Shown here one piece after another: positions 1 to 64,000 of a stretch of 64,000 nucleotides of DNA. How positions within the stretch are numbered: the stretch's first letter is position 1; the number at the start of each line of letters is the position of its first letter. Location: the IMG/VR virus record IMGVR_UViG_2744054709_000002, positions 1 through 64,000 of that record; one strand, given 5' to 3'. The position numbers and the translations under genes were made by a program. This DNA is from a virus. Taxonomy: Duplodnaviria > Caudoviricetes. Under the pieces are notes generated by a model. That model saw only the letters and a list, made by a program, of their open reading frames with translations. It was not told the DNA's origin and ran no database searches.

Positions 1-52
1 CCATTTATCGCGCGTAAAGCGCGACCTGCCGCATGCGGCCGAAGGAGATATC

Positions 53-748
53 ATGAGCGTCGAACGGAAATCGCTTTGCGGGCAGTTCGCGATTCCAAAA
101 GGGGGCACCACCAATTTTATGCCCTGTATGATCGCCGGTGCCATTCTCATCATGGCCGTGGCGTTTCTGACTGGATGCAGCGCCCGGCCGCAGGTTGCCA
201 CCACGATCCCCCAGGCAATGGCGTCCATACAGGACAGCCTGGCGCGTTCGGGGGCGGTGTCTGTCTCCCATGCAGCATCCTGGACGCCCGAGCAGGCAAC
301 CAGATTTGAGCAGGATGTGCAGGCCGTCCAGTGCTCGCAACAGCGGTCTGATCCCGTGGTGGGGGTTTTGGCTGGCACAGTGACCGGCACCCTGTCTGTG
401 CAGTTCACACAGGGCGCACAGGCAACGGTCGGCGCGCTGACAACGGCACCCACCATCGGGGCAGAACTGAGCGGGAGCCGGACCCGCGGACAATCCCTGA
501 CGGTGCCCCTGTCGTATGCACCGCTGTCCTCCCTGCCTGACGTCGAGATGTCACGGCAAATTGGCTACGAGACGGAGTTGCTCGCCCAAAATGATGACGC
601 GCGGCACCAGGAAGCCGCTCGGCTGATTCAGGACCGGGAAGCGTTGCGAACGCATGTAGTAGATCTGATTGAACACTGGCATGCAGACCAGTGCATCCAG
701 CATGGGACACTTATGCCATTGGTAGGAGAAAGAATATATCCTCGCTAA
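53..748 (+). CDS. Putative lipoprotein
   Basis: AAGGAG RBS; hydrophobic stretch ending in the lipobox LTGC. Confidence 0.65.
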   Translation: MSVERKSLCGQFAIPKGGTTNFMPCMIAGAILIMAVAFLTGCSARPQVATTIPQAMASIQDSLARSGAVSVSHAASWTPEQATRFEQDVQAVQCSQQRSDPVVGVLAGTVTGTLSVQFTQGAQATVGALTTAPTIGAELSGSRTRGQSLTVPLSYAPLSSLPDVEMSRQIGYETELLAQNDDARHQEAARLIQDREALRTHVVDLIEHWHADQCIQHGTLMPLVGERIYPR

Positions 749-882
749 ATCCCCTTTTTCTAATTTTATGACAAAATGCAACAAACGCATAAAAATTTCT
801 TGCGTTCTCAAGGAAAATGCCATCCCATTCATTCGGGACTGAGAATGTTCAGTCCCGCACAACTGCCTAGAAAGGTGGCATT

Positions 883-1098
883 ATGAACCAGTTTCGTATG
901 GTTCCCGGCCAATCTTATGCATTTGCAGATCTTCCCATAGAGGGTGCTTTTGCAAAAGCATTTGCGGCAATGGTAACCAATGAAGGATGGGAAATCGGTG
1001 GAAATCCTATCCATTCGAAACTTCCTCCCGTGAAGCCGGGATGTGTCCGTCTTCATGATATCAAGTGGGTCGGAATAGAACCGAATAGAAAACGGTAA
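883..1098 (+). CDS. Small hypothetical protein (AT-rich moron)
   Basis: 71-aa ORF with AAGGTG RBS in a low-GC island. Confidence 0.45.
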   Translation: MNQFRMVPGQSYAFADLPIEGAFAKAFAAMVTNEGWEIGGNPIHSKLPPVKPGCVRLHDIKWVGIEPNRKR

Positions 1099-1415
1099 TA
1101 TCGGGAAATTCTGGACATCGCTTAGCATCACGTAAATAAAACAAAGTGTTTGCTTTACGTGTAGATCACAGACTCAGCCACGAGCTTCAGTCGTTGAATA
1201 CCGTGAAATTCGGTCGTCTTGCCCCTCTGATGGAACCTTCTGGAAATCGGTTGCGATCATCGGACTGCCATCTGTCAAGAACACATTATTAAATGTATTG
1301 CACTGACAGATACCCTTTTGCACTGCCACTCAGCATATGATGCTGCAGGTATGCCACGATCCCACGACATAAAGTGGGGATGCCCCGTCCAAGATACCTT
1401 GGTCGGGGCTTTCTA

Positions 1416-1793
1416 TTACGATTTTGATGAAGTTTTACTTTCAATCACCTGCCTTAACTTCGTCGGTAAGTGAAGCCGCGTCGGCGTGACAGGAATACCG
1501 CTCTTATCGAGGATCGTGGTCGCGGTCGGCTTCTGCACCCGATCCACCATGACGGCAGTTTTCCCGCGGCGCACCGCGTTGACGGCCCATCCGACGTTGG
1601 CCGCAATGCCATTAATCAGAACGTAGATGATGCCCTCGATACGCGCGCCAGGCGGCGGCGGCTGGATGATGGCGGCCGCAATGGCGCACGCCGCGATCAC
1701 GGTGCATACGGGGGCCACGTACTGCTGCGGCACCTCGTAGAGCAGGATGGAAAATGCGGCGGTAATGGATGCCAGTGACGATGACGGTTTCAT
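1416..1793 (-). CDS. Membrane protein, holin-like lysis accessory
   Basis: Two to three hydrophobic segments and a basic C-terminus; ATGA overlap with the endolysin. Confidence 0.6.
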   Translation of the reverse strand: MKPSSSLASITAAFSILLYEVPQQYVAPVCTVIAACAIAAAIIQPPPPGARIEGIIYVLINGIAANVGWAVNAVRRGKTAVMVDRVQKPTATTILDKSGIPVTPTRLHLPTKLRQVIESKTSSKS

Positions 1794-2431
1794 GATGCAG
1801 CCTTTCGCGCGGCATTGGATAATTGGAACGCACTGGTGACACGGCGCGCGGTGCGCCCCAGCCAGTCAGTGCCGAATTCGGCGAACCCGGCATCCTGCCG
1901 GTAGGCATTGTCCTGTAGCGACCCGAGTGCGCAGATATGCACCAGGTCCAGTGCATCTGCGGCGGCAATGGCCTCCAATGTCACAGGGCCAATAATCCCG
2001 TCAGCTCGTACTCCAAGGGTGGCCTGCAGCCGCATGGCAAAAAGCGGTGCAATCAATCTAGTCGGAGTCAGCGATGACCTGACTTCGGCCAGCTGGCGCA
2101 GGCTCGTTTCCTCGCCTGCGTTGAATGCCTCATCCACCACCATCAGGTTGATACCGGATGGCAGTTCCGCACCGCCGCACGGGGTCCAGAACAGGTCCGC
2201 ATAGATCTGGGAAAACATGCTTTCCGTCAGGCCCCGCATGTCCGCCTCGGTTGGCACGCGGTTCAACCAGCCGCGCAGACACGGCGCGGAAATCCCCATG
2301 TTGGTGCCGATCAAGATGCCCTGCCCGATCGCACCCCCTGTCCAGTTGCCTGGGTCAGCAGGGTTTTTCTGATAACCGCCCTCTTCGTTCAGCGTGAAGT
2401 CAGCACAGAAATCAAAGTCGGTTTCGGGCAT
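1790..2431 (-). CDS. Endolysin, glycoside hydrolase family 108 with peptidoglycan-binding motif
   Basis: EGGY..NPADPG...GTNMGIS motif; LQATLGVRADGIIGPVTL PG-binding motif; GTDWLGR C-terminus. Confidence 0.9.
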   Translation of the reverse strand: MPETDFDFCADFTLNEEGGYQKNPADPGNWTGGAIGQGILIGTNMGISAPCLRGWLNRVPTEADMRGLTESMFSQIYADLFWTPCGGAELPSGINLMVVDEAFNAGEETSLRQLAEVRSSLTPTRLIAPLFAMRLQATLGVRADGIIGPVTLEAIAAADALDLVHICALGSLQDNAYRQDAGFAEFGTDWLGRTARRVTSAFQLSNAARKAAS

Positions 2432-2481
2432 CGTTATTCCTAGAATTGTATGGTTTTTCAGAAACCATATTCAGCTAGGCC

Positions 2482-2496
2482 AGCGTGCCGTCACGA
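2482..2496 (-). promoter_or_regulatory. Late-promoter box upstream of endolysin (TCGTGAcggCACGCT)
   Basis: Matches the motif found before the structural operons. Confidence 0.65.
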
Positions 2497-2585
2497 CCCG
2501 AGGAATAACACATATTCCAACGGGAATGGGTATATTACTGCCATCACGAGGATAATCCGCTTGACGGGATAATCGTTTTCGTATC

Positions 2586-2599
2586 TGGTTATTTAACCA
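2586..2599. promoter_or_regulatory. Putative repressor operator TGGTTA-TT-TAACCA
   Basis: Palindrome repeated at 14434 and 60792; lies downstream of TTGACG (2561) at the head of the early operon. Confidence 0.7.
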
Positions 2600-2619
2600 T
2601 GACGCATATGGAGATAACC

Positions 2620-2826
2620 ATGATGTATGAACGTTCCACAGCCGCTCCCTCTCCGACACAGACCCCTGTGGAGGTTCTGGAAACATTCTGGCGTCGCAAG
2701 AAGATGGAGGCGGAAAATTCCGCATTCCGGACCGGCGTCATCTCTGGAGCAGCGATGGCCGCGGCGCTGGCATGCGGCGTGTGGGCGATCAATATCGCAC
2801 TGCACTACCTGATCGGGACAATCTGA
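2620..2826 (+). CDS. Small membrane-anchored hypothetical protein
   Basis: GGAG RBS; C-terminal hydrophobic helix. Confidence 0.6.
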   Translation: MMYERSTAAPSPTQTPVEVLETFWRRKKMEAENSAFRTGVISGAAMAAALACGVWAINIALHYLIGTI

Positions 2827-2836
2827 GGTGGAGAAC

Positions 2837-3184
2837 ATGGCCCGTGGTGCGGACACACACTGCGCTCTGTTTGAAATTCTCCACCACGGTTATCTGGGTG
2901 GCGACGCTTCTGGAATCGCTACCGTTCGACAGTGGTGCGTATTTCTTTGCGCCGATCGCGAGGAGTTTGTGCGCAACATCGCAAAGGCGGTCGGGATCAG
3001 CAAAGGGGCGGCCGTTCGCGCGATTGATGCGCTGGTGGCCGAGGGACTGGTCGAACGTGAGATGAATGCGGCCGATAGGCGTTCGCCATTTATCCGCGTC
3101 ACCGCCAAAGGGGCACGCGTCATCGCATCCGCGCGCAAGCGCCTGGACGCCATCCTTGGGCGCCAGATGGATAACCGTCGATAA
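2837..3184 (+). CDS. MarR-like winged-helix DNA-binding protein
   Basis: IAKAVGISKGAAVRAIDALVAEGLVER...DRR....VTAKG pattern. Confidence 0.85.
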   Translation: MARGADTHCALFEILHHGYLGGDASGIATVRQWCVFLCADREEFVRNIAKAVGISKGAAVRAIDALVAEGLVEREMNAADRRSPFIRVTAKGARVIASARKRLDAILGRQMDNRR

Positions 3185-3210
3185 TCGTTATTCTCGCGGG
3201 TAAACCAAAA

Positions 3211-3951
3211 ATGGAATTTTCCAGCACCAGATTGCGGGGCGATGCGACAAGGCCGCATGCGACCCAGCCGTGGAAACAGACCTATACGGGCATGAAGTTC
3301 GATCTGCTCGATCCTCGGCCCGAGCAGGTGCGTCTGATGGATATCGGTGTGCATCTTTCTCGCACATCGCGTTTCAATGGCGCGACGACGGTTGAAAGTT
3401 GGAGCGTCGCGCAGCATTCGCTGCTTGTGCGTGACATCCTCCTGCAGCTTTATCCTGATGCGGGGCCGATAGTTCAGATCTATGCCCTGCTGCACGACGC
3501 GCATGAGGCCTATACGGGTGACATCACCACTCCGATGAAAATGGCTATCCGCGCAGTCCTGCGCTCGGCCGGCCGGTCCGATGATCCCGTCGAGATCCTC
3601 CAGCACCGGATACAGAAGGCAGTCCACAGACATTTCCGCCTGCCGGAAATGGCCAGCGTTTCCATCATGGAACGTGTGCACCGGGCCGACATGTATGCGC
3701 TGTCGTGCGAAAAAGAGGCGTTTATGGGTCCGTCACCGGACAGTTGGGGCAATCTGGCCCCGGTCATCCGGGGTGCCGTTCCGGAGCCTCTGGGTGCGGA
3801 GGATAGCGCCATCCTGTTCATCAGGGCTGTGCGCGAATGCCTGGAGGCTCTGGGACTGCTCATTTTCTGTGAGGTCGATGACCAGTGTTCCGTCCTGGTG
3901 GCGGAAATGGAGGGTGCAAAGTGCGAAAGGGACAATCGTGAACTGGCCTGA
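3211..3951 (+). CDS. HD-domain phosphohydrolase (YfbR/YfdR-like)
   Basis: RFNG...WSVAQHS, LLHDAHEAYTGDI.TP.K and AD...L..E motifs. Confidence 0.9.
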   Translation: MEFSSTRLRGDATRPHATQPWKQTYTGMKFDLLDPRPEQVRLMDIGVHLSRTSRFNGATTVESWSVAQHSLLVRDILLQLYPDAGPIVQIYALLHDAHEAYTGDITTPMKMAIRAVLRSAGRSDDPVEILQHRIQKAVHRHFRLPEMASVSIMERVHRADMYALSCEKEAFMGPSPDSWGNLAPVIRGAVPEPLGAEDSAILFIRAVRECLEALGLLIFCEVDDQCSVLVAEMEGAKCERDNRELA

Positions 3952-4507
3952 TCGCATCGACAATTATTGCGCCGTCACCGGGTTCCCGCGGTCGCTGTTC
4001 GTGGATGGGACGGGCCGCGTGGTCGGCACGTGGATCATGGGGGCCGATTATCGTGTCTCCAGCGGGTATTATGGGGGATATCCGGCGGGATACCTGAAAC
4101 GGGTCCGCGCGCTGTTCCCCGATAAACGCAGCACCCTGCACCTGTTCAGTGGATGCGTGGATCTGGCTGCGTTCCCCGGTGATACCGTGGATATCAATCC
4201 GGACCGCTCCCCGACGTATGTCGATTGCGCGCAAACCCTGACGAACGTGCCGCTGCACGAATATGACCTCGTGCTGGCGGACCCGCCATATTCGGTTGAG
4301 GACTGCGAGCATTACGGCACCACCATGGTCAAGCGGAACCTCGTCATGCGCGCGCTGCAGCGGCTGCCGTCAGGGGCGCATATCGTATGGCTGGACCAGG
4401 TGCTCCCAATGTTCCGAAAGGATCATTTCACGGTCGAGGCGACCATTGGGATGTGGAAAAGCACCAACCACCGCTTTCGCGGAATAACAGTATTCCGCCG
4501 TCTCTGA
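3938..4507 (+). CDS. Small amino-methyltransferase-like protein (probable DNA adenine MTase)
   Basis: LHLFSG SAM-binding motif and ADPPY catalytic motif; GTG start overlapping the upstream gene. Confidence 0.75.
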   Translation: MNWPDRIDNYCAVTGFPRSLFVDGTGRVVGTWIMGADYRVSSGYYGGYPAGYLKRVRALFPDKRSTLHLFSGCVDLAAFPGDTVDINPDRSPTYVDCAQTLTNVPLHEYDLVLADPPYSVEDCEHYGTTMVKRNLVMRALQRLPSGAHIVWLDQVLPMFRKDHFTVEATIGMWKSTNHRFRGITVFRRL

Positions 4508-4633
4508 ACAAGTATCCGTAGGTATGACGGAAATACTCAAATGTATTCGAACGCCATAGCGGATTGGCCGTGTGACGGATGCCCGCGCGCATGCGCCGCA
4601 TGGCCAATCAGGGCCAGCATGACGGAGAATTTC

Positions 4634-4993
4634 ATGAGTGCAGAAAGGGGAGCCGCCACGTCGTTTTCCCAGCTGGTCGCCCAGGTTGAGGACGGTCAGT
4701 TCAATCACGACGCCGGGGATGCCATCCAGGACCTCGTCGCCGCGATGAGTGATGCGGCCATGTCCAAAAATGGCCGCAGCAAGGGAAAAATTGCGATCAC
4801 GATCGGCTTCGAACTGGAAGGCGGCGTCATCACGACGACGACCGATTTCAAGGTGACGAAGCCGCGCATGGCGCGTGCGAAATCCGTGTTCTGGGCCACG
4901 CCCGAGAACCACCTGACCAGGCGCAACCCGCGCCAGCAGGAAATGGAACTGCGTGAAGTTCCGACTTCATCATCACCCATCAGGAACGTATAA
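4634..4993 (+). CDS. Phage protein (YfdP-like partner of DUF2303)
   Basis: KGKIAITI...FWATPENHLTRRNPRQ pattern; position directly before DUF2303. Confidence 0.65.
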   Translation: MSAERGAATSFSQLVAQVEDGQFNHDAGDAIQDLVAAMSDAAMSKNGRSKGKIAITIGFELEGGVITTTTDFKVTKPRMARAKSVFWATPENHLTRRNPRQQEMELREVPTSSSPIRNV

Positions 4994-5961
4994 TGTCTGA
5001 AAAAACTCCCGAAAAAATCGCCGCCGTCGATAATTCCGGCGCCGCCGTCGTGCGCGATATCATGCCGGCCGCCATTGGCCCCAAGGGTATGATGGTGGAT
5101 CGTGGTACTGATGCGAGCGCGGTGGTCCTCTCGGTTCCGGACGGCGTGAAGCTGCATTCGGTCAAGGCGTTTCTGGACGAAAACCGGATTGTGCCCGAAC
5201 GGCGCAAGGGCACTGCGGTGTTCACCGACGTTCCGTCGTTCTGTGCCCATGCATTACGTTTCCAGGCGGTAAACAGCGTCATTTTCGCGAATGATGACCG
5301 CGAAAACCCGTCCATGATGTCCGTCCTCGATTATCATGAGGCCGGCCCTGACGAGCGCACCGGCACGCATAACTGCGAACATCGTGGCCTGTACCGATTC
5401 CCCCTGTCTGATGAATGGAAGGCATGGCAGGCGTTTGAAAAGCGCGGTTATGTCAGCATCACCGATTTTGCCGAATTCATCGAAAACCGGCTTCTGGACG
5501 TGATGGAGCCGATTTCCTCCACGCCGGTGGATGGCGAAAGCCCGCTGGACGCCGCAATGCGCGAGACCGTGGCCAAGCTGGGCGGGAACCTCGCTGATTC
5601 ACACAGGCTGCTGGAACTGTCCCGCGGGCTGAAGGTGCACGAGAACAGCCGGGTGGCGCAGGCGGTCAATCTGTCCAGCGGCGAGGGGCAGATGGTTTTC
5701 CAGACCGAGCATGCGGATGAGAAGGGCGAGCCGCTCAAGGTTCCGAACCTGTTTCTGATCGCGATCCCAGTATTCGCCAACGACGCGGCGTATCGACTGC
5801 TGGTGCGCCTGCGGTACCGCCTGCGCGGAGGTTCGGTGACCTGGGCTGTGGAGCGCTATCGCGCGGATGTCGCGTTTGACGATGCGTTCGCGGGTGTCCT
5901 GTTGCAGGCCAGTGGAACGACACAGATGCCCGTGATGCGGGGCAAGCCCGAAATTTCCTGA
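4993..5961 (+). CDS. DUF2303 (YfdQ-like) phage protein
   Basis: VLDYH, S.EWKAW, FAEFIE and IAIPVF....RLRYR motifs. Confidence 0.85.
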   Translation: MSEKTPEKIAAVDNSGAAVVRDIMPAAIGPKGMMVDRGTDASAVVLSVPDGVKLHSVKAFLDENRIVPERRKGTAVFTDVPSFCAHALRFQAVNSVIFANDDRENPSMMSVLDYHEAGPDERTGTHNCEHRGLYRFPLSDEWKAWQAFEKRGYVSITDFAEFIENRLLDVMEPISSTPVDGESPLDAAMRETVAKLGGNLADSHRLLELSRGLKVHENSRVAQAVNLSSGEGQMVFQTEHADEKGEPLKVPNLFLIAIPVFANDAAYRLLVRLRYRLRGGSVTWAVERYRADVAFDDAFAGVLLQASGTTQMPVMRGKPEIS

Positions 5962-6017
5962 CCTTCCCGCCACCATGCTTCCCCGGGTGACCGGGGAAGC
6001 AGCACCGGAATGATGCC

Positions 6018-6197
6018 ATGACGTTTGATTCCTTTCTGATTTTCGTCAAAGAACTGGTTTTCATACGCTCCGCCACGGACATGTCGGCCCGTGCCGATAT
6101 GGAGGATGCCTGCCGGACCTGCTTTACCCAGCGGATGTCCATCTCCGATACCGCGAACCATCTCATCGAGATGGACCAGGTGGAGGAAGCGGCATGA
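6018..6197 (+). CDS. Hypothetical protein, 59 aa (below the ORF-track cutoff)
   Basis: Open frame MTFDSFLIFVK...VEEAA ending in an ATGA overlap with the next gene. Confidence 0.55.
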   Translation: MTFDSFLIFVKELVFIRSATDMSARADMEDACRTCFTQRMSISDTANHLIEMDQVEEAA

Positions 6198-6781
6198 AAA
6201 CCGCAAACCTGACGCACGAACGCCTGGATGCCGCCGATAAGGGTAATTCCCGCCGGTTACCGGATGTGCCCGAAAACAATGGCTGGCCTGGTGAGTTGGG
6301 AAAGCCGGAAAATCCCCACATTGACGGACGACATTGGGTCGCGGCCATACGCAAGGCCTGCGTGGGTGTGCCCTTCCCGATTACATGGTCGGTTCAGACT
6401 GGCTGGGGAGGTTTTGATTATACGGCGGCCGAGTTTGGAGCACGTTACGTCTACCATGGCGCGGTGCTGACTCCATCGCAGGTGCGTGAGTTGGTGCAGG
6501 AAGTGCGCCAGTCTGCCTATGCCGCTGGCCGTGCATCACTGGCCCATACGTCAAAGGGAGACGTGGCAGATGCGATGCAATGGAGACGTGTATCTGTCCT
6601 GATGCCGGCCGAGGATTGGTTTGAGGACGAGGGCGACGTGCTTTGGCATCGCCCTGACGAATACGGGCAGCTATGCGAGGCGCCTGTCGTCGCACACCCA
6701 TTATCCAGCGATTGGGATGACGACGACATGGCCCCGTACACGTTGTGGTCGCGGATTCCGAACATCGTGCAGAGGCCGTAG
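6194..6781 (+). CDS. Hypothetical phage protein
   Basis: Coupled ORF in the early operon with GGAGG RBS. Confidence 0.7.
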   Translation: MKTANLTHERLDAADKGNSRRLPDVPENNGWPGELGKPENPHIDGRHWVAAIRKACVGVPFPITWSVQTGWGGFDYTAAEFGARYVYHGAVLTPSQVRELVQEVRQSAYAAGRASLAHTSKGDVADAMQWRRVSVLMPAEDWFEDEGDVLWHRPDEYGQLCEAPVVAHPLSSDWDDDDMAPYTLWSRIPNIVQRP

Positions 6782-6785
6782 CGCC

Positions 6786-7157
6786 ATGGCCCTGCCCATT
6801 CCATTTTGCCAGCATTTCGCGGATCGCCTGTTCGAACGGTACGGTATCGCGCTGCGCGCGGGGGAATACGAGGATCTGTTCATACAGATCCGGGACCGGC
6901 GGGGCCTATTCCTCAACCGGCTGGACCGCTCTGGGTCCGAAATATGGCGCATCACGCATACGCGGACCGACATCGAGGTGGATGTCGTTTGGAGCCCCAG
7001 AAGCCGAAAGATAGTCACATGCGCGCCGCCGGGCACATGGGTGCAGGTCGGGGGTGTGTGGATCAACCAGGCACTCGGAGATGCCGTGCCCGACGCCCTG
7101 ACGTCGCGCCTGCGGTTCAACCTGAACCGCAAGAGAAGGAAAAGCCAATATGTGTAG
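6786..7157 (+). CDS. Hypothetical protein, possible RNase-like (BECR) fold
   Basis: H...R..ERYGI and VVW....KIVT pattern. Confidence 0.55.
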   Translation: MALPIPFCQHFADRLFERYGIALRAGEYEDLFIQIRDRRGLFLNRLDRSGSEIWRITHTRTDIEVDVVWSPRSRKIVTCAPPGTWVQVGGVWINQALGDAVPDALTSRLRFNLNRKRRKSQYV

Positions 7158-7851
7158 CAGCACAACGGATCGGGTGATGCTGGCCGCCGTCCTGAGCGAA
7201 GAAGATATTGCCCGGATCGCCTGCGCCATGTCGCCTGCAGGTGAGTCGGCTTGGTCCGACACGGAGAAAGCATTGTACATGCAGCTGGCCCGCAAGGCGG
7301 CTGAGGAAGTGGTCGGGCTTGGTTCTCCTATCCCGCCGTACGCAGACGTGGAGACAGTCGCCTATGCGATCTGCTCCACAGTAAATGGAAAAGCTCTTGC
7401 CGCCAGTGAGCGCAAATCTTTTGCCGAAGAACTGGCGCAGAACGTTAAAACACCATGCGCCGTTGTTCCCCTCGTCCGCCGCATCGACATGGAAACGCAG
7501 ATTGCAGCCTGCCGTGTGGATACCTTTTCCTACCATACAGCCAATGTGCGCGCAGCTGATGCGCTGCCAATGCCGCGCTTTGAAATGATGTTTGAGGAGG
7601 GAGACGCGCCCGGCAGTGTTATGCGGGTTCTAGCGTACCTTGGCATCGAAAGTCGCTTGGTCGAGAATGATTGGGAAGATGTCCTCAATGGTGACAGTCT
7701 GGACCTCGCTACTGTGGAGGCTCTCCCGGTTCCTGATTTCGTACGCAACAGCCAGTGGAAAATGGTCAGTGCCTGGGACACCGAAGATGGGACAATCATC
7801 AGGCAATACGTGCGTCCGCTGGTGAAAGCGGAGGGCGGAAATGGTGTTTGA
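7150..7851 (+). CDS. Hypothetical phage protein
   Basis: Overlapping ORF in the operon. Confidence 0.7.
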   Translation: MCSSTTDRVMLAAVLSEEDIARIACAMSPAGESAWSDTEKALYMQLARKAAEEVVGLGSPIPPYADVETVAYAICSTVNGKALAASERKSFAEELAQNVKTPCAVVPLVRRIDMETQIAACRVDTFSYHTANVRAADALPMPRFEMMFEEGDAPGSVMRVLAYLGIESRLVENDWEDVLNGDSLDLATVEALPVPDFVRNSQWKMVSAWDTEDGTIIRQYVRPLVKAEGGNGV

Positions 7852-8377
7852 TCGTGCTTCTCCTCAACAGAATTCACGGGTTGTGTTTCCCCATTTGAAA
7901 TACGGCAGCACGATTGCGGAAACGTCTGTGCGCCTGCGCAAGGCATGGCGCGTCAGCGTTAAAGGCCACGATGGCGAGAACGCCTATTTTGCCCATACTG
8001 CCGGGCATGCGCGGATGGACTGTTGGCGTGCAATGGATTGCGATCACGGTCGGATCATCGATATCCGCGTCCGAAGATGGCCCGAGAAAGATCAGAAATT
8101 ACCGGAGCAGGATCCTATTGCCGACACTCTTTCTACAGAGGAAAGGGGATGTTTGGTGCATGCCTTTGGCCTGAACGAATACGAACCGTGGAAGTCTGGC
8201 TACCGCGACTATTTCTTCACGTCCTCCAAAAATGAAACCCTTTTAGGGCTGGTGAAAAAAGGTCTCATGCATCCGGGCAAAGCACCGTGCTGGGAAGATA
8301 CGAATGTGTATTTCCGCCTGACTGCCTTGGGTAAGCACGTCGCGCTTTCGCTCGTCCCTCTATATGGAGCGAGATAG
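7841..8377 (+). CDS. Hypothetical phage protein (winged-helix-like C-terminus)
   Basis: Overlapping ORF; LVKKGLM...YFRLTALG. Confidence 0.7.
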   Translation: MVFDRASPQQNSRVVFPHLKYGSTIAETSVRLRKAWRVSVKGHDGENAYFAHTAGHARMDCWRAMDCDHGRIIDIRVRRWPEKDQKLPEQDPIADTLSTEERGCLVHAFGLNEYEPWKSGYRDYFFTSSKNETLLGLVKKGLMHPGKAPCWEDTNVYFRLTALGKHVALSLVPLYGAR

Positions 8378-8861
8378 CATCATGAGCGATGTAACCGAAC
8401 TGATGCGTGTCGCCATGCGGGCTGATCCTGAAATGACGGAACGGGAGAAGGATGCCGTACGCCGTGCGTTCCGGGCCTTGATCGCAGACGATTACCTCAT
8501 CGAACACAAATCGCTGGCATGCTGGAACCGAGATGGCGCAGGTTACGAAGAACTGCCAGTTCCACGCCTTCAGCTTCGATGGACAGACAGTGGGACCATC
8601 TGTCATTACGAACTGATCCTGCGGCTTCAGAGCGGCGATATCAGACGCGAAGTGGGCGATGAGAAGCGCAGTTGCTTTATGGCCATTCCCATGGGCTGGA
8701 CAAGATGTTCTTCGCCGGTGGAACACGGGCCTGACGGACAAATCCGGACGCCATATCGGGATGGCTGTCACATCAAATGGGATGCGGCGCAGCTGGGGCT
8801 TCCTGCTTATGTAGTCTGGAGAAGAGAGGTCCGGGTTCTTGAAAAGGTCAGCATGTCATGA
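8364..8861 (+). CDS. Hypothetical phage protein
   Basis: Overlapping ORF; start could be 8382. Confidence 0.7.
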   Translation: MERDSIMSDVTELMRVAMRADPEMTEREKDAVRRAFRALIADDYLIEHKSLACWNRDGAGYEELPVPRLQLRWTDSGTICHYELILRLQSGDIRREVGDEKRSCFMAIPMGWTRCSSPVEHGPDGQIRTPYRDGCHIKWDAAQLGLPAYVVWRREVRVLEKVSMS

Positions 8862-9601
8862 CGCAGCGACCCGTAATAGAAACCGTATTGTCCCCATGCG
8901 AAAAAACGCTGGCGTACCTCGCAAAAGGAAACTGGAGCGCGAAGGCCATCATCCAGGCCGTTAAAAACCATGATGGAACAGAGCTGCCGTCTGATGCGGC
9001 TGTTGCCTATATCAAGGCCGGTCTGGAATGTTGGCATGGCTGTGGTTTTTATCACGACCGTGCAACGCGCGGTGATGGCCATCTCAAGCATTGCGAAGGC
9101 GATGACGAAAGTTGGGCCTGGAACTTTCGTTCCGGCGTCGATTACACGATCTTGCCAAAGCCTGGTGTGGCATTGGCAGACCTCGATGTAGGGATGTCTG
9201 ATCCCCGGATTATTGAGATCGTCGGTGCTGCCCTCGGCAGGACATCCGTTTATGAAACTCCCAAGCATCAGAATGAGCATGCTCTCGAATTGATGGGAAT
9301 ATTGCGCCTTCGTGGATATGAAGTGGTGGCGCAGAAGAACCCGTGGAACCCTATTGAGACTGCCAAAAAAAATGGCAGTCCGGTCCTCGCGAAAATCCAT
9401 GACGATTTGTTCCCGCGCGTCAGGCCTGACAGAGCCGATCTGAAGACGTGGAACGGCCGTGTAATCGAGGTCGCGCACCCCGGCATTCTGTCCGACGGTC
9501 TGGATGTTGGCTGGGGAATGGTCGCGCCTGTCGGGCACGGAGGTTTTCCTGACGATTGGTTCGCGGGCTGGATAGCTGTTCCTCTGAGCACTGAGGCATG
9601 A
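8858..9601 (+). CDS. Hypothetical phage protein with C-terminal W-x-PIETA domain
   Basis: ATGA-coupled at both ends; WNPIETAKKNG motif common in phage early proteins. Confidence 0.7.
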   Translation: MTQRPVIETVLSPCEKTLAYLAKGNWSAKAIIQAVKNHDGTELPSDAAVAYIKAGLECWHGCGFYHDRATRGDGHLKHCEGDDESWAWNFRSGVDYTILPKPGVALADLDVGMSDPRIIEIVGAALGRTSVYETPKHQNEHALELMGILRLRGYEVVAQKNPWNPIETAKKNGSPVLAKIHDDLFPRVRPDRADLKTWNGRVIEVAHPGILSDGLDVGWGMVAPVGHGGFPDDWFAGWIAVPLSTEA

Positions 9602-10113
9602 CAAAGCCATACCACGCCATGACGGGACGGTCAGACGAGTGGTTTACGCCCCCGGAAATTTTTGAGGCACTGGGAGAGACATTTGATCTGGATGTTTCCC
9701 AGCCCGAAACCGGCCGGGAATATTTGTCCGTGCCATGCCGTCGGTTTCTGACCATGAAAAACGATGGCCTTTCCAGTGCATGGGATGGGTTCGTCTGGAT
9801 GAATCCCCCATTTGGGGCGCGCAATGGCGTCGTGCCATGGCTGGCGCGCTTCATGCGCCACGGGAATGGGATTGCCTGCGTATATGCGCGGACCAGTGCT
9901 GGCTGGTTCCACGATTGCACGCCCAAAGCCGATGCGATGCTTTTCCCCCGGGGCAAGACAAAATTCATCAGGCCGGATGGCTCGCGTGGGAACGCGCCAG
10001 GCGATGGCATTGTGCTGATCGGGATGGGGAAACGGGCTGTTTCTGCATTGGCGCGCGCTCAGAAAGCAGGGCTCGGAATCACAGTGAAAATTTATAGAAA
10101 GGATACCGTCTGA
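9598..10113 (+). CDS. Phage DNA N6-adenine methyltransferase (phage Dam family)
   Basis: DEWFTP, FDLD, DGL...W and WMNPPF motifs. Confidence 0.9.
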   Translation: MTKPYHAMTGRSDEWFTPPEIFEALGETFDLDVSQPETGREYLSVPCRRFLTMKNDGLSSAWDGFVWMNPPFGARNGVVPWLARFMRHGNGIACVYARTSAGWFHDCTPKADAMLFPRGKTKFIRPDGSRGNAPGDGIVLIGMGKRAVSALARAQKAGLGITVKIYRKDTV

Positions 10114-10334
10114 TGAACGTCGAACATCACGGACCGACCTATGCGCGGATGGAGCAGATCGCCAGCTTTCTGCGGGCGCGTTCCGGTCTCTGGGTCGCAT
10201 CGGAAGACGTTATCGAGGCCATGGACGGCGAGATGAACGCATCTGCCGTCCGGTATTGCCTGAAATCCCTCGTGCGCCGCCGGCGTGCCGAGCGGACAGT
10301 ATCCGGCCGCGTCACCCTCTGGAAATCACGCTGA
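10113..10334 (+). CDS. Small winged-helix-like protein
   Basis: 73 aa, coupled to the MTase gene, wHTH-like pattern. Confidence 0.6.
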   Translation: MNVEHHGPTYARMEQIASFLRARSGLWVASEDVIEAMDGEMNASAVRYCLKSLVRRRRAERTVSGRVTLWKSR

Positions 10335-10378
10335 CAGATCCCGACGGGAATTGTCATTATCGAAGGTAAAAAACGGGC

Positions 10379-11269
10379 ATGGGACGCAATTCCGCGATCG
10401 AATGGACCGACCACACGTTCAATCCGTGGGTCGGATGCACCGCGATCAGCCCCGCCTGCGACCACTGCTATGCGGAGGCCTGGGCGAAGCGCACCGGCGC
10501 GCCGCAGTTGTGGCAGGGCGATCGTCGTCGTACATCAGGGACCAACTGGCGGCAGCCCCTCAAATGGGACCGGGAGGCACGGGACGCAGGCGTAAGGCGC
10601 CGGGTGTTCTGCGCGTCGCTGGCGGACGTGTTTGACAACCAGGTGCCGCACGCGTGGCGGCGGGATCTGTGGGCGTTGATCGCGCAGACACCGCATCTGG
10701 ACTGGCTGCTGCTGACGAAGCGTCCGCAGAACTTCACGAAGTTCCTGCCTGATGGTCAGGACGACGCGCCGGCATGGGGCATGGGCTGGCACAATGTCTG
10801 GCTGGGGGCGACCATCGCCAACCAGGTCGAGGCAGAGCGCAATGTGCCGACCCTTCTGAAGGTGCCGGCCTCTTGCCGGTTCCTGTCCATCGAACCGCTC
10901 CTCGGCGAGGTAGACCTGCTGGAATGGCTGGATCCAACGGGGGCGTGCTGTGGCGGCGAACCGGAGTGCCGTTGCCAGCCATGTCCTAGCGATGCCGACT
11001 GGCGGGGGACCCAGGGCGACGGCTTTGACCCATGCATCAACTGGGTAATCGTTGGCGGCGAAAGCGGACCGCACGCCCGACCAATGGCGCGGGACTGGGT
11101 CTCGGAACTGCAAGAACAGTGCGAAAAATACGGAATTCCGTTCTTTTTCAAGCAGTGGGGCGAACATGACGCGGAAGGAAATCGCGTCGGGAAAAAGCGC
11201 TCAGGCGCGCTGCTGGATGGGCGGGAATGGAAGGAATTCCCCTCCCTGAAGGAAAGCGGCCATGGGTGA
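10379..11269 (+). CDS. Gp37/Gp68 (DUF5131) family protein
   Basis: IEWTDHTFNPWVGC..ISPACDHCYA, LLTKRP, FLSIEPLLG, WVIVGGESG and FFFKQWG. Confidence 0.93.
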   Translation: MGRNSAIEWTDHTFNPWVGCTAISPACDHCYAEAWAKRTGAPQLWQGDRRRTSGTNWRQPLKWDREARDAGVRRRVFCASLADVFDNQVPHAWRRDLWALIAQTPHLDWLLLTKRPQNFTKFLPDGQDDAPAWGMGWHNVWLGATIANQVEAERNVPTLLKVPASCRFLSIEPLLGEVDLLEWLDPTGACCGGEPECRCQPCPSDADWRGTQGDGFDPCINWVIVGGESGPHARPMARDWVSELQEQCEKYGIPFFFKQWGEHDAEGNRVGKKRSGALLDGREWKEFPSLKESGHG

Positions 11270-11771
11270 GGCAAAGCGTCGCCGCGAGTTGCAGGAGAGC
11301 CGAACAGCGGAGGGACTGCCCGTCCCGCGCCCGACGGAATGTCCGTCATGCGGGGTCCGTGAAACCACGACGGTTCAGACCAATGCGCGCCTGCGGGAAC
11401 TGGGACTGCCACAGGAGGTCGGATTCTGCGGGTCATGCCGGGCGATATGGGAGGTTTTCCCCCCGCAGTATATCGCGGACCCGGTCTGCGCGGAGCCATG
11501 TGATAACTGTGCATTCCGGCCCGGCGCGCCGGAGCAGGCCGATCCGGAGACCTGGAAATCCCTACTGGACAGCCTGCAGGTGGACGGGGATGGCATGTTC
11601 ACCGGCAGGTTCTACTGTCACAAGCACGTGCCGATCGACATGAGCAAGGGACCGGGGAATTTCCTGTTTCCGCAGCGCGCGGATGGGGCCTGGGACACCG
11701 CGAAGATGCGGATGTGCAGCGGGTTCCTGCGCATGTTCTGGGCACGCCAGCGCAAGCTGGGGCTGATGTGA
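11262..11771 (+). CDS. Cys-rich hypothetical protein
   Basis: MGEAKRR start; CxxC pairs and C..CAFR...FYCH. Confidence 0.7.
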   Translation: MGEAKRRRELQESRTAEGLPVPRPTECPSCGVRETTTVQTNARLRELGLPQEVGFCGSCRAIWEVFPPQYIADPVCAEPCDNCAFRPGAPEQADPETWKSLLDSLQVDGDGMFTGRFYCHKHVPIDMSKGPGNFLFPQRADGAWDTAKMRMCSGFLRMFWARQRKLGLM

Positions 11772-12274
11772 TGGGGAAGCCTGTCGATCTGATCGGCCGA
11801 CGCATGGTGCAGCCCATGCCGATCCCGGCGCGTGCCTGCGTCATCAGGGGAGACCATGGGGTGCGTGGGGTGGTTTTCTCGCTGACGCATCGTGGGCGCG
11901 CGGGCGTGGAAATCTGGGTCTGTGTGGCAGAAACGCGGGACGTTGCACGGCAATGGTGTGTATCACGGACCGAAAACATCGACCTGCCATCTTTCGCCGC
12001 CGCGCGTGTCTGGGTGCATGCATGGGCTGCGCGCTACGGGCACAGGATCCGCGAGGACATTCCCGCGCGCCGCCGCCCGAAGATCGGGTCGCGGGCCTGC
12101 CGTGCCCTGCTGGCTGCGGGCGGCTGCCGGGAGAGCTGGCTGACCAGCGATGCGCCACGTCTGGCGGCGGAAGCCGCTGTGCGCTGCCAGTCACCGGCGG
12201 CGGACTGCCACCATTACGGCAGGTGCCAGTACGGGACCTGCGATATGGAGATGGATGTGGACGATGCCTCCTAG
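11771..12274 (+). CDS. Hypothetical protein
   Basis: TGATG-coupled ORF with a Cys-rich C-terminus. Confidence 0.6.
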   Translation: MGKPVDLIGRRMVQPMPIPARACVIRGDHGVRGVVFSLTHRGRAGVEIWVCVAETRDVARQWCVSRTENIDLPSFAAARVWVHAWAARYGHRIREDIPARRRPKIGSRACRALLAAGGCRESWLTSDAPRLAAEAAVRCQSPAADCHHYGRCQYGTCDMEMDVDDAS

Positions 12275-12674
12275 ACGCCTTCAGATGCTCCCCGAAAGTC
12301 TGTGCGCCCCCTGCCCCGACTGCGACATGACGATCAGCGTTCTGGCAGCAGAGGATGACGCAGGCCTGTTCTGGCCGGAGGGCGGCGAGGGCATCGGGCC
12401 ACTTTCCTACATCAACTGCGAACATTGCGGTGCTGCCTTCCATGCCCTGGCCGTTGGCCCTGCACACGCATTACATCCCTACGACCGGAGAAGAATCGAT
12501 ATGGTGTTCCAGAGCGAAAAACTGCCGCAAGGGTTGCGGGACTGTCCTGATTTGGGAACAATAAAAAATGAAGTTCCTGCATCAAACGGTAGATGCACGA
12601 GACTTAAAAATTCTGATCCCCAAAATAATGACGATGAAAGGAATGATCGTGACCCAGAACGACAACCCGGCTGA
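12264..12674 (+). CDS. Zinc-ribbon hypothetical protein
   Basis: CPDC...CEHC; overlaps the upstream gene. Confidence 0.55.
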   Translation: MPPRRLQMLPESLCAPCPDCDMTISVLAAEDDAGLFWPEGGEGIGPLSYINCEHCGAAFHALAVGPAHALHPYDRRRIDMVFQSEKLPQGLRDCPDLGTIKNEVPASNGRCTRLKNSDPQNNDDERNDRDPERQPG

Positions 12675-13026
12675 CAATTTTTTTGCGGAAGTAAGGACGC
12701 GCCTCAAACATGATGAAGAACTTGAAGTCCCCAGTTCTTCATATCGCCATGAGGCTGTCACCCCTCAAGTTGGTCACCTGAGCATTCCAGTCAATATAAT
12801 TCCATTGCAGGGGGGATACGACAAGAAGCGCCTGGATCAACTGTGCCATGATCTGGGGTTTGTGCCCGATCAACTCTCAAAAGACAAAATAAAAAATAGT
12901 GATGATGGTCGCAAGGTAACAATTACCCGCTATTGTAAATCTGTGCGCAAAGACTATCTCGCAGGAGCAGAAATGACCCTGTCGGTGACTTTCAATATCG
13001 CCGATAACCCCTTTTCCCGAGGGTAG
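12568..13026 (+). CDS. Hypothetical protein (AT-rich); true start probably near 12643-12649
   Basis: Open frame in a low-GC segment before repA. Confidence 0.55.
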   Translation: MKFLHQTVDARDLKILIPKIMTMKGMIVTQNDNPADNFFAEVRTRLKHDEELEVPSSSYRHEAVTPQVGHLSIPVNIIPLQGGYDKKRLDQLCHDLGFVPDQLSKDKIKNSDDGRKVTITRYCKSVRKDYLAGAEMTLSVTFNIADNPFSRG

Positions 13027-13045
13027 CCCCTGCCGATCTCCTGCT

Positions 13046-13118
13046 GTCGTGGTTTCGGGGACCAAAATCTGTTGTCGTTCGGTATCCGCGACGTTAGGCT
13101 GTCGTGGTTTCAGGGACC
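13046..13118 (+). repeat. Three iterons upstream of repA (consensus RTCGT-N8-GGAC; middle copy degenerate)
   Basis: Copies at 13046, 13074 and 13101. Confidence 0.8.
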
Positions 13119-13145
13119 TAAGCGGTCCGGGCATCAGATCCGGAG

Positions 13146-13982
13146 GTGGATGTGGCGGCGCAGCAGGTTGATCTTTTTCTTGATTCCATGATGGGGCAGA
13201 CCCTGCGCGGGGACCGCGCCCTGATGGAATTCCCTTTCTTTTCATTGGCCAAGCGCCCCCGTCACACGCCCATCACTTATGACGATGGGCGGGTGATGAT
13301 ACGCGTCTCGCCCGGAGAACGGGGCATCGCGACCATCTGGGACAAGGACATTCTGATCTATGTGACGTCCCTGATGAACGAGCAGCTGGAGCGTGGAATC
13401 GAGCCCGGCCGGACCATTCAGTTCGCGGCCGTGGATTTTCTGCGCGTGGCGGGCCGCGGGACATCCGGAAAATCCTATGAGCAGCTGAAGGATGCGCTGT
13501 TCCGCCTGCGCTCAACGACGATCACCACGTCAATCGCGTCGGCCGGAGAGGAGGAGGAGCGCGGTTTTGGCTGGATCGAGGCGTGGCGCATCGTCAAGCG
13601 CATGCGCAAGGACGGCAACCGGGTCATGGAGGCCATTGAAGTTACCCTCAGCGACTGGATGTACCGCGCCATCGTCAAGGAGCGCCGCGTTCTCGCGATG
13701 GATTCCAAATATTTCGAACTGACCATGGCAATGGAACGTCGGCTGTATGAACTGGTACGCAAGCATTTGGGCAACCAGCAGACGTGGATGATCTCGCTTC
13801 CGCGCCTGGCAGAGAAAATTGGCACGCAGATGGAATTAAAGAAGCTGAAGGCGGAACTGGTCGAGATATGCCGCCGCGACAGCCTGATCCATTACCAGAT
13901 GAACCTGGAGGCACCGCCCGGGATCGTGCGCGTACCGCCGCGACGTGTGCAGGTCGTATTTTCGCATAGGGACAGGGTTTGA
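13146..13982 (+). CDS. repA: Plasmid replication initiator RepA (RPA family)
   Basis: MEFPFFSLAK, GIATIWDKDILIY, Y..L..AL.RL.ST.I.T and ERRLYELVRKH motifs. Confidence 0.93.
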   Translation: MDVAAQQVDLFLDSMMGQTLRGDRALMEFPFFSLAKRPRHTPITYDDGRVMIRVSPGERGIATIWDKDILIYVTSLMNEQLERGIEPGRTIQFAAVDFLRVAGRGTSGKSYEQLKDALFRLRSTTITTSIASAGEEEERGFGWIEAWRIVKRMRKDGNRVMEAIEVTLSDWMYRAIVKERRVLAMDSKYFELTMAMERRLYELVRKHLGNQQTWMISLPRLAEKIGTQMELKKLKAELVEICRRDSLIHYQMNLEAPPGIVRVPPRRVQVVFSHRDRV

Positions 13983-13989
13983 CCCATCC

Positions 13990-14347
13990 ATCGTGGTTTT
14001 ACGGACCCAACAGACCATCCACTTGTTTATAAAGGGTTTTTATCAAAACCTGGCTGTCCTGATGGCAGTCAATGAACGGCCCTGATGCCGCTCATGCGTG
14101 GAATAGCCTCTGGCGGCGTCACCAGAGGCGGGATTTCTGCCATTTCCTGTGGAAAATCAGATTTTTGTCGTATATCCGGGACCGGGCGTCGTAATATCGC
14201 GGACTGAAGCGTCGTAACATCACGGACCGTATGTCGTGGTTTTATGGACTGAAAAACGCGCAATATGCTGATTCGAAACCGGTTTTCAGACCCGTAACTG
14301 TTTTAACAAATTTAAATAACCTCTTAACGATAATGGTCTGTGGATAA
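13990..14347 (+). promoter_or_regulatory. Plasmid origin: iterons, AT-rich tract and DnaA box
   Basis: Iterons at 13990, 14167, 14188, 14211 and 14233 (last four spaced 21-23 bp); AT-rich tract about 14299-14332; perfect TGTGGATAA at 14339-14347. Confidence 0.85.
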
Positions 14348-14433
14348 CCAGACATTATTGTCATCACGCCTGCCGCTTTTGGCCTGACAATCAACAATTT
14401 TCCGGTTCTTTCTCTTGGTTTTACGTGGGTATC

Positions 14434-14447
14434 TGGTTAGATAACCA
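14434..14447. promoter_or_regulatory. Putative repressor operator TGGTTA-GA-TAACCA
   Basis: 14429-14449 matches 2581-2601 at 19 of 21 nt. Confidence 0.7.
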
Positions 14448-14471
14448 TGGTTGACCATAGGGGAGGCATCC

Positions 14472-14981
14472 ATGGAGCTTGTCGAATGTCCGACGCGACA
14501 GCTGAAACTCACGGAGGCAGGATGCGCCGCCCTGTGGAAATCAACCCGCATCAGGCCACCACAGGCGTGGGAAGGACGGCAGGCCTGCAGGGGATGCGCG
14601 CTAGGAGCGATGCGTGCTGGCGTCGCTCCTGAGAAAGCAGCGACGCCTCCAATGCGTGTGGCCCGTATCTGCGTACGCTGTCACAAACAGGCGGAAAGAG
14701 TGATCCAGAACCGCCTGTGCATCTCGTGCTACAATCGCGAGGGAGAGGCCCGTCGTGGACGTGACAGGAACGGACATCGTCCCGTACTGGCAGATCAACT
14801 GTACACCGACAGCATTGACGTCCACAATTCCAGCAGATCTTACACCGTTACCAGCACAGTTCTGAACCGAAGCGAACTGATGCTCCAGGCACTTCATACC
14901 GCAACGGAAAACCTGTGGTTTACCGCGCGGCGACGGTTGAACATCCCCGTTCCGGGGCTGCAACTGTCATTGCCACTATGA
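14472..14981 (+). CDS. Cys-rich (zinc-finger-like) protein
   Basis: GGAGG RBS; CxxC motifs CRGC, CVRC and CISC. Confidence 0.7.
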   Translation: MELVECPTRQLKLTEAGCAALWKSTRIRPPQAWEGRQACRGCALGAMRAGVAPEKAATPPMRVARICVRCHKQAERVIQNRLCISCYNREGEARRGRDRNGHRPVLADQLYTDSIDVHNSSRSYTVTSTVLNRSELMLQALHTATENLWFTARRRLNIPVPGLQLSLPL

Positions 14982-15259
14982 ATCTTCCTGCCGATCCGGA
15001 CGCACATGGATGGTCGATAACGCGGCACGTCTGTGCCGTCTGCCAAGGACGCATGCTTCAGCGGGGAGAGGAACTGCGCTGCTCGGGATGCGACCGCCGG
15101 GCACGGGGAAAAGTCTCGGCCCTGTGTGGCTGCGGGATGCGCGTAGGCAAGGACCGGCCATTTATATGCATGCCCAATCCACGGAAATCGGCTGCTGACC
15201 CGGTTGAAATTGTGATCGGCTACCGGCCGGAAAAATCGGAAATTCCCAGAAATGTCTGA
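14978..15259 (+). CDS. Small zinc-finger protein
   Basis: ATGA-coupled; CAVC, CSGC and CGC. Confidence 0.65.
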   Translation: MNLPADPDAHGWSITRHVCAVCQGRMLQRGEELRCSGCDRRARGKVSALCGCGMRVGKDRPFICMPNPRKSAADPVEIVIGYRPEKSEIPRNV

Positions 15260-15785
15260 CGACGAGGAATTTGAGGCCTTTTCGGCTGCCCCTGAGACTG
15301 AAGACAGTCCGCTGGGCGTGATGACACGCCTGATTGACACCGAGGGGATGTTTTCCTTCCTGAAAACCGGTGAAGTCCGGATTGCCGTGTTCATGAGGCA
15401 TTTTCCGAAGGAAAAGCAGGGACGGATCGTATTGGGCGAACTGGCATTGCCACGGTTCCAGGGGGGGCTTGCCCGCCTTGGTTCATGGCTTCTGCAGCGC
15501 GCAACGTGGTTTCAGGGACCGGATTACATCCTGATGATCGACCAGGACTGGTGGGATGGCGCACGTCCGGAAGCACAGGAAGCACTGGTCTTCCACGAAC
15601 TGATGCACGCAGAGCATGCCGTGGACAGGGATGGGGAACTGAAATTCGATGATGAAGGACGCCCGGTCTGGAGCCTGAAAGGCCATGATCTCGAAGAGTT
15701 CCGCGAGGTGGTCCGGCGATATGGCGACTGGAGCGGAGAGATCGGAGCCTTCGTAGACGCCGCGCGGATCGGGGGCGTGACCTGA
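15252..15785 (+). CDS. Phage metallopeptidase-like protein
   Basis: ALVFHELMH (HExxH) and HDLEEF..VVRRYG.W motifs. Confidence 0.85.
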   Translation: MSDDEEFEAFSAAPETEDSPLGVMTRLIDTEGMFSFLKTGEVRIAVFMRHFPKEKQGRIVLGELALPRFQGGLARLGSWLLQRATWFQGPDYILMIDQDWWDGARPEAQEALVFHELMHAEHAVDRDGELKFDDEGRPVWSLKGHDLEEFREVVRRYGDWSGEIGAFVDAARIGGVT

Positions 15786-16423
15786 TGGCGAGACCCGCGC
15801 TGGACCGCGTCCGCAAGAAGGAATTGCGTGCCGAATTTGAAAAGGAGGTCATGGCCGCGTTCGCCAATTTTGGACCCGATTTCGACAAATCCGCCCTCAT
15901 GCGCAAATACACGGCTGCTGGGCTCAACACGTCGAGCCTGTATCGCTGGTTTGACGCCATCAAATCATCGGGCGCCCCGGGCCGTGCATTTGCCGAGAAG
16001 GTTCGAGATAACGTGCGCGAACGCAGCCAGGCCAGCCAAGAGCCTGCGGTAGCGATCGGCGCGGATATCGTCGCCGAACTGCCGGTGGTGCCCGATCCTG
16101 ACGAGATCGTGGGGCTGGGCGTCGGCAAGATCGTTGACCAGATGCAGATGTGCATGAATGTCGCACGCAGGATCCTCAAGCACAGTTTCCATGACGACGG
16201 TAAGCCCCGCAACGCCAAGCTGGCCCTGTCCGCGTCGGAGCACCTGCGCCGCTCGGTCGATACGATGGCACGCCTGTATGAAATGATGATCGCGTACCAA
16301 CAGGTTGAGACGTTCCACAAGACGATTTTCGAGGTCATCCGTGACGTTGATCCGATCGTGGCGGAGACGATCCTCGGGCGTTTGCGGCAACTGAACGCAA
16401 CCCAGCGCGGAGGGGCGGGATGA
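15785..16423 (+). CDS. Probable terminase small subunit
   Basis: HTH-like SSLYRW, helical composition, directly upstream of the large subunit. Confidence 0.6.
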   Translation: MARPALDRVRKKELRAEFEKEVMAAFANFGPDFDKSALMRKYTAAGLNTSSLYRWFDAIKSSGAPGRAFAEKVRDNVRERSQASQEPAVAIGADIVAELPVVPDPDEIVGLGVGKIVDQMQMCMNVARRILKHSFHDDGKPRNAKLALSASEHLRRSVDTMARLYEMMIAYQQVETFHKTIFEVIRDVDPIVAETILGRLRQLNATQRGGAG

Positions 16424-18501
16424 ACCTGCTGCAGCGTTCTCTCGACTGCCAGCTCATGATGCTGGAGGAAACTGCGGCACGGCTGGGCTATGGCGGGACG
16501 GGCTCGATCCCGGAGGCCATGGGGTTTCTGGAGTGGTGCGAGGACCTGGCGGCAAAGGGGCTGAAAATTGACGGACGCCCTTTCCGCCTGGACAACCGGC
16601 CGGCCCTGCGCCCGATCTACGATGCAATCCCGACCACCCGCCAGCAGGCCTATGGCAAGACTCTCGTGATCCAGAAGGCGACCCAGCTGGGCCTTACCGT
16701 GTGGGAAGTGCTGGCCGACCTTTACATGGCCAAGAAATGGTCGCCGGTGAATATCGGGATGTTCCTGCCCGACCAGAACACGGCGGCGTTCAAGTCCGAA
16801 CGACGGTTCATGCCGATCATCCGGTCGTCGCCACAGCTGCTATCGGAACTGATCTATCGCTATGACGGCAAGGGCGGCCGGCAGAAGATCGGTGAAGGCA
16901 ATGTCCTGACGCGCGAGATCGCGGGGTCGCTCCTGATGTTCCTGTGGACGTCGGGCAAGGTCTCCACGGAATCCCGGCCCATGGATATCGTCAGTCTGGA
17001 CGAAGTCCAGGGTATGAGCCTGGAGGAAATTGACAAGGTCGCAGCCCGAATGGGTGACAGCGACGTGCGTTTCAAGATGCTGCTGTCCACGGCGAACATG
17101 CCGGACGAGGATATCAACAACTGGTACAAGCGTGGCACGCAGGAGGTGTGGCACACGCGATGTCCCGGTTGCGGGGCGCTGTCGGACCTGTCCGATCCCA
17201 ACGGCATATTCCCGTCGCGCTCGATCGTTTTCAACAAGGGTCAGGTCCGCCCTGCCCCGCCATATCCCGGCGAAACGGCCCAGCACGCGCCGCCTGTTGA
17301 TGATTATGTGTGGGTCTGCCCGGAGTGCCAGGGCTACATCCCCGACCCGCAATATGGTGACTATATTGCCCAGAATCCCGGTGCTGGAAATGATATCCGC
17401 TCATTCCTGCTGCCCCGGACGATCAGCCCGAGGATGACCGCCCGGGAAATGTTCACCGATTTCGGGTTTGCATCGACAGGAGCGCAGAAACAGAGTTTCT
17501 TCAATCGCACGCTGGCGCGCCCCTATGTTGATCCAGACCAGATCCCAGTTTCCTACGAGGTCTGCCAGGCGGGCGTGGAGCGCGGACGTGCCGCTGGCGT
17601 GACATGGGAGGAAACGGGCAGCGGGACCTACATGGGGATCGACCAGATGGGGGGCTTTAACGCCGTCATCATCAAGAAGCGGCTGCCTGACAACCGGCAG
17701 GCGGTGATCCATGTGGAGGCTGTGTTCGACCTGTCCCCGTTTGACCGGTGTGCTGATCTGATGCGGCAGTACGGGGTTGAGGTCTGTGTCGTCGAACAGC
17801 TGCCGAATTTCAACGATGCGCGCAAATTCGCCAACCGCTTCCCCGGCCGCGTGTTCCTGTGCACCGGCTATCAGGACATGGGCGATGAATCCATGCACTG
17901 GGGGGACAGCCTGTCGCGGTCGGAGCGTATGACCAGCGAGGAAGAACGGACGCGCTACACAGTTCGCTTGGACCGATACAAATGCATGCAGACGTCCTTG
18001 TACCGCATTCGCGACGGTATCTGCCTGTTTCCCGACCCCAACGGGCTGGAGCAGGAAGTCATCGAGAACGGCAGGAAGCGGCGCATCGCGATCCTCTACG
18101 ACTGGGTTTTCCTGCATTTTTCCCGTACTGCCCTGGTCACGGTTGCAGATCCGGAAACAGGGAAGACACGGCGCACTGTCCAGAAGATCGGGCTGGACCC
18201 GCATTTCAGTTTTGCACTGATGCTATGTGATGCGGCATGGGCACGTGTGCAGGGCAATTCCACGTTCATCCTTCCTGATGCTGGATTGGCAGGCGTGGGT
18301 ACCGCCCAGTCGCCGTCTCCGTCCGCAGCCCAGAACCTGACGTCGCGGCTGGCAGAAATGATGGGAAGCGCCCCGGAGGGTGCCTGCGGGAAATGCCGGT
18401 ATTTCGGAGGGGGCACCTGTTCGGAACGGGATCTGCGCGTTGGTGCGCTGGACCCGGGTTGCGTGTTCTACGAGCCCGCTGCGGACGACGTGACATCGTG
18501 A
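16420..18501 (+). CDS. terL: Terminase large subunit (GpA-like)
   Basis: QKATQLGLT Walker A, SLDEV Walker B, ST coupling motif, CxxC pairs and MGID nuclease motif. Confidence 0.92.
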   Translation: MNLLQRSLDCQLMMLEETAARLGYGGTGSIPEAMGFLEWCEDLAAKGLKIDGRPFRLDNRPALRPIYDAIPTTRQQAYGKTLVIQKATQLGLTVWEVLADLYMAKKWSPVNIGMFLPDQNTAAFKSERRFMPIIRSSPQLLSELIYRYDGKGGRQKIGEGNVLTREIAGSLLMFLWTSGKVSTESRPMDIVSLDEVQGMSLEEIDKVAARMGDSDVRFKMLLSTANMPDEDINNWYKRGTQEVWHTRCPGCGALSDLSDPNGIFPSRSIVFNKGQVRPAPPYPGETAQHAPPVDDYVWVCPECQGYIPDPQYGDYIAQNPGAGNDIRSFLLPRTISPRMTAREMFTDFGFASTGAQKQSFFNRTLARPYVDPDQIPVSYEVCQAGVERGRAAGVTWEETGSGTYMGIDQMGGFNAVIIKKRLPDNRQAVIHVEAVFDLSPFDRCADLMRQYGVEVCVVEQLPNFNDARKFANRFPGRVFLCTGYQDMGDESMHWGDSLSRSERMTSEEERTRYTVRLDRYKCMQTSLYRIRDGICLFPDPNGLEQEVIENGRKRRIAILYDWVFLHFSRTALVTVADPETGKTRRTVQKIGLDPHFSFALMLCDAAWARVQGNSTFILPDAGLAGVGTAQSPSPSAAQNLTSRLAEMMGSAPEGACGKCRYFGGGTCSERDLRVGALDPGCVFYEPAADDVTS

Positions 18502-18510
18502 TGCGACACT
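18496..18510 (+). promoter_or_regulatory. Late-promoter box (TCGTGAtgcGACACT), 22 nt before the portal ATG
   Basis: Motif and spacing shared with other late genes; no Shine-Dalgarno sequence. Confidence 0.6.
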
Positions 18511-18517
18511 GAACGGC

Positions 18518-20197
18518 ATGAACGAAACCGTGCGACAGTTGGCCCTCGGCCTCGATACCCCGCCTGACGAACGTTTCGACGCGTCCGTGGAGATGCACAA
18601 GGCGTATCGCCCGCTGGCGTCCCAACTGATCCCGCCTGAAAACCTGCGCCCTGTGATTGACTACATCAACAATGGGTTGATGGACGCTGAGTTCTACAAG
18701 GCAACCCCGCGGCAGATCATCCGGCTGGGCGACGGCAATGACACGGGCGGCCGCATGCGGTCAGTGCGGCTGGACCCCCAGAAGATATTTTCCCAGGCGC
18801 GGTATTTTGAGAGGCCGTCCGCGCTGGATTTCACCGGACTGCGCGCGATCGTGGCGCAGACGCCGATCCTCAGCGCCATCGTGCGCCGGCGTGTGCGCCA
18901 GGTCAGTAGGTTTGCCCAGATCAGCGAGGATGGCGGCCTCGGGTTTGAAATCCGGCACAAGGATCGCAACCATCTGCTCAAGGGGACGGAGGCCGATGCC
19001 GCCGCGCATCTGGCGCGGTTTTTCCTCAACTGCGGCTGGGAGTTCAATCCACGCCGGCGCAAGCTGATGCACCGCGACAATTTCCGCCAGTTCATGGCCA
19101 AGTCGGTGCGGGATTCCCTGACGCTGGATTCATGCCCCATCGAGACGGAGATGCGTCGGAACGCTGAACTGGGGCTTGACGGGTTCTACGCCGTGGACGG
19201 TGCCACGATCCGGCTGTGTTCCGAGCAGCATTACGAGGGGGATGACCCGATTTATGCCCTGCAGGTCATCGATGGGCGCATCGGGACCACCTACACGATT
19301 GATCAGTTGATCTACGAGGTTCGCAATCCGCGCACCGACGTTGACACGGGTGGATACGGTGAGGCGGAGCCGGAGGTGATGATCAAGGTCATCACGGGCA
19401 TCCTGAACGCCATGTCCTACAACAATGCCGGGTTCGACGAAAATTCCATCCCCAAGGGCATCCTGCAGCTGATCGGCGATTACGGGCAGGAAGATATCGC
19501 GGCGTTCAAGCGATACTGGAACGCCATGGTCAAGGGGACGGCCAACACCTGGGCCCTTCCTGTCATGGTGGCGAAGGACGCGCAGAGCAAGGTCGCGTTC
19601 GAGAAGTTCGACACCGACTTCAACGAGATGCATTTCGCCAAATGGATGACGTTCCTGACATCCATCGCATGCGCGATCTACGGCATGGCACCGGACGAGA
19701 TCAATTTCGAGAGTTTCTCCGCGTCAAAGTCCTCCCTGTCTGGCAGCGATACGGAGGCCAAGCTGGAGAACGGGCAGGACACGGGGCTGCTGCCACTGCT
19801 TGCGTTCTATGAGGCTACGTTCAGCGATTTCATCGTGTCGGCCTTCAACGATGACTGGTGTTTCCGCTTCGTCGGGCTGGATAGCGAGGATGCCGGGGCC
19901 AAGGCGAAGGAAGACGAGTCTGTCATGACGGTCAACGAACTGCGTGGCCGCCGCGGTGACGCGCCCTTCCCTGACCCCGTGCTGGGCAACGCGCCGCTCA
20001 ATCCCAGCCTGATCCAGCCATGGATGGAACTGAACAAACAGCGGTTCGCAGGCGCAGGTACCGACGATGATCAGCGCCCGGGCGATCCCGGCCGTCCGTC
20101 CGATCCTCCTCCCGATGGTGACGCGGATACGCCTCTAGAAACCGATGATCCCGAGCCGGTCAGGAAATCCCTGGCCACTGTCTACACGGTCGAATAG
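18518..20197 (+). CDS. Portal protein
   Basis: Follows terL; RNPRTD...GYG, F.....PKGIL, ACAIYGMAPDEINF and TVNELR motifs. Confidence 0.92.
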   Translation: MNETVRQLALGLDTPPDERFDASVEMHKAYRPLASQLIPPENLRPVIDYINNGLMDAEFYKATPRQIIRLGDGNDTGGRMRSVRLDPQKIFSQARYFERPSALDFTGLRAIVAQTPILSAIVRRRVRQVSRFAQISEDGGLGFEIRHKDRNHLLKGTEADAAAHLARFFLNCGWEFNPRRRKLMHRDNFRQFMAKSVRDSLTLDSCPIETEMRRNAELGLDGFYAVDGATIRLCSEQHYEGDDPIYALQVIDGRIGTTYTIDQLIYEVRNPRTDVDTGGYGEAEPEVMIKVITGILNAMSYNNAGFDENSIPKGILQLIGDYGQEDIAAFKRYWNAMVKGTANTWALPVMVAKDAQSKVAFEKFDTDFNEMHFAKWMTFLTSIACAIYGMAPDEINFESFSASKSSLSGSDTEAKLENGQDTGLLPLLAFYEATFSDFIVSAFNDDWCFRFVGLDSEDAGAKAKEDESVMTVNELRGRRGDAPFPDPVLGNAPLNPSLIQPWMELNKQRFAGAGTDDDQRPGDPGRPSDPPPDGDADTPLETDDPEPVRKSLATVYTVE

Positions 20198-20221
20198 GCC
20201 CGATAACAGGACTTCCCGACG

Positions 20222-21400
20222 GTGAGAATTTACATCCTTCTAAAAGCCACGATCGCGAACCGGCCCGGCATGGCGCTGGTTTACGGGACGGATCGCCGCG
20301 GGCGGCGCATGCGGCGCTGGAAGCGGGTCGCCGCGCCGGATGCTCCCCCCGCCCATGTCCATGCCGCAGCCGAAAAGGAAGGTGGCGTGCATCGCTCCAT
20401 TCCGCCGGAACATTTCAACGCGGTGGATTTCGCAGCGCCCTATAACGATCATGCTGTGTCGTTGCCGGAGGTCTATCACGGATTTCCGGCCGATACGCAG
20501 GCCCGGCTGGATCAGTCTGCTGACGAACTTGCCAAGAAGCCGACGACGGTTGAACTGTTCTGCCATGACGGTGTCTACACGCCTGAGCGTGCAGCACTTC
20601 ATGAGAGGATACTGGCCGATTATACGTCGGCAGAGCGCCTATCCAAGGCTTTCCCTGCCGAAGGGGAAGCGCCGACCTTCATTTTCCTTGGCGGCCGTGG
20701 TGGTTCCGGGAAATCCGCGTTGCGGGGTATCGCATATGGCGACGACGCGCTTGTCATCGATGCAGACGGCATCAAGGCGCGCCTGCCTGGTTATGACGGG
20801 ACGAACGCACATCTCTATCATGAGGAATCGTCAGACATCGCAGAAGAATTGATGCGGCGTCTGAAGGCGATCAAAGCCAATATCGTTTATGATTCCACCA
20901 TGCGCACGACAGCCAGGGCTGTAGCCCTTGCAAAGTCGATGAAAGCGGATCATTATCGGCTGGAAGTGCATTACATGTTTCTGCCGCGGCTTGATGCAGC
21001 ACGTCGCGCCGTGAGCAGATATATCGAAGACGGGCGGCTGGTCCCTCCTTCCGTGGTGCTCGGAAACCTGACAAACGAAGCAAGTTTTGATGCCGTGAAA
21101 GACCTGGCGGACAGCTGGTCATTTCGCAGCAATCTGGTGGCGCGGGGCAGTCCGCCTGCCCTGATATCGGAGAAGAAAGATGACCGTACTGAAAAATCCC
21201 GAAACGTGGGATTATCCGGACACGGTGGACATAGCCAGGGAGAGCCGCGTGAAGCTGTCTCCGGAGGCAGAGACGGCCTGGGAGGAACGCGTCAGGAAGG
21301 CGCGGCAGATGCGGGCGGAAGCCGACGCGACCGCCTCACGAAAGGACTGATCCCTTCAGCCCGTATTCTGGTGCTGCTTCCTGACTGTCGGCGTGCATGA
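20222..21400 (+). CDS. Zeta-toxin family P-loop kinase
   Basis: FLGGRGGSGKS, IDADGIK..LP.Y, HEESS, VYDST and R...GRLVP motifs. Confidence 0.88.
   Translation: MRIYILLKATIANRPGMALVYGTDRRGRRMRRWKRVAAPDAPPAHVHAAAEKEGGVHRSIPPEHFNAVDFAAPYNDHAVSLPEVYHGFPADTQARLDQSADELAKKPTTVELFCHDGVYTPERAALHERILADYTSAERLSKAFPAEGEAPTFIFLGGRGGSGKSALRGIAYGDDALVIDADGIKARLPGYDGTNAHLYHEESSDIAEELMRRLKAIKANIVYDSTMRTTARAVALAKSMKADHYRLEVHYMFLPRLDAARRAVSRYIEDGRLVPPSVVLGNLTNEASFDAVKDLADSWSFRSNLVARGSPPALISEKKDDRTEKSRNVGLSGHGGHSQGEPREAVSGGRDGLGGTRQEGAADAGGSRRDRLTKGLIPSARILVLLPDCRRA
21180..21350 (+). CDS. Nested 56-aa protein overprinted on the zeta C-terminus (candidate antitoxin)
   Basis: GGAG RBS then ATG; MTVLKNPETWDYPD...ASRKD; the zeta frame is low-complexity over the same span. 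Confidence 0.6.
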   Translation: MTVLKNPETWDYPDTVDIARESRVKLSPEAETAWEERVRKARQMRAEADATASRKD

Positions 21401-22608
21401 CCAGGCGCGCGGAAATTCTGGTCGATATTGGAGGTATAGCGTCATGCCAGTGCGATGATGCGCTGGAAAGCCTGTTCAAGGCCGCGACGGAAACGCCAGC
21501 CCGGAACCCCACCATGCTGTGGGATGACGTTCCCAATCCGATCATCCGCAGGCTGGTCGAACTGTTCACCCAGAAATATCAGGCGGTCCTGAAGCAACTG
21601 CAGGACCGCTTTGGCCAGATCCTTACCGGGAAGGGCACAGGCTCGCTCCAGAAGGCGCTATCCCCTGGATGGGGACGGTGGACGCCTGAACAGGAGCAGG
21701 AGGCCCGGGCGCATCTGGAGCGGCATCCTCCCGAAGATTATACCCTTGATGACTGGATGCTGCTGGTCGAGCTGCTGATGCAGGAATACCTGCCGCATGA
21801 CGTGGCGGTGGACTGGGGGGACTGGCTGACGGTACGGGCTACGCTCGCGGGAAAGGCGCAGGCTGCGTTCGAGGCGCGGGGCATCCGGGATGCCGAGAGC
21901 ATCGCGAAAATGGCGGAATACATGCCCACGGGGTTCGGGGCGGTTCCGCGCAAGATCCTCACGCCAGTCGAGATGAAGACCATCGAGATTGCGCGGGCAC
22001 GCGCGGCCGAGAACATCTCCGCCGTCACCGACGTGGCGCGCCACAAGATGAAGAACCTGATCATCCAGCACATGGAAGCGCAGATGTTCGGGATGAAGCA
22101 GGGTCAGTTCACCGCACTGCGGCAGAGCCTTTTTGATGCGTTCGGGGAACTGAACCGAGATTTCCGGCGCATTGCAGTGACCGAGGCGGGGGAGGCCTGC
22201 AACCAGGGCCTGATCGCCACCCTCTCGCCCGGGCAGCGGGTCAAGCGCGTGGAAGCTTATCGCGGCGCGTGCGCGTTCTGCAAATCGATCAACGGGAAAA
22301 TCTTTACCGTCGTTGCGCCCGACGCGCCGGAGCAGAATGGCCAGACGCAGGTCTGGGTCGGGAAAACCAATATCGGGCGCTCTGCCGCTTCGCGGCGTCG
22401 CACTGACGAAGGGCTGATGCCCCGCAGCGAAAACGAGATGTGGTGGCCAGCCGCCGGCGTCCAGCACCCGAACTGCCGGGGCAGCTGGGTCACGGTTACG
22501 GATCCGGGACCTGATGTTTCCCCTGAATTCGTCAACTGGATGGACGGAATCCTGCGCAAGCATAGTCTCAAGCCAGTCGGCAGACCAAGCGGGCAGCAAC
22601 CAACGTAG
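21397..22608 (+). CDS. Head morphogenesis protein (MuF/SPP1 gp7-like)
   Basis: RRIAVTE, CxxC...NG and HPNCR motifs; position after the portal. Confidence 0.85.
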   Translation: MTRRAEILVDIGGIASCQCDDALESLFKAATETPARNPTMLWDDVPNPIIRRLVELFTQKYQAVLKQLQDRFGQILTGKGTGSLQKALSPGWGRWTPEQEQEARAHLERHPPEDYTLDDWMLLVELLMQEYLPHDVAVDWGDWLTVRATLAGKAQAAFEARGIRDAESIAKMAEYMPTGFGAVPRKILTPVEMKTIEIARARAAENISAVTDVARHKMKNLIIQHMEAQMFGMKQGQFTALRQSLFDAFGELNRDFRRIAVTEAGEACNQGLIATLSPGQRVKRVEAYRGACAFCKSINGKIFTVVAPDAPEQNGQTQVWVGKTNIGRSAASRRRTDEGLMPRSENEMWWPAAGVQHPNCRGSWVTVTDPGPDVSPEFVNWMDGILRKHSLKPVGRPSGQQPT

Positions 22609-22613
22609 CCAGA

Positions 22614-22631
22614 TTGCATGCATGCATGCAA
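22614..22631. repeat. Palindromic (TGCA)n array
   Basis: TTGCATGCATGCATGCAA; 22608-22631 is identical to 59504-59527. Confidence 0.9.
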
Positions 22632-22643
22632 AACACGCGTCTG

Positions 22644-22658
22644 TCGTGACGGCATGAT
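22644..22658 (+). promoter_or_regulatory. Late-promoter box (TCGTGAcggCATGAT)
   Basis: Conserved motif. Confidence 0.7.
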
Positions 22659-22685
22659 GGGACATCATCATGCAGCGGAGCGATT

Positions 22686-23045
22686 ATGCGCGGTTTTCTG
22701 ACTTTCCTTGCGGTTCTGGCCTGCCCTGTGCTTGCCCTGGCGGCGAGCGTGGGGCCGTCCAGTCCCATGATGCCCGAGGCTCCGGCGATCATGGCCGCAG
22801 CCACGTGGCAGGAGATTTTCCCGGCTGGCACCCAAAATCATGGCGGCGTGTTCCAGAACACCTCTGCGGCGGTGGAGTATATCTGTCTGACGGGATGCGC
22901 GGGGGGCGATCTTGGTTCCACAGCGATTGCCGTCTATCCGGCATCGGCGACGAACCCCGGCATATTCCGGTGGGGGCCAGTCAGCGGCCCCATTACGGTC
23001 TATGGCGCGAAAGCAGGCCAGACCTACAGCGCGTTTGGAGGCTGA
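22686..23045 (+). CDS. Signal-peptide-bearing hypothetical protein
   Basis: GGAG RBS; MRGFLTFLAVLACPVLALA signal-like N-terminus; beta-rich body. Confidence 0.7.
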   Translation: MRGFLTFLAVLACPVLALAASVGPSSPMMPEAPAIMAAATWQEIFPAGTQNHGGVFQNTSAAVEYICLTGCAGGDLGSTAIAVYPASATNPGIFRWGPVSGPITVYGAKAGQTYSAFGG

Positions 23046-23090
23046 CATGCATGCTTGCAAGCAAATCGGCAAGCGCCGAGGCATTCTGCC

Positions 23091-23642
23091 ATGCTGATCC
23101 TCCTCAAAGCCATGCCGCAGCATCCCCTGTCATGCTTCCATGAACCCACGGAGGGGCAGAAGCGGGCCGGAAATTATCGTAAGACAAAAACCGATTTCGG
23201 AGGCTTGCCGATCACCATCGAGAACGAGGCCGGAAGTGTCCGGCGCGGTCGCGATCATGGCGGTAAGGAATGGGCCACCACCATGACGTGCCATTACGGA
23301 TATATCCGGGGCACCGTGGGGGCGGACGGCGACCATTATGACGTGTTCATCGGCCCGGACGAAAAGTCACGGCGTGTCTGGATCATCCAGACCATGGCGC
23401 CGCCTGATTTTCGCAAGAAGGACGAGGAAAAGGCGATGCTCGGCTTTGGCAGCGAAAGCGAGGCCCGGGCCAGCTTCCTGCGTCATTACGACAATCCTGC
23501 CTTCCTGGGGGCAATCCGCGAGATGCCGTTCGACATCTTCAAGCGACAGGTCATGGCGACCAAGGAGAACGGAGGAAAACTGCGGGGTCCGAAACCGGTG
23601 AGAAAATGCTTTATCGTGCTTGGGCGTGAGAGCCCGGCATGA
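23091..23642 (+). CDS. Inorganic pyrophosphatase-like domain protein (phage polyvalent-protein type)
   Basis: GNY.K, ITIEN..GS.R.G, HYGYIRGTVGADGDHYDVFIG and DEEK.MLGF motifs. Confidence 0.85.
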   Translation: MLILLKAMPQHPLSCFHEPTEGQKRAGNYRKTKTDFGGLPITIENEAGSVRRGRDHGGKEWATTMTCHYGYIRGTVGADGDHYDVFIGPDEKSRRVWIIQTMAPPDFRKKDEEKAMLGFGSESEARASFLRHYDNPAFLGAIREMPFDIFKRQVMATKENGGKLRGPKPVRKCFIVLGRESPA

Positions 23643-23834
23643 TTGCGCCGCGTCATAGAATGTGGCGCGCACTGATCTGGCTGCTGGTCCGCGAGGAACG
23701 CGCACGGACACGGGCATGGGCCGCGATCATAGAGGCGTCCCGTCGCCAGCGGCGCCCGGGTCGTAAAAAATAGGGGGCTGGCAGGCTGTCTGGTATGTTG
23801 ACCAGACCGGCGACGACCACTACCTATTACGATC

Positions 23835-23852
23835 ATCGTGGTATCACGGACC
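23835..23852 (+). promoter_or_regulatory. Orphan iteron upstream of the Panacea TA operon
   Basis: ATCGTGGTATCACGGACC matches the 13990 iteron at 16 of 18 nt. Confidence 0.65.
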
Positions 23853-23889
23853 ATCTCCGTCGCCGCGTATCAAGACTGGGGGCACGGTT

Positions 23890-24333
23890 ATGCTGAGCGC
23901 GAGGCAGGTCGCTGATTATTTTCTGACGTTGGCGGATCCAGACGTTGGGGATGAGATTTCCAATCTGAAGCTCCAGAAGCTCTGCTATTACGCGCAGGGG
24001 TTCAGCCTGGCTTTGAACGACACGCCCCTGTTTATGGAGCCGATTGTCGCTTGGCAGCATGGCCCCGTGGTGGAATCAATTTACCATGCGTTCAAGATAT
24101 ATGGGTCACAAGGGATTCCATGTCCTGTGGGGCTGGATTTCTCGGTATATGACGAGGATGACCGGGAACTGCTGAACGAAGTCTATGACGAGTATGGGCA
24201 GTTTTCCGCGTGGAAACTGCGCAATATGACGCATGAGGAAGCGCCGTGGCGCAACGCTGACAAGAGCGGTGCAAATAACGTGATCTCCCAGTCAGCTATG
24301 AAAAAATTCTTCAAGAGGCGGCTGAAGGACTAG
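23890..24333 (+). CDS. Panacea (DUF4065/SocA/GepA-like) antitoxin
   Basis: ISNLKLQKLCYYAQ, LF.E.I.AW.HGPVV and L..MTH.E.PW motifs. Confidence 0.93.
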   Translation: MLSARQVADYFLTLADPDVGDEISNLKLQKLCYYAQGFSLALNDTPLFMEPIVAWQHGPVVESIYHAFKIYGSQGIPCPVGLDFSVYDEDDRELLNEVYDEYGQFSAWKLRNMTHEEAPWRNADKSGANNVISQSAMKKFFKRRLKD

Positions 24334-24337
24334 CGTC

Positions 24338-24766
24338 CTGTCGGCCAAGAAAAACAAAAAGCGTATCGCCAGTGCCCCAGCGCGGACATCGGGAAGAATT
24401 GCTGCGCCGCAGTCATCAAGCGGCAGTACTGATCACCTGAAGCCCCATTTCAGTCTGGAAAACCTGCAGCCATCGCATGATATCGAATGCTGCGAGGAGA
24501 ATGAGCGGGCAAGGTTCGCTGTGGCAATCGCCAAACGCTCCAAATTAACGTGGAACGAACTGCGCGCATCCGGTCGTCACGGACTTGGATACGAGAAGAT
24601 CGGCCGATCATCCATGAAGGTGGCTATTCCGCCATTCATCACTGAAGAAACGCCAATAATCGCTTTTCGATGTGCGGGGATGGCGCCGATGGTCGGTTAT
24701 CGGGGCGGCCGGGTTTTCTATGTCGTCTGGATTGACCGCGCGTTTGATGTGTACGATCATGGATAA
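24338..24766 (+). CDS. Putative cognate toxin (PanT-type, RNase-like), probable CTG start
   Basis: Frame open from 24326; AAGGA 8 nt before CTG; LTW, GYEKI, FR....MVGYR....FYVVWID....VYDH. Confidence 0.75.
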   Translation: MSAKKNKKRIASAPARTSGRIAAPQSSSGSTDHLKPHFSLENLQPSHDIECCEENERARFAVAIAKRSKLTWNELRASGRHGLGYEKIGRSSMKVAIPPFITEETPIIAFRCAGMAPMVGYRGGRVFYVVWIDRAFDVYDHG

Positions 24767-24799
24767 TTCGGAAACAATAATGACATATGGTGATATCTA

Positions 24800-25051
24800 A
24801 TGACAGAAGTTCCCGTTTGTAAAAAACGCGTTGAAGACGCCTGCATTGCAGCACTCCAAAACAGTGATGCTGATTTGTTAGTTATTTTTAATAGACTGCA
24901 AAAAATTTCAGGAATCGAAGAAATAGGACCCAAAAGAAAGGAAATAGAAATTTTATTGTTAAAAGCGCAATTATGTGAAGGAAATATAATGAATATTTCA
25001 GATCACGATTTTCGTCTCATTGCGAGTGAATTGGAAAAGGAAAAAAATTAA
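24800..25051 (+). CDS. AT-rich hypothetical protein (moron)
   Basis: 83-aa ORF spanning a low-GC island. Confidence 0.55.
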   Translation: MTEVPVCKKRVEDACIAALQNSDADLLVIFNRLQKISGIEEIGPKRKEIEILLLKAQLCEGNIMNISDHDFRLIASELEKEKN

Positions 25052-25097
25052 TTCTATAAGAGTAGGACGCGCCGGACAGTTGGACAGGAGCGCCCGA

Positions 25098-25793
25098 ATG
25101 GATGTCTGGGTCGGAAAATCGAACATCGGTCGCGCGCCCGAAAAGGCGCTGACACGTGCCGAGATGAAAACCATCGAAATGGCCGAGGTCTTCGGCATGC
25201 GTAGCGTGGAGGACGTGTCCGGTGCGGACAGGGCGCAGATGAAGGCGCTCCTGGTGGAGCACGTCAAGGCGGATGCCTTCGGGATGAAGCAGGGCACGCA
25301 TCGGGCATTGGCGTCCGCCCTGTTCGCGGAGTTCGCGGTCCTGAATCTGGATTTCGAGGAAATCGCTGCGACGGAAATGGGAGAGGCGCGCAATCAGGGC
25401 ATGATCGCGGCGCAGGAGCCGGGAGCACATGTACGATGGCGTGACGCCTGCGACGGCTGTCCCAGCTGCACGGCGCTCAATGGCAAGACATTCAGGGTCG
25501 TCGCGCCGGATAGCCCGGACAGGAATGCCCGGACGGATGTCTGGGTAGGGAAATCTAATATCGGTTGCGTGCCCGGCCCGGGATATGGTCCAGACGATGA
25601 AGGATACGATCAGGCGTGGGCGCAGCCGCACTGGTTCCCGGCCGCAGGGCTGCAGCATGTGGGGTGCCGGGGCAACTGGTCAGCGATCCCCAAAGCCGAC
25701 CCGCGCGTATCGCCGGAGTTCGTGGAATGGATGGATGAGATCCTGCGCAAGCATCATCTGAAGCCGACAAGCCCGCGCAAGATTGAGGAATAA
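25098..25793 (+). CDS. Truncated paralogue of the MuF-like head protein
   Basis: Shares EMKTIE, FGMKQG, VWVGK.NIG, PAAG.QH..CRG.W and VSPEFV.WMD.ILRKH with 21397-22608; AGGAG RBS before ATG 25098. Confidence 0.75.
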   Translation: MDVWVGKSNIGRAPEKALTRAEMKTIEMAEVFGMRSVEDVSGADRAQMKALLVEHVKADAFGMKQGTHRALASALFAEFAVLNLDFEEIAATEMGEARNQGMIAAQEPGAHVRWRDACDGCPSCTALNGKTFRVVAPDSPDRNARTDVWVGKSNIGCVPGPGYGPDDEGYDQAWAQPHWFPAAGLQHVGCRGNWSAIPKADPRVSPEFVEWMDEILRKHHLKPTSPRKIEE

Positions 25794-25825
25794 TCTGGCT
25801 GCCTCAGTTCCAATACCGCCTGAGA

Positions 25826-26353
25826 TCAGGCAGCGATGGCCTGGGGAACCGTATCCCACTCGTCCAGTTGTGTGACCTCAGCGGGTAGGGCGCGCCGGAC
25901 CATCCGGATCCGTGGAGCGGTCTGGCTGGCACGTGGCTTGAGCGGGGAAAGCGATGTCACGGTTTTCGGGTCCACGCTGAAATGCGGGAAACGGTCACGT
26001 AGCGTGGTCACCACCACCATGCGCAGCTGCTTGTCAGCCCACTGGCCGACTTCCTGCTTGCCATTCTCCCAACGGGAATAGGTGGCCGGGTTCATCATCA
26101 GGATCTTTGCCATATCCCCCGAAGACAGGTCCAGCACGTCGCGCAGGAACCGGATCTCCAGCGGCAGAAGGCCGGTCGGGATCAGGACACGCGCCATCGC
26201 CACGGCGGCCGCAAGCCCTTCCATGTCGGGCACGGAAACTCCGATCACTTCCCCGGTGGTTTCGTCAATTTCCTCTTCCGCGGCGTCAATCAGCGTCACC
26301 GCGTAAGGCAGCCCCAGGCCGTCTTCCTCGTACGAGGGCAGTGTTCTGAACAT
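25826..26353 (-). CDS. HTH antitoxin (MqsA/HigA-like)
   Basis: EIRFLR..L.LS...MA........YSRWENGK HTH; lies downstream of the toxin gene. Confidence 0.82.
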   Translation of the reverse strand: MFRTLPSYEEDGLGLPYAVTLIDAAEEEIDETTGEVIGVSVPDMEGLAAAVAMARVLIPTGLLPLEIRFLRDVLDLSSGDMAKILMMNPATYSRWENGKQEVGQWADKQLRMVVVTTLRDRFPHFSVDPKTVTSLSPLKPRASQTAPRIRMVRRALPAEVTQLDEWDTVPQAIAA

Positions 26354-26365
26354 GAATTCTTCCTT

Positions 26366-26665
26366 TCAGCGGAGCGCCATGACCGTGATGATACGAATGA
26401 TACAGACGTCATCTTTCAAAGTGACAACCACGCCTATCCGGCGACCGTCATTGTCGGTCCCGACCACGCGCCAGGTTTCATCACCGTCCAGTGGTGCTTC
26501 GATTTGATCAATGTTGCCGCGACGGAGCACGCGCTCAGCAATCAGCTTGGAGATATGGCGTTCCCGTGAACGCTGTGTCGCATGGTGCGTCCATACGATC
26601 CTTGCCCCTTGCGTGATAGCGTTCTGCAATCTGCGACGTTCTGCATCGTGCGGCACCGTTATCAA
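26366..26665 (-). CDS. DUF4258-like RNase toxin
   Basis: WT.HA..R..ER.I, WRVVG.D.DGR.I.VVV and IITV motifs. Confidence 0.82.
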   Translation of the reverse strand: MITVPHDAERRRLQNAITQGARIVWTHHATQRSRERHISKLIAERVLRRGNIDQIEAPLDGDETWRVVGTDNDGRRIGVVVTLKDDVCIIRIITVMALR

Positions 26666-26691
26666 GTCCTCGTCGTGAAAATAGGTATTTT

Positions 26692-26706
26692 TTGACGTAC
26701 CGTCAA
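26692..26706. promoter_or_regulatory. Palindrome TTGACG-tac-CGTCAA (TA operator overlapping a -35 hexamer)
   Basis: Inverted repeat about 27 nt upstream of the toxin start. Confidence 0.55.
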
Positions 26707-26761
26707 GTGGGGTAGCTTCACTCGTGAGTGTCCGCCTGTACGCATCCCCGTTCGTCGGTAT

Positions 26762-27982
26762 TCAGTGTGAACTGCAATTCGAAGAAGGCGCAGACTGTAT
26801 GGCACCGCTTAGAATTGCGCGCGCAACGTCACCACAGTCACTTGGTTCGCGATCAAGGTAAGCATATGCACCCTGAGAGGCACAGGCAGTGCACATGCCG
26901 GCGTCAATGAGTTTCTCGATTGCATCATTGGCGCGAATTTCTGTCTTGTGCTGTTCTGGATGGTCGAAATATAGGCTGAAACCCAGATCGTCAGGGTACA
27001 CCTTGGGAGCATGCACGACGTGGCAGTTCTGTAACTGGATGGTCCCCGCCGGGAACACGATGCCCCCATGTTGTCCATATGCTATCGGAGAGCCGTCTGG
27101 AGTAGCTTCAAGCAGGTTCAGATGATCTGCTTTCATGCCGACTTTGTAATAGTCATTGTTTTCAATAGGCTTTGTGATGGTTCCAATACAGCCATTGTCT
27201 GTTTCAGACGGGTCATCTTTCTCGTCGCTTATGAGAAAATAAGGCGAGAACGTATAAAAAAATTTATCGGACATAATAATATTATTCTTCACGGCATAAT
27301 ATACCATGTCTGTTGCTGCCTGTGATAATCCATTTCCGATTAGTGGCATAAAAACTTTCTTATTTGGCCCGACAGTAATGTATGAACTGTTTTTTATGGA
27401 TTTTGCGAACTTATAAGCATCGTCACCAAACAGTGTTTTTTCGTATAATGATGATACTATATTAGACTCTGTTGTAAAATTAGACCTTTTCAGGACGATG
27501 CTGTCATTTCCGATCTGAAGTATATGTGTTGGGTCTGAGGTCCCATTTATAAGAAGATTTATATATATTCCATGCAGGCCCTCAGAAAGAATATAGAGAT
27601 TGATTGGCCCAAAATGACCATGTAAAGCAAGGTCATGGGATTGAGACATCATCATGACATCCCAAAATCCCGTGCTTTCTATTACTCGGTCACCTTCAAA
27701 ATTTGTCTCGTTTATTGGGACTTTCATATAATACGGGACATAATTATTGAAGTGCATTTTGGCTTCAGGAAGGGGCCGAGGAATTCCTGGAACTGCAGCG
27801 CTGGAATGTCCCGATGCGGGTTCCTCGTGGGATGCGCGTATGTTGACGGCACCTGCACGTGCAGTCGTATGTTGCGCGGTCATATGTGTAGATAGAGCCG
27901 TCCACGACACATATGTCAGACCGCCTCCTGCTATGAGGCTGGCAGTGATGATTGCTGCGAATCTCATGGGGGACAACTGCAT
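26762..27982 (-). CDS. Membrane-anchored or exported hypothetical protein (low-GC moron)
   Basis: 406 aa; N-terminal hydrophobic helix; AT-rich core. Confidence 0.75.
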   Translation of the reverse strand: MQLSPMRFAAIITASLIAGGGLTYVSWTALSTHMTAQHTTARAGAVNIRASHEEPASGHSSAAVPGIPRPLPEAKMHFNNYVPYYMKVPINETNFEGDRVIESTGFWDVMMMSQSHDLALHGHFGPINLYILSEGLHGIYINLLINGTSDPTHILQIGNDSIVLKRSNFTTESNIVSSLYEKTLFGDDAYKFAKSIKNSSYITVGPNKKVFMPLIGNGLSQAATDMVYYAVKNNIIMSDKFFYTFSPYFLISDEKDDPSETDNGCIGTITKPIENNDYYKVGMKADHLNLLEATPDGSPIAYGQHGGIVFPAGTIQLQNCHVVHAPKVYPDDLGFSLYFDHPEQHKTEIRANDAIEKLIDAGMCTACASQGAYAYLDREPSDCGDVARAILSGAIQSAPSSNCSSH

Positions 27983-28124
27983 GGAGTTCAGCCGATCATC
28001 TGCAAGAGATACCGTGCATCAATCCTACCATCCATCGCCATGATCCATGTTCCCTACTGTTCTGATCTTCCGATATCACAGAACATTTCGGGAGCGCGTT
28101 AACAGGACGGCATGACAGGGATGC

Positions 28125-28325
28125 TTATGCTGGATGCAGCTTTGCTGCTTCAAGCCCTAACTGGAGCAGGCGACGAAGTGCTTCTGATCGCGTGATGTTC
28201 ATTTCTTTTGCGTAAGCATGAACGGCCTGCACCAGTTCAGCAGGGACTCTTCCCGAGATAAGGGGGTTGGTTCCCGTTGCTGGGCGTCCTCTTCTTTTTA
28301 CGTGCACGGTAATTGACGGCTTCAT
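28125..28325 (-). CDS. Ribbon-helix-helix regulator
   Basis: KRRGRPATG...ISGRV......V..YA.....TRSEALRRLL. Confidence 0.85.
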   Translation of the reverse strand: MKPSITVHVKRRGRPATGTNPLISGRVPAELVQAVHAYAKEMNITRSEALRRLLQLGLEAAKLHPA

Positions 28326-28408
28326 ATTTTATGTCTACGTAAAAAAACAGGCCGAAGCAAGGTTGCCCCCTTGCCCCGGCCCTAACCAACAGCAAGGGAA
28401 AGTACCCC

Positions 28409-29200
28409 ATGCCACCGGCTGATCATTTTCATAACATTTCCAAGGGGCGTTCGTCGCCCACCCTTTTTGACAGCATTGCGCCTGACACTGGCGATTTAGC
28501 TTCCCTTACTATGTCCAGTCGTGAGATCTCGGAACTGACTGGGAAACAGCATGCCCATGTTATGCGTGACATCCGTGCCATGCTGGAACAGGTTGGAGAG
28601 GGCCAATCCAAGTTTGGATCGACCTATCTCGATGCCCAAGGAAAGGCACGTGAGTGCTACAATCTCCCCAAAAACCTGACGCTCAACCTCATCACCGGCT
28701 ACCGGGCGGACATGCGGCTGAAAATCATCGACCGCTGGCTGGAACTGGAGGCCTCGACGTCGCCCATCCCGGACCCGCGTGTGCCGCGCACCCTGTCGGA
28801 GGCGCTGCGCCTTGCCGCCGACCAGCAGGACCGGATCGCGGCGCAGGCGGACACGATCGCGCAGCAGCAGGTGCGGATCGAACGTGACGCGCCCAAGGTC
28901 TCCGCGCTGGCGCGCATTGCGGGGACCGAGGGGTCGATCGATATGCGGCAGGCGGCGAAGAACCTGCAGGTCAAGCCGATCCTGTTGCGCAATTTCATGC
29001 GCGACCGGCGCTGGATCTACCGCAAGGGCGAGCACTGGCTGGCGTACCAGACCAAGCTGGACAGTGGCCTGCTGGAGCACAAGCTGGTCACCCTGCATCA
29101 GGAGTCAGGGAGGACGAAAATTGTGACCCGCCTGCGGGTGACCGCGAAAGGCATCTCCCGCCTGGGGGAGATGTTGCACGGATGGGGGGTGGCACGATGA
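28409..29200 (+). CDS. Rha-family regulator / antirepressor with C-terminal ANT (KilAC) domain
   Basis: MSSREISELTGKQH.HVMRDI, Y.D.QG....CY.L, P.T..EALRLAAD, APKV and VTAKG motifs. Confidence 0.9.
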   Translation: MPPADHFHNISKGRSSPTLFDSIAPDTGDLASLTMSSREISELTGKQHAHVMRDIRAMLEQVGEGQSKFGSTYLDAQGKARECYNLPKNLTLNLITGYRADMRLKIIDRWLELEASTSPIPDPRVPRTLSEALRLAADQQDRIAAQADTIAQQQVRIERDAPKVSALARIAGTEGSIDMRQAAKNLQVKPILLRNFMRDRRWIYRKGEHWLAYQTKLDSGLLEHKLVTLHQESGRTKIVTRLRVTAKGISRLGEMLHGWGVAR

Positions 29201-29559
29201 GCGCCGATACCACGATGCCGCCCGGCCTGCTGGCGGCGAACTATCCCCTCTCCTTCCTTGCGCCGCTGTGGACGCTGACGCAAGAGGCCGCGGCGCGGCT
29301 GGAGGCGATGCTGTCGCGCCCGGATGCAGAGGACTGGCGCGACGACGAGCTGACGCAGGTCTTTGCGGAGATGAAGGCCGTCGAGCGCGACATCATGGAC
29401 ACCGCATCGCCCACGTTCGGGGGCGTCATGCTGAAAATCGGCGTAGTGCGGGCATTGTCCCGCAACCCGGACTGTCTTGATCTGGTGCGCGATATGGTGG
29501 CATCGATTGAGGATGACATGCGGCGTCTGCTGGCGGAGGGGTCGGATCACGGAACGTAA
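29197..29559 (+). CDS. Hypothetical helical protein (paralogue of 59761-60072)
   Basis: ATGA-coupled to the antirepressor gene. Confidence 0.7.
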   Translation: MSADTTMPPGLLAANYPLSFLAPLWTLTQEAAARLEAMLSRPDAEDWRDDELTQVFAEMKAVERDIMDTASPTFGGVMLKIGVVRALSRNPDCLDLVRDMVASIEDDMRRLLAEGSDHGT

Positions 29560-29629
29560 CCCGACCTGATCCCCCTTCCCGCTTCCCCGCCACGGCGGGG
29601 GAGCACCCAGATACGAACAGGATTTCGAG

Positions 29630-30586
29630 ATGAACCAGATTATTGTTCCGACCCAGCCCGACACCGCCATCGCCATCGTGCCGTCCGCGCGCGCCCGCCG
29701 CTTCATCCTGGAGGCCGAGGCCCCGAGCACGCGCCGCGCCTACATGACCGACATCAACACCTTCACCACCTGGTGCACGGCGCGCGGGGTCAGCCCCATG
29801 CCCGCCGCGCCGGAGACGGTGGCCAATTTCATCGCCGATTCAGCGGAGCAGGGCCTGCGGCCGTCCACGATCGGGCGCCGGGTGGCGGCGATCCGTTACC
29901 TGCACCGGCTGGCGGACGAGGAAACGCCGACCCGGTCCGAACTGGTGTCGAAGACATTGAAAGGCATCCGGCGGGAGATGGGCGGCGCGCCGGACCGCAA
30001 GGCCGCCGCCACGGCGGATATCGTGGAGCGCATGATCGACACCTGCGATGACAGCCTGAAGGGGCTGCGCGACCGGGCGATCCTCGCGCTGGGCTTTGCC
30101 GGGGCGTTCCGGCGCAGCGAGCTGGTCGCGCTGCGCGTGGAGGATCTGTCGCGCACGGATGACGGATACCGGGTGCTGATCCGCAAGTCGAAGACCGACC
30201 AGGAGGGGCAGGGCCAGACCATCGCGATCCCGCGCGGCAACCGCCTGCGCCCCGGCCCGGCCATCGAGGCGTGGATGGCGGCGGCCGGGATCGAAAGCGG
30301 CTCCCTGTTCCGCCGCGTGCGCCGGGGCGGCAAGGTCGGCGCGCAACCCCTGCGCCCGGCGGCCGTGGCGGAGATCGTGAAGGAACGGTGCCTGCTGATC
30401 AACGAAGACCCGGCGCAGTTTTCGGGGCACTCCCTGCGGTCAGGCTTTCTGACCAGCGCGGCGCGCGCCGGGGCGACGATCTTCAAGATGCGCGACGTCA
30501 GTCGGCACAAAAGTCTGGAGACGCTGAACGCGTATGTGCGGGATGCGGATCTGTTCAGGAACCACGCTGGTTCAGCGTTTTTGTGA
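29630..30586 (+). CDS. Cre-like tyrosine recombinase (probable dimer resolvase)
   Basis: RDRA.L.LGFAGAFRRSEL, SKTDQ, SGHSLRSGF and SRH.S......Y catalytic residues. Confidence 0.93.
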   Translation: MNQIIVPTQPDTAIAIVPSARARRFILEAEAPSTRRAYMTDINTFTTWCTARGVSPMPAAPETVANFIADSAEQGLRPSTIGRRVAAIRYLHRLADEETPTRSELVSKTLKGIRREMGGAPDRKAAATADIVERMIDTCDDSLKGLRDRAILALGFAGAFRRSELVALRVEDLSRTDDGYRVLIRKSKTDQEGQGQTIAIPRGNRLRPGPAIEAWMAAAGIESGSLFRRVRRGGKVGAQPLRPAAVAEIVKERCLLINEDPAQFSGHSLRSGFLTSAARAGATIFKMRDVSRHKSLETLNAYVRDADLFRNHAGSAFL

Positions 30587-30601
30587 AAAGGAAGATAATA
30601 A

Positions 30602-31108
30602 ATGAATATTTCTGAATTGCGTAAAGCTAATGCCCTTGCTCTAGAGCTAGAGGAACTTGGTAGAGTGATTTATACATTTAGTCCCGGAGATCAGAAACTG
30701 ACGATAAATAATCTGCATATAGATTTTGATCCATACATGGCGTGCAAATTATTGATAAAAAAAATGGATTTGATTGAGGATGAGCTTAAAAAGCTAAGTA
30801 TCGAAGTTGGAAAAAGAGAATATTCCCCTTGGGTAGTAAAACAAATTATGGAAGAAAATATAACAAAAATCGAGAAGGAATATACAAAAGAAAAAGTAAA
30901 CGATGTATTTAAAGAATACAATGAAGCTTTATTTCCACCCCCCAGCGGGCATGATAAATTTGGAAGGCCGGTGTATGGCACCGTTACTAGCGCACCCGCA
31001 CCTTCTGGCGGAATTCTGCCAGAATATAGGGATATCATGAATAAAATATGCGAAGTTACGGGTGGAACTCCTACGCAGTTTGTCCTTTGGTATAAAGAAA
31101 ATAGATAA
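30602..31108 (+). CDS. AT-rich hypothetical protein (moron)
   Basis: 168-aa ORF filling a low-GC island. Confidence 0.7.
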   Translation: MNISELRKANALALELEELGRVIYTFSPGDQKLTINNLHIDFDPYMACKLLIKKMDLIEDELKKLSIEVGKREYSPWVVKQIMEENITKIEKEYTKEKVNDVFKEYNEALFPPPSGHDKFGRPVYGTVTSAPAPSGGILPEYRDIMNKICEVTGGTPTQFVLWYKENR

Positions 31109-31165
31109 ATTTATTAATTGTCTCGTCCATCGTTATGAGTGAATTATGTTAGATCGCAAAAAAAA

Positions 31166-31180
31166 TCGTGACGATATCCT
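31166..31180 (+). promoter_or_regulatory. Late-promoter box (TCGTGAcgaTATCCT), 21 nt before the helicase ATG
   Basis: Motif plus fixed spacing; no Shine-Dalgarno sequence. Confidence 0.75.
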
Positions 31181-31186
31181 GCCGGG

Positions 31187-34100
31187 ATGCAGGTATTCCG
31201 CGATGTGAAGCAGAGGCTGGTGCTGATCGGCACCAGCCTTCTCAAGGCCCTGGCTCCGGGGGAGCGGTGGCTGACGGTTCATCCCAACGGGCGGGATGAC
31301 AAGGGTGTGCACGTCCTTGTGCAGGTGCAGAAGGACGGCAGCGCCAAGGTGATCGGCGGCGCGGGCGGGGCGTTGAACCACCTGCGCCTGACCGGCGTGC
31401 GCAGCGAGGCGCAGTACCGCGAGGAAGCGGCCCAGCGGGCGCAGGAGCACCGCGCGCGGGAGAAAGAACGGCGCAAGGCCGACCGCGAAAAGGGCCTGAC
31501 CCCCTCCAAGGACGAAGCTACCCACGCCGTGCGCGCGCAGGAACGCGCGCATGAAGACGCGTTCGTCAAGCAGGTTGGCGATGCGCTGGGCTGGACCGAG
31601 GCCGAGACACGGTTCCCGGAGGAACAGTTCAGCGGCGCGACCGAAGCGGAGAAGACCCGGGCGCGCAACGCGCATGCGCAGATGCTGTTGTCCCGCGCGC
31701 GGGAGGCGGTGGGCATGCAGCGCAAGCGACTGCTGGCGGATGCGGACCTGCGGCGCAAGGCTGGGCTGGGCGAAGTGCCGATGGCGTCGGAGAGCGACCA
31801 GACCATCAGCATGCAGGATCTGGACCCGTCCGCGCCGTCGGGGGGCGGGCTTGGTTTCACCGCGCATTACCGCGACCGGGCGGAGGCGAACGGCCTGACG
31901 CCGGAGGGGCTGGAGCAGGAGGTCAACGAAGCGCGGGAGGCCTCCCTGCCCGAAGGCCTCCCGAAGGTGACAGCGGACCGGATCGGGCGTGAACTGGACA
32001 AGGTGCGCGAGAACCCGCCGCCGCTGAAGGCAGGGTGGGAGATTGACGGGAGGCGGGCGATCGACCTGCTGCGCGCGGAAAAGACCCTGAAGACGGCAAA
32101 GGCCGACGCGCGGAAAAAACTGCGCGAAATTTCCACGTCCGAGGCCCCGGTCGAGCCCAAGTCCTTCGTCATCGAGGCGCAGCCGGCCAGCCACGGCGCG
32201 GTGGCGGCGGACATCGAGAAGGACCTGCGCACCATCGGCACGCGGTCCTTCCTGAACGAGGCCAGCCGCATGGGCGGCCGGGAGGCGCTGGAACGCCATG
32301 TTGCATCCGGGGCCTACAACGCCATGAACGCCCTGTCGCTGGCCAGCACGGGCGCATCGCAGATGGACCGGTCCGTGGTGGACGTGCTGGGCATCGCGGG
32401 CGCGGCGCAGGTGCTGGCGCAGCGGATGCATGGCGACCTGTCGCCCGGGGACATGGCCGACGCCGCCACGGCGATGGAGAGGTTCCACACCGACCATTAC
32501 ATGGACACGTCACGCCGCGCGCTGGCCGATGCGCGGGAAATGCACGACCAGGCGCAGGCCATCGACCTTTCGCCCGCCATGGACGCCTCGGACCTGACCG
32601 TTGCGCAGGAACTCAACACGAAGCGCAAGGATCTGGTCAGCGGGGCGCAGCGCAGGCTTGGCACTGCCTATGGCGAGATGGAGGCCAACGCCGCCATGGT
32701 CATGGCCATGAAGCAGGGGCGCAAGGATCACGTCCAGGTGCCGATGGGCAAGACCTCCCTGGAAACCGCGATCGTGCAGCTGCATGCGCTGGGCCTGCAG
32801 AAGGGCGATTACGAGGTGGGCAAGGCGGGGGCATCCACCATCGTCACGCTGAACCGGTCGGGCATCGAGCGCCTGACGAAACCTGTCGATCCGCAGGATC
32901 TGGCGCATGTGCGCGGGGCGCTCGACATCATCGAGGGGCGGCACGACGAGGATGGATGGCTGCCCCATGGCGTGGCCAACCGGCCAGATATGGCGATGGA
33001 CAGCCAGCCGGGCGTGCTGCCGCGCCTGGCCGCGCCCTATGCCACCCCGGACGATACGACGTCGGTTGAGGGGCACGAGGCGGCGATCCGTTCGTTCATC
33101 GGCAGTCGTATTGCCGACGGGGAAACCCCGGCGAAGGCGCTGGCCGACCTGCTGTCGGAAACGACCATGCGGCGCGCGGGCGACCGGCAGGCCTTCATGC
33201 AGGCGCTGGGGCGGCAGGCCCCCCAGTATGACGCCGCCGGGAACATGGTCCGGGCGGAGGAGCATCGCCCCCGTTTCGAGGAAATGGCGGATGAGCATGT
33301 CGCCTCCCTCGGGGGGGCACGGACATCCCTGCAGCGTCAGAATTTCCCGGTGGACGAGACATCTGTGGATGCTCTGCATCGCGCGCTGGCGGAGCATCCA
33401 GACGGGGCGGCAGCGTTCAAGCCGATTGGCGATCTCACGGATGCGGAGCGGCGGGGCCTGCGTGCGCGCTTTGCGGAGGATTTCGCGCGCTCCGACCCGA
33501 AGGTGGCGCAGATGCGCGCGGATCTGGAGGCGCATGCCGGGCAGGAGCCCGAGCGCGAGACGCAGGACATGTTCGGCACGTCCGTCAATCCGCAGTGGCG
33601 TGACTGGAAGAAGGCGCACGACGAGAAGGCGGCCGTGCTGGACCGGGCCACGATGTCGTGGGGAAAATACAGCGATGCCATGGGCGGCCCCGCGAACGCC
33701 TACGCCGCCATGCAGGACGTGGCGCGCTCGCATGTGATCGGGCGTTTCGCGGACCATTACAACCGCCTGCGCCCCGATGCGCCGCTGGCGGTCGGAAAGA
33801 CGGTCATCGCGCACGACCTGCGCCATCTGGATGCGCTCGATCCCGGTGCGCGGGAACGGCGCATGGCCGAACACCGCGAGCGCATTGATGCGCTGCGCCA
33901 GCGCGAGAACGGGCGATATGCCGCGGGCGGCGTAGCGGACCGGCTGGATGCCGCGCGTGCGGCGGAGGAGGGACGCGGCGAAGCGCAGATGCAGTTCTTT
34001 GGTGCCGACGCGGCCCCCTCCCCTGTCGGTGCGGAGGGGCCGGCGCTTGGGGAACGGTGGTCTGTGGGTCATGCGGCGGAACAGACGATCGCACAGATGA

Positions 34101-35707
34101 TGCCGCATGTCGGTTCCCAGTTCCGTGCCGGGCAGCCGGTGAAGTTGTGGCGCCCGGACATGAGCGGACGTTTCGTCGGGCGGCAGCGGGCGGTCAAGCT
34201 GATCGAGCACAACAGGCGGGTGGTCGCCGGCCTGGGAGTGGGCTCGGGAAAGACCTCCATCGGGTTGGCGGGGTTCACGCATCTGCAGGGTCAGGGGAAG
34301 GCAAAGCGCGGGCTATTTCTGGTACCGTCCATCGTGCAGGGGCAGTTCCATGGAGAGGCCCTTACCCTGCTCCAGCCCGGGAAATTCCGCTGGCATGCGG
34401 ATCCGTCGGCAAACCGGGAGCAGCGGATCGCGGCCTATAAAAACCCGGACGTGCATTTTTCGGTCGTCACCCATCAGGCGTTCCGCGATGACGTCCTGCA
34501 CATGGCGGCGGGGCAGGAAGGCGTATCGCCTGCCGAGATCACCCAGAAACTGGATGGCATGGATGCCGACGGGCGGATGAATTACGTGCGCGGCGTTCTG
34601 GACCGGGAGGGCATCCACCACGATTACCTGAACGTGGACGAGGGGCATAACCTGCTCAACCGGGCAGGCAAGAAAAACTCCAGCCTGGCGAACGTGGTTG
34701 ACGCCGTGGCGGACAGCACCCCGTACTACGTCAACATGACAGCAGACCCGGTCAAGAATGACGCGTCCGAGGCGTTTGACGTGCTGTCGAAGATGGATCG
34801 CAAACGCTACGGCGACCGGGATGCCTTCATGCGCAAATACGGCGGCGATACCAGCGCCGCGCGTGAAGGCCTGCGGCGCGAGATGGCCCGCCACTTCTAC
34901 ACCGGGCGCATCGCCTCGGGCGTGAACGCCACCAAGACGGAGGAAGTCGTGCCCCTGGGCGCGGCGGAGAGGTCCCGTCTGGCGGAGGTCGAGCAGGCGT
35001 CGGCCAGGGCGCGGATCGCGCGCATGAAGGGCGATGTGGATGTGGAGGCGATGAAAAAGCTGGCGCCCGCCGCGTTCAGCGCGGCCGACGATGCCGACCA
35101 TCGCGCGATTGCCGAACGGATGAACCCCTCCATCGGGATCCTGCGCAACACCGCCATCATGCAGGCTTTGGGGGGCGAAGCGAAAACCAATCGCACCGTC
35201 ACCGTTGCGGAACAGCGTCGCGGCAGGCCGGGCGTGGTGTTCGCGCGGTCGCTGGACCGGGTCCATGACATCGCGTCACGCCTGCGCGCGGAAGGGCACC
35301 GGGTCGTGACCCTGACGGGGGCTGATTCCTCTGCCGAGAAGGACCGGAAAAAAAGGGCCTACCAGGCTGGCGAGCATGACATCATGGTTGCCAGTGATGC
35401 TGCGGCAGTGGGCGCGAACCTTCAGCGCGGGAAATGGCTGGCGCAGTATGACACGCCACAGACGGCAATGCTGCATGCGCAGCGCGACGGGCGCATCAAC
35501 CGTGTGGGTCAGACCAGTGATGTCGAACTGATCGACATCCTTGCAGATCATCCGGTCGAGCGCCGCAACCGACGGCGGCTGACGGAGAAATACAATCTCC
35601 GCGATATCGTGACGTCACCCCTTGAGGGGCTGGATGAAACGGGAATCGCCGGATACCTGCATCAGGCACGCTCCGAACGCCGCGATCATGCCTCGCGCGC
35701 GGCATAG
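31187..35707 (+). CDS. Large SNF2/SF2 helicase-domain protein (probable virion-packaged cargo)
   Basis: GVGSGKT, VDEGH, MTA.P, SDAAAVGANLQ and QRDGRINRVGQ motifs after a roughly 1000-aa N-terminal region. Confidence 0.9.
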   Translation: MQVFRDVKQRLVLIGTSLLKALAPGERWLTVHPNGRDDKGVHVLVQVQKDGSAKVIGGAGGALNHLRLTGVRSEAQYREEAAQRAQEHRAREKERRKADREKGLTPSKDEATHAVRAQERAHEDAFVKQVGDALGWTEAETRFPEEQFSGATEAEKTRARNAHAQMLLSRAREAVGMQRKRLLADADLRRKAGLGEVPMASESDQTISMQDLDPSAPSGGGLGFTAHYRDRAEANGLTPEGLEQEVNEAREASLPEGLPKVTADRIGRELDKVRENPPPLKAGWEIDGRRAIDLLRAEKTLKTAKADARKKLREISTSEAPVEPKSFVIEAQPASHGAVAADIEKDLRTIGTRSFLNEASRMGGREALERHVASGAYNAMNALSLASTGASQMDRSVVDVLGIAGAAQVLAQRMHGDLSPGDMADAATAMERFHTDHYMDTSRRALADAREMHDQAQAIDLSPAMDASDLTVAQELNTKRKDLVSGAQRRLGTAYGEMEANAAMVMAMKQGRKDHVQVPMGKTSLETAIVQLHALGLQKGDYEVGKAGASTIVTLNRSGIERLTKPVDPQDLAHVRGALDIIEGRHDEDGWLPHGVANRPDMAMDSQPGVLPRLAAPYATPDDTTSVEGHEAAIRSFIGSRIADGETPAKALADLLSETTMRRAGDRQAFMQALGRQAPQYDAAGNMVRAEEHRPRFEEMADEHVASLGGARTSLQRQNFPVDETSVDALHRALAEHPDGAAAFKPIGDLTDAERRGLRARFAEDFARSDPKVAQMRADLEAHAGQEPERETQDMFGTSVNPQWRDWKKAHDEKAAVLDRATMSWGKYSDAMGGPANAYAAMQDVARSHVIGRFADHYNRLRPDAPLAVGKTVIAHDLRHLDALDPGARERRMAEHRERIDALRQRENGRYAAGGVADRLDAARAAEEGRGEAQMQFFGADAAPSPVGAEGPALGERWSVGHAAEQTIAQMMPHVGSQFRAGQPVKLWRPDMSGRFVGRQRAVKLIEHNRRVVAGLGVGSGKTSIGLAGFTHLQGQGKAKRGLFLVPSIVQGQFHGEALTLLQPGKFRWHADPSANREQRIAAYKNPDVHFSVVTHQAFRDDVLHMAAGQEGVSPAEITQKLDGMDADGRMNYVRGVLDREGIHHDYLNVDEGHNLLNRAGKKNSSLANVVDAVADSTPYYVNMTADPVKNDASEAFDVLSKMDRKRYGDRDAFMRKYGGDTSAAREGLRREMARHFYTGRIASGVNATKTEEVVPLGAAERSRLAEVEQASARARIARMKGDVDVEAMKKLAPAAFSAADDADHRAIAERMNPSIGILRNTAIMQALGGEAKTNRTVTVAEQRRGRPGVVFARSLDRVHDIASRLRAEGHRVVTLTGADSSAEKDRKKRAYQAGEHDIMVASDAAAVGANLQRGKWLAQYDTPQTAMLHAQRDGRINRVGQTSDVELIDILADHPVERRNRRRLTEKYNLRDIVTSPLEGLDETGIAGYLHQARSERRDHASRAA

Positions 35708-35739
35708 TGCATGCCTCCGAAGCAACCCGCCACGACGCC

Positions 35740-35761
35740 TTGCTTGCAAGCTTGCAAGCAA
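35740..35761. repeat. Palindrome TTGCTTGCAAGCTTGCAAGCAA (variant of the TGCA array)
   Basis: Perfect 22-bp palindrome; related copy at 23046-23064. Confidence 0.8.
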
Positions 35762-35783
35762 ATCAGAAAGAAAGGCAGCACAT

Positions 35784-36065
35784 ATGACAGAGCGCAATAA
35801 CCCCACCCAGGCCGCAACCGAAATCAGCGGAATGCTGGGGAGCCTTGGGGAAAGGCAGGCACGGATCCGGGCGGCTGACCAGGCCATTCTTTCGGCGGCG
35901 CAGAACCAGCTTGTGGTCGTGGAGCGTAGGATCGAATCAGCCCGGATGGCATCCCTACTGAGCGATGAAGGCCGCGACAGGTTTCTGGATCTGATTCGTG
36001 AGAGAGGCAAACTGCTGCTGGTCATCGCGGACGCCCAGGCCGCGCTGGAGGCCGCTGGCACCTGA
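35784..36065 (+). CDS. Small helical hypothetical protein
   Basis: AAAGG RBS; 93 aa. Confidence 0.65.
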   Translation: MTERNNPTQAATEISGMLGSLGERQARIRAADQAILSAAQNQLVVVERRIESARMASLLSDEGRDRFLDLIRERGKLLLVIADAQAALEAAGT

Positions 36066-36094
36066 GGAATTGCCGCTTGTGTGGGAGGGGTAAA

Positions 36095-36132
36095 AAGAAA
36101 GGCGTCGGAATTTTCCTTCCGACGCCTTTCTT
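36095..36132. terminator. Probable intrinsic terminator, possibly bidirectional
   Basis: 16-bp perfect inverted repeat AAGAAAGGCGTCGGAA / TTCCGACGCCTTTCTT. Confidence 0.75.
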
Positions 36133-36161
36133 GCAACTTGCCAATCAGGCCGGAAGGGTGC

Positions 36162-36200
36162 GGCACCCAGGCACCCAGGCACCCAGGCACCCAGGCACCC
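36162..36200 (+). repeat. Tandem 8-mer (GGCACCCA) x about 5
   Basis: Read directly from the sequence. Confidence 0.95.
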
Positions 36201-36228
36201 GCGACTGACAGACATCCAGCCCGATAAA

Positions 36229-36254
36229 TTGCATGCATGCATGCATGCATGCAA
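36229..36254. repeat. Palindromic (TGCA)6 array
   Basis: Read directly from the sequence. Confidence 0.9.
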
Positions 36255-36334
36255 ACAAGAATGACGGCAGTGCGCCTCGCCGGAAAGGCATAAGGCTGCG
36301 ATCCGAGATGACCTTCCGGCTGGAATGACTCATA

Positions 36335-36349
36335 TCGTGACGGCAGCCT
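36335..36349 (+). promoter_or_regulatory. Late-promoter box (TCGTGAcggCAGCCT), 21 nt before the protease ATG
   Basis: Motif plus fixed spacing. Confidence 0.75.
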
Positions 36350-36355
36350 TGGGGC

Positions 36356-37219
36356 ATGAGCGATCAAGAGTTTTTCTGCATCGACAGCATGTTCAAGGCC
36401 CAGCCGCGTGAAGAGGGTGGCCGGCGCTTTGTCTACATGCAGGCGTCGGACGAGAGCGTGGATCATCAGGGCGAAGTTGTCCTGTCGAAAGCGCTTCAGG
36501 AAAGCGCGCCCTACTTCCTGAAATACGGGAACATAGACCTCGATCATCGCACCCAGATGGGGCCGGTGGCCGGGCAGCCGTCACACCATCTGTTCGAGAT
36601 CGGCAAGCCTGTGGACGTACGGGCAGATGGCAAAAAGACGTTCGTGAAGGCCGAAATCTATGGCGGGGAGGGGCCGACCGTCGAGCATGCGAACATGTTC
36701 TGGGATTCCCTGACGCGCCAGCGTCCGCCGAAGCACTGGTTCCCGTCGGTGGGAGGAGACTGCCACCGGAGCAAGATCGCGGACCCGAAAACCGGGCGGC
36801 AGCGCCCGGTCATCGATCGGGTGCGCTGGACCAATATCGGGATGAGCGGGACGCCGGTGAACCTGCACGTGCCCACCGTGGCGGTCGTGCCGTTCGGGGC
36901 GCTGGCCAAGAGCATGGCCGCCGGGGCGTTTTGCATGCGTAAGGCGCTGGAAGCTGGCTACGGCACGGACATGGCGGAACTGAGCGGAGGGGCAGCGCTG
37001 CGCTCCGAAATGCCGGATCCGCACCTCCAGAATTACTGGGATTTCAGGGACAGGCTGGCGGGGGACATCCGCGCCGGTCGGGTGAAGCCGTCCGTCGATG
37101 CGCTCGTCGCGCACGTCGCGCAGGCTTTTGACGTGGATCCGGACCGGGCCTCGGAGCTGGTCGAACGGTTCCTGGGCGACCTCCAGAGGGGCCGAGAACA
37201 AAGGACAAGACATGACTGA
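36356..37219 (+). CDS. Prohead protease
   Basis: AS.E..D.QGE, G.ID.DH, IG.P, SVGG and PVN motifs; position before scaffold and capsid. Confidence 0.8.
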   Translation: MSDQEFFCIDSMFKAQPREEGGRRFVYMQASDESVDHQGEVVLSKALQESAPYFLKYGNIDLDHRTQMGPVAGQPSHHLFEIGKPVDVRADGKKTFVKAEIYGGEGPTVEHANMFWDSLTRQRPPKHWFPSVGGDCHRSKIADPKTGRQRPVIDRVRWTNIGMSGTPVNLHVPTVAVVPFGALAKSMAAGAFCMRKALEAGYGTDMAELSGGAALRSEMPDPHLQNYWDFRDRLAGDIRAGRVKPSVDALVAHVAQAFDVDPDRASELVERFLGDLQRGREQRTRHD

Positions 37220-37949
37220 AAAAACCAACCCGGCGCCCACGGCGGGGGGCTTTGACGCGCTGCTCAATGATCTGAGCGGGATCGAGGAAATGCGCAAGTC
37301 GCGCACCACGGATAAGGGCAAGGACGATCCGAAGGAAGGGGGAAAGCCCCTGACCGAGGAGGAACTTGAAAAGGCCCGCAAGAAAAAAGAGGCGGAGGCC
37401 AGGGCGGCCGAGGAAGCGCGCCGCAAGGCCGGAGAAGGCGGGGAAGAGGATGACGATGACGCCGAGATGTTCGGCAAGTCGCTGACCGTGACGCTGGAAG
37501 GCGGCGAGACAGCCGAAGTTGTTGACGGTGCGGCCCTTGTCACGGGCATGCGTTTCCTCAAGGGGCAGAACACGGCGCTGGCCAGCGAACTGGCAGCCGT
37601 TCGCGCAGAGAATGCCGGCGAGATGGTCAAGGCCCTGTCTGGCATGCAGTCGCTACTGCGGCTGGTGAAGGATCAGGACACGGTCATCAAGTCCCTGTCC
37701 GATCGTCTCGATACGTTCGGCGCGCAGGGCCGCGGGCGCGCTTCGGTCCTGAGCATCATGGAAAAGAGCCAGCCTGCCGGTGCCCCGGCCCAGCCGCAGG
37801 GCGCGTCGCGGGCCGAAATCATGCAGGCGTCGATGCAGGCCATGAAGAAGGGCCTCATCTCGGCCGTGGACGTGTCGATGATCGAAGGGTGCCTGAACCA
37901 GGGCGCCGAGATCCCCGAACCCCTCGTCAAGGCGATTCAGTCCGTCTGA
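37212..37949 (+). CDS. Probable scaffolding protein
   Basis: Charged, helical protein between protease and capsid with repeated K[AS] motifs. Confidence 0.7.
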   Translation: MTEKTNPAPTAGGFDALLNDLSGIEEMRKSRTTDKGKDDPKEGGKPLTEEELEKARKKKEAEARAAEEARRKAGEGGEEDDDDAEMFGKSLTVTLEGGETAEVVDGAALVTGMRFLKGQNTALASELAAVRAENAGEMVKALSGMQSLLRLVKDQDTVIKSLSDRLDTFGAQGRGRASVLSIMEKSQPAGAPAQPQGASRAEIMQASMQAMKKGLISAVDVSMIEGCLNQGAEIPEPLVKAIQSV

Positions 37950-37982
37950 CGTCGGCCTGATCACAGCAAGGAAATACAGACC

Positions 37983-39476
37983 ATGAATTTCAACCCTGCG
38001 CTGATCCAGCCGAGTGATGCCCGTTCCGGCATGATGTCGGTGAAAGACCTTGAAGGGCTTCGCAAAGCCCTTGAGGCGGGATACGGCACCGACGTCTCGC
38101 AGCTGACCGGGGGTGCCGCGCTGCGTATCCAGTCGCTGGATATGACGATGCAGTCCACCATCCAGTCGAACGAGGATTTCCGCCTGTTCAACATGCTCCT
38201 CAAGCAGGGGGCCGGGGCAACCGTTGACGAATGGACCGAACAGGATAGCGTCGGCGGCTTCCTCGGCGGCAGCACCAATTCGGAAATGGGGAACATTCCC
38301 AACTCTGTTGGTGATTACAACCGGCGCGTGGGCATGGTCAAATTCCTGATGACCCAGCGTCAGGTGTCGTTCGTGCAGACCCTGCAGAACACGATTTCCG
38401 ATTCACAGGCCGTTGAGCAGAACAACGGCGCGCTGCAGTTGCTGACCGACGCTGAATACCTGTCGTTCAGCGGTGATTCCGCCGTGGTGCCGACCGAGTT
38501 CGACGGCATTGAGGCGCAGATCCGTTATGGCGTAGCGGCGGGGCAGGTCGATCCCGGCAATATCCTTGACTGCCGCGGGCAGCAGCTGGCCAGCGTCAAC
38601 CTGGTCAACAAGGCAGCAGCGAAGGTGGCCGGGTACGGAAACTTCGGTCGCGCGACCAACCTGTTCTGCTCCTACAACACGCAGGCGGATTTCGACACGA
38701 ACCTCGACCCGGCCTATCGCGTGCCGCTGACGGGTGTTTCGGATGGTGGCCTGAAGCTGGGTGCGCCCGTCAACGGTATCCGGACCTCGTTCGGCAATAT
38801 CTCCAACGACCCGGACGTGTTCATCCCTGATTCCGAGATGCAGCAGCCGTTCGAGGTGATCTATCCGGCGATTGCGGCGGCGCAGGCCTCCATCGCACCG
38901 TCGGCAGTCACGCCCGTTGCGCTGGCGGACGCGGATGTTTCGTCCCAGTTTACGGCGGCGCAGGCGGGGAACTACTACTATCTGGTGGCGGGCGTGAATG
39001 CATCCGGGCAGTCCACCGGCGTCATCTCCGCCCAGGTAGCGATCGCGTCTGGCATGGGGGCGACCCTGACGATCAAGCGCAGCACAGGTGCCCAGGAGAC
39101 CGGTTATGCGATCTATCGTTCCCGCCAGAACGGTCCGGGCGTGGTTGCCGGGTCCGTGCCGGGGCAGGGCAGCGATTTCCGTCTGGTCTGCCGTATCCCC
39201 TGCGCCGGAGCCACGACAGTCTGGACGGACCTGAACCAGGATATCCCGGGCACGTCCAAGGCATTCTTGCTGCCGATGCGGCCCGGAAACAGCGCGGTGG
39301 TCTGGCGTCAGCTGCTACCGATGATCAAGTTCCCGCTGTATCCGACCAACCAGGCGGTGATCCCGTGGGCCCAGATGCTGTTCGGATACCTGCGCCTGTC
39401 CAAGCGCAAGCAGATCGCGGTGTTCAAGAACATCCTGTCGAACAACGACGTCTGGCGCCCGCACGCCAATAGCTGA
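37983..39476 (+). CDS. Major capsid protein (SPO1/Twort-like)
   Basis: KA..AGYGTD....GGAALR.QSLD N-terminus, E...F.GD......EFDG and D.RG motifs. Confidence 0.88.
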   Translation: MNFNPALIQPSDARSGMMSVKDLEGLRKALEAGYGTDVSQLTGGAALRIQSLDMTMQSTIQSNEDFRLFNMLLKQGAGATVDEWTEQDSVGGFLGGSTNSEMGNIPNSVGDYNRRVGMVKFLMTQRQVSFVQTLQNTISDSQAVEQNNGALQLLTDAEYLSFSGDSAVVPTEFDGIEAQIRYGVAAGQVDPGNILDCRGQQLASVNLVNKAAAKVAGYGNFGRATNLFCSYNTQADFDTNLDPAYRVPLTGVSDGGLKLGAPVNGIRTSFGNISNDPDVFIPDSEMQQPFEVIYPAIAAAQASIAPSAVTPVALADADVSSQFTAAQAGNYYYLVAGVNASGQSTGVISAQVAIASGMGATLTIKRSTGAQETGYAIYRSRQNGPGVVAGSVPGQGSDFRLVCRIPCAGATTVWTDLNQDIPGTSKAFLLPMRPGNSAVVWRQLLPMIKFPLYPTNQAVIPWAQMLFGYLRLSKRKQIAVFKNILSNNDVWRPHANS

Positions 39477-39541
39477 CGGGGAGGGGGCGGCATCGGTCGC
39501 CCCTTTTCCGATTTCCCCACCAGTCCTGAGGAGACGCGCCG

Positions 39542-39838
39542 ATGCCGCGCATTGTAAGCAAGATCCCGCATACCTCGTCGGAGGTGAACGGTGTGAAGTT
39601 CAGCCCCGACAAGGGGCAGATGGTTTCCGAGGAGGTCAGCGACGACGTCGCCGCCCATTTCAAGGGGATCAAGGGCTATCGCGTGGTCGAGGACAAGAAG
39701 AGCACGCCCGCTGTAAGCAAGGCCGCCGGGAAGACCGACGGCGCAGGAACGGGCGGCGAGGCCGGGACGGACAGTGAAACCGACGCCAGCAAGGACGACC
39801 CCGCCGGCGGCAAAGAACCGGCTGCGCCCGCTGCGTAA
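39542..39838 (+). CDS. Small virion-associated hypothetical protein
   Basis: GAGGAG RBS; follows the capsid gene. Confidence 0.7.
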   Translation: MPRIVSKIPHTSSEVNGVKFSPDKGQMVSEEVSDDVAAHFKGIKGYRVVEDKKSTPAVSKAAGKTDGAGTGGEAGTDSETDASKDDPAGGKEPAAPAA

Positions 39839-39864
39839 CGCGTATTTAACGAGGAGCCGCCTTC

Positions 39865-40080
39865 ATGACGTCCAACACGTTCAAGCCGACCGCGACCCTG
39901 CAGGACGAACTGAACCGCTGCATGCCGATCGCCCGGTCCGTGGGGCTGGGTGACCTGCTGTTTGGTCTGGTGCAGAACCAGAATGCCATCATTGAGCAAC
40001 TGGCTGCGGCCGGGATCACGGGCATCACGGCCGATACGCTGCCCACGCCGCTGACACTGCCGGGGTTTGATCCTCAGTGA
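39865..40080 (+). CDS. Small hypothetical structural protein
   Basis: GAGGAG RBS; operon context. Confidence 0.65.
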   Translation: MTSNTFKPTATLQDELNRCMPIARSVGLGDLLFGLVQNQNAIIEQLAAAGITGITADTLPTPLTLPGFDPQ

Positions 40081-40892
40081 GCGAAAGCACGACGGCAGCG
40101 GGCACGACGGGCACCGTCGCGCAGGAGCCCAGCATGTTTGATCGTGCGAAGGCCCTGCCACTGCTGCGACAGAACCGCCTGCTGTCCGTCGCCGCGCGTT
40201 ATTTTCCGCAGGTTGAAATCAGCGACGACTTCTTGTGGGAGAAGCTTCGGGCGGAGGAATCACTGGCGGAAGCGCGTTTCCGCACCTTCTTCCATCCCAG
40301 GCAGATGTTTCCCCAGGGCTACGACCAGACGGCTCTGGCGGCCCTGAACACGGCGGGTTATCCAACGTTGGAGGAGCCGGGATACGATTACGATCCGGGA
40401 TTTTTCTCGGGTGACGAGTGGGGGTTCCTCCAGCTGCGCCGGACGCACATCGTGACGGTGCAGGAATTGCGGTTCTGCTACCCCAATCCGCAGGCGCCGC
40501 TCTACGTCGTTCCGTCGGACTGGATCAGGTATGACCGGAAATATGGCCGGATCAACATCGTCGCCACCCAGACGCCGTCCAGCCTGCCGCTGAACGTATT
40601 TGTCATGGGGGCACTGTCGGGCGGCCGCACCATCCCCCTGATGCTGCAGGTCGTTTATCAGGCAGGCCTGACCAACCCGTTCCTGACATGTCCGGAGGTG
40701 CCAGATTACGTGCTCAAGCGCGCCGTGCTGTCGTTGATCGAGGACCAGTTCCTGCCCCAGTCCGGATCAGTTTCAATCGACGGGATTTCGCAGAGCCTGT
40801 CCGTTCAGGTCGCGGGGCTGGCGCAGTCTCTGGAGGGGCGTGAGAGCGTGATCGAAGGACGGCTGAACGGAATCCGCATGGGGTTTGTGTGA
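40077..40892 (+). CDS. Head-tail adaptor/neck protein
   Basis: Position; V.YQAG and S.SIDGISQS motifs. Confidence 0.7.
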   Translation: MSESTTAAGTTGTVAQEPSMFDRAKALPLLRQNRLLSVAARYFPQVEISDDFLWEKLRAEESLAEARFRTFFHPRQMFPQGYDQTALAALNTAGYPTLEEPGYDYDPGFFSGDEWGFLQLRRTHIVTVQELRFCYPNPQAPLYVVPSDWIRYDRKYGRINIVATQTPSSLPLNVFVMGALSGGRTIPLMLQVVYQAGLTNPFLTCPEVPDYVLKRAVLSLIEDQFLPQSGSVSIDGISQSLSVQVAGLAQSLEGRESVIEGRLNGIRMGFV

Positions 40893-41560
40893 TGCTGCCG
40901 AATGTCGCGGTATGCAATGCCCTGTTATCCTCCACCGGCGGTCTGGGGCAGAACATTTCGTGGGAACCGTCTGCGCCGTGCCCGTGCATTGGCGGCACGC
41001 TGAACGCCCCGCAGCCCAACTGCCCGCAATGTCATGGCATCGGCCATATCTGGTTCGCGGCGCAGGCTGCCTGGTCGGCGATGACCTCCATGAAACTGGT
41101 CCGGCAATGGGCGCAGTACGGGGAATGGATGAGTGGCGACATCGTCATGTCTATCCCGTCCGATTCCCCATTTTTTGCAGCAGGAGAGTATGACCGCGTC
41201 ACCCTCTCGCAGTCGAGCGAGCCATTCGGGCGCACCATTACCGTGGGAGAGAACGACCGCCTGGCGTTCACACCCCTGAGCATTGATCGTGTGTTCTGGC
41301 TCTCAGCCGATGGCAGCGAGATCATCACGGGGGGCATTCCCGTGGTGAACGCGGACGGGACGTTGACGTGGCCTGCGGATCTGCCAGTGCCGGCGGCAGG
41401 GCAGACCTTCACCATGACCGGTCGCCGGTCGCCGCTGTATTTCCTGTTCCGTGACTTCCCCCAGGATCGCGAGCACGCGTCTGGCTTACAATTGCCGCGC
41501 CGCGTCGTGTTGCGCAAATTCGACCTGCTGGGTGCAACGCAGGGGGGGGTGACGCGGTGA
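40889..41560 (+). CDS. Neck/head-closure protein with zinc motif
   Basis: W....CPC...C..C.G.G motif as in SPO1-like neck proteins. Confidence 0.65.
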   Translation: MMLPNVAVCNALLSSTGGLGQNISWEPSAPCPCIGGTLNAPQPNCPQCHGIGHIWFAAQAAWSAMTSMKLVRQWAQYGEWMSGDIVMSIPSDSPFFAAGEYDRVTLSQSSEPFGRTITVGENDRLAFTPLSIDRVFWLSADGSEIITGGIPVVNADGTLTWPADLPVPAAGQTFTMTGRRSPLYFLFRDFPQDREHASGLQLPRRVVLRKFDLLGATQGGVTR

Positions 41561-42408
41561 GCCGCATCCGGGCCTCTGTCCTGACAGACCTGAACCTGCT
41601 GCGTGGTATCGGAGACCTGGGGGGGGAGTTCCCGACTGTCGCGCACGCCGTTTCCGTTCTGGCGGAGCAGGCACAGGACATGTGGAAGTCGTATGCGAAC
41701 GGTGCCCCGCTGCCGGGCGGCGGCGTGATCCGGTCACGCACCGGGGAATACGCGCGCTCGATCAATATCCGGCGGCTGAACGCATTTTCTGCGGAGGTTT
41801 ATTCCGATCTGGCCTACGCCAGGGTGATTGAGGAAGGCTGTCCCGAATATGACATGAAGAAGATGCTGGACAGTTCGATCAAGGTCCGCGTCTCAAAGGC
41901 CGGCCGCCGGTACCTGATCATTCCTTTCCGGTGGGGAACACCCGGGTCCGTGATGGGCAACAACATGCCCAAGTCGGTCCATGGCTGGTGGAAGGGAAAG
42001 CGGGAGCGGTCGCATATCACCCTGCATACCAGCCGTCCGTCGGGCACCGGCATATACGACATGCGGACCCGGCGGCGAGTGACGGTCGATGCCTGGAAAT
42101 ATAAATGGGGTGACCGGCTGACCGGAGACACCCTTGATCAACTCGGCCACGGCGGGACGAAGCTGGGTGCGCGCATGGCGGGCATGGTGAATTTCCGAAA
42201 GCCCGGCGGTAACGGGGGCGGCGCGCATTCGAAATACCTGACGTTCCGCGTCATGTCGGAGGGCTCAACCGGCTGGATCCGGCCCGCGCAGCCCGGAAAG
42301 TGGCCTGCCAGAACGGTCTCCGAACAGATGGAGCCTGCGATGGAGGAGATTCTGTCGAAGGCGCTGGAAACCGACATCACCAGCCTGGTCGGCGGCGAAG
42401 CATCCTGA
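41557..42408 (+). CDS. Neck/tail completion protein
   Basis: YA..IEEG...YDMK, YLIIPFR and YLTFR.MS..S.GWI.P motifs. Confidence 0.65.
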   Translation: MSRIRASVLTDLNLLRGIGDLGGEFPTVAHAVSVLAEQAQDMWKSYANGAPLPGGGVIRSRTGEYARSINIRRLNAFSAEVYSDLAYARVIEEGCPEYDMKKMLDSSIKVRVSKAGRRYLIIPFRWGTPGSVMGNNMPKSVHGWWKGKRERSHITLHTSRPSGTGIYDMRTRRRVTVDAWKYKWGDRLTGDTLDQLGHGGTKLGARMAGMVNFRKPGGNGGGAHSKYLTFRVMSEGSTGWIRPAQPGKWPARTVSEQMEPAMEEILSKALETDITSLVGGEAS

Positions 42409-42438
42409 CATGGTGCCCGCTTGGTATTGAGACGGGAA

Positions 42439-42460
42439 GATTGCATGCATGCATGCAATC
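42439..42460. repeat. Palindromic (TGCA)n array
   Basis: GATTGCATGCATGCATGCAATC, a perfect 22-bp palindrome. Confidence 0.9.
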
Positions 42461-42507
42461 CAACCAGCAAGACGACAGCGAGGACTGATTGACTGTTGGC
42501 CGCCATG

Positions 42508-42522
42508 TCGTGACGGCATCAT
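42508..42522 (+). promoter_or_regulatory. Late-promoter box (TCGTGAcggCATCAT), 21 nt before the ATG of the tail operon
   Basis: Motif plus fixed spacing; no Shine-Dalgarno sequence. Confidence 0.75.
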
Positions 42523-42528
42523 GCGGGC

Positions 42529-43350
42529 ATGAGCATTGTCGCATCTCCCCTGGCCTGTGGTTCTGCCGTGCGCCTGATTGTTTCGCCTCCTATAGGGGCA
42601 CGGTACTGGCGGTTGCTGCGTGGCACGGTTGCCCCGACCGGCCCTGACGATCAGGCCGCCACGGTGCTGGCGTCGTGCAGCACAGTGACGGACCGGCTGG
42701 ACTGGCAGGGGCTGACTGACGGGACGCCCTACAGCTACGCCGTCTATTATTGGGACGGGTCAGAGTGGAGCGCGCCGGATACGGCCCAGGCAACGCCTGC
42801 GCAGGCCATGGATTTCGATGCAGTCGAGCCCGTTTCCGTTCTGCTGGAGCGATTCCGCAAAGGGGTAGCGGCAGAACTGGCGGCGGCCCGGATGCAGGTT
42901 CCCTCCGGGGAAATCAAGGTCGTGTCGTCTCCGCTGATGTCAGACGGCCGCGCCACGTGGCCGATGGTGGTCGTCCACCTCAACAGCAGCACGCCGTTTG
43001 CCCAGTTCGTGGGTGACGAGGTGCGCCCTCCGACCGACAACGGCGACGGGACTGTGTCGGTCTGGAAGGGCGAGATCTACGATTACAACGTCACGGTCTC
43101 CGGATGGTCTCCCAACGAGGTCGAGAGGCTGTCATTGCGCAAGATGATCTGGCGCATCTTCGAGGCCAATCGCCTGCTGCTCGCTGATCTGGGGTTCATG
43201 AACGCCACGCTGTCGCAGCGGGATTCCGAGGACCTTGAGCAGAAGAACTGCCCCCTGTTCATTTCGGAAGGGGTCATCTCCTTCCAGATGATGCACTGGA
43301 CAGCCGAGATCGTGCCGAAACTCCAGTCAATTACCGTGAAATATGCCTGA
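42529..43350 (+). CDS. Tail terminator-like protein with FN3-like N-terminus
   Basis: D..GLTDGTPYSYAV pattern; position before the sheath. Confidence 0.6.
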   Translation: MSIVASPLACGSAVRLIVSPPIGARYWRLLRGTVAPTGPDDQAATVLASCSTVTDRLDWQGLTDGTPYSYAVYYWDGSEWSAPDTAQATPAQAMDFDAVEPVSVLLERFRKGVAAELAAARMQVPSGEIKVVSSPLMSDGRATWPMVVVHLNSSTPFAQFVGDEVRPPTDNGDGTVSVWKGEIYDYNVTVSGWSPNEVERLSLRKMIWRIFEANRLLLADLGFMNATLSQRDSEDLEQKNCPLFISEGVISFQMMHWTAEIVPKLQSITVKYA

Positions 43351-43364
43351 CCGGGAAACACACG

Positions 43365-43676
43365 ATGACCGATGAGTCCACCCAATCCGCCACTGCCGCA
43401 TCGAGTGCAACGGCGAATGCCAAACCGGCAGCATCCTCTGCTTCCGGCACGGGGGGCGCAGCCGCCCAATCTACTGCGGTCCCTGCGGCGCGCGCGGGCG
43501 CATCCCCGGCGCAGCCCCGCATGTCGGCCGCCATGTACTGCGCGCGGCTTGCACGAACGCGCGGGCAGGAGATCGCGGGGCTTTTCCGCTCCTATTGCGC
43601 GAAAAACAACCTGCATTTTGCAACGGTGGCGGATTTTGACGCGCGTGTCGCGGACGTCCTGAAGACGGAGGCCTGA
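43365..43676 (+). CDS. Small hypothetical tail-region protein
   Basis: Operon context. Confidence 0.65.
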   Translation: MTDESTQSATAASSATANAKPAASSASGTGGAAAQSTAVPAARAGASPAQPRMSAAMYCARLARTRGQEIAGLFRSYCAKNNLHFATVADFDARVADVLKTEA

Positions 43677-43677
43677 T

Positions 43678-45468
43678 ATGGCGGACAGCACCCTGATCAA
43701 CGGATCGGCGACATACACGCCGGGCGTTTTCTCCTCCACCTCCGACACGGCGATGAACCCGGTTTCGGCCGGGACAGGCAATATCCTATGCGTGATGGGG
43801 ATTTCCACTGGTGGAAAGCCGAACACGCTGCTCGGGCCGTTCGCGACGCCGGCGGCGGCAGCGGACGTCCTTGTGGGCGGAGAACTGCTGACGGCGGTCC
43901 AGAAATGTTTTTCCGTCTCCGACCAGGTGGACGCGCCCTCGACCATCTATGCGGTCAACGTGGGATCGGCTCCTGCCGGGACGCTGACCCTGAAGGACAC
44001 CGCCGGGAACGACGCGATCAATCTGGTCACGGACCAGTATGGGACGGTCGCCAATACCGCTCAGATCGCGGTTTATGCCGGGACCGTGCAGGGCAGCGAG
44101 ATCAGCGTGGGCTATGCCGGGCAGCAGGCCATCACGCAGGACAATATTGCCCGGGGTGCGTTTGGGGTCGCCTACACGGGGGCGGGAACGGGTGCTACGA
44201 TCACCGTGGCGTCCGAAAGCGTGACGCTCGCCGTCGGCACCACTACCACCGTACTGGACCTGAACCAGTATCAGTCCATCGCGCAGTTGGTGGATGCCAT
44301 CAACACCGTCTCCGGGTTTGAGGCGACGATCGTCGCGACAGCGGTCAACCAGACGGCGCTCAACTCTCTCGATCCTGTCACGGCGGAGGCGCTGACATCC
44401 ACGCCATACGCTGTCACGGCCAACCTGCAGGCACAGATCGATTTCCTCAACAGCACCGCAGGCGGCGGTATTTTCACCGCGACGCGCGCGACCACGGCCA
44501 CAGGACCTGCGGCCCCCGCCGGATGGCAGTCGCCCGCGCCGGTCACGGTGCCTGCGCCACTGGTGACGGACTGGACGAATGCCCTGACGATGCTGCAGTC
44601 CTCGGACGTGAACTGGCTGGCGATCCTGTCGCCGAACCCGGCGGTATGGGCCGCCGTGGATGCGCATGTGCAGTACATGTCCAAGACCGCACAGCGGGAG
44701 CGGCGGGCGTGGGTCGGGCCGGATGTGGGGATGTCCCTGTCGGATGCGGCGGCACTCGGCGTGCAGCTCAACAGCGATCGCGTGTCCATCGCATGGCCCG
44801 GTTTCTACGGCTACGACGCGAACGGCAACGAGACGCTCTATCCGCCCTATATGACCGCGGCGCTGATCGCATCGGGATTTGCCGGCCTTTCGCCGGGACA
44901 GACTATGACGAACGTCGCGCTGGACGTCATCGGGCCGGAGGTCGCGGTGAACATCCCGACGGATACCGACGTGCTGATCCCGGCCGGGATCACGCCCATT
45001 GCGCAGGGACGCAGCGGCACGACGATTGTGGTGCGGGCGATTACCTCCTGGTTGAACGACAATTATTACGACCGGGTCGAGGTCAGCACCGGGGCTGCGG
45101 CCGATTTCACCAACCAGCAGGTCAGGAGCGCCGTGGAGGCGCGCCTGGGGTCGGATGCCGCGCAGGGAACGGGCGTTTCTCCTGTCACGATGAACGGCTG
45201 CCTGTCCGATGCCGAAACGGCCCTGAACTATTGCGCGACGCCGCGTCCGCTTGGTCCCGGGGTGATCGTCGGCGATTCCAGTTCCCCGGCATGGGATGCC
45301 CTTACTGCGGTTGCCAGTGGCGACACCATTGAGATCACGTTCAATTCGCAGCCGGTTATCCCGCTGAATTTCATCAAAACCAACAATGCCCTGCGCCCCT
45401 ACACGGGCACGGTAACCGTCAACGTCTCGTCCACCGGTAGCGCCTCCGGCGGCACGACCAGCAGCTGA
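43678..45468 (+). CDS. Tail sheath protein
   Basis: PGV N-terminus, G...GG.P, LNSDR and P..P.NFI motifs; 596 aa. Confidence 0.9.
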   Translation: MADSTLINGSATYTPGVFSSTSDTAMNPVSAGTGNILCVMGISTGGKPNTLLGPFATPAAAADVLVGGELLTAVQKCFSVSDQVDAPSTIYAVNVGSAPAGTLTLKDTAGNDAINLVTDQYGTVANTAQIAVYAGTVQGSEISVGYAGQQAITQDNIARGAFGVAYTGAGTGATITVASESVTLAVGTTTTVLDLNQYQSIAQLVDAINTVSGFEATIVATAVNQTALNSLDPVTAEALTSTPYAVTANLQAQIDFLNSTAGGGIFTATRATTATGPAAPAGWQSPAPVTVPAPLVTDWTNALTMLQSSDVNWLAILSPNPAVWAAVDAHVQYMSKTAQRERRAWVGPDVGMSLSDAAALGVQLNSDRVSIAWPGFYGYDANGNETLYPPYMTAALIASGFAGLSPGQTMTNVALDVIGPEVAVNIPTDTDVLIPAGITPIAQGRSGTTIVVRAITSWLNDNYYDRVEVSTGAAADFTNQQVRSAVEARLGSDAAQGTGVSPVTMNGCLSDAETALNYCATPRPLGPGVIVGDSSSPAWDALTAVASGDTIEITFNSQPVIPLNFIKTNNALRPYTGTVTVNVSSTGSASGGTTSS

Positions 45469-45479
45469 GGGAGCGCGTC

Positions 45480-45911
45480 ATGATCACCACACGGACGAAC
45501 GTCCATACCCAGTCGGGGAACCGCATCATCATCGAGATGGGCGGCGCGCGGGTCGGGCTGATCCAGAGCTGCTCCCCCAGCGACGATTACGGTCTGGAAC
45601 CTGCGACAGGGGTGGGTGACATCCATGTGTCGGAGTGGGTGCCCACGCTTGCGCGGCATACCCTGTCCGTTCGCCGGATGATGCTGATCACTCAGTCGCT
45701 GCGCAATCTCGGGATTGCCACCATCAACGGCGATAACGCGCTTCAGGGTCTGGTGTTCGACATCCTTTTCTTCAGCCGCGACAGTGGCGAGGTCATGCGG
45801 AAATACGTCAGCTGCTCGTGGGGGCGTGGCGCGGTTGATGTCAGCGCCAACCGGATCACGATGGAGGAGGGGACGCTCTACGCCCTTGATGCAGCGGGGG
45901 TTGACCTGTGA
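45480..45911 (+). CDS. Tail tube protein
   Basis: V.T..GN.I.I.....VG..QS....DYG.E...GVG.I...E.V pattern; follows the sheath. Confidence 0.85.
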   Translation: MITTRTNVHTQSGNRIIIEMGGARVGLIQSCSPSDDYGLEPATGVGDIHVSEWVPTLARHTLSVRRMMLITQSLRNLGIATINGDNALQGLVFDILFFSRDSGEVMRKYVSCSWGRGAVDVSANRITMEEGTLYALDAAGVDL

Positions 45912-46315
45912 ACAAAACGCTGTCGGTGCCGGTCGAGGGGATCGGTGATTTCGTATTCCGCCATCGCACGATGCGCGACGATATCCGCATCCAGGCGGAG
46001 ATCGGGCGACTGCTGGGAGGTGATGCGGGTGAAGTGGGGGAGGTCGCGGTGGTGCGCGCGGAATCCTTCGCCACGATTTCCATTCTTCTGCAGGAGGGGC
46101 CGCCGGGGTGGAATGCGGAGGCCCTGGACCCGCTGGATCGGGACGCATCGAAGGACATCCTGAAGGTATGGGGAGCCCTCCGCAATGCGGAGGACGAATT
46201 TCGTGGCGTCACTGCCACGAATGGCGCGGGAACGGGCGCTGGAGCGGTGCGATCAGATCCGGTTCCGGTGGCGGCGCCAGTACAACCTGCCCCCGACGGA
46301 CCCGCGATACCTTGA
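45908..46315 (+). CDS. Tail assembly chaperone
   Basis: Located between tube and tape measure genes. Confidence 0.75.
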   Translation: MNKTLSVPVEGIGDFVFRHRTMRDDIRIQAEIGRLLGGDAGEVGEVAVVRAESFATISILLQEGPPGWNAEALDPLDRDASKDILKVWGALRNAEDEFRGVTATNGAGTGAGAVRSDPVPVAAPVQPAPDGPAIP

Positions 46316-46511
46316 AATGACGGTGGGCGAGATGCTGGAGGACCTTCTGTGCCACCAGTTCCTCGACCACCCCGAAACCCGGGCCACGATGATCACCGAC
46401 GACTTTGATGAGGAACTGGCGCGTCTGGAAGCAGAGGCTGCCAGGGACCCGGCGTCCCCTGCTGATGGAGGGACGGATATCCCTGATGATTTCATCGACC
46501 CGGTGGTGTGA
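46185..46511 (+). CDS. Tail chaperone extension (probably reached by a +1 frameshift)
   Basis: Overlaps the chaperone in the +1 frame; WRRQYNLPPTDPRYL motif. Confidence 0.7.
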   Translation: MRRTNFVASLPRMARERALERCDQIRFRWRRQYNLPPTDPRYLEMTVGEMLEDLLCHQFLDHPETRATMITDDFDEELARLEAEAARDPASPADGGTDIPDDFIDPVV

Positions 46512-46520
46512 GGAAGTAGC

Positions 46521-49436
46521 GTGAGCGTCAAGATCCCCATTGAGGCGGACGTCCAGCAGTCCGTCCGTGAAATCGACCAGATCGCGGCCGCCCTGAGCCG
46601 GGCCGGGCAGCAGGCGCAGAAGCTGTCCGATGTCGATTTCAGCCACCCGGAACTGAAGGAGTTGCAGGCGGACCTCACCCGGATCCAGAAGCAGTGGGAA
46701 GATGTCCTGCGCCTGAAACAGGGGCAGACCAGCCAGCGGGTCCAGCAGGGCGTCGCGGAGGGCGCGTTCACGGGACCGCTCGACTTTCCTGCCGGCGCAG
46801 CCCGGCAGGTGCCCGATCCCGCGCAGCAGCGGGCCTATATCGACAATGTGCTGGGGCGTGTTCTGGAGGGAACGCGTTTTGATCCCGACCTGACCCCTGT
46901 TCCCCGTCGCGCGCCAACCGGCGGAAGTGGTCCTGCCGAGACGTCCGAGGAAAAGGAAAACGACCGGGAGGAGGGAGAGGCCGAAAACCGTGTCCGGTCT
47001 GGATCCGGGCCAGCGCCCGAACCGACCGTCATCAATGCTGGCGGCGCTGGCGGGGCGGGCGGCGCAGCAGGGGGAGCATCAAGAGGCGCGGGAGGGGCCG
47101 GAGGCGGGGTCGATCCCAAACTCGCTGCCCTGTCCCGTTTCCGGGGCGGCCCCGTTGTCGGCGCGATGCTGGGGGCGGCGGGCATTGGCGGCGGCCTGCG
47201 GTCCATCACGTCGCATGTCCAGCAGGCCGAGCGCGAACAGGTCATGAATGACAGCCTGATGCGGCGCATGGGAGACACCAGCACCGGGTTCGCGGAACTG
47301 TTGCATAACGTGCGCAACGTGTCGTCGTCGCTGCATGTCCTGCAGACGGAGGGGCAGTCCCTGACCGAGGAGTGGGTCAGGATTGCGAACGAAAGCCGGT
47401 CCGGTGCGGCGTTGGCCAATGTCGAGATGGCGGGGAATGTCGCCCGCGGGTATGGCGTTGCCCCCTCCACCATGGTGCAGGGTTTCGCCCGGGCAAGCTT
47501 CGCGGGGGAGGACCCGCGCAGGTTCGCGCTGATGCTGGCGGACGCGGTCCAGGACGGCCACATGAACGGCCAGATGGAAAACGTCATGCAGTCCATGCTG
47601 CGCTGGTCGGAGAACGCGAACCGGCAGGGGCAGGAACGTGGACTGGGTGATTTCGCACATCTGATGACCGCCATGAACGCCAGCGGCGATCCGGCGGTGC
47701 GTGGTGAGAACGGGGAGAACCTGATCAACACAGCGAATGCCGCCATTTCCCACGGCGGCGGGGCAGGGATGGCGGGGCAGGTGATGTCGCTGATGTCGAT
47801 GTCGCGGCACGGATCGCGCAGTGTCTACCAGTCCCAGTATCTTTTGTCGCAGGGCATGTTCGCGCGCGCGCCGGATGGCTCCATGGTGCTCGACGACATC
47901 ATGGGCACGATCAGCCAGATGTATCGTGGACGCCCCGATGAGGACAGGTTCGTCGGTGGGGGCAATTACATGGGCATGAGCCCCGCACATTACCAGCAAT
48001 TCGAACGGTACTGGAGGAGTGCCCAGACATCTCAGGCTGCGAACGGGGGCGTGGACGGATATCTTCGTAAAATCGGCGTTGACGCAAGTACGCTCAATAT
48101 GAGCGGCCTGAACGATATCATGCAGACCATGGACAGCCACGCGGACCTTGGGGCGATCCGTCAGCGGCTGATGGCCCGTACAGACCTGAGCACGGCAGAC
48201 CGCACCGCCCTCAGGGATGCCGGGACGAATAACCCTGAAGCCTTGCGTGCTGCGGAGGTGCGTGCGTTTGCCAACTCCGGTCTGGAAAATACCATGGGGC
48301 GTCGTGTCGCGGATTCCGGTGCTGATGCTTCCAATGTCCTGACCAATGCGGCGAGTACACTGGTGGGGCCGATTACCCAGTTGCGTGAGGAAATCGGCAA
48401 ACTGCAGGGACCCGTGCAGACGATTGCCGAGCATCTGGGAGACGGAACAACTGGCGAAAGTCTTACGTCCGTGGCGGGCTGGATGACGGCGGGCGCCGCC
48501 GGGATCCTTGGGCCTGGGATTGCAAGAAAAGTCCTGACGTCTGGTTTCCGGGGCATGTTCGGTGCGGCCCGCGCTGCTGGTGCCGGAGCCAAAGCCGTCG
48601 AGGGTGGCGCGGCCGCTGCAGGCGCCGCAGTGGGGGCTGGCGCTGCGGTGACGGCGGGGGTTGGGTTGGGGGCCGTTGTTCCAGGCGTGGTGGGGGGATA
48701 CCAGAGTTATCGGCAGCAACAGAATATCCAGGCATTTCGGAACAACCCGGAGCAAATTGCTAAGGCACGTCAGATGATGACGTATTTCGAGCGGCGGGAT
48801 CATTTGACCCATGCTGGGGCATCTGTGCTCGTCGGAGGACTGATGCAGGAATCTGGTCTGCAGGCAAACCGTGCGGAGGTCGGTGGCTCTGGATATGGAT
48901 TGGGCCAGTGGACAGACCCCAGCCGTGTGCGTGCGTTTGCAGTTGCCGAGGGCGTAGACCTGCGCCATTCTACTGAGGAGCAGCAGTTAGATTTTATCCA
49001 CCGCGAACTGAATACGAAATATCGAGCCCAGTTAAATCAACTGCAATCCTTGGGGCCTTACGCAGACATAGGGGCTGCCTCACGTTCGTTTGGTCATGGA
49101 TATGAAGGATACGGCATTGAAGGCGCGCGCGGAGGGTACGCAGACGTCCTGAACAACCTGCCGCGGGATCTGCGTCCTGCGGATCCGGCGATGCCAAAGG
49201 CGATGCGCTCCTCAGGGCAGCCCGGGCAGGGGAGTGTTGGTGGTGGCAGATCGGGCGATACCACCCACCACGTCAGGGGATCTGTTACTCTGCTATATCC
49301 CAACGGGGCTACGCAGGATGTGCCGCTCAACATGTTCTCCCTCGCGAGCGGTCCTCCAGTCTCCCCTACGCCCGCAGGGATGCCGTCGCACGAGGCCAGT
49401 GCGTACGGACAGCCCCGGCGGCAGGGGGTCTACTGA
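46521..49436 (+). CDS. Tape measure protein with C-terminal phage-tail lysozyme domain
   Basis: Ala/Gly-rich 971 aa; G.L.QESGL....E...GYGLGQWT...R and QLDFI..EL motifs. Confidence 0.88.
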   Translation: MSVKIPIEADVQQSVREIDQIAAALSRAGQQAQKLSDVDFSHPELKELQADLTRIQKQWEDVLRLKQGQTSQRVQQGVAEGAFTGPLDFPAGAARQVPDPAQQRAYIDNVLGRVLEGTRFDPDLTPVPRRAPTGGSGPAETSEEKENDREEGEAENRVRSGSGPAPEPTVINAGGAGGAGGAAGGASRGAGGAGGGVDPKLAALSRFRGGPVVGAMLGAAGIGGGLRSITSHVQQAEREQVMNDSLMRRMGDTSTGFAELLHNVRNVSSSLHVLQTEGQSLTEEWVRIANESRSGAALANVEMAGNVARGYGVAPSTMVQGFARASFAGEDPRRFALMLADAVQDGHMNGQMENVMQSMLRWSENANRQGQERGLGDFAHLMTAMNASGDPAVRGENGENLINTANAAISHGGGAGMAGQVMSLMSMSRHGSRSVYQSQYLLSQGMFARAPDGSMVLDDIMGTISQMYRGRPDEDRFVGGGNYMGMSPAHYQQFERYWRSAQTSQAANGGVDGYLRKIGVDASTLNMSGLNDIMQTMDSHADLGAIRQRLMARTDLSTADRTALRDAGTNNPEALRAAEVRAFANSGLENTMGRRVADSGADASNVLTNAASTLVGPITQLREEIGKLQGPVQTIAEHLGDGTTGESLTSVAGWMTAGAAGILGPGIARKVLTSGFRGMFGAARAAGAGAKAVEGGAAAAGAAVGAGAAVTAGVGLGAVVPGVVGGYQSYRQQQNIQAFRNNPEQIAKARQMMTYFERRDHLTHAGASVLVGGLMQESGLQANRAEVGGSGYGLGQWTDPSRVRAFAVAEGVDLRHSTEEQQLDFIHRELNTKYRAQLNQLQSLGPYADIGAASRSFGHGYEGYGIEGARGGYADVLNNLPRDLRPADPAMPKAMRSSGQPGQGSVGGGRSGDTTHHVRGSVTLLYPNGATQDVPLNMFSLASGPPVSPTPAGMPSHEASAYGQPRRQGVY

Positions 49437-50893
49437 TGGTGGACCTGCACGCGTTCAGCGTTTCGGTCATGCTCTACAAGGTGACGGCGGGGGGAACGCC
49501 AGGGCGTGTCATTCAGGCATACGACCTGACGCCATACCTGGGGGACGGCGGGAGCGTGCGCATGGCGACCTCCGTGCGTAGCCTGGTGGGAAACGTGTTT
49601 TCCGTATCGTTCTCCGATCGTATCCCTCCCGATCTGGCGGATTCCATCTATGCCTATGTGGCGCCCATGGACCTGATCGAGATCCGTGCCAGCCGGAAGC
49701 CATGGAAATATCAGGGCCAGAAGCTGCCTCTGCTGATGCGCGGGTTCGTGCGCCGCGTGCGCCGGCCCCGCGCCATGCAGGGGGAGGGGGCGCCCATGCA
49801 GACGGTGGTGATTGAGGGGAAGGATTGCGGGCGGCTGCTGGAAACCAACCAGATCCTCTATCCGCTCCTCAATACCAAGGGGGAGCAGTATCTGGATCAG
49901 TTTCCCCTGCAGGCGCAGTTCGGCATTTCCCCGGTGATCGAAGGGGTGGGCGATTTCGTGCGTGAGGTCGTGACGAAGATCATCAATCCCAAGATCAACC
50001 AGATGGCCGCGTTTTCAACTGGCGCGATCAAGCCCTTCCTGACCTCCGACATTACCGTCGCGGAGGGGTCGTTCAGCCCGTTCAACACCATGACCTTCCA
50101 GGGATCGGTTGCGGACCTGCTGGCCGCCGCGCGCGACGCGCCGTGGAATGAAATGTTCGTCCGTACGACGGAGGCGGGGCCGTCACTGGTGTTCAGGCCG
50201 GTACCTTTCCGGGATCTGAACGGGAAACTGATCATGGACGGCGCGGCAGACCCGGGCCTGGTCAGCATTTCGGACCGCACGGTGAGCAGTTGCGAGGTAG
50301 GGCGCAGCGACGACGGGGCGGCCAACTATTTCTGGGTTCCTCCCGGGGCCGCCTCCCTCGATGGGCAGTTTGCTGCCACGATCGCCTATATCGACAGCCA
50401 GTCCGACATGTCCTACGCCAACAACCGCCCGGAAATACTCGGGCTGCGCCTGATGAGCACGTCGAGTTATCTCTTGCCAACCGGGTTTGCGTGTGCGCCG
50501 TCGATGATGCCAGCGGACCTGCAGCAGCAGGCACCGCAGTTGATTGACGACTGGATCACGAAACGGGCGACCGATCTCAAGATGCTGAACCGCGACAATG
50601 TGGTGTTTGAAAGCGGCTCGCTGACATGCATGGGGCGCGAGGATCTGGCCTGTGGGCAGGAACTAGAGGTCGCATTCGGGGCGACCACGCTGCGTGGCTA
50701 CATGCCGGCGGTGGAGCATACGATCATGCCAACGGCATCGTGGACGTGTTCCGTCCAGCTGGAGCGCGGGATGAGTTATGTTGACCGGGCGACGATGGCC
50801 GGTGTGCGCCCCGGTTGGGCGGAGGGGCGGCCGGGTGTTTACGCGCCACGACGCGGGCGCGTCAGTGTGCGTGAAACGGGAGGAACGCCGTGA
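49436..50893 (+). CDS. Baseplate hub / tail protein
   Basis: Position; I.G.D.G.LL, PWNEMF and FRPVPF motifs. Confidence 0.7.
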   Translation: MVDLHAFSVSVMLYKVTAGGTPGRVIQAYDLTPYLGDGGSVRMATSVRSLVGNVFSVSFSDRIPPDLADSIYAYVAPMDLIEIRASRKPWKYQGQKLPLLMRGFVRRVRRPRAMQGEGAPMQTVVIEGKDCGRLLETNQILYPLLNTKGEQYLDQFPLQAQFGISPVIEGVGDFVREVVTKIINPKINQMAAFSTGAIKPFLTSDITVAEGSFSPFNTMTFQGSVADLLAAARDAPWNEMFVRTTEAGPSLVFRPVPFRDLNGKLIMDGAADPGLVSISDRTVSSCEVGRSDDGAANYFWVPPGAASLDGQFAATIAYIDSQSDMSYANNRPEILGLRLMSTSSYLLPTGFACAPSMMPADLQQQAPQLIDDWITKRATDLKMLNRDNVVFESGSLTCMGREDLACGQELEVAFGATTLRGYMPAVEHTIMPTASWTCSVQLERGMSYVDRATMAGVRPGWAEGRPGVYAPRRGRVSVRETGGTP

Positions 50894-51588
50894 TCCGGTT
50901 CGGGCAGGTTGTTGCCGTCTACCCTGAAATCGGCCGGGTTGACCTGGTTGATCTGGATTCCGGGATACCTGTGGGCAATGCCATCGTGCTGTCGGCCGAC
51001 GGGTCAACCGACGGGGGGTCATGGTCGATCCCTGACGTTCCGCGGCCGCCAGCCGGCAGGGTTGGCGGTATCAACCCAGACGGTCGCACCATGATCGCAG
51101 CGTACGAATTCGGGGCGGGGGCGCGGGCGGTCGTGCATGGGTTTGCACGGTTTGCAGGCAGCCAGATTGTTTTCAAACAGCAGGACCGTACCATCACGCG
51201 CCATGCCGCAAGCGGGGCCTACACCACCATCGCGCCCGACGGGTCGATCGAGGCATGGCATCCATCGGGTACGTACTTCAGGATCGGAACGGGAGGGCAC
51301 GAGGACCTCACGGCTCTATGCGCTGCGAAATGGGTCACCCCGGCTGAAGCCCCGGAGCCAACTGTTACGCTGGCGACGCCGAATTTCTCGTTTGTCGTAG
51401 CGCCGGGCGGAAACGTCACCACCAAATATACGTCGTGGAAAATGACCGGACCGGTCGAGCTAGACGGCCCTCTGACGGTGAAAGACAGCATTACGGCCAG
51501 CGGAGACGTCACGGCGAATGGCGTCAGTCTGGACGACCATACGCACACCGAGAGCACAGGCGGGACAACCAGCAAGCCAACGGGATAG
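50890..51588 (+). CDS. Baseplate spike (gpV-like)
   Basis: GDV.ANGVSL..HTH C-terminal HxH motif. Confidence 0.88.
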   Translation: MIRFGQVVAVYPEIGRVDLVDLDSGIPVGNAIVLSADGSTDGGSWSIPDVPRPPAGRVGGINPDGRTMIAAYEFGAGARAVVHGFARFAGSQIVFKQQDRTITRHAASGAYTTIAPDGSIEAWHPSGTYFRIGTGGHEDLTALCAAKWVTPAEAPEPTVTLATPNFSFVVAPGGNVTTKYTSWKMTGPVELDGPLTVKDSITASGDVTANGVSLDDHTHTESTGGTTSKPTG

Positions 51589-51589
51589 A

Positions 51590-51619
51590 TTGCATGCGAA
51601 ATTGCATGCTTGCATGCAA
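51590..51619. repeat. Degenerate (TGCA)n array
   Basis: TTGCATGCGAAATTGCATGCTTGCATGCAA. Confidence 0.8.
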
Positions 51620-51659
51620 ATATGCCTTCGAGCAGGACATCGATCTTTCTGGATGACTG

Positions 51660-51674
51660 TCGTGACGGCAGCAT
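51660..51674 (+). promoter_or_regulatory. Late-promoter box (TCGTGAcggCAGCAT), 21 nt before the ATG of the baseplate operon
   Basis: Motif plus fixed spacing. Confidence 0.75.
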
Positions 51675-51680
51675 TGAGGG

Positions 51681-52835
51681 ATGGCAGCACCTCCGTCACA
51701 GAGATATCGGCAGATTTCATTCCTGCTGACAGGCGGATCGGGCGCGGACGTGCAATTCACGTTTGCCCTGCGGCCGGAGGAACTGAGCGTTACCGACCCC
51801 ACGCGCCTGACCACCAACCAGACCCTTGGCGGCGCGTGGACTGACGTGTTCGGCCGTGGCATCCGCACCATCACGCTGACAGGGAATAACGGCTGGCGGG
51901 GCGGCCTGCTGCAAAGTGGGGAGGACATGTTCCTGTCCCTACGGCAGGCCGTATATGACGGCTGGCACCAACGGCGTCGCCTGCTGCTGGCATCCGGTCA
52001 GGATCCATCCGCGGTAGAACTGATTTTTACGGACAATCTCGACGGTATCCACGACGTGGTGGTGCCGCGCACGTTCTCGCTGCACAGGAGCCGCTCGCGC
52101 CCCCTGCTGATGCAGTACAGCATCCAGTTGGACGTGCTGCGCGACGCGACCACCGCGCTGTCGCTGTCGGACGAGATCACGGATGCCCTGTCCAATCCCC
52201 TGCGCTGGCTGCTGGCTCAGACAGGACTGGGCAACGTCGTGACGATGTTGGGGCAGTTCCAGGACTATCTGACGCAGGGCCTGAACATACTGGGGGCAGC
52301 GCGCGGCGTGCTCGCGCAGTTGGTGGATACCGCCATCCAGTTGTTTCAGGGTGTGGCGGATATCGCGGGCGAGACGGAGGGCATTTTCACAGGGCAGAAT
52401 TCCCTGTTGCTGGAATTCTCGACGCAATATGCGCTTGCAGCGACCAGCGGTCTTGAAGCGCTCGGTGCCGACAGCACGCTGCCGATGGATGACCGGATCG
52501 CGCTGATGCAGGCGGCGTCCACGTTTGCGGACGGTGCATGCACGATGGCCAACGGGTTCAACGTCAATCAGACCATTCCGCTGATCACGCCCCTGTTCGG
52601 AGCATCGATGTGTTCCTCCACCGGCGGAGGGGACGCTGCAAGCCAGTTCATGCTGGACAACACGTCGCCATTTGAATCGATGCTTGACCCGGGCACCTCA
52701 ATCTTGACCGTCTCATCAGGGGCCCAGGCGGCTATCTCAGGGCTGCGCCTCGACCCGCTTCTCCTGATCGGCCATTCCGATGACGTGATCTCCAATTTTG
52801 ATGCAATGGGCAACGGTGTGCAGGTGGCAGCATGA
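51681..52835 (+). CDS. Baseplate / tail-tube initiator protein
   Basis: F...PEE......R....QT.GG.W.D.FG.G...I.L.G..G and RS.SRPLL..Y motifs. Confidence 0.7.
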   Translation: MAAPPSQRYRQISFLLTGGSGADVQFTFALRPEELSVTDPTRLTTNQTLGGAWTDVFGRGIRTITLTGNNGWRGGLLQSGEDMFLSLRQAVYDGWHQRRRLLLASGQDPSAVELIFTDNLDGIHDVVVPRTFSLHRSRSRPLLMQYSIQLDVLRDATTALSLSDEITDALSNPLRWLLAQTGLGNVVTMLGQFQDYLTQGLNILGAARGVLAQLVDTAIQLFQGVADIAGETEGIFTGQNSLLLEFSTQYALAATSGLEALGADSTLPMDDRIALMQAASTFADGACTMANGFNVNQTIPLITPLFGASMCSSTGGGDAASQFMLDNTSPFESMLDPGTSILTVSSGAQAAISGLRLDPLLLIGHSDDVISNFDAMGNGVQVAA

Positions 52836-53485
52836 CGACAGACACCTCTACGCCACAGTGGACGGGTCCGCTCAGTGGCACGCGCAAGGCCCGGACCCTG
52901 ATTGGCGATACGCCCGAACGCATCGCCCTGCGTGAAACCGGGGATGCCGCAAACTGGTACACGCTGATCTGGCTCAATGGCCTCCGCGCGCCCTATATCA
53001 CCGACAACCCGGCGCACAGGTCCGACACCGTCCTTCTGGCAGGGCAGGATGAGATCGTGGTTCCGGCCACGGGTACGACGCCAACCGGCGTGGCGGACAG
53101 CAGTGACCTGTTCGGAACCGATATTGCCCTGACCGGTGGCGTCGTTACCACTGGGGAGAACGGAGATCTGGCGACCGTGTCAGGGGTCAGTAACCTGGTG
53201 CAGGCAGTTGACAACCGCATGGCCAGCCAGCCGGGTGATCTCGTCTACGAGCCGTCCTACGGGAACGGGGTCTACGCGCTGCTCGGACGGTCAACCGATC
53301 CCATCAATGCCGACCTGGCAGGTGTGTTTGTCGGACGCTGCATCTCGGCCGATCCCCGCATTGATTCGATCACGTCGATCACGGTCGGGGTGAACGGAGG
53401 CAGTCTGGACGTGGATGGGCAATACATGACGATCGGAGGCAAGTCGGTTCCGGTCGGCGGCGTACTGACCGGAGGGGGGAACTGA
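52832..53485 (+). CDS. Baseplate wedge protein (LysM-like plus gp25-like)
   Basis: GDT...IA....GDA..W..L...NGL; G..NL.QA..R.....G.L...P.YG; DPRI. Confidence 0.8.
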   Translation: MTTDTSTPQWTGPLSGTRKARTLIGDTPERIALRETGDAANWYTLIWLNGLRAPYITDNPAHRSDTVLLAGQDEIVVPATGTTPTGVADSSDLFGTDIALTGGVVTTGENGDLATVSGVSNLVQAVDNRMASQPGDLVYEPSYGNGVYALLGRSTDPINADLAGVFVGRCISADPRIDSITSITVGVNGGSLDVDGQYMTIGGKSVPVGGVLTGGGN

Positions 53486-54600
53486 TGGCATTCCAGATCA
53501 AATCGCGGCTTTCGATCCTCGCCTCCATGATCAACCGCGCCCGCATGGTATGCTCGCTGACAGATTATAACGTCGGCGGCGTCATGCGGACGTTTCTGGA
53601 TGCCGTCGCGCAGGAGATTGATCGCCTCTATCAGGATCTGGTCCTGGCCCTGAAGGATGCCATCCAGACCTCGACCTATACGACCTTTGATTTTCCCGCC
53701 CTTGCGGCCGTGGCGGCGTCCGGTACATTGACCGTGACGATCAGCGTGCAGTCCAGCGATACGGTAATCCCGGCCGGGAGCGTCTTCACGCCGGCGGAGG
53801 GGACGTTGACCTATGCCAGCGTGGCGGCCGTGACGATTCCGGCCGGCCTGACCACGGGGATCGTCCAGGTCGCGTGCACCACGACGGGGACCGCCGGGAA
53901 TGTGGCGGCAGGCACGACATTTTCCATGGGGGCACCGGTCGCGGGGTTCGTGTCTGCGGTCAACGGCACCCTTTTCTCCAATGGCGCGCCGGCAGAGACG
54001 GCGCAGGCGCGACAGGCGCGGTTCGCGCGTTTCATCCTTGGGTTGGCCCGCAGCACGACGGCGGGCGTGACAACGGGACTGTCCACCGTCCAGTTGACGG
54101 ATTCAAACGGGAATGTCACGGAGGCAGCCAAATTCCAGTACGTGTATGAGCCGTATCTGACCGATCCGACGCAGCCGACCGCGAAGATCTACGGGTATAT
54201 CCACAATGGCGTCGGGAGCACATCAACGGCGCTGGTGGCAGAGGCGCAATCGACGATAGACGGCTATTACGAGACTGATGGCACACCCGTACCGGGCTAC
54301 GTGGCGGCGGGCGTAACGTTTATCGCCCAGGCTGCGCCAGAGATGCTCGTCGCCGTAGCCGGGAGCATTACCGCTGAAACCGGATATACGGTCGCGGATC
54401 TGGACGCATTGGTGCAGGCCGCACATCAGGCATACATTCTGGCGTTGCCGCTAGGAGCCACGGTTGAAGTCGCAAAACTCGATGCGCTGGCCATGGGAAT
54501 AGATGGCGTCCAGAATTTCGTGCGTACCGCGCCGGCGGCGGATGTCGTGGCAACTACGGCGTGGACAAAGCCGATGCCCGGCACGGGCACCTATACATGA
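53485..54600 (+). CDS. Baseplate J-like protein
   Basis: TDYNVG.V.RT..DAVA.E, C...G..GNV.AG and NG...ET....AR motifs. Confidence 0.88.
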   Translation: MAFQIKSRLSILASMINRARMVCSLTDYNVGGVMRTFLDAVAQEIDRLYQDLVLALKDAIQTSTYTTFDFPALAAVAASGTLTVTISVQSSDTVIPAGSVFTPAEGTLTYASVAAVTIPAGLTTGIVQVACTTTGTAGNVAAGTTFSMGAPVAGFVSAVNGTLFSNGAPAETAQARQARFARFILGLARSTTAGVTTGLSTVQLTDSNGNVTEAAKFQYVYEPYLTDPTQPTAKIYGYIHNGVGSTSTALVAEAQSTIDGYYETDGTPVPGYVAAGVTFIAQAAPEMLVAVAGSITAETGYTVADLDALVQAAHQAYILALPLGATVEVAKLDALAMGIDGVQNFVRTAPAADVVATTAWTKPMPGTGTYT

Positions 54601-55682
54601 GCATCCTGAAACGACTGCTCGGTCGTCTGACCCGGGCATATGACGTTTCCCCACGCGGGCGGCAGGCCCTGTCATTTGGCGCCATGCTGGATTTTGGCTG
54701 GGAACTGGCGGATGATGCGCTGGTGCTGTCTCCCTCCGGCCGTGGAACCGTGACGATCACATTGACCGATCTGACGGTAATGGGCCTTGCCATGGCGATC
54801 AGCGCGGTGCCCGGTTTTTTTGTCCTGAATGACATCGGGGCAAATGTTTCCGCCATGAGCGCGCTGCGTTGCATTGTCGGAACCGGCAGCGTGACGGGCA
54901 GCGCCGGATACCGGTTTTCGGATACCGCATATCCTGGAGGAAATGACTGCCTCGGTGGGGCGCTCTGGGTTGACGCCTCGTACCCCCTCCAGACACTGAC
55001 AGTGTTCACCAGCGACAACTGGGGACTGCTGGACGGCCCGAGGGCGGAACTGCAGGCTGCTCGCGATCTGATCAGGATTGCTCCGAACCAGATGGCCATT
55101 CCGTCAGCCGAGGACGATTGGCTGAATTATCTGGGTGCGATCTACGGGAATATTGCGCGCAACACTGATGAGCCAGACGTGACCTACGGGGCGCGCATCA
55201 TTTCCACCATTTTACGCCCGGCGTGCAACAACAAGGCGCTTGAACTGGCGATAGAGGCTTACTCCGGGCAGTCGGCGCGTGTCACCAATTCTGCCCAGGC
55301 ACCGGCGACGTCCGTGGTTTATGGCGGGACTTTCCGTTTCGACGGAAGCCAGACGTACGATAATCCGGCAACAACGCCGATTTATGGATTGTTCGATATT
55401 GCTGCCAATTACGATACGGCCGCATCCGGCGTGTCCCCTACTGATTTCCGGGCGGCCATCATCTGGATTGCGAACAGCCTGAGGGCAGCGGGGACGTACC
55501 TGCGGAACACGGTTATCGACAATGCAGATCCGGCCCTGACCGATGCCGACCCGGTCACGTCGGACAGTGCATTCGCACTGACGGAGGCATGGAACACGAC
55601 CTATGACGGCGTGCGCAAATACGACGGTAGCGCGGCGTTCCGGGGAGAAGCGGTCGTCAGCGATCTGGAGGATGGAAACTGA
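54597..55682 (+). CDS. Baseplate wedge / tail protein (gpI-like)
   Basis: A...WL..LG.IYG...R...E.D..Y..RI motif. Confidence 0.75.
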   Translation: MSILKRLLGRLTRAYDVSPRGRQALSFGAMLDFGWELADDALVLSPSGRGTVTITLTDLTVMGLAMAISAVPGFFVLNDIGANVSAMSALRCIVGTGSVTGSAGYRFSDTAYPGGNDCLGGALWVDASYPLQTLTVFTSDNWGLLDGPRAELQAARDLIRIAPNQMAIPSAEDDWLNYLGAIYGNIARNTDEPDVTYGARIISTILRPACNNKALELAIEAYSGQSARVTNSAQAPATSVVYGGTFRFDGSQTYDNPATTPIYGLFDIAANYDTAASGVSPTDFRAAIIWIANSLRAAGTYLRNTVIDNADPALTDADPVTSDSAFALTEAWNTTYDGVRKYDGSAAFRGEAVVSDLEDGN

Positions 55683-55683
55683 T

Positions 55684-56136
55684 ATGGTGCACTTATCCGA
55701 GAAAATGCGCAGGGAACATGGGCGCGTAGATCTGAAAATCTGGCGTGCTGGTGTGCTGATCGCGCATGAAACCGACAGCAACCTGATTGTCGAGGGAGCA
55801 GCCAATATGAAAGCGGCGCTGCTGTCGGGCGATACAACCGGGAAATACGCGATAGCCCAGATCGGGTTCGGGACCAATGCCGCCGCTGCGCAGGAGACGG
55901 ACAGTGCGCTGACTGGCGCATATGTCAAACCGGTAGATGGTATCACACCCAATTCAGCGACGGGACAGCTCACCGTGGCTTTTTCACTGGCTGCGACGGA
56001 GGCGAATGGAATCAGTATTTCCGAATATGGCCTCCTGTCAGCAAACGGTGTGCTGTTCGCGCGAAGGGTGCGGGATCTGCCGCTGTTGAAGGCCTCTGAC
56101 CTGTCATTCAGCGGGACATGGCAGATCACGTTCTGA
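55684..56136 (+). CDS. Baseplate / tail-fibre anchor protein
   Basis: NLIV..A, IGFGT, EANG..I.EYGL....G.LFAR and W.I.F motifs. Confidence 0.8.
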   Translation: MVHLSEKMRREHGRVDLKIWRAGVLIAHETDSNLIVEGAANMKAALLSGDTTGKYAIAQIGFGTNAAAAQETDSALTGAYVKPVDGITPNSATGQLTVAFSLAATEANGISISEYGLLSANGVLFARRVRDLPLLKASDLSFSGTWQITF

Positions 56137-56169
56137 ATTTTACGCAGAGAGAGAGAGGGAGAGAACTGC

Positions 56170-56385
56170 ATGGCCAATCGTAAAAAGAAGGGAAAGTTTA
56201 TGGCGTCGAGTGGTGATGGCGGTCAAGGTCACATGAAAGACCATTCCGGGGGCGCCATCGTCATGGTGGCGAATGGTCGCGGAGGTCCGGGCTTCCTGGG
56301 CGCGGAGAGAGGGGAAAGTTACGTTTACGAGGTTCGGCCAGGCGACACCCTGACATTCGTAATCGGCTCTCGGGACCATTGCTGA
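56170..56385 (+). CDS. Small ORF resembling a fragment of the tail-fibre Gly-rich domain (possible relic)
   Basis: YEVRPGDTLTFVIG versus YAVTPGDKLTFTIG in the next gene. Confidence 0.45.
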   Translation: MANRKKKGKFMASSGDGGQGHMKDHSGGAIVMVANGRGGPGFLGAERGESYVYEVRPGDTLTFVIGSRDHC

Positions 56386-56434
56386 TCCCATATCGTGACT
56401 GAATAGACAGGAGAGATAGATCGGGAGCGAAGAC

Positions 56435-57571
56435 ATGTCGGGAACTACAAGCACTACGTCATCCACGACATCTTCATCGCTCCCGCCGACCGGTTTTACC
56501 TCGCTGACCGAAACTGCCGATTTTGAGGCGGGGATCTACCAGATTGCGACTGATGACCCGGTGCTGGGGGGGCCGGGGGGGCTTGCAAATTATCAGGCGC
56601 AGGGGTTGGCCAACCGAACGAAGTATCTGTTGCAGCAGACGACTGCGCTCCAGGCATCGCTCGCATCACTGTCGTCTGGATACTCGTCTCTCCAGAGTGC
56701 GCTGTCGGCGGAAACGACACGGGCGGAAGCCGCAGAGTCCACGCTCTCGGGCAGTATCTCCGCCGAAACCACCCGTGCCGAAGGAGCGGAATCCTCCCTC
56801 CAGAGTGCTCTGTCGGCGGAAACGACGCGGGCGGAAGCCGCAGAGTCCACGCTGTCGAGCGGTATCTCCGCCGAAACCACCCGTGCCGAAGCAGCGGAAT
56901 CTGCTCTTGCATCAAACATTACCATCATCATCAACACGTTCTATCCGATCACCGCATCTACGACCGTGCTCGTTCCCGCCGGGGTGACAAAAGTTTACCT
57001 GCGTGGCAAGGGGGCAGGCGCAGGCGCAACGGGATGTGCGGCGACGTCGAACACCCAGACTTATTCTGGCGCGGGCGGCGGCGGCGGCGGAGAAATGGAG
57101 GGCATCTACGCTGTCACTCCCGGCGATAAACTGACATTCACGATCGGTGCCGGAGGGGCCGGAAACATTGGCCCAGGCTCAGGATATACCGGGGGCGTAA
57201 CATCGTGCGTGAATGGCGCGGGGGAACGCCTGCAATCCCTCCCTAGCGCCAGTCCCGGGACAAAATCCAGTACGACGAACACTGCGGGTGGTGCCGGGGC
57301 AGGTCAGGGTACGTCAGACGTGTCCGGCACATTCCGCAACGATGCGGGAAACGACGGCCAGGATGGACAGGCCGGGACCGCGCAGCTGTCTGGTGCTGGC
57401 GGTCTGGGACCTGGAGGCCTCGGCGGTGCGCGATCCGGCCTGCAGGGCGGCCAAAATGGCTCTGCTCCCGGAGCAGGTGGCGGCGGGGCCTACGATACCG
57501 GTTTTACCGGGAACAATTATCCTGGTGGCAACGGAGCGCCGGGGGAATTTCTTTACAAATGGCTGCCCTGA
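56435..57571 (+). CDS. Tail fibre protein with coiled-coil repeats and Gly-rich tip
   Basis: IYQI...DPV.GG..G.AN.QA..LANRT.YL N-terminus; four ETTRAE repeats; Gly-rich C-terminus. Confidence 0.88.
   Translation: MSGTTSTTSSTTSSSLPPTGFTSLTETADFEAGIYQIATDDPVLGGPGGLANYQAQGLANRTKYLLQQTTALQASLASLSSGYSSLQSALSAETTRAEAAESTLSGSISAETTRAEGAESSLQSALSAETTRAEAAESTLSSGISAETTRAEAAESALASNITIIINTFYPITASTTVLVPAGVTKVYLRGKGAGAGATGCAATSNTQTYSGAGGGGGGEMEGIYAVTPGDKLTFTIGAGGAGNIGPGSGYTGGVTSCVNGAGERLQSLPSASPGTKSSTTNTAGGAGAGQGTSDVSGTFRNDAGNDGQDGQAGTAQLSGAGGLGPGGLGGARSGLQGGQNGSAPGAGGGGAYDTGFTGNNYPGGNGAPGEFLYKWLP
56690..56901 (+). repeat. 108-bp tandem duplication (four 18-aa repeats) in the tail fibre
   Basis: Near-identical units start at 56690 and 56798. 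Confidence 0.9.
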
Positions 57572-57583
57572 TGGAGCGTTGAA

Positions 57584-57781
57584 ATGGCAACAGTTGAAAC
57601 GTACGCCGTATATCTGACCACGGCAACCGGCACCAACTCTGTTGGATACGTGGTTGATAATGTCCTGTGGGATGGCGCGTCCGCATGGACGCCTCCGGAA
57701 GGGACCGCCGTCGTCGCCGATCCCGATCGCAAATACCCGATCGGCAGCACTTATGATCCCGCGACAAGCACGACGACGTGA
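57584..57781 (+). CDS. Small tail-fibre assembly-like protein
   Basis: YAV....V.N...WDG...W.PP.G and IG.TYD motifs. Confidence 0.75.
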   Translation: MATVETYAVYLTTATGTNSVGYVVDNVLWDGASAWTPPEGTAVVADPDRKYPIGSTYDPATSTTT

Positions 57782-58212
57782 GCGGGTGTCCCATAATGGC
57801 TGACGACGACGATCTGGCCGAGGTCGTGGGAAGGCATTCCCACGAAATCAATGATAACCGCAGAAACATTTCAGAACTGCGGGAGGACTTCCGGCAGATT
57901 GAACTGCGCGTGGAACGCAGTCAGGAGGAGCAGAGGCGCACGTTTGCAGATTTTGCGGGCGAGATGCGCGGCCGCTGGGACGAGGCCAGAAAATACGATA
58001 CTGAAGCCGCGCGCGCGCGGGATGAAAAGATCGGCAAAGTCGCCACCCAGACGGATCAGATCCTCGGGGGGCTGTTGCTGATCAAATGGGCGCTCGCTGC
58101 GCTGGCTGTGCCATTTCTGCTCGGAGCGCTGACATTGCTGATTGAAATTGTCGGAGCACTTCTCGGCTGGGGGGAGTTCGGCACCTGGGTTTGGCACAAA
58201 GCGTTTGGTTGA
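57778..58212 (+). CDS. Coiled-coil protein with C-terminal membrane segments (holin-like)
   Basis: Charged coiled coil followed by a long hydrophobic stretch. Confidence 0.65.
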   Translation: MSGCPIMADDDDLAEVVGRHSHEINDNRRNISELREDFRQIELRVERSQEEQRRTFADFAGEMRGRWDEARKYDTEAARARDEKIGKVATQTDQILGGLLLIKWALAALAVPFLLGALTLLIEIVGALLGWGEFGTWVWHKAFG

Positions 58213-58484
58213 CCGGCGCTTGTGATCTGCACCAGCGCATCGAATGATGCCTGATCCTGCAGAACAATCACCGGTCCACTCTCCCGACACTCGTGCATGA
58301 GGCGCTGTCGTTGTATCTGCACGGACCGTTTGAGGTGGCCCCGGGTAATATGCGCCTGGCGCGCCCAGCTGATACGCCACACGCGACCGTCGGCATGGAG
58401 TGTATCAACGTGGAACGCATCATCGCTGCCCTTTTTTCCCGAGATCACAGGACCGATCCCGATCACCCGCGGACGCATGCCGTG

Positions 58485-58799
58485 TTACTGCCGGTCGGAG
58501 GGGACGCCGCGCTTGGTCAATTCCTTGTGCACGTAGGCCTCCACCGCCGCAATCACGAACGTTTGCTTGTACTGCCGGGCATGCAGCCGCCGTCCTGCTG
58601 ATTTACTCAGGAGCCACTCCATCTGCAGCATCAGTTTTTCCGGCACACGCGTGCTCATGCTGACCAGCAGGTCAGAACGCACGTCCTGATGCTCCCATGG
58701 ATAAATTTCCTTGTTGGGAGCGCCGCCAATAAATGCCTCTGCCTCGGCAGAGGAGGGCTGCGTAGAGGGAAGGGAGGGGAGTTTTTTCGGGATGCTCAT
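58485..58799 (-). CDS. Small ParA partner (probable RHH centromere-binding protein)
   Basis: Coupled to parA; AEAFIGGA...PW N-terminal arm followed by a strand-helix-helix pattern. Confidence 0.75.
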   Translation of the reverse strand: MSIPKKLPSLPSTQPSSAEAEAFIGGAPNKEIYPWEHQDVRSDLLVSMSTRVPEKLMLQMEWLLSKSAGRRLHARQYKQTFVIAAVEAYVHKELTKRGVPSDRQ

Positions 58800-59467
58800 T
58801 GTGAAATAGCCTCATAGACAGCACGCATTTCGTTCGCCGCTTTTGCGTCCAGCTCGCGCCCCTTCAATTCACATACACCGACCCCTTCTCCGGTTGCGCG
58901 GCCATACGCCGCGCGCGCGACCAGGGTGGTAAACGGGTGGGTGGCCAGCGTGGGCGTTTCCTGCAACATCCATTCGCGCAGTTCGGCGGGTGCGCGTTCC
59001 GCAGATTGGTGCAGGATCCGGTTGACGACAATGCGCGCCTGGAGTTTGGGATTCAGTTGCTGTGCCCGGTCATATATATTGGCGATCGTCGGGAGCGCCC
59101 AGACGTCCAGCGCGTCTGGTTGCACTGGTACGACCAAGGTATCGGCAACCATTGCACATGCCCGGAGGGCAGGTGAATCCACAGCCCCCGTATCAACAAT
59201 CAGGGTCTGGTACCGTGTCGCCAGATCTTCAATCACGGGACCGATCGTGCGGCCGTCGGACCGCTCGACGCAACTGATGCGGGGATAGTCCGGATGCCCT
59301 TCCAGACGATGCGACGCCCACAATGCGCTCGATTTCTGGCCTGGGTCCGCGTCTACCAGCAGGGTGTCGATACCATTCAGCGCCGACAGGACGGCCAGGT
59401 TCGTGGCAATCGTGGTTTTGCCCGACCCGCCTTTTTCGTTTCCGACCACGATGATTCGAGCCGTCAT
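58796..59467 (-). CDS. parA: ParA-family (type Ib/ParF-like) partition ATPase
   Basis: KGGSGKTT deviant Walker A, LVDADP, IVDT and VPVQP..LD motifs; GGAGG RBS. Confidence 0.93.
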   Translation of the reverse strand: MTARIIVVGNEKGGSGKTTIATNLAVLSALNGIDTLLVDADPGQKSSALWASHRLEGHPDYPRISCVERSDGRTIGPVIEDLATRYQTLIVDTGAVDSPALRACAMVADTLVVPVQPDALDVWALPTIANIYDRAQQLNPKLQARIVVNRILHQSAERAPAELREWMLQETPTLATHPFTTLVARAAYGRATGEGVGVCELKGRELDAKAANEMRAVYEAISQ

Positions 59468-59509
59468 TCCGCCCTCCGAGCAACAATCTATGCCAGCACA
59501 TCTGCCAGA

Positions 59510-59527
59510 TTGCATGCATGCATGCAA
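59510..59527. repeat. Palindromic (TGCA)n array in the parA promoter region (candidate centromere/operator)
   Basis: TTGCATGCATGCATGCAA 43 nt upstream of the parA start. Confidence 0.85.
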
Positions 59528-59760
59528 GTGGAAGCGATATAATCCGGGTATGCGGAAGAACGCTGCGATTAAAGCATGCCGTAAATATAGAATTAAGATG
59601 GGGCGCATATTTTATAAAGAAAGATAGGCAGATACAAAAAATAAAGAAATGAAACAAAAATATGCAAAATCACTTTACGATGTAAATATGTGGTGTTATT
59701 TCAATTTAGAGACTTACCGGTATTTCTGATATTTTACGTTTATTGCAATGCGGGGAAGTT

Positions 59761-60072
59761 ATGCATTTCATAGATCAGAAAAATAAATGGATTGAACTGA
59801 ACCGGAGGCTACAAAAACTTGAGGGTGCGTCTTCTGATCGCGCGATGCCATGCCTGCATATCTGCAGCGAACTAGAACTTGTCTGTGGGGAGATGGCGTC
59901 CATTGAGGATGCCGCGATCTCTGCGCCATCGGGCAGTCGGGCGGACATTCTGGCCAAACTTGGGCTTGCCCGTGTCATGCTGGCCAACCCTGATGCCAGT
60001 TTCAAGGTGGGCCAGTTACTGGAAACGATAGAGTCCGATCTGATCAGGGTACCTCAATCCACCGCACCTTGA
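59761..60072 (+). CDS. Hypothetical helical protein (paralogue of 29197-29559)
   Basis: Shared K.G..R....NPD...IE.D pattern. Confidence 0.6.
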   Translation: MHFIDQKNKWIELNRRLQKLEGASSDRAMPCLHICSELELVCGEMASIEDAAISAPSGSRADILAKLGLARVMLANPDASFKVGQLLETIESDLIRVPQSTAP

Positions 60073-60736
60073 GGGCCTTGCTGGCTGACAGGTCAACCGT
60101 TGTTTCATTGCCGGGGGCCGGGCAGACAACGGCCATGCCCTCGGTCTGTTCTGTCAGGTCGCCTATCGTCTCAATGTTCCCGTCCCGCACGACTACGACC
60201 GTGTCGCCGATGCGCGGAGAACGGGTCAGGTCAACGTACGCAATATCGCCTGCACGAAGTCTCCCGCGCGGTGTGCTGATCCAGACGGCCAACAGATCGG
60301 TGGCAGGCACACGGGCACCTGGTTTTATAGCGTATGTGGGAGGAGGCTGGTCCAGGTTATCCGTTTCACGGAATGCGGGAATATCGCCTGCCGATGATGG
60401 TACAGGCCGCCCCTCCGCGATGGGGCGTTCACTGATGCGTCCGGACGTGATCGACGCGAAAACCGGGATTTGTTTGTGCGCGTCAGGGTCCGCGAGGTCT
60501 GCAGGATCAAGTTCCAGAATTACGCCAACGGCCTCGCGTATTTCCGCCGGAAGATATCGCGGCACTCCACGGGTCAGATACTGGTGGATATAGCCGTCGC
60601 TTTTGCCAACCGCACGACTCAGGCTGACCAGGCTCATGCGTTTGTAGTCCAGGGCATCACGTATCAACAGACGCGCCGAATCCAGTTTTTTTTGCCCTTC
60701 AAGGCTTTTTTCGTTCGTTTCCATGCGTTCCGTCAT
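60044..60736 (-). CDS. CI-like repressor (HTH plus degenerate S24 domain)
   Basis: L..LSRAVGK...YI.QYL.RG.P HTH; GD.AYVD....P..GD.VVV S24-like strands; divergent from a Cro-like gene. Confidence 0.82.
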   Translation of the reverse strand: MTERMETNEKSLEGQKKLDSARLLIRDALDYKRMSLVSLSRAVGKSDGYIHQYLTRGVPRYLPAEIREAVGVILELDPADLADPDAHKQIPVFASITSGRISERPIAEGRPVPSSAGDIPAFRETDNLDQPPPTYAIKPGARVPATDLLAVWISTPRGRLRAGDIAYVDLTRSPRIGDTVVVVRDGNIETIGDLTEQTEGMAVVCPAPGNETTVDLSASKALKVRWIEVP

Positions 60737-60791
60737 ATGGGCGAACGATGGATCAAACCAGACATAAATAACATTGTTATGGTTGGCGTAA

Positions 60792-60805
60792 TGGTTTAAT
60801 AACCA
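60792..60805. promoter_or_regulatory. Putative repressor operator TGGTTT-AA-TAACCA in the cI-cro gap
   Basis: One mismatch to the palindrome at 2586 and 14434. Confidence 0.7.
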
Positions 60806-60808
60806 CGG

Positions 60809-61486
60809 ATGGACGATATATTAACCCAGATCGATGCGTTCCTGACCGAGCAGGGGATGGCCCCCAGCACGTTTGGGAAAATGGCCGTTAATGACGAGCA
60901 TTATGTCGCGCATCTGCGTAACGGTCGCGAGAATTTTTCGCGCACCCGGGCAAAGGTGTTGGCGTTCATGGACGCATTTCGTCAGCGCAAGCTCAACGAG
61001 AAAAGCGAGGCCGAACAGATGCTGGAGGGTCGGATTCCAGCGCGATCCCTCCGCTTTACATTGCCCCGGCCCTACCTGCTGCTGAACCCATACCTGCGCC
61101 TGCACTGGTCAGCACGGCGGAAATATATGCGCTCGCTGGTGTGGGACATCAAAATGGCGACCGTGACGCCGCCAGACCATGCGCAGCCATTCGATTATGC
61201 CCGTGTCACGATCCACCGCTACTCCCCTGGAACCGCCGACAAGGATGGAGTGGAGGGCGGCGCGAAGCCGGTGATCGACTGCCTGACGACGCCCATACCG
61301 ATGCGCATGAAAAAAGGTGCGACAGCGGTGAAAATGCGCAATCCGTATGGTCTCGGCTTTATCCGCGACGACAGCCCCCGCCATTGTTTCCAGATTGCTC
61401 TCGGATTTCGCAGCAGCCAGCAGACTGCGCGGACAGAGATCCTGATCGAGGAAATGGTCTATCCGGACCGTGACGAACCTCCCTGA
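60809..61486 (+). CDS. Cro-like HTH fused to a RusA-like resolvase domain
   Basis: I.AFL...GM.PSTFG..AVND...V..LR.GR followed by LP.P....N, D.D.....K...D.L, G.I.DD and TEI.IEE. Confidence 0.75.
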   Translation: MDDILTQIDAFLTEQGMAPSTFGKMAVNDEHYVAHLRNGRENFSRTRAKVLAFMDAFRQRKLNEKSEAEQMLEGRIPARSLRFTLPRPYLLLNPYLRLHWSARRKYMRSLVWDIKMATVTPPDHAQPFDYARVTIHRYSPGTADKDGVEGGAKPVIDCLTTPIPMRMKKGATAVKMRNPYGLGFIRDDSPRHCFQIALGFRSSQQTARTEILIEEMVYPDRDEPP

Positions 61487-61516
61487 CGTGAAAATCACGT
61501 CAAAACCACGTTCATA

Positions 61517-61801
61517 ATGGTTTTATTGATGGGGAAACAAATGGTTGCATCCTTTGAAAGTCTGGTTTCTGGTTTCAGTCCATTTCCGGCCGCCTATAGC
61601 TTCGACCAGATCGGGCCAACATGGGTCGCTGTTGGCGCTCTGGATCCGGAAACCAACAAATGGACCCACACATTCCGGGGTCTGGGGCCGGTTCTGGCGG
61701 TACAGCGCGAAATGGGACTCTATCTGACCTCTCAGAAACGCGCCGGGAACGGGATCATGCTGCTGCTGGCGTGCCGCGCGACGGGGAGGTCCCGGTCATG
61801 A
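61517..61801 (+). CDS. Hypothetical protein
   Basis: ORF in the operon; ATGA overlap with the downstream gene. Confidence 0.6.
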   Translation: MVLLMGKQMVASFESLVSGFSPFPAAYSFDQIGPTWVAVGALDPETNKWTHTFRGLGPVLAVQREMGLYLTSQKRAGNGIMLLLACRATGRSRS

Positions 61802-62010
61802 ATACCTGCGCGCCATGCGCAGGTAACGGCTGGTACCACACTACATGGACTGGTGGTGATCTCCTGTCGCGTAAGACGGTGCCAGCCCTCGCGATCTGCC
61901 ACGCATGCGACGGATGCGGTGTCATTGCCGTCCCACATCCTCCCGAGCCTCACCAATCCCTTGGCCCCGCGCGCCTGGCGCTGCCAGCGCCCGTGCCGAA
62001 AGGAGCCTGA
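61798..62010 (+). CDS. Small zinc-finger protein
   Basis: Two CxxCxGxG motifs. Confidence 0.65.
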   Translation: MNTCAPCAGNGWYHTTWTGGDLLSRKTVPALAICHACDGCGVIAVPHPPEPHQSLGPARLALPAPVPKGA

Positions 62011-62013
62011 TCT

Positions 62014-62940
62014 ATGACAGGACATACAGACCTGGGGGAGCAACTGCCCTGGTCGAAATTCCACTGGGCAGATTACGAGCGTGATCCCGATCTGCTCGTG
62101 TGTTCGTTCGCGGCGCAGGGGCTCTGGATGCGAATGCTGTGTTTCATGGCCCGTGCGGAACGGCATGGATACCTGATTCACAAGGGGCGTGCCCTGCCGA
62201 TTGACCGCCTCCTACGCGTGGTGGGTGGCACAGCGGACGAGGTTATGCCCCTGCTGCATGAACTGGAGGACCAGGGCGTCCTCGCACGTGATGCAGAAGG
62301 CGTGATCTACAGTCGCCGCATGGTCCGTGACCGTGAGCGCCTGGAGCGCGATCGGGCGAACGGCCGCACGGGCGGCAATCCGGCACTGCTTGGCCGTCGT
62401 CGCGCGCGCGCCGCGCATGCGGCGCAGGAAGAACTCGACCTCACTGAGAAGCATGACCTTCAGTCTGTGCGCGAAGCCTTAAATAAGGGGGTTAACCCCA
62501 GAGAAGATAAGAATAAGAACAGAATAGAAGATACTTCTCCCGGCCGAGAGCGCGTGGATGCCGACGTTATTAACCTGACAGGTCAGGTAGGCGATGCTGT
62601 TCGGCAGGCCGTTGCCGCTTGGAACGCGCTGGCGGAACGGGAAGGCCTGCCGGTGGCACAGCGCCTGACGACGCGGCGCAGCAGGTCCATCCGCGCCCGG
62701 TTGGCAGATGCCGGCGGCCTGTCCGGATGGAACGCAGCGCTGGAGAAGGTCGCGGGCAGCGCATTCCTGAAAGGGGGCGGGGCCAACGGCTGGAAAATCA
62801 CGCTGGACGATCTGCTGACGCCTGATCGCTTCACGCGCCTGATGGAAGGCGCGTACGCAGACCGGACGCCTGCCCTGAAAACTGCACGCACGCTGGGCAA
62901 CGAGGAGTGGCGCCGCCAGTGTCTGGAGGGTGTCGCGTGA
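62014..62940 (+). CDS. Phage (lytic-type) replication initiator
   Basis: PW.KF...D...DP.L..CS.AAQGLW..MLC, L.EL...GV, IYSRRMVRD; C-terminal WN...R......R and FL.G....GW....D.L......EG.Y. Confidence 0.8.
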   Translation: MTGHTDLGEQLPWSKFHWADYERDPDLLVCSFAAQGLWMRMLCFMARAERHGYLIHKGRALPIDRLLRVVGGTADEVMPLLHELEDQGVLARDAEGVIYSRRMVRDRERLERDRANGRTGGNPALLGRRRARAAHAAQEELDLTEKHDLQSVREALNKGVNPREDKNKNRIEDTSPGRERVDADVINLTGQVGDAVRQAVAAWNALAEREGLPVAQRLTTRRSRSIRARLADAGGLSGWNAALEKVAGSAFLKGGGANGWKITLDDLLTPDRFTRLMEGAYADRTPALKTARTLGNEEWRRQCLEGVA

Positions 62941-63485
62941 ACAGTGTGGCAGAGAAAACCACCGTCAGTCGTGTCGTGATCGAGTGGCTGATGCAGCTGG
63001 CGCTCCTGTTCATTGCGGATGGCGCTGTGACGCCGGAGCGGCTGCGCCTCTACGCGAAGGTACTCGGAGCGGAGTTCGGAGACCATATCTTCACGGACGC
63101 TGCCCTGCAACGGGCGGCCATTGGAGAGGGGCGTGGATATTTCCCGGCGTGCGAGGTGATCGCGCAGCGCCTGCGGGAATACCAGCTTGAACTGGACCCG
63201 GCGACCGCGCCGGATGACGGCAAGAGGAATTACTGGCTGCGGGTCATGGAGAGGCGACGTGTCGCCATCCAGCGGGGACCGGAAGAACTGCGCCCGCAGG
63301 AAATCCGCTCTGCTCGTATCTGGCTTGTCTGGCTGGAGAACAATGAGCCCCTGATCTACCGCGATCTGATGGCTGGACCGCACTCGGACGAGTGGGCCGC
63401 CGTGCAGGAATGGCCGGGCGCAGACCTTCATCAATTCCCAACTCAAATAGCACGTAAACAACTGAAAACAGGCGCAAAAGCATGA
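62937..63485 (+). CDS. Hypothetical protein, possible helicase-loader-like
   Basis: GTGA-coupled after the initiator; YFP...I motif. Confidence 0.6.
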   Translation: MNSVAEKTTVSRVVIEWLMQLALLFIADGAVTPERLRLYAKVLGAEFGDHIFTDAALQRAAIGEGRGYFPACEVIAQRLREYQLELDPATAPDDGKRNYWLRVMERRRVAIQRGPEELRPQEIRSARIWLVWLENNEPLIYRDLMAGPHSDEWAAVQEWPGADLHQFPTQIARKQLKTGAKA

Positions 63486-64000
63486 GCAATGGGAACGGTT
63501 CCCATCCAGAATGGGAAAATGGGAAAGCGCATGGGAATGGCGAGGATGGGAAGCCGGCGCGAAATTCCGATGAAAATCCCATGAGCTGCCCGATGGCGGA
63601 CGTCATGTTCGGCTGGCCGGAAATTGCCATGTTGGCTGACCTACTGCGGTGCCCGCTGACAGTGCTTACGAAATCGGACGTCCTCAGCATCTGTGGGCAT
63701 TTCAGGGGTGCCACGGACTGGTTGTTGTCGCATGGGATGTTGCGATCTCGTTTAACCAATGCGCTGGAGGTAAACCGGCCCCTCCTCTGGAGGTTCGGAA
63801 GTGCCCTTGCGTCCTCACGGACAAAACCGGTTTCCGGGAATGCGGTGATAAGTGAACTTCTCGCCGGTAAAAAACAGGATGATCTGCGGAGCGTCCTCAA
63901 GGTCATTGACCAGATCCCGACGGATTTTGCCGGAGCCATTTTGGTCACGCCCCCCAGTCCTCTGGAGCCGGAGGATATGGAATACCTCGCCAGGCAGTTC
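63482..64000 (+). CDS. Hypothetical protein, truncated by the window end
   Basis: ATGA-coupled open frame MSNGNGSHPEW... running off the end. Confidence 0.65.
   Translation, partial: MSNGNGSHPEWENGKAHGNGEDGKPARNSDENPMSCPMADVMFGWPEIAMLADLLRCPLTVLTKSDVLSICGHFRGATDWLLSHGMLRSRLTNALEVNRPLLWRFGSALASSRTKPVSGNAVISELLAGKKQDDLRSVLKVIDQIPTDFAGAILVTPPSPLEPEDMEYLARQF

Follow-up and report, generated by a model that had tools for sequence, protein, structure and literature searches.

Does an open reading frame that lies entirely within the gene of a phage kinase represent a gene in its own right and, if so, what does its product do to the kinase? This question is raised by a locus of a phage whose record is a complete genome of 75.7 kb with terminal repeats, an identical copy of which is present in a Novacetimonas hansenii assembly. 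The window, that is, the whole stretch of 64,000 nt that was analyzed, contains a gene for a zeta-toxin-like kinase and, in the +1 frame of this gene, an open reading frame (ORF) for 56 amino acids. The features on which the analysis is based are the following.

18518 to 20197, plus strand: portal protein gene, directly upstream of the zeta gene (Pfam Phage_portal, E 8.2e-11; PHROG portal families, E down to 7.3e-33)
20222 to 21400, plus strand: zeta-toxin-like kinase gene, 392 aa, GTG start (Pfam Zeta_toxin)
21162 to 21164, plus strand: TGA upstream of the nested gene that shuts its frame (+1), formed by the conserved codons for Leu-Ile in the LISE motif
21169 to 21172, plus strand: GGAG, a Shine-Dalgarno-like motif 7 nt upstream of ATG 21180, from the Ser-Glu codons (TCG GAG) of LISE
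21173 to 21331, plus strand: linker in the zeta frame, residues 318–370, Gly/Arg-rich and predicted to be disordered, which doubles as the nested gene
21180 to 21350, plus strand: nested small gene encoding 56 aa in frame +1 relative to zeta, very probably a divergent member of a zeta-associated small-protein family
21332 to 21397, plus strand: C-terminal zeta tag RLTKGLIPSARILVLLPDCRRA, hydrophobic, residues 371–392, conserved
21397 to 22608, plus strand: next gene, 403 aa, possible minor head or MuF-like protein (phrog_581, E 0.025)
23055 to 23642: InPase domain gene near the zeta/small pair

The kinase gene and the reading frame nested in it

The first-pass annotation had described a 56-aa ORF that opens with ATG 21180 in the +1 frame behind a GGAG motif, and both its coordinates and its translation were reproduced. 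The stop codon TGA of the nested gene (21348–21350) is formed by the zeta codons L376-I377 (CTG ATC). A Shine-Dalgarno-like motif is found at −17 to −4 in 7 of the 11 distinct nested loci described below, and an upstream TGA, 5 codons ahead of the nested ATG in the window, occurs at a distance of 3–8 codons in the other nested loci too. The nested product was already represented among annotated proteins: gene finders had called P0121, a 56-aa protein that is 95% identical to it, as well as P0160–P0163 (56 aa each), and WP_178388376.1 from N. hansenii is annotated as 'hypothetical protein'.

The kinase consists of an N-terminal hydrophobic run with an ANRPG motif, the kinase core, a low-complexity linker, and the C-terminal tag, and its GTG start is backed by an N-terminal alignment with P0002. 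Pfam Zeta_toxin matched residues 144–285 (E 7.5e-22; 78.2 bits, with a cut-off of 22.3), and the ORF also matched the solved zeta toxin 1gvn_B in the PDB (E 4.4e-8) and the PHROG family phrog_16619, 'minor head protein' (E 2.8e-9). The Walker A motif reads GGRGGSGKS, and the P-loop as well as D180, D182, and K185 are invariant in 20 homologues. In the AF2 model of the kinase, pLDDT is above 90 over most of residues 61–320 and below 50 for residues 332–392. A zeta relative was found in 4 of the 251 Acetobacteraceae genomes that were searched.

The overlap with the nested gene comprises zeta residues 320–377. Gly and Arg together account for 38% of these residues, versus 14% in the kinase part, in agreement with the earlier description of this span as Gly/Arg-rich, and 5 of 56 linker codons have T as their second base. 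Among the homologues, the length of the linker ranges from 0 to about 70 aa, and most homologues have no linker. The hydrophobic tag with which the zeta frame had been reported to resume (residues 371–392) proved to be a family-wide feature, with the pattern [LM]xK[SA] and, a few residues further on, a hydrophobic run and then basic residues; K374 is nearly invariant in 20 homologues. The tag is retained 3' of the nested gene throughout the 11 nested lineages, and likewise in those cluster members of full length that were examined (8/13); L002 and L034, which are fused forms, have the tag motif at a domain junction.

Because the portal gene lies directly upstream, we assign the zeta/small pair to the head module. 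The zeta stop codon overlaps the ATG of the following 403-aa gene (ATGA), for which there was no match in Pfam and a weak match in PHROG (the phrog_581 family given above, 'minor head protein'); homologues of the 403-aa gene follow the zeta/small pair also in L082, L087, and L116. A promoter scan of positions 20000–21700 gave one site, versus 0.6 expected, and BLASTN of positions 20900–21500 against plasmid and phage collections gave no match. The kinase had initially been regarded as lacking an adjacent antitoxin gene. For antitoxins of the epsilon type this holds, Pfam Epsilon_antitox having no match at E up to 1 across the whole 75.7-kb phage record, but a gene with a SocA/Panacea-type antitoxin domain is present 2.5 kb downstream.

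A family of small genes linked to zeta genes

In related phages, the gene directly 3' of zeta encodes a member of a family of 43–82 aa proteins, which lacks annotation in Pfam, PHROG, PDB, and Atlas. A query of viral contigs with a single protein found no relatives; a query with an alignment did. Altogether, the small-protein profile matched inside the zeta ORF or directly after it in 78 of 96 parsed zeta loci (14 inside and 64 after, sorted by stop position) and elsewhere in one locus, and no small gene was detectable in the remaining 17. Counted as distinct versions of the small gene, these loci comprise 11 nested versions, including that of the window, and 40 downstream versions, 51 in all. 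The most common configuration of the downstream versions is the ATGA stop/start overlap with zeta (23 of 40), and a further five have a 1 nt overlap; for 38 of the 40, the small-gene start is located within −30 to +20 nt of the zeta stop. In the 11 nested lineages, the zeta linker is lengthened and contains the small gene in its +1 frame, upstream of the conserved tag. Approached from the side of the small gene, the linkage was the same: all 14 viral-contig loci found with an alignment of seven small proteins, a query that covers one subfamily, were on contigs already found with zeta. The view of the nested ORF as a real and conserved gene that belongs with the zeta kinase is corroborated by a family that adjoins zeta or sits in it across the relatives.

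A search of representative proteins also gave two repeat proteins, P0122 and P0124 (E 6.7e-6 and 3.6e-4), a likeness that is probably restricted to the motif level or inflated by the repeats.

Homology of the nested gene to separate genes

The homology of the nested ORFs to the downstream genes was assessed with a profile that was built solely from those parts of 22 separate small genes that do not overlap zeta. This profile matched the nested ORFs of L002 (3e-13), L008 (2e-6), L010 (6e-6), L062 (4e-5), L034 (7e-5), L017 and L072 (both 3e-4), and L065 and L016 (both 0.01), and these nine were the top nine among 1233 six-frame ORFs pooled from their loci. The nested ORF of the window was missed by the first HMM made from separate genes only (E 66); with a leave-one-out HMM, it ranked first among 1334 six-frame ORFs (E 0.009). 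Conversely, the top matches of the window copy in a phmmer search of 12571 ORFs from 97 loci were the syntenic small ORFs of L034 (E 0.003), L092 (0.12), and L002 (0.23). An hhalign comparison of the profile of the window clade (A6) with the profile of separate genes only (A4) gave P 1.2e-4, and the controls gave P 0.31 (linker in the zeta frame), P 0.21 (reversed), and P 0.036 (lowest of 40 column shuffles). In BLASTP, the window copy matched the separate small gene of L092 with E 1e-5. This locus is the sister of the kinase of the window in a quick tree (SH-aLRT 96) and its nearest kinase relative with DNA sequence.

The family motif P-[DE]-x-[YFW]-D-x-x-D is present in the window copy as NPETWDYPD, and its D11 and D14 are nearly invariant family positions (columns conserved to at least 90%). 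The Arg-Pro that follows the acidic motif (consensus D-[CG]-x-R-P) is absent and T-V-D-I is found instead; because the separate gene of L092 has C-V-D-L at this place, we regard the missing Arg-Pro as a variant of the clade. A second element, P-[DE]-x-[IML]..K..[IL]..ER, lies at the start of a helix; SPEAETAWEERV of the window is aligned to it as a possible counterpart, the closest look-alike being KLSPEVEAALAKRE of L091. The AF2 model of the 56-aa protein (pLDDT 83.8) consists of an extended acidic/aromatic N-terminal part and one long helix (residues 28–55), for which no PDB fold match was obtained at E 0.001 or better; a predicted combination of an extended part with a single helix is reminiscent of proteins that fold on a partner.

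The nested ORF stands out from chance because it is homologous to a gene family that occupies the corresponding position in related phages. We consider it very probable that the 56-aa ORF of the window is a real gene and a homologue of this family.

Proposed function of the small protein

In most relatives, the small gene begins at the kinase stop, typically with ATGA, so that both proteins would be made from one message by coupled translation. In the lineage of the window and in ten others, the kinase frame runs over the small gene in the −1 phase, which yields the Gly/Arg-rich linker that is predicted to be disordered, and then rejoins the conserved C-terminal tag; the nested gene retains its own ATG, served by the GGAG that the Ser-Glu codons of the kinase provide. 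By means of its single helix and its acidic-aromatic N-terminal segment, the small protein would act as immunity proteins or antitoxins do: it would bind the kinase and prevent its activity in the producing cell or up to the time at which the kinase is loaded into the capsid. To this explanation as a whole, that is, a genuine family gene that is coupled with the kinase and encodes an inhibitor of it, we assign a probability of about 0.5, the highest of all explanations considered. Its parts differ in strength. A specific partnership of the small protein with the kinase is probable. That this partner acts as an inhibitor, a role that would fit the tight linkage and the ATGA coupling, has roughly even odds at best. 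Still more tentatively, the proteins might be zeta-kinase inhibitors of a new family that has no relation to epsilon and PezA and serves a zeta effector delivered with the virion, and their gene might have been swallowed by the effector frame in several lineages. An essential antitoxin is disfavored by the 17 zeta loci, among 96, in which no small gene was detected. A toxin that is expressed late, in a cell near lysis, may need no antidote, which counts against the inhibitor reading.

The small protein could also be a real partner of the kinase that does not inhibit it, either a loading chaperone or adaptor to the portal, the MuF protein, or the procapsid, or an activating subunit. The position of the pair between the portal gene and the gene for a possible minor head protein would be in line with such a role, as would the kinase match to the 'minor head protein' family phrog_16619, the loci without a small gene, and the coupled translation, which suits any stoichiometric partner. 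Moreover, MuF-fused zeta-like kinases are read as virion-delivered in an earlier study (PMC5512222). On the other side, a general role in head assembly does not agree with the linkage of all 14 small-protein loci to zeta specifically, and the family has no likeness to known head chaperones or scaffolds in Pfam, PHROGs, and PDB. We regard a partner other than an inhibitor as unlikely, yet as the most serious of the alternatives.

A small gene that is real and independent of the kinase, which would serve against host defence or in head maturation and travel along as a neighbor in the module, is less probable still. Such independence could be suspected insofar as the link between the two proteins is drawn from sequence, and two further observations point the same way: the strongest match to the family in the L031 and L058 loci lies on the opposite strand and apart from the zeta stop, and P0168, the sole match in a search for longer fused forms (in which finding none is weak evidence), has two tandem copies of the motif and no zeta domain. 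A mere neighbor would, however, hardly account for the start/stop coupling in 28 of the 40 distinct separate versions, for the retention of the small gene even where it has been swallowed by the zeta ORF, or for the fact that the window and L092 have in common both their branch of the kinase tree and an unusual form of the motif, VD[IL].

Chance and selection on the two reading frames

By itself, the ORF is unremarkable and not beyond chance. The window contains 299 ORFs of at least 56 aa that start with ATG; 59 of them are contained in a longer ORF that is read in a different frame of the same strand, and a Shine-Dalgarno-like motif is present for 46. When synonymous codons were resampled with the zeta residues held fixed, the +1 frame was left open over the whole span in 20% of the resamplings, and across the nested loci this value was between 8 and 100% per locus. 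The open +1 frame was dropped as evidence for a gene, its openness being explained by the composition of the linker.

Frame-specific selection was not detected in pairwise comparisons, in which the mean BLOSUM score was 47.5 for the nested frame versus 43.3 for the zeta frame and the nested frame scored higher in 30 of 55 pairs; of the 10 pairs that included the window, 8 had their higher score in the zeta frame. For the four closest pairs, the substitutions numbered 42/47/56 by nested codon position; read in the nested frame, they comprised 46 synonymous and 99 non-synonymous changes, and read in the zeta frame, 41 and 104. The GC content of the overlap is lowest at the second codon position of the nested frame, a signal that is weak at 60% GC. 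Among the reads of four runs, there were no differences within 21180–21350. A contig from an RNA library spans the nested stretch; contigs cannot show transcription.

These results would be compatible with an ORF that is not expressed in this phage, being either a frame open by chance or a decaying relic that the composition of the linker keeps open, and the scores of the window copy against its family are indeed weak (the E 0.009 and P 1.2e-4 given above). That the best match is nevertheless found at the exact syntenic position, with negative controls, and that an ATG is present together with GGAG argue against this possibility. So does the conservation of the +1 frame in homologues, a check that the first-pass annotation had called for: the nested frame is intact in five cluster members that are 91–98% identical, and WDYPD.VD..ESR.K.SPE is kept in a 50%-identical relative. 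An unexpressed ORF is therefore judged very improbable. Programmed frameshifting into the +1 frame, which would give the kinase an alternative C-terminus and yield no separate protein, was considered on account of the A-rich GAGAAGAAAG just 5' of the nested ATG and was rejected, since the TGA shuts the +1 frame 5 codons ahead of the ATG, no slippery sequence is common to the 11 nested loci, and in 40 lineages the homologue is a separate gene that starts with an ATG of its own.

Origin of the nested arrangement

The term 'overprinted', which had been used at first, implies that the small gene was born inside zeta. This could not be upheld, because the same small gene stands separately 3' of zeta in 40 distinct relatives. 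The signs expected of a gene born in this way, a nested frame that is younger than the zeta frame and of more restricted occurrence, were not seen, and it is the linker that varies. More likely, the zeta frame was extended over an older small gene, since the variable, low-complexity, disordered part is the linker in the zeta frame. On the quick kinase tree, the nested state needs six changes, two of which are forced by well-supported branches, and we therefore infer from it neither one common origin nor the direction in which the state changed. Whatever the small protein does, the series of separate, overlapping, and embedded arrangements in 51 distinct versions would constitute a clean natural example of nesting by extension of a neighboring frame, as opposed to de novo birth.

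If a genuine gene for a kinase inhibitor, coupled with the kinase, is indeed present, the disordered linker of a toxin, or that of a polyvalent protein as in L034, would also encode its own antidote. Inhibition would imply a new type of antitoxin and offer a handle on how effectors packaged in the head are kept harmless in the producer. The family sits downstream of phage zeta genes or inside them, where standard annotation can miss genes.

Comparison with known systems

Zeta and PezT belong to a well-studied toxin family, the known antidotes of which are epsilon and PezA. In epsilon-zeta and PezAT, the antitoxin gene is located upstream of the toxin gene, and the antitoxin is a three-helix bundle of about 90 aa, which binds zeta, occludes its nucleotide site, and relieves the toxicity. 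The phage pair resembles these systems in combining a zeta-type P-loop kinase with a small protein on one message. In contrast, the small gene follows the toxin gene or lies inside it, and the pair is part of a phage head module instead of a plasmid or chromosomal addiction locus. None of 40 members of the small family matches Pfam Epsilon_antitox (PF08998), and the 56-aa protein is predicted to form one helix and an extended segment, not a three-helix bundle. By sequence and predicted shape, the small family thus appears to be unrelated to epsilon and PezA.

With respect to gene arrangement, a lysis system offers a parallel. For the Rz/Rz1 spanins of lambda-like phages, a larger gene contains a complete small one in its +1 frame; depending on the phage, these genes are embedded, overlapping, or separate, and their products, which bind each other, function in lysis. 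The zeta/small pair covers the same range of arrangements. The proteins and their function are unrelated, however, and binding between the zeta kinase and the small protein is inferred only.

Zeta/PezT kinases phosphorylate UDP-N-acetylglucosamine and are toxic (cited in PMC5512222). Orphan zeta toxins without a cognate antitoxin are reported in a 2023 review, and candidates have been sought among the upstream genes (PMC10532202); if the proposed function is correct, the small family would supply candidate antitoxins for those orphan zeta/PezT toxins that such searches left unexplained.

Polyvalent proteins of phages and conjugative elements likewise contain a zeta-toxin-like kinase domain, which is MuF-fused in phages, according to the available part of PMC5512222, where neither a small partner gene nor a gene nested in an interdomain linker is mentioned. 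An InPase domain gene is found near the pair in the window, and L002 and L034 are long multidomain fusions, which adds to the likeness, whereas the domains of the window are separate genes. The second comparison is with the MuF polymorphic toxins of temperate phages (PMC5576092). The word 'zeta' is absent from the main text of that paper, the kinase of the window is not MuF-fused, and the small ORF can be located inside the toxin ORF, unlike in the loci described there. The order of the genes is nonetheless alike, with a toxin-type domain beside the portal gene followed immediately by a very short unannotated ORF, and in PMC5576092 such short downstream ORFs are immunity ORFs.

The nested frame taken alone

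The ORF that the first-pass annotation had placed inside the zeta gene is present as described. GGAG at 21169-21172 precedes an ATG at 21180, and the +1 frame of the zeta gene then runs for 56 codons to a TGA at 21348-21350. The description of the zeta frame was likewise borne out: over exactly this span it is rich in Gly and Arg (38% versus 14% in the kinase part), and a hydrophobic C-terminal tag follows.

Taken alone, the nested ORF is not beyond chance. Of the 299 ATG ORFs in the window that reach 56 aa, 59 lie within a larger same-strand ORF. T occupies codon position 2 in 5 of the 56 linker codons, so that +1 stops are rare through composition, and the +1 frame stayed open over the whole span in 20% of synonymous resamplings that kept the zeta residues (8–100% for ten other lineages). 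Frame-specific selection was not shown, the pairwise scores being alike for the nested (47.5) and the zeta frame (43.3). The nested frame scored higher in 30 of 55 pairs; in the pairs including the window, the zeta frame was ahead in 8 of 10, an effect that probably stems from the ease with which low-complexity, Gly-rich strings can be aligned. Substitutions at the three nested codon positions numbered 42/47/56 in the four closest pairs, and reads of four runs contained no variation in the overlap.

A small gene directly after or inside zeta kinase genes

The first-pass annotation had proposed conservation of the +1 frame in homologues as a check, and such conservation was found. In eight distinct long-linker relatives, all on viral contigs, a +1 ATG lies a few codons past LISE, the motif closing the kinase part, and opens a frame with the common pattern M..KLT.E..(L/M)D(Y/S).D(C/S)RP...P(D/E).(I/M)..., which terminates just ahead of the tag; the +2 frame over the same stretch has 1–7 stops. 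Two further nested lineages are represented by loci L082 and L116. In short-linker relatives, the small protein is encoded by a separate gene that starts at the zeta stop.

Among 96 loci with a parsed zeta ORF (duplicates included; 6 further loci were not parsed), the small gene is nested in 14, directly downstream in 64, elsewhere in 1, and absent from 17. Thirteen rows were counted as downstream against the script label 'nested', because the small-ORF stop lies after the zeta stop. There are 11 distinct nested versions and 40 distinct downstream ones that have an ATG; 5 additional rows without an ATG before the motif are outside these 40. The downstream versions overlap the zeta stop by ATGA in 23 cases and by one base in 5, and 38 of the 40 start within −30 to +20 nt of it. 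An SD-like motif precedes the small gene in 31 of the 40 downstream versions and in 7 of the 11 nested ones.

When a profile was made solely of those portions of 22 separate genes that have no overlap with zeta at all, it detected the nested ORFs in nine further lineages (E 3e-13 to 0.013), which were its nine top matches among 1233 pooled six-frame ORFs of those loci. Given this construction, the homology of the nested ORFs is not a by-product of the zeta frame. Judged by sequence comparison, the nested frame codes for a conserved protein. Approached from the small-protein side, for one subfamily, a zeta gene adjoins the small gene in 14 of 14 loci.

Several related sequences have unusual arrangements. 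The genome holding locus L096 has, at a second place (L114), a degraded copy in which the zeta remnant has in-frame stops; the small ORF there, from the cluster of protein P0123, shares about 50% identity with the nested gene of the window, and its RefSeq entry is a hypothetical protein starting from an internal Met. A 189-aa protein (P0168) carries the small-protein motif in two tandem copies, followed by unrelated sequence. A 380-aa protein (P0124) has three repeats, each with a ..NP..YDYPGVD....K.LSP.. stretch that resembles the window's peptide (E 3.6e-4). On two related contigs (L066, 2082-4178; L036, 2085-4181), a 699-codon open second frame covers the greater part of the zeta gene, ending with the small gene; this probably reflects the base composition of a GC-rich genome.

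The window's ORF as a family member

The window's ORF was missed by the first separate-gene-only profile (E 66). Of the 1334 six-frame ORFs in the window, it ranked first with a leave-one-out profile (E 0.009), and a profile with nested members only gave E 0.067. With this ORF as the phmmer query against 12571 ORFs from 97 loci, the top three matches were the syntenic small ORFs of the related loci L034, L092 and L002. An hhalign comparison of the window clade (7 sequences, one a 50%-identical relative) with the separate-gene profile gave P 1.2e-4 over 36 columns; in the controls, P was 0.31 for the clade's zeta-frame linker, 0.21 for the reversed alignment, and at lowest 0.036 in 40 column shuffles. 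BLASTP matched the ORF (E 1e-5; PE.(W/L)DY.D.VD(I/L)) to the small gene of L092, which is separate from zeta and does not overlap it. The kinase of L092 is the sister of the window's kinase in a quick tree (SH-aLRT 96). Among 1.84 billion representatives searched were a 56-aa protein 95% identical to it and a 64-aa protein 50% identical, both of which public records already list as hypothetical proteins (WP_178388376.1 is one). On these alignments, the window's ORF is a divergent member of the small-protein family.

The zeta frame across the overlap

The AlphaFold2 model of the zeta protein has high confidence at residues 61-320 and pLDDT <50 at 332-392. In 20 aligned homologues, the kinase ending in LISE is followed by a low-complexity linker, whose length ranges from 0 to about 70 residues, and then by the tag ([LM]xK[SA], a hydrophobic run, and basic residues), in which K374 is close to invariant. 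Every nested lineage has the tag after the overlap, as do the full-length members of the close-relative cluster that were examined (8 of 13), so the zeta frame is held open across the nested gene.

The 'overprinting' of the first-pass annotation is not supported if taken as de novo birth: the small gene is found widely, whereas the linker that the zeta frame forms across it is lineage-specific and disordered. In L065 and the L003-L007/L018 group of loci, zeta stops right after LISE and the small gene begins there; loss of such a stop would convert this arrangement directly into the nested one. The zeta frame of L002 and L034 crosses the small gene into further domains through the tag motif that also opens the window's InPase gene, which suggests that neighbouring genes were fused across the small gene. 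The quick tree settles neither the number nor the direction of nested/separate changes.

A short motif, a hydrophobic run followed by K-A or K-S and often preceded by [LM]xK[SA], recurs in the window and at domain junctions of the long fused relatives L034 and L002. It may serve head-packaged proteins as a signal for processing or for capsid targeting.

Occurrences of the motif in the window
20222-20280, zeta N-terminus, MRIYILLKAT (K-A)
21332-21397, zeta C-terminus
23055-23130, start of the InPase-domain ORF, AMLILLKAM (K-A)

Related strains in three DNA runs show eight clustered differences from the window at 20305-20353, which falls in the zeta gene's N-terminal spacer (residues about 28-44, modelled with low confidence), five listed differences in the kinase core, and none in the overlap.

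The head-module neighbourhood

The 75.7-kb virus record, of which the window covers 64 kb, has direct terminal repeats, and a Novacetimonas hansenii assembly contains an identical gene copy on a contig of 75.7 kb.

Genes around the zeta gene
16420..18501, large terminase
18518..20197, portal
20222..21400, zeta ORF, 392 aa (Pfam Zeta_toxin, E 7.5e-22, residues 144-285)
403-aa ORF after zeta, its own ATG overlapping the zeta stop
23055..23642, + strand, InPase-domain gene (PF18823, E 1.1e-41)

The zeta ORF also matches a PHROG of 'minor head proteins' and, at E 4.4e-8, the solved zeta toxin 1gvn_B. Phage polyvalent proteins include zeta-like kinase domains, fused to MuF, according to PMC5512222. 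In PHROGs, the InPase-domain protein matches parts of very long phage proteins (DarB-like, minor head, virion structural), and its proposed tie to polyvalent proteins rests on these matches. In L034 the InPase domain is fused behind the zeta kinase; the window phage thus has these fused domains as separate genes.

Within the structural module, 2.5 kb downstream of the zeta gene, a 147-aa ORF (23890-24333, + strand) has a SocA/Panacea antitoxin domain (PF13274, E 4.3e-22) and is followed by two small ORFs without clear family (24521..24766 and 24800..25051). It could be half of its own toxin-antitoxin pair; a bearing on the zeta kinase is less likely.

Possible function of the small protein

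Over about 170 nt, two frames are conserved, and the small gene comes with an ATG and SD of its own; the two products presumably act together. The small protein is predicted to consist of an extended acidic/aromatic N-terminal segment and one long helix (pLDDT 83.8), the usual shape of proteins that take up their fold on binding a partner. According to PMC5576092, a short immunity ORF typically comes after toxin domains encoded in the head module of phages. By this analogy and the predicted shape, we tentatively favour an inhibitor that would silence the kinase in the producer (probability about 0.45–0.5). Two points speak against an essential antidote: the small gene is absent from 17 of the 96 zeta loci, and a toxin made late, in a cell that is lysing, may not require one. 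The phage has no epsilon antitoxin. A role as loading chaperone or adaptor ranks next and appears unlikely, and an unrelated function is less probable still.

Comparison with known systems

Literature searches, complemented by term searches in the main texts of PMC5512222, PMC9503650, PMC5576092 and PMC10532202, gave no account of a small gene located within or just behind the zeta-kinase genes of phages; Table S3 of PMC10532202 may bear on this point. The small-protein family had no match in Pfam, PHROGs, PDB (sequence or fold), or Atlas. The closest architectural parallel known is Rz/Rz1, a gene pair that, like the zeta kinase and its small gene, occurs in embedded, overlapping and separate form.

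Follow-up and report, generated by a model that had tools for sequence, protein, structure and literature searches.

Tetranucleotide arrays dispersed over a phage-plasmid are probable docking sites of a small type Ib partition protein

Introduction

N15 is a linear phage-plasmid with a partition system of type Ia, SopAB, in which the large helix-turn-helix protein SopB binds 16-bp inverted repeats. Several copies of its centromere are scattered in regions of phage genes, and Ravin et al. are said to have reported in 2008 that the partition system influences late gene expression. The partition system of TP228 combines a small Walker ParA, ParF, with ParG, a small ribbon-helix-helix (RHH) protein with a flexible N-terminal tail. 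As excerpts of the source describe it, ParG binds ACTC tetramer boxes with an 8-bp period, and these 4-bp boxes, located upstream of the operon and known as parH, serve as operator and centromere in one (PMC3130281). In the δ/ω system of pSM19035, the RHH protein ω binds contiguous heptads that overlap three promoters at separate loci and act as centromeres at each (PMC3074150, in excerpt). Many copies of one protein-binding site between virion genes are also found in Cluster A mycobacteriophages: according to an excerpt of PMC9283540, their stoperators are numerous sites in short intergenic gaps across the virion genes, and bound protein stops transcription of the prophage.

We analyzed repeat arrays in a phage-plasmid of 75,718 bp (75.7 kb), mostly within a window of 64,000 nucleotides, the whole stretch that was read. 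The element is circular by a 68-bp end overlap and forms its own contig in a 3.7-Mb host assembly. A tyrosine recombinase is encoded as well, which leaves a plasmid state probable rather than certain. The element is myovirus-like, and its host is an acetic acid bacterium (an alphaproteobacterium). Members of the host genus serve to produce bacterial cellulose; to our knowledge, its resident phage-plasmids have been little studied.

Results

Arrays of the (TGCA)n type had been noticed in the initial annotation. Seven were found where it had placed them, all built of period-4 GCWW units. Array 1 (22614-22631) is an 18-bp palindrome, TT(GCAT)3GCAA, with (TGCA)4 at 22615-22630, and begins 6 nt past the stop of the gene at 21397-22608. 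Array 2 (23047-23064; full site ATGCATGCTTGCAAGCAA) is a variant, ATGCATGC-TTGCAAGC-AA, located directly past the stop of a gene for a 119-aa secreted protein and upstream of an InPase-domain gene (probable ATG at 23091). The second variant, array 3 (35740-35761), is a perfect 22-bp palindrome, TTGCTTGCAAGCTTGCAAGCAA (2.2 copies of GCTTGCAA); the stop of a helicase-like gene lies 32 nt before it and an ATG, at 35784, 22 nt after it. Array 4 (36229-36254) is T(TGCA)6A, with (TGCA)6 at 36230-36253, and array 5 (42439-42460) is again a perfect 22-bp palindrome, GAT(TGCA)4ATC (GATT..AATC), with (TGCA)4 at 42442-42457. Array 6 (51590-51619) is a composite, TTGCATGC-GAAA-TTGCATGC-TTGCATGC-AA, which starts 2 nt past a stop at 51588. 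Array 7 (59510-59527), the candidate par operator and centromere, has the same form as array 1, TT(GCAT)3GCAA, with (TGCA)4 at 59511-59526; a perfect TATAAT (59538-59543, + strand) lies 10 nt to its right. Each (TGCA)4 and (TGCA)6 array is flanked by T...A, resulting in TTGCA...TGCAA. Reading of both copies bore out the identity of 22608-22631 with 59504-59527 (GCCAGA plus the array), and array 7 is indeed 43 nt from the parA ATG at 59467.

Six of the arrays occupy intergenic gaps of the late region, spread over 37 kb (22.6-51.6 kb) between virion or late genes, and each follows the end of a + strand gene by 0-164 nt. The claim that all arrays are intergenic holds with the most plausible start codons. 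Although the 23055 gene and parA, taken as their longest possible ORFs, cover arrays 2 and 7, the intergenic placement is upheld by a Pfam match of the 23055 gene that begins only at residue 34 and by the parA ATG at 59467, which is preceded by a ribosome-binding site.

The arrays are exclusive to the element within its host and are not a product of chance. The array 12-mer was matched 10 times, compared with 0.01 matches expected, and none of 100 shuffles reached 10; all 10 matches in the host assembly fall on the phage contig. A generalized pattern, GCWWGCWWGCWWGC, matched the seven sites alone in the whole genome, and there are zero arrays between 64 and 75.7 kb. Only 1 of 301 genomes of the host's family contains the 18-mer, and this genome is the host assembly itself. 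The identical 18-mer is also present in unrelated inovirus contigs that have zero proteins in common with this phage, adjoining a small regulator-like ORF in 14 of 15 of them.

The par operon is located on the - strand. parA (58796-59467) encodes a 223-aa Walker ATPase (GNEKGGSGKTT) that matches Pfam AAA_31, MipZ, and CbiA (E 1e-12 to 1e-13) and phrog_164, 'ParA-like partition protein' (E 2e-32). The small size of the product, its deviant Walker A motif, and the lack of an N-terminal DNA-binding extension are those of type Ib systems, as is the position of a small partner gene directly downstream in the same operon. This gene (58485-58799), whose start overlaps the parA stop by 4 nt, encodes a ParG-like protein of 104 aa with a basic N-terminal tail, a strand (LLVSMSTRVPE), and two helices. 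A Pfam search with the partner gave zero matches, the ParG family included; the protein belongs to an unnamed, Arc-like, putatively RHH family of ~500 representative clusters that has no Pfam family. Among 80 members of this family, the Pfam families matched were RHH alone (5, 3, 3, 2, 1, and 1 members per family). An AF2 model built with 80 sequences (pLDDT 86.7) predicts an extended segment at residues 41-53 and helices at 54-67 and 74-96. When this partner was compared by VIA-align, RHH DNA binders made up 9 of the 10 top chains, including the type Ib ParB of pCXC100, with Z of 4.0-4.7, below the trusted level of 5. A profile search against the PDB yielded RHH/CopG proteins in 5 of 7 matches (E 0.02-0.23, all above the trusted 0.01), and Foldseek with the model returned nothing at E <= 0.001. 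All lines point to an RHH fold, each of them weakly, and with every RHH fold score short of the trust levels of the tools (Z >= 5, E <= 0.01) the assignment is tentative. A type Ia binder of the SopB/ParB (helix-turn-helix) kind was considered and rejected, as the partner has 104 aa and RHH-type matches only.

Around the par operon, array 7 is the sole GC-containing repeat. Three copies of an AT-rich repeat, AAATATG (59606-59690), are also present upstream of parA and could be either an additional partner site or the true one. Known type Ib centromeres are far larger than the single (TGCA)4 at par.

The gene order parA-then-partner was found at all of about 8 homologous loci with context (L052, L054, L056, L057, L059, L060, and L062-L064), and homologous par operons, located on plasmids and on metagenome contigs, have arrays of a different 4-bp palindrome, (AGCT)n, at their flanks. 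L054, L059, L060, and L062 each have 3-6 such arrays (n = 2-5) within ~400 nt on both sides of the operon. In one 4.5-Mb genome (G021), (AGCT)3 is confined to the par locus, and on a 219-kb Roseomonas plasmid all seven AGCTAGCT occurrences fall within 1.9 kb around par. L052 has (CTAG)2 ~55 nt upstream of parA, and in the plasmid of one homologue the flanking arrays are non-palindromic AGCTTTCT direct repeats. The architecture of the sites is alike, GAA(AGCT)nTTC compared with GAT(TGCA)nATC.

The residues of the predicted DNA-reading strand differ in step with the repeat. The strand VSMSTRV (S-x-S-x-R), which accompanies the TGCA arrays, is unique among the 80 aligned members; AGCT or CTAG arrays go with [VL]QLNAKL or VQLNTRV (Q-x-N-x-K/R), and ATGATAT repeats (L057, L063) with K[VL]YNLRL (x-x-N-x-R). 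The four best AGCT-type loci are closely related, so this covariation amounts to about three independent lineages. L064 has a Q-L-N-A-K strand, yet its AGCT boxes are merely scattered (2 AGCTAGCT occurrences on the plasmid versus 3 of a control pattern). The initial annotation had the small partner binding the arrays. Its RHH-like layout and matches, the array-flanked homologous operons, and the covariation of strand and repeat make it the likely binder, binding here being a reading of comparative sequence evidence.

Four late boxes, TCGTGACGGCA, were located on the + strand, at 22644-22654 (upstream of the 22686 gene), 36335-36345, 42508-42518, and 51660-51670. In the last three the first T is 21 nt from an ATG (36356 of the head-protease gene, 42529, and 51681 of the tail-tube-initiator gene). 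All four have an array upstream, and the 12-80 nt given earlier for the interval from array end to TCGTGAC was reproduced: 12 nt for array 1, 80 for array 4, 49 for array 5 (counted from 42458), and 40 for array 6. The association is non-random under a crude binomial model (P = 8e-5 for the four TCGTGACGGCA boxes; P = 1.8e-3 with all nine intergenic TCGTGAC boxes included). The distances vary, three arrays have no box, and no array accompanies the late-type boxes at 31166 and 56393; the only array near enough to occlude a promoter is array 1. The adjacency of arrays and late promoters did not extend to distant relatives: arrays were seen at 0 of their 21 non-self loci while the late box is kept, and we conclude that the arrays are not part of the late promoter. 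In the relatives, a hairpin followed by a T-run precedes 10 of 36 fixed-distance late boxes, mostly that of the protease gene, a position occupied by (TGCA)6 in this phage; such elements precede 0 of the 4 TCGTGACGGCA boxes of this phage.

Discussion

The scattered arrays are most likely docking sites of a small partition protein, one at the par operon and six between virion-gene operons. We assign a probability of about 0.65 to the reading in which the 104-aa, RHH-type partner of a type Ib ParA has its cognate DNA sites in all seven (GCWW)n arrays. The system resembles known dispersed-centromere plasmids and would be a variant of type Ib with parallels to pSM19035 ω and N15 rather than a new kind; its unusual feature is the dispersal of the arrays. 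As in TP228 ParF/ParG-parH, the partner of a small Walker ParA is a small, putatively RHH protein with an N-terminal tail, and the Roseomonas homologue, with AGCT boxes separated by 4-bp spacers, has the TP228 layout. In contrast to TP228, no sequence match between the partner and the Pfam ParG family could be detected, the boxes are palindromes that in most cases directly adjoin one another, and instead of 20 boxes there is one small array at par plus the six dispersed ones. With ω the system would share an RHH protein on contiguous short repeats at separate loci. The ω repeats, however, are 7-bp non-palindromic heptads in runs of 7-10, and ω is a global regulator of plasmid copy-number, par, and toxin-antitoxin promoters, not of phage virion operons; here only arrays 1 (12 nt from its box) and 7 are near predicted promoter elements. 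The likeness to N15 lies in a phage-plasmid with several candidate centromeres among phage genes, whereas the system described here, in an element that is circular and myovirus-like and has an alphaproteobacterial host, is of type Ib, with an RHH-type partner and tetranucleotide arrays.

In the mechanism that we propose, partner dimers would insert a two-stranded ribbon, with S47, S49, and R51 as the reading residues, into successive 8-bp registers of an array, so that (TGCA)4 would hold about two dimers and (TGCA)6 about three. Array 7, in the divergent promoter region upstream of parA, would most likely be the par operator and one centromere, and the other six arrays would be extra centromere sites dispersed in the few intergenic gaps of the virion region. 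Single sites of this small size are probably too weak, and jointly they may form the partition complex moved by ParA. Since four arrays lie upstream of all TCGTGACGGCA boxes and six follow + strand genes, bound protein could hinder read-through or promoter use in the plasmid. It is rather doubtful, though conceivable, that partner bound between late operons acts as a roadblock or insulator that replaces the intrinsic terminators of the relatives and keeps virion genes silent in the plasmid state; in that case, late transcription would be opened once the partition complex is lost or titrated away.

If correct, these assignments provide a concrete site-protein pair for the unnamed family of ParA partners, together with a simple recognition code relating strand residues to the identity of a 4-bp palindrome. 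The element would be the second phage-plasmid after N15, and a mechanistically different one, to scatter centromeres among virion genes, which is relevant to the coordination of lytic development and stable inheritance in phage-plasmids. Should the roadblock operate as well, one small protein would couple plasmid inheritance to the lytic switch.

Another DNA-binding protein, such as a CI-like repressor, a late regulator, or a host factor, might own the arrays, their link to par being coincidental. The company of all four TCGTGACGGCA boxes and the regulator-like ORFs beside the inovirus 18-mer would fit such a role, and the gene of a CI-like repressor (60044-60736; phrog_4, E 2e-5) is only 0.5 kb away from array 7. 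We consider it quite unlikely: the repressor's own divergent control region (60737-60808) has other palindromes and no GCWW array, and stoperators, to which the arrays were compared and from which they differ in this respect, are asymmetric and are occupied by monomers of the immunity repressor, while the candidate binder here is a partition protein. A host regulon is disfavored, since the motif is missing elsewhere in the host genome and in 300 of the 301 family genomes searched, the absence of arrays from distant relatives that keep the late box sets the arrays apart from the late promoter, and such a protein would not explain why arrays flank the par operons of homologues. A role at the RNA level, with hairpins at the 3' ends of late operons serving as terminators, insulators, or stabilizers in place of the relatives' intrinsic terminators, appears very unlikely, despite the position of 6 of the 7 arrays just after + strand genes. 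The arrays do fold into 7-11-bp hairpins (-7.5 to -17.7 kcal/mol), this phage lacks the hairpin and T-run seen before late boxes of relatives, and terminator-like sites in its late region are not in excess (18 and 7 versus 16.7 and 11.6 in shuffles). However, 0 of 7 arrays are followed by a T-run and none appears among the hits of the terminator scan, so that they do not qualify as intrinsic terminators. For three of the seven hairpins, stability does not exceed that of shuffles (z 0.1 to -1.0), an Rfam search gave zero matches, and nothing ends at array 7, which is located between divergent genes. The equivalent arrays of homologues flank the par operon, in one plasmid as direct repeats that are not palindromic.

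The arrays could also matter as DNA structure or as unstable simple repeats (Z-DNA, cruciforms, slippage, recombination joints between modules, or clustered methylation sites of the phage's own methyltransferases). (TGCA)n alternates pyrimidine and purine and is palindromic, its copy number varies by site (4, 4, 4, and 6), the element encodes DNA methyltransferase-like proteins, and GCATGC is frequent in the window (59 sites). The structural alternative raised in the initial annotation is nevertheless countered by the relatives, whose (AGCT)n arrays are not alternating and, in one plasmid, are replaced by non-palindromic AGCTTTCT repeats; what is conserved is therefore a 4-bp box in repeated copies and not a DNA structure, and we regard this explanation as extremely unlikely. 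Beyond a GA(T/A) motif the flanks have no similarity, which indicates that the arrays are not recombination scars of a common cassette. At 23047 and 35740, the variant arrays interrupt simple slippage units although their GCWW period is retained, and the copy numbers of the arrays are identical in both assemblies of the element.

Arrays of Tandem 4-bp Palindromes

The initial annotation had placed dispersed (TGCA)n arrays between genes of the element, and a sequence pattern search bore out their positions. Period-4 GCWW units, at least four in a row, were found at exactly seven sites genome-wide and nowhere else, starting at 22614, 23047, 35740, 36229, 42439, 51590 and 59510; the two variants (23047 and 35740) are of the TTGCAAGC type. 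An exact 12-mer occurs 10 times, against 0.01 expected. The left flank GA(T/A) is common to the arrays, and the one at 42439-42460, GAT(TGCA)4ATC, forms a perfect palindrome of 22 bp. The 24-nt identity claimed between 22608-22631 and 59504-59527 is real, and every array does lie outside plausible coding sequence: a plus-strand gene end precedes six of the seven, by 0 to 164 nt, and the array at 59510 sits between parA and a divergent gene. When the host assembly (3.7 Mb) was searched, all 10 matches of the 12-mer fell on the phage contig. Of 301 sampled genomes in the host's family, one contained an 18-mer, and that was the same host assembly. We conclude that the arrays are the element's own and not a host regulon motif.

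At 36162-36200, GGCACCCA is repeated perfectly in tandem (4.9 copies, 8-bp period). This tract lies in the 290-nt gap that precedes the protease gene, 29 nt ahead of the (TGCA)6 array at 36229, and may be a further array bound by protein. The identical 18-mer TTGCATGCATGCATGCAA is also found in IMG/VR inovirus-like contigs of 3-17.5 kb (L023-L037), where a G2P-type replication gene (PF05155, PF05144) follows it after about 15 nt. Beyond its other side, at 75-125 nt, 14 of 15 such contigs have a 62-74-aa ORF starting MPAT[IL]RLT, which is RHH-like by eye, had no match in Pfam or in PDB sequences, and may be a separate instance of the same operator serving an RHH protein. No proteins were common to the phage and the inovirus contigs sharing the 18-mer.

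The ParA Partner Resembles RHH Proteins

ParA (58796-59467, minus strand) is a Walker ATPase of 223 aa without an N-terminal extension. The gene of its 104-aa partner (58485-58799, minus strand) overlaps the parA stop by 4 nt. No match to the partner was found in Pfam or PHROG, and a word-based protein search returned the partner alone. A profile search of 1.84 billion representatives gave 503 relatives with E <= 0.001, of which 205 reached E <= 1e-10, with the family motif YPW-x5-VR-x-D-[strand]-PE followed by two helices. The monomer fold predicted from a 7-sequence alignment was poor (pLDDT 60); an AF2 model from 80 sequences (pLDDT 86.7) has an extended segment at residues 41-53 and helices at 54-67 and 74-96.

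Foldseek with the partner model gave no significant match (Arc ranked fifth, E 6.7). In an all-against-all structural scan, RHH DNA binders were nine of the ten top chains, at Z scores of only 4.0-4.7; the RHH chains were TraM, NikR, the type Ib ParB of pCXC100, several antitoxins and VirC2. RHH/CopG proteins also made up five of seven matches to PDB sequences in a profile search (E 0.02-0.23), and the only Pfam families matched by any of 80 partner-family members were RHH families. Each score is weak taken singly; our reading of the modeled partner is an RHH protein of the Arc-like type whose N-terminal tail is basic. None of the other aligned members (80 in all) has its strand, VSMSTRV.

Repeats at Homologous par Loci Vary with the Partner Strand

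Homologues with DNA context came from one family genome, three metagenome or viral contigs, two class-level genomes and three plasmids. Four loci that are close relatives of one another (L054, L059, L060 and L062), with the strand LR[VL]QLNAKLPE, have GAA(AGCT)nTTC arrays on both sides (n = 2-5, three to six per locus). L062, on a 219-kb Roseomonas plasmid, has in addition AGCTTTCT repeats, four to five in number, in which spacers of 4 bp separate AGCT boxes, and all seven AGCTAGCT occurrences on this plasmid lie within 1.9 kb around par. In one 4.5-Mb genome (G021), (AGCT)3 was found only at the par locus. L057 and L063, with the strand K[VL]YNLRL, carry ATGATAT-type repeats instead of AGCT arrays, and L064 (Q-L-N-A-K type) has scattered AGCT boxes only. 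The context of L056 was cut, and L061 was discarded as a false hit. At L052 (strand VQLNTRV), (CTAG)2 lies about 55 nt upstream of parA. The IMG/VR record of this locus (L065, about 41% complete) is the viral contig whose ParA is nearest to that of the phage (48% identity). It contains a second CTAGCTAGCT at 1501-1510, in a short gap between genes at 4 kb from the par operon, which hints that array dispersal is not unique to the phage.

We took the predicted DNA-facing strand positions of the partner to be those of the Arc-type ribbon residues Q9, N11 and R13. At these positions S-S-R goes with TGCA, Q-N-K/R with AGCT or CTAG, and x-N-R with ATGATAT, a covariation that rests on roughly three independent lineages. 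Mainly because of this covariation, of the shared GA(W)-array-(W)TC architecture and of the par-flanking arrays in relatives, the comparison supports the proposal that the partner binds the arrays, to which we assign a probability of about 0.65. When the nearest strand variants (P0031 and P0071) were searched against plasmids by tblastn, known plasmids only, or nothing, were returned.

By analogy, the system would work like type Ib partition with an RHH centromere-binding protein. According to PMC3130281, ParG of TP228 is such a protein of a type Ib system, and the AGCT boxes with 4-bp spacers at L062 reproduce the layout known for ParG. PMC3074150 describes one RHH protein, ω of pSM19035, that serves several separate promoter-overlapping centromeres. 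What is new here is a partner family without a name, a putative site type of tandem 4-bp palindromes with an apparent residue-to-base code, and type Ib candidate sites dispersed among virion operons, beside a conserved late box. The phage has one (TGCA)4 at par versus six arrays over 22.6-51.6 kb, whereas its plasmid relatives cluster arrays at par.

Arrays at Late Boxes and at parA

Late boxes of the TCGTGAC type were located in the window at 22644, 31166, 36335, 42508, 51660 and 56393. Four arrays, placed by the initial annotation about 12-80 nt upstream of a TCGTGA late box, lie 12, 80, 49 and 40 nt upstream of the genome's only four TCGTGACGGCA boxes (22644, 36335, 42508 and 51660). When seven arrays were placed randomly in roughly 10 kb of intergenic DNA, the probability that at least four fall within 100 nt upstream of TCGTGACGGCA boxes was 8e-5, or 1.8e-3 with all nine intergenic TCGTGAC boxes; the model is crude, as the 100-nt window was picked after the data were seen and the gene map is rough. 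TCGTGAC is conserved in distant relatives belonging to other bacterial families (loci L001-L022): of 112 boxes in 19 loci, 34 precede the start of an ORF of at least 60 aa by exactly 21 nt, and any other distance accounts for 5 at most. The array-promoter adjacency did not extend to these distant relatives, which keep the box, yet have (TGCA)n arrays with n of at least 3 in 0 of 21 non-self loci. The arrays are, on this comparison, a lineage-specific addition and not part of the late promoter. A hairpin with a T-run precedes 10 of 36 fixed-distance boxes of relatives, mostly before the protease gene, versus none of the phage's own four, where (TGCA)6 occupies the protease-gene place.

With respect to box subclasses, all four TCGTGACGGCA sites have arrays and the three TCGTGACGATA sites (31166, 70648 and 75621) have none. 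Positions 10-15 after the TCGTGAC box start resemble a -10 hexamer, NAnnnT, such as CAGCAT or TATCCT; transcripts may therefore begin at ATG, and late mRNAs may be leaderless. Phage-plasmid N15 reportedly has dispersed centromeres that affect late genes. Gating of virion-gene transcription by a putative partition complex on the arrays, silencing these genes in the plasmid state, is possible for the present element, though at a low probability.

Upstream of parA, 43 nt separate the array at 59510 from the ATG, in agreement with the initial annotation, and a perfect TATAAT lies 10 nt from the array on the opposite strand. This location makes an operator role plausible, and the array is a candidate par operator. 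Weaker promoter-like sites were also detected by a consensus scan about 190 nt upstream of parA. The stretch between parA and the 59743 gene (59560-59742, 37% GC) contains AAATATG and CGTAAA repeats, three copies each, and may harbor promoters, iterons or a further binding site; the AT-rich AAATATG triple repeat is possibly an alternative or second site for the partner.

Other Roles for the Arrays

A role as RNA hairpins or terminators would agree with the location of arrays after gene ends, but T-runs are missing, hairpin energies are modest, the array at 59510 does not fit, and a homologue has non-palindromic repeats; this explanation fails, and Rfam gave no match for the arrays. The DNA-structural alternative, Z-DNA or cruciform formation by alternating palindromes, is not conserved, because the (AGCT)n of relatives does not alternate purine and pyrimidine. 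It is possible that the arrays are operators of a different regulator rather than sites of the partner; however, the CI-like repressor's own control region is without arrays, and the host does not use the motif. Promoters were considered by eye and rejected: the GG-N10-GC spacing of σ54 is unmet at every array, and no σ70 -35/-10 pair is common to them. In the control region that separates the CI-like repressor gene from its divergent neighbor (60737-60808), the palindromes ATAACAttGTTAT and TGGTTtaATAACCA are likely immunity operators.

Gene Map of the Element

The single-contig record (75,718 bp, its first 64 kb forming the window) has ends that overlap by 68 bp, and the element is therefore circular or terminally redundant. 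Its capsid gene is 100% identical to one on a 75,702-bp contig of Novacetimonas hansenii JCM 7643. In phage and plasmid collections, a 20-kb Megablast query gave no match, and the relatives from capsid-based searches are all distant (53-64% identity). Family searches located the replication initiator (13146), large terminase (16420), portal (18518), anti-repressor (28409), tyrosine recombinase (29630), a 1506-aa helicase-like protein (31187), head protease (36356), major capsid (37983), tail sheath (43678), tape measure (46521), tail tube initiator (51681), baseplate (52832-55682) and tail fiber (56435-57571), followed on the minus strand by parA with its partner (58485-59467) and the CI-like repressor (60044-60736); replication genes, methyltransferases and a DNA polymerase lie beyond 60.8 kb. 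The element is likely a phage-plasmid, myovirus-like and temperate, with plasmid-type partition genes.

GCATGC (n = 59) and CATG (n = 430) occur in the window at roughly 2-3 times the number expected by our own composition estimate; only about 12 of the 59 GCATGC sites fall in arrays. The tail fiber gene contains two 108-nt repeat copies (56690-56901, 94% identical, 54-nt sub-period). A lower-GC island with unannotated ORFs (24000-28400, 50-55% versus about 61%) adjoins the anti-repressor and tyrosine recombinase genes; most σ70-like promoter matches of a 20-40 kb scan fall within it, and it probably represents a moron or an accessory region.
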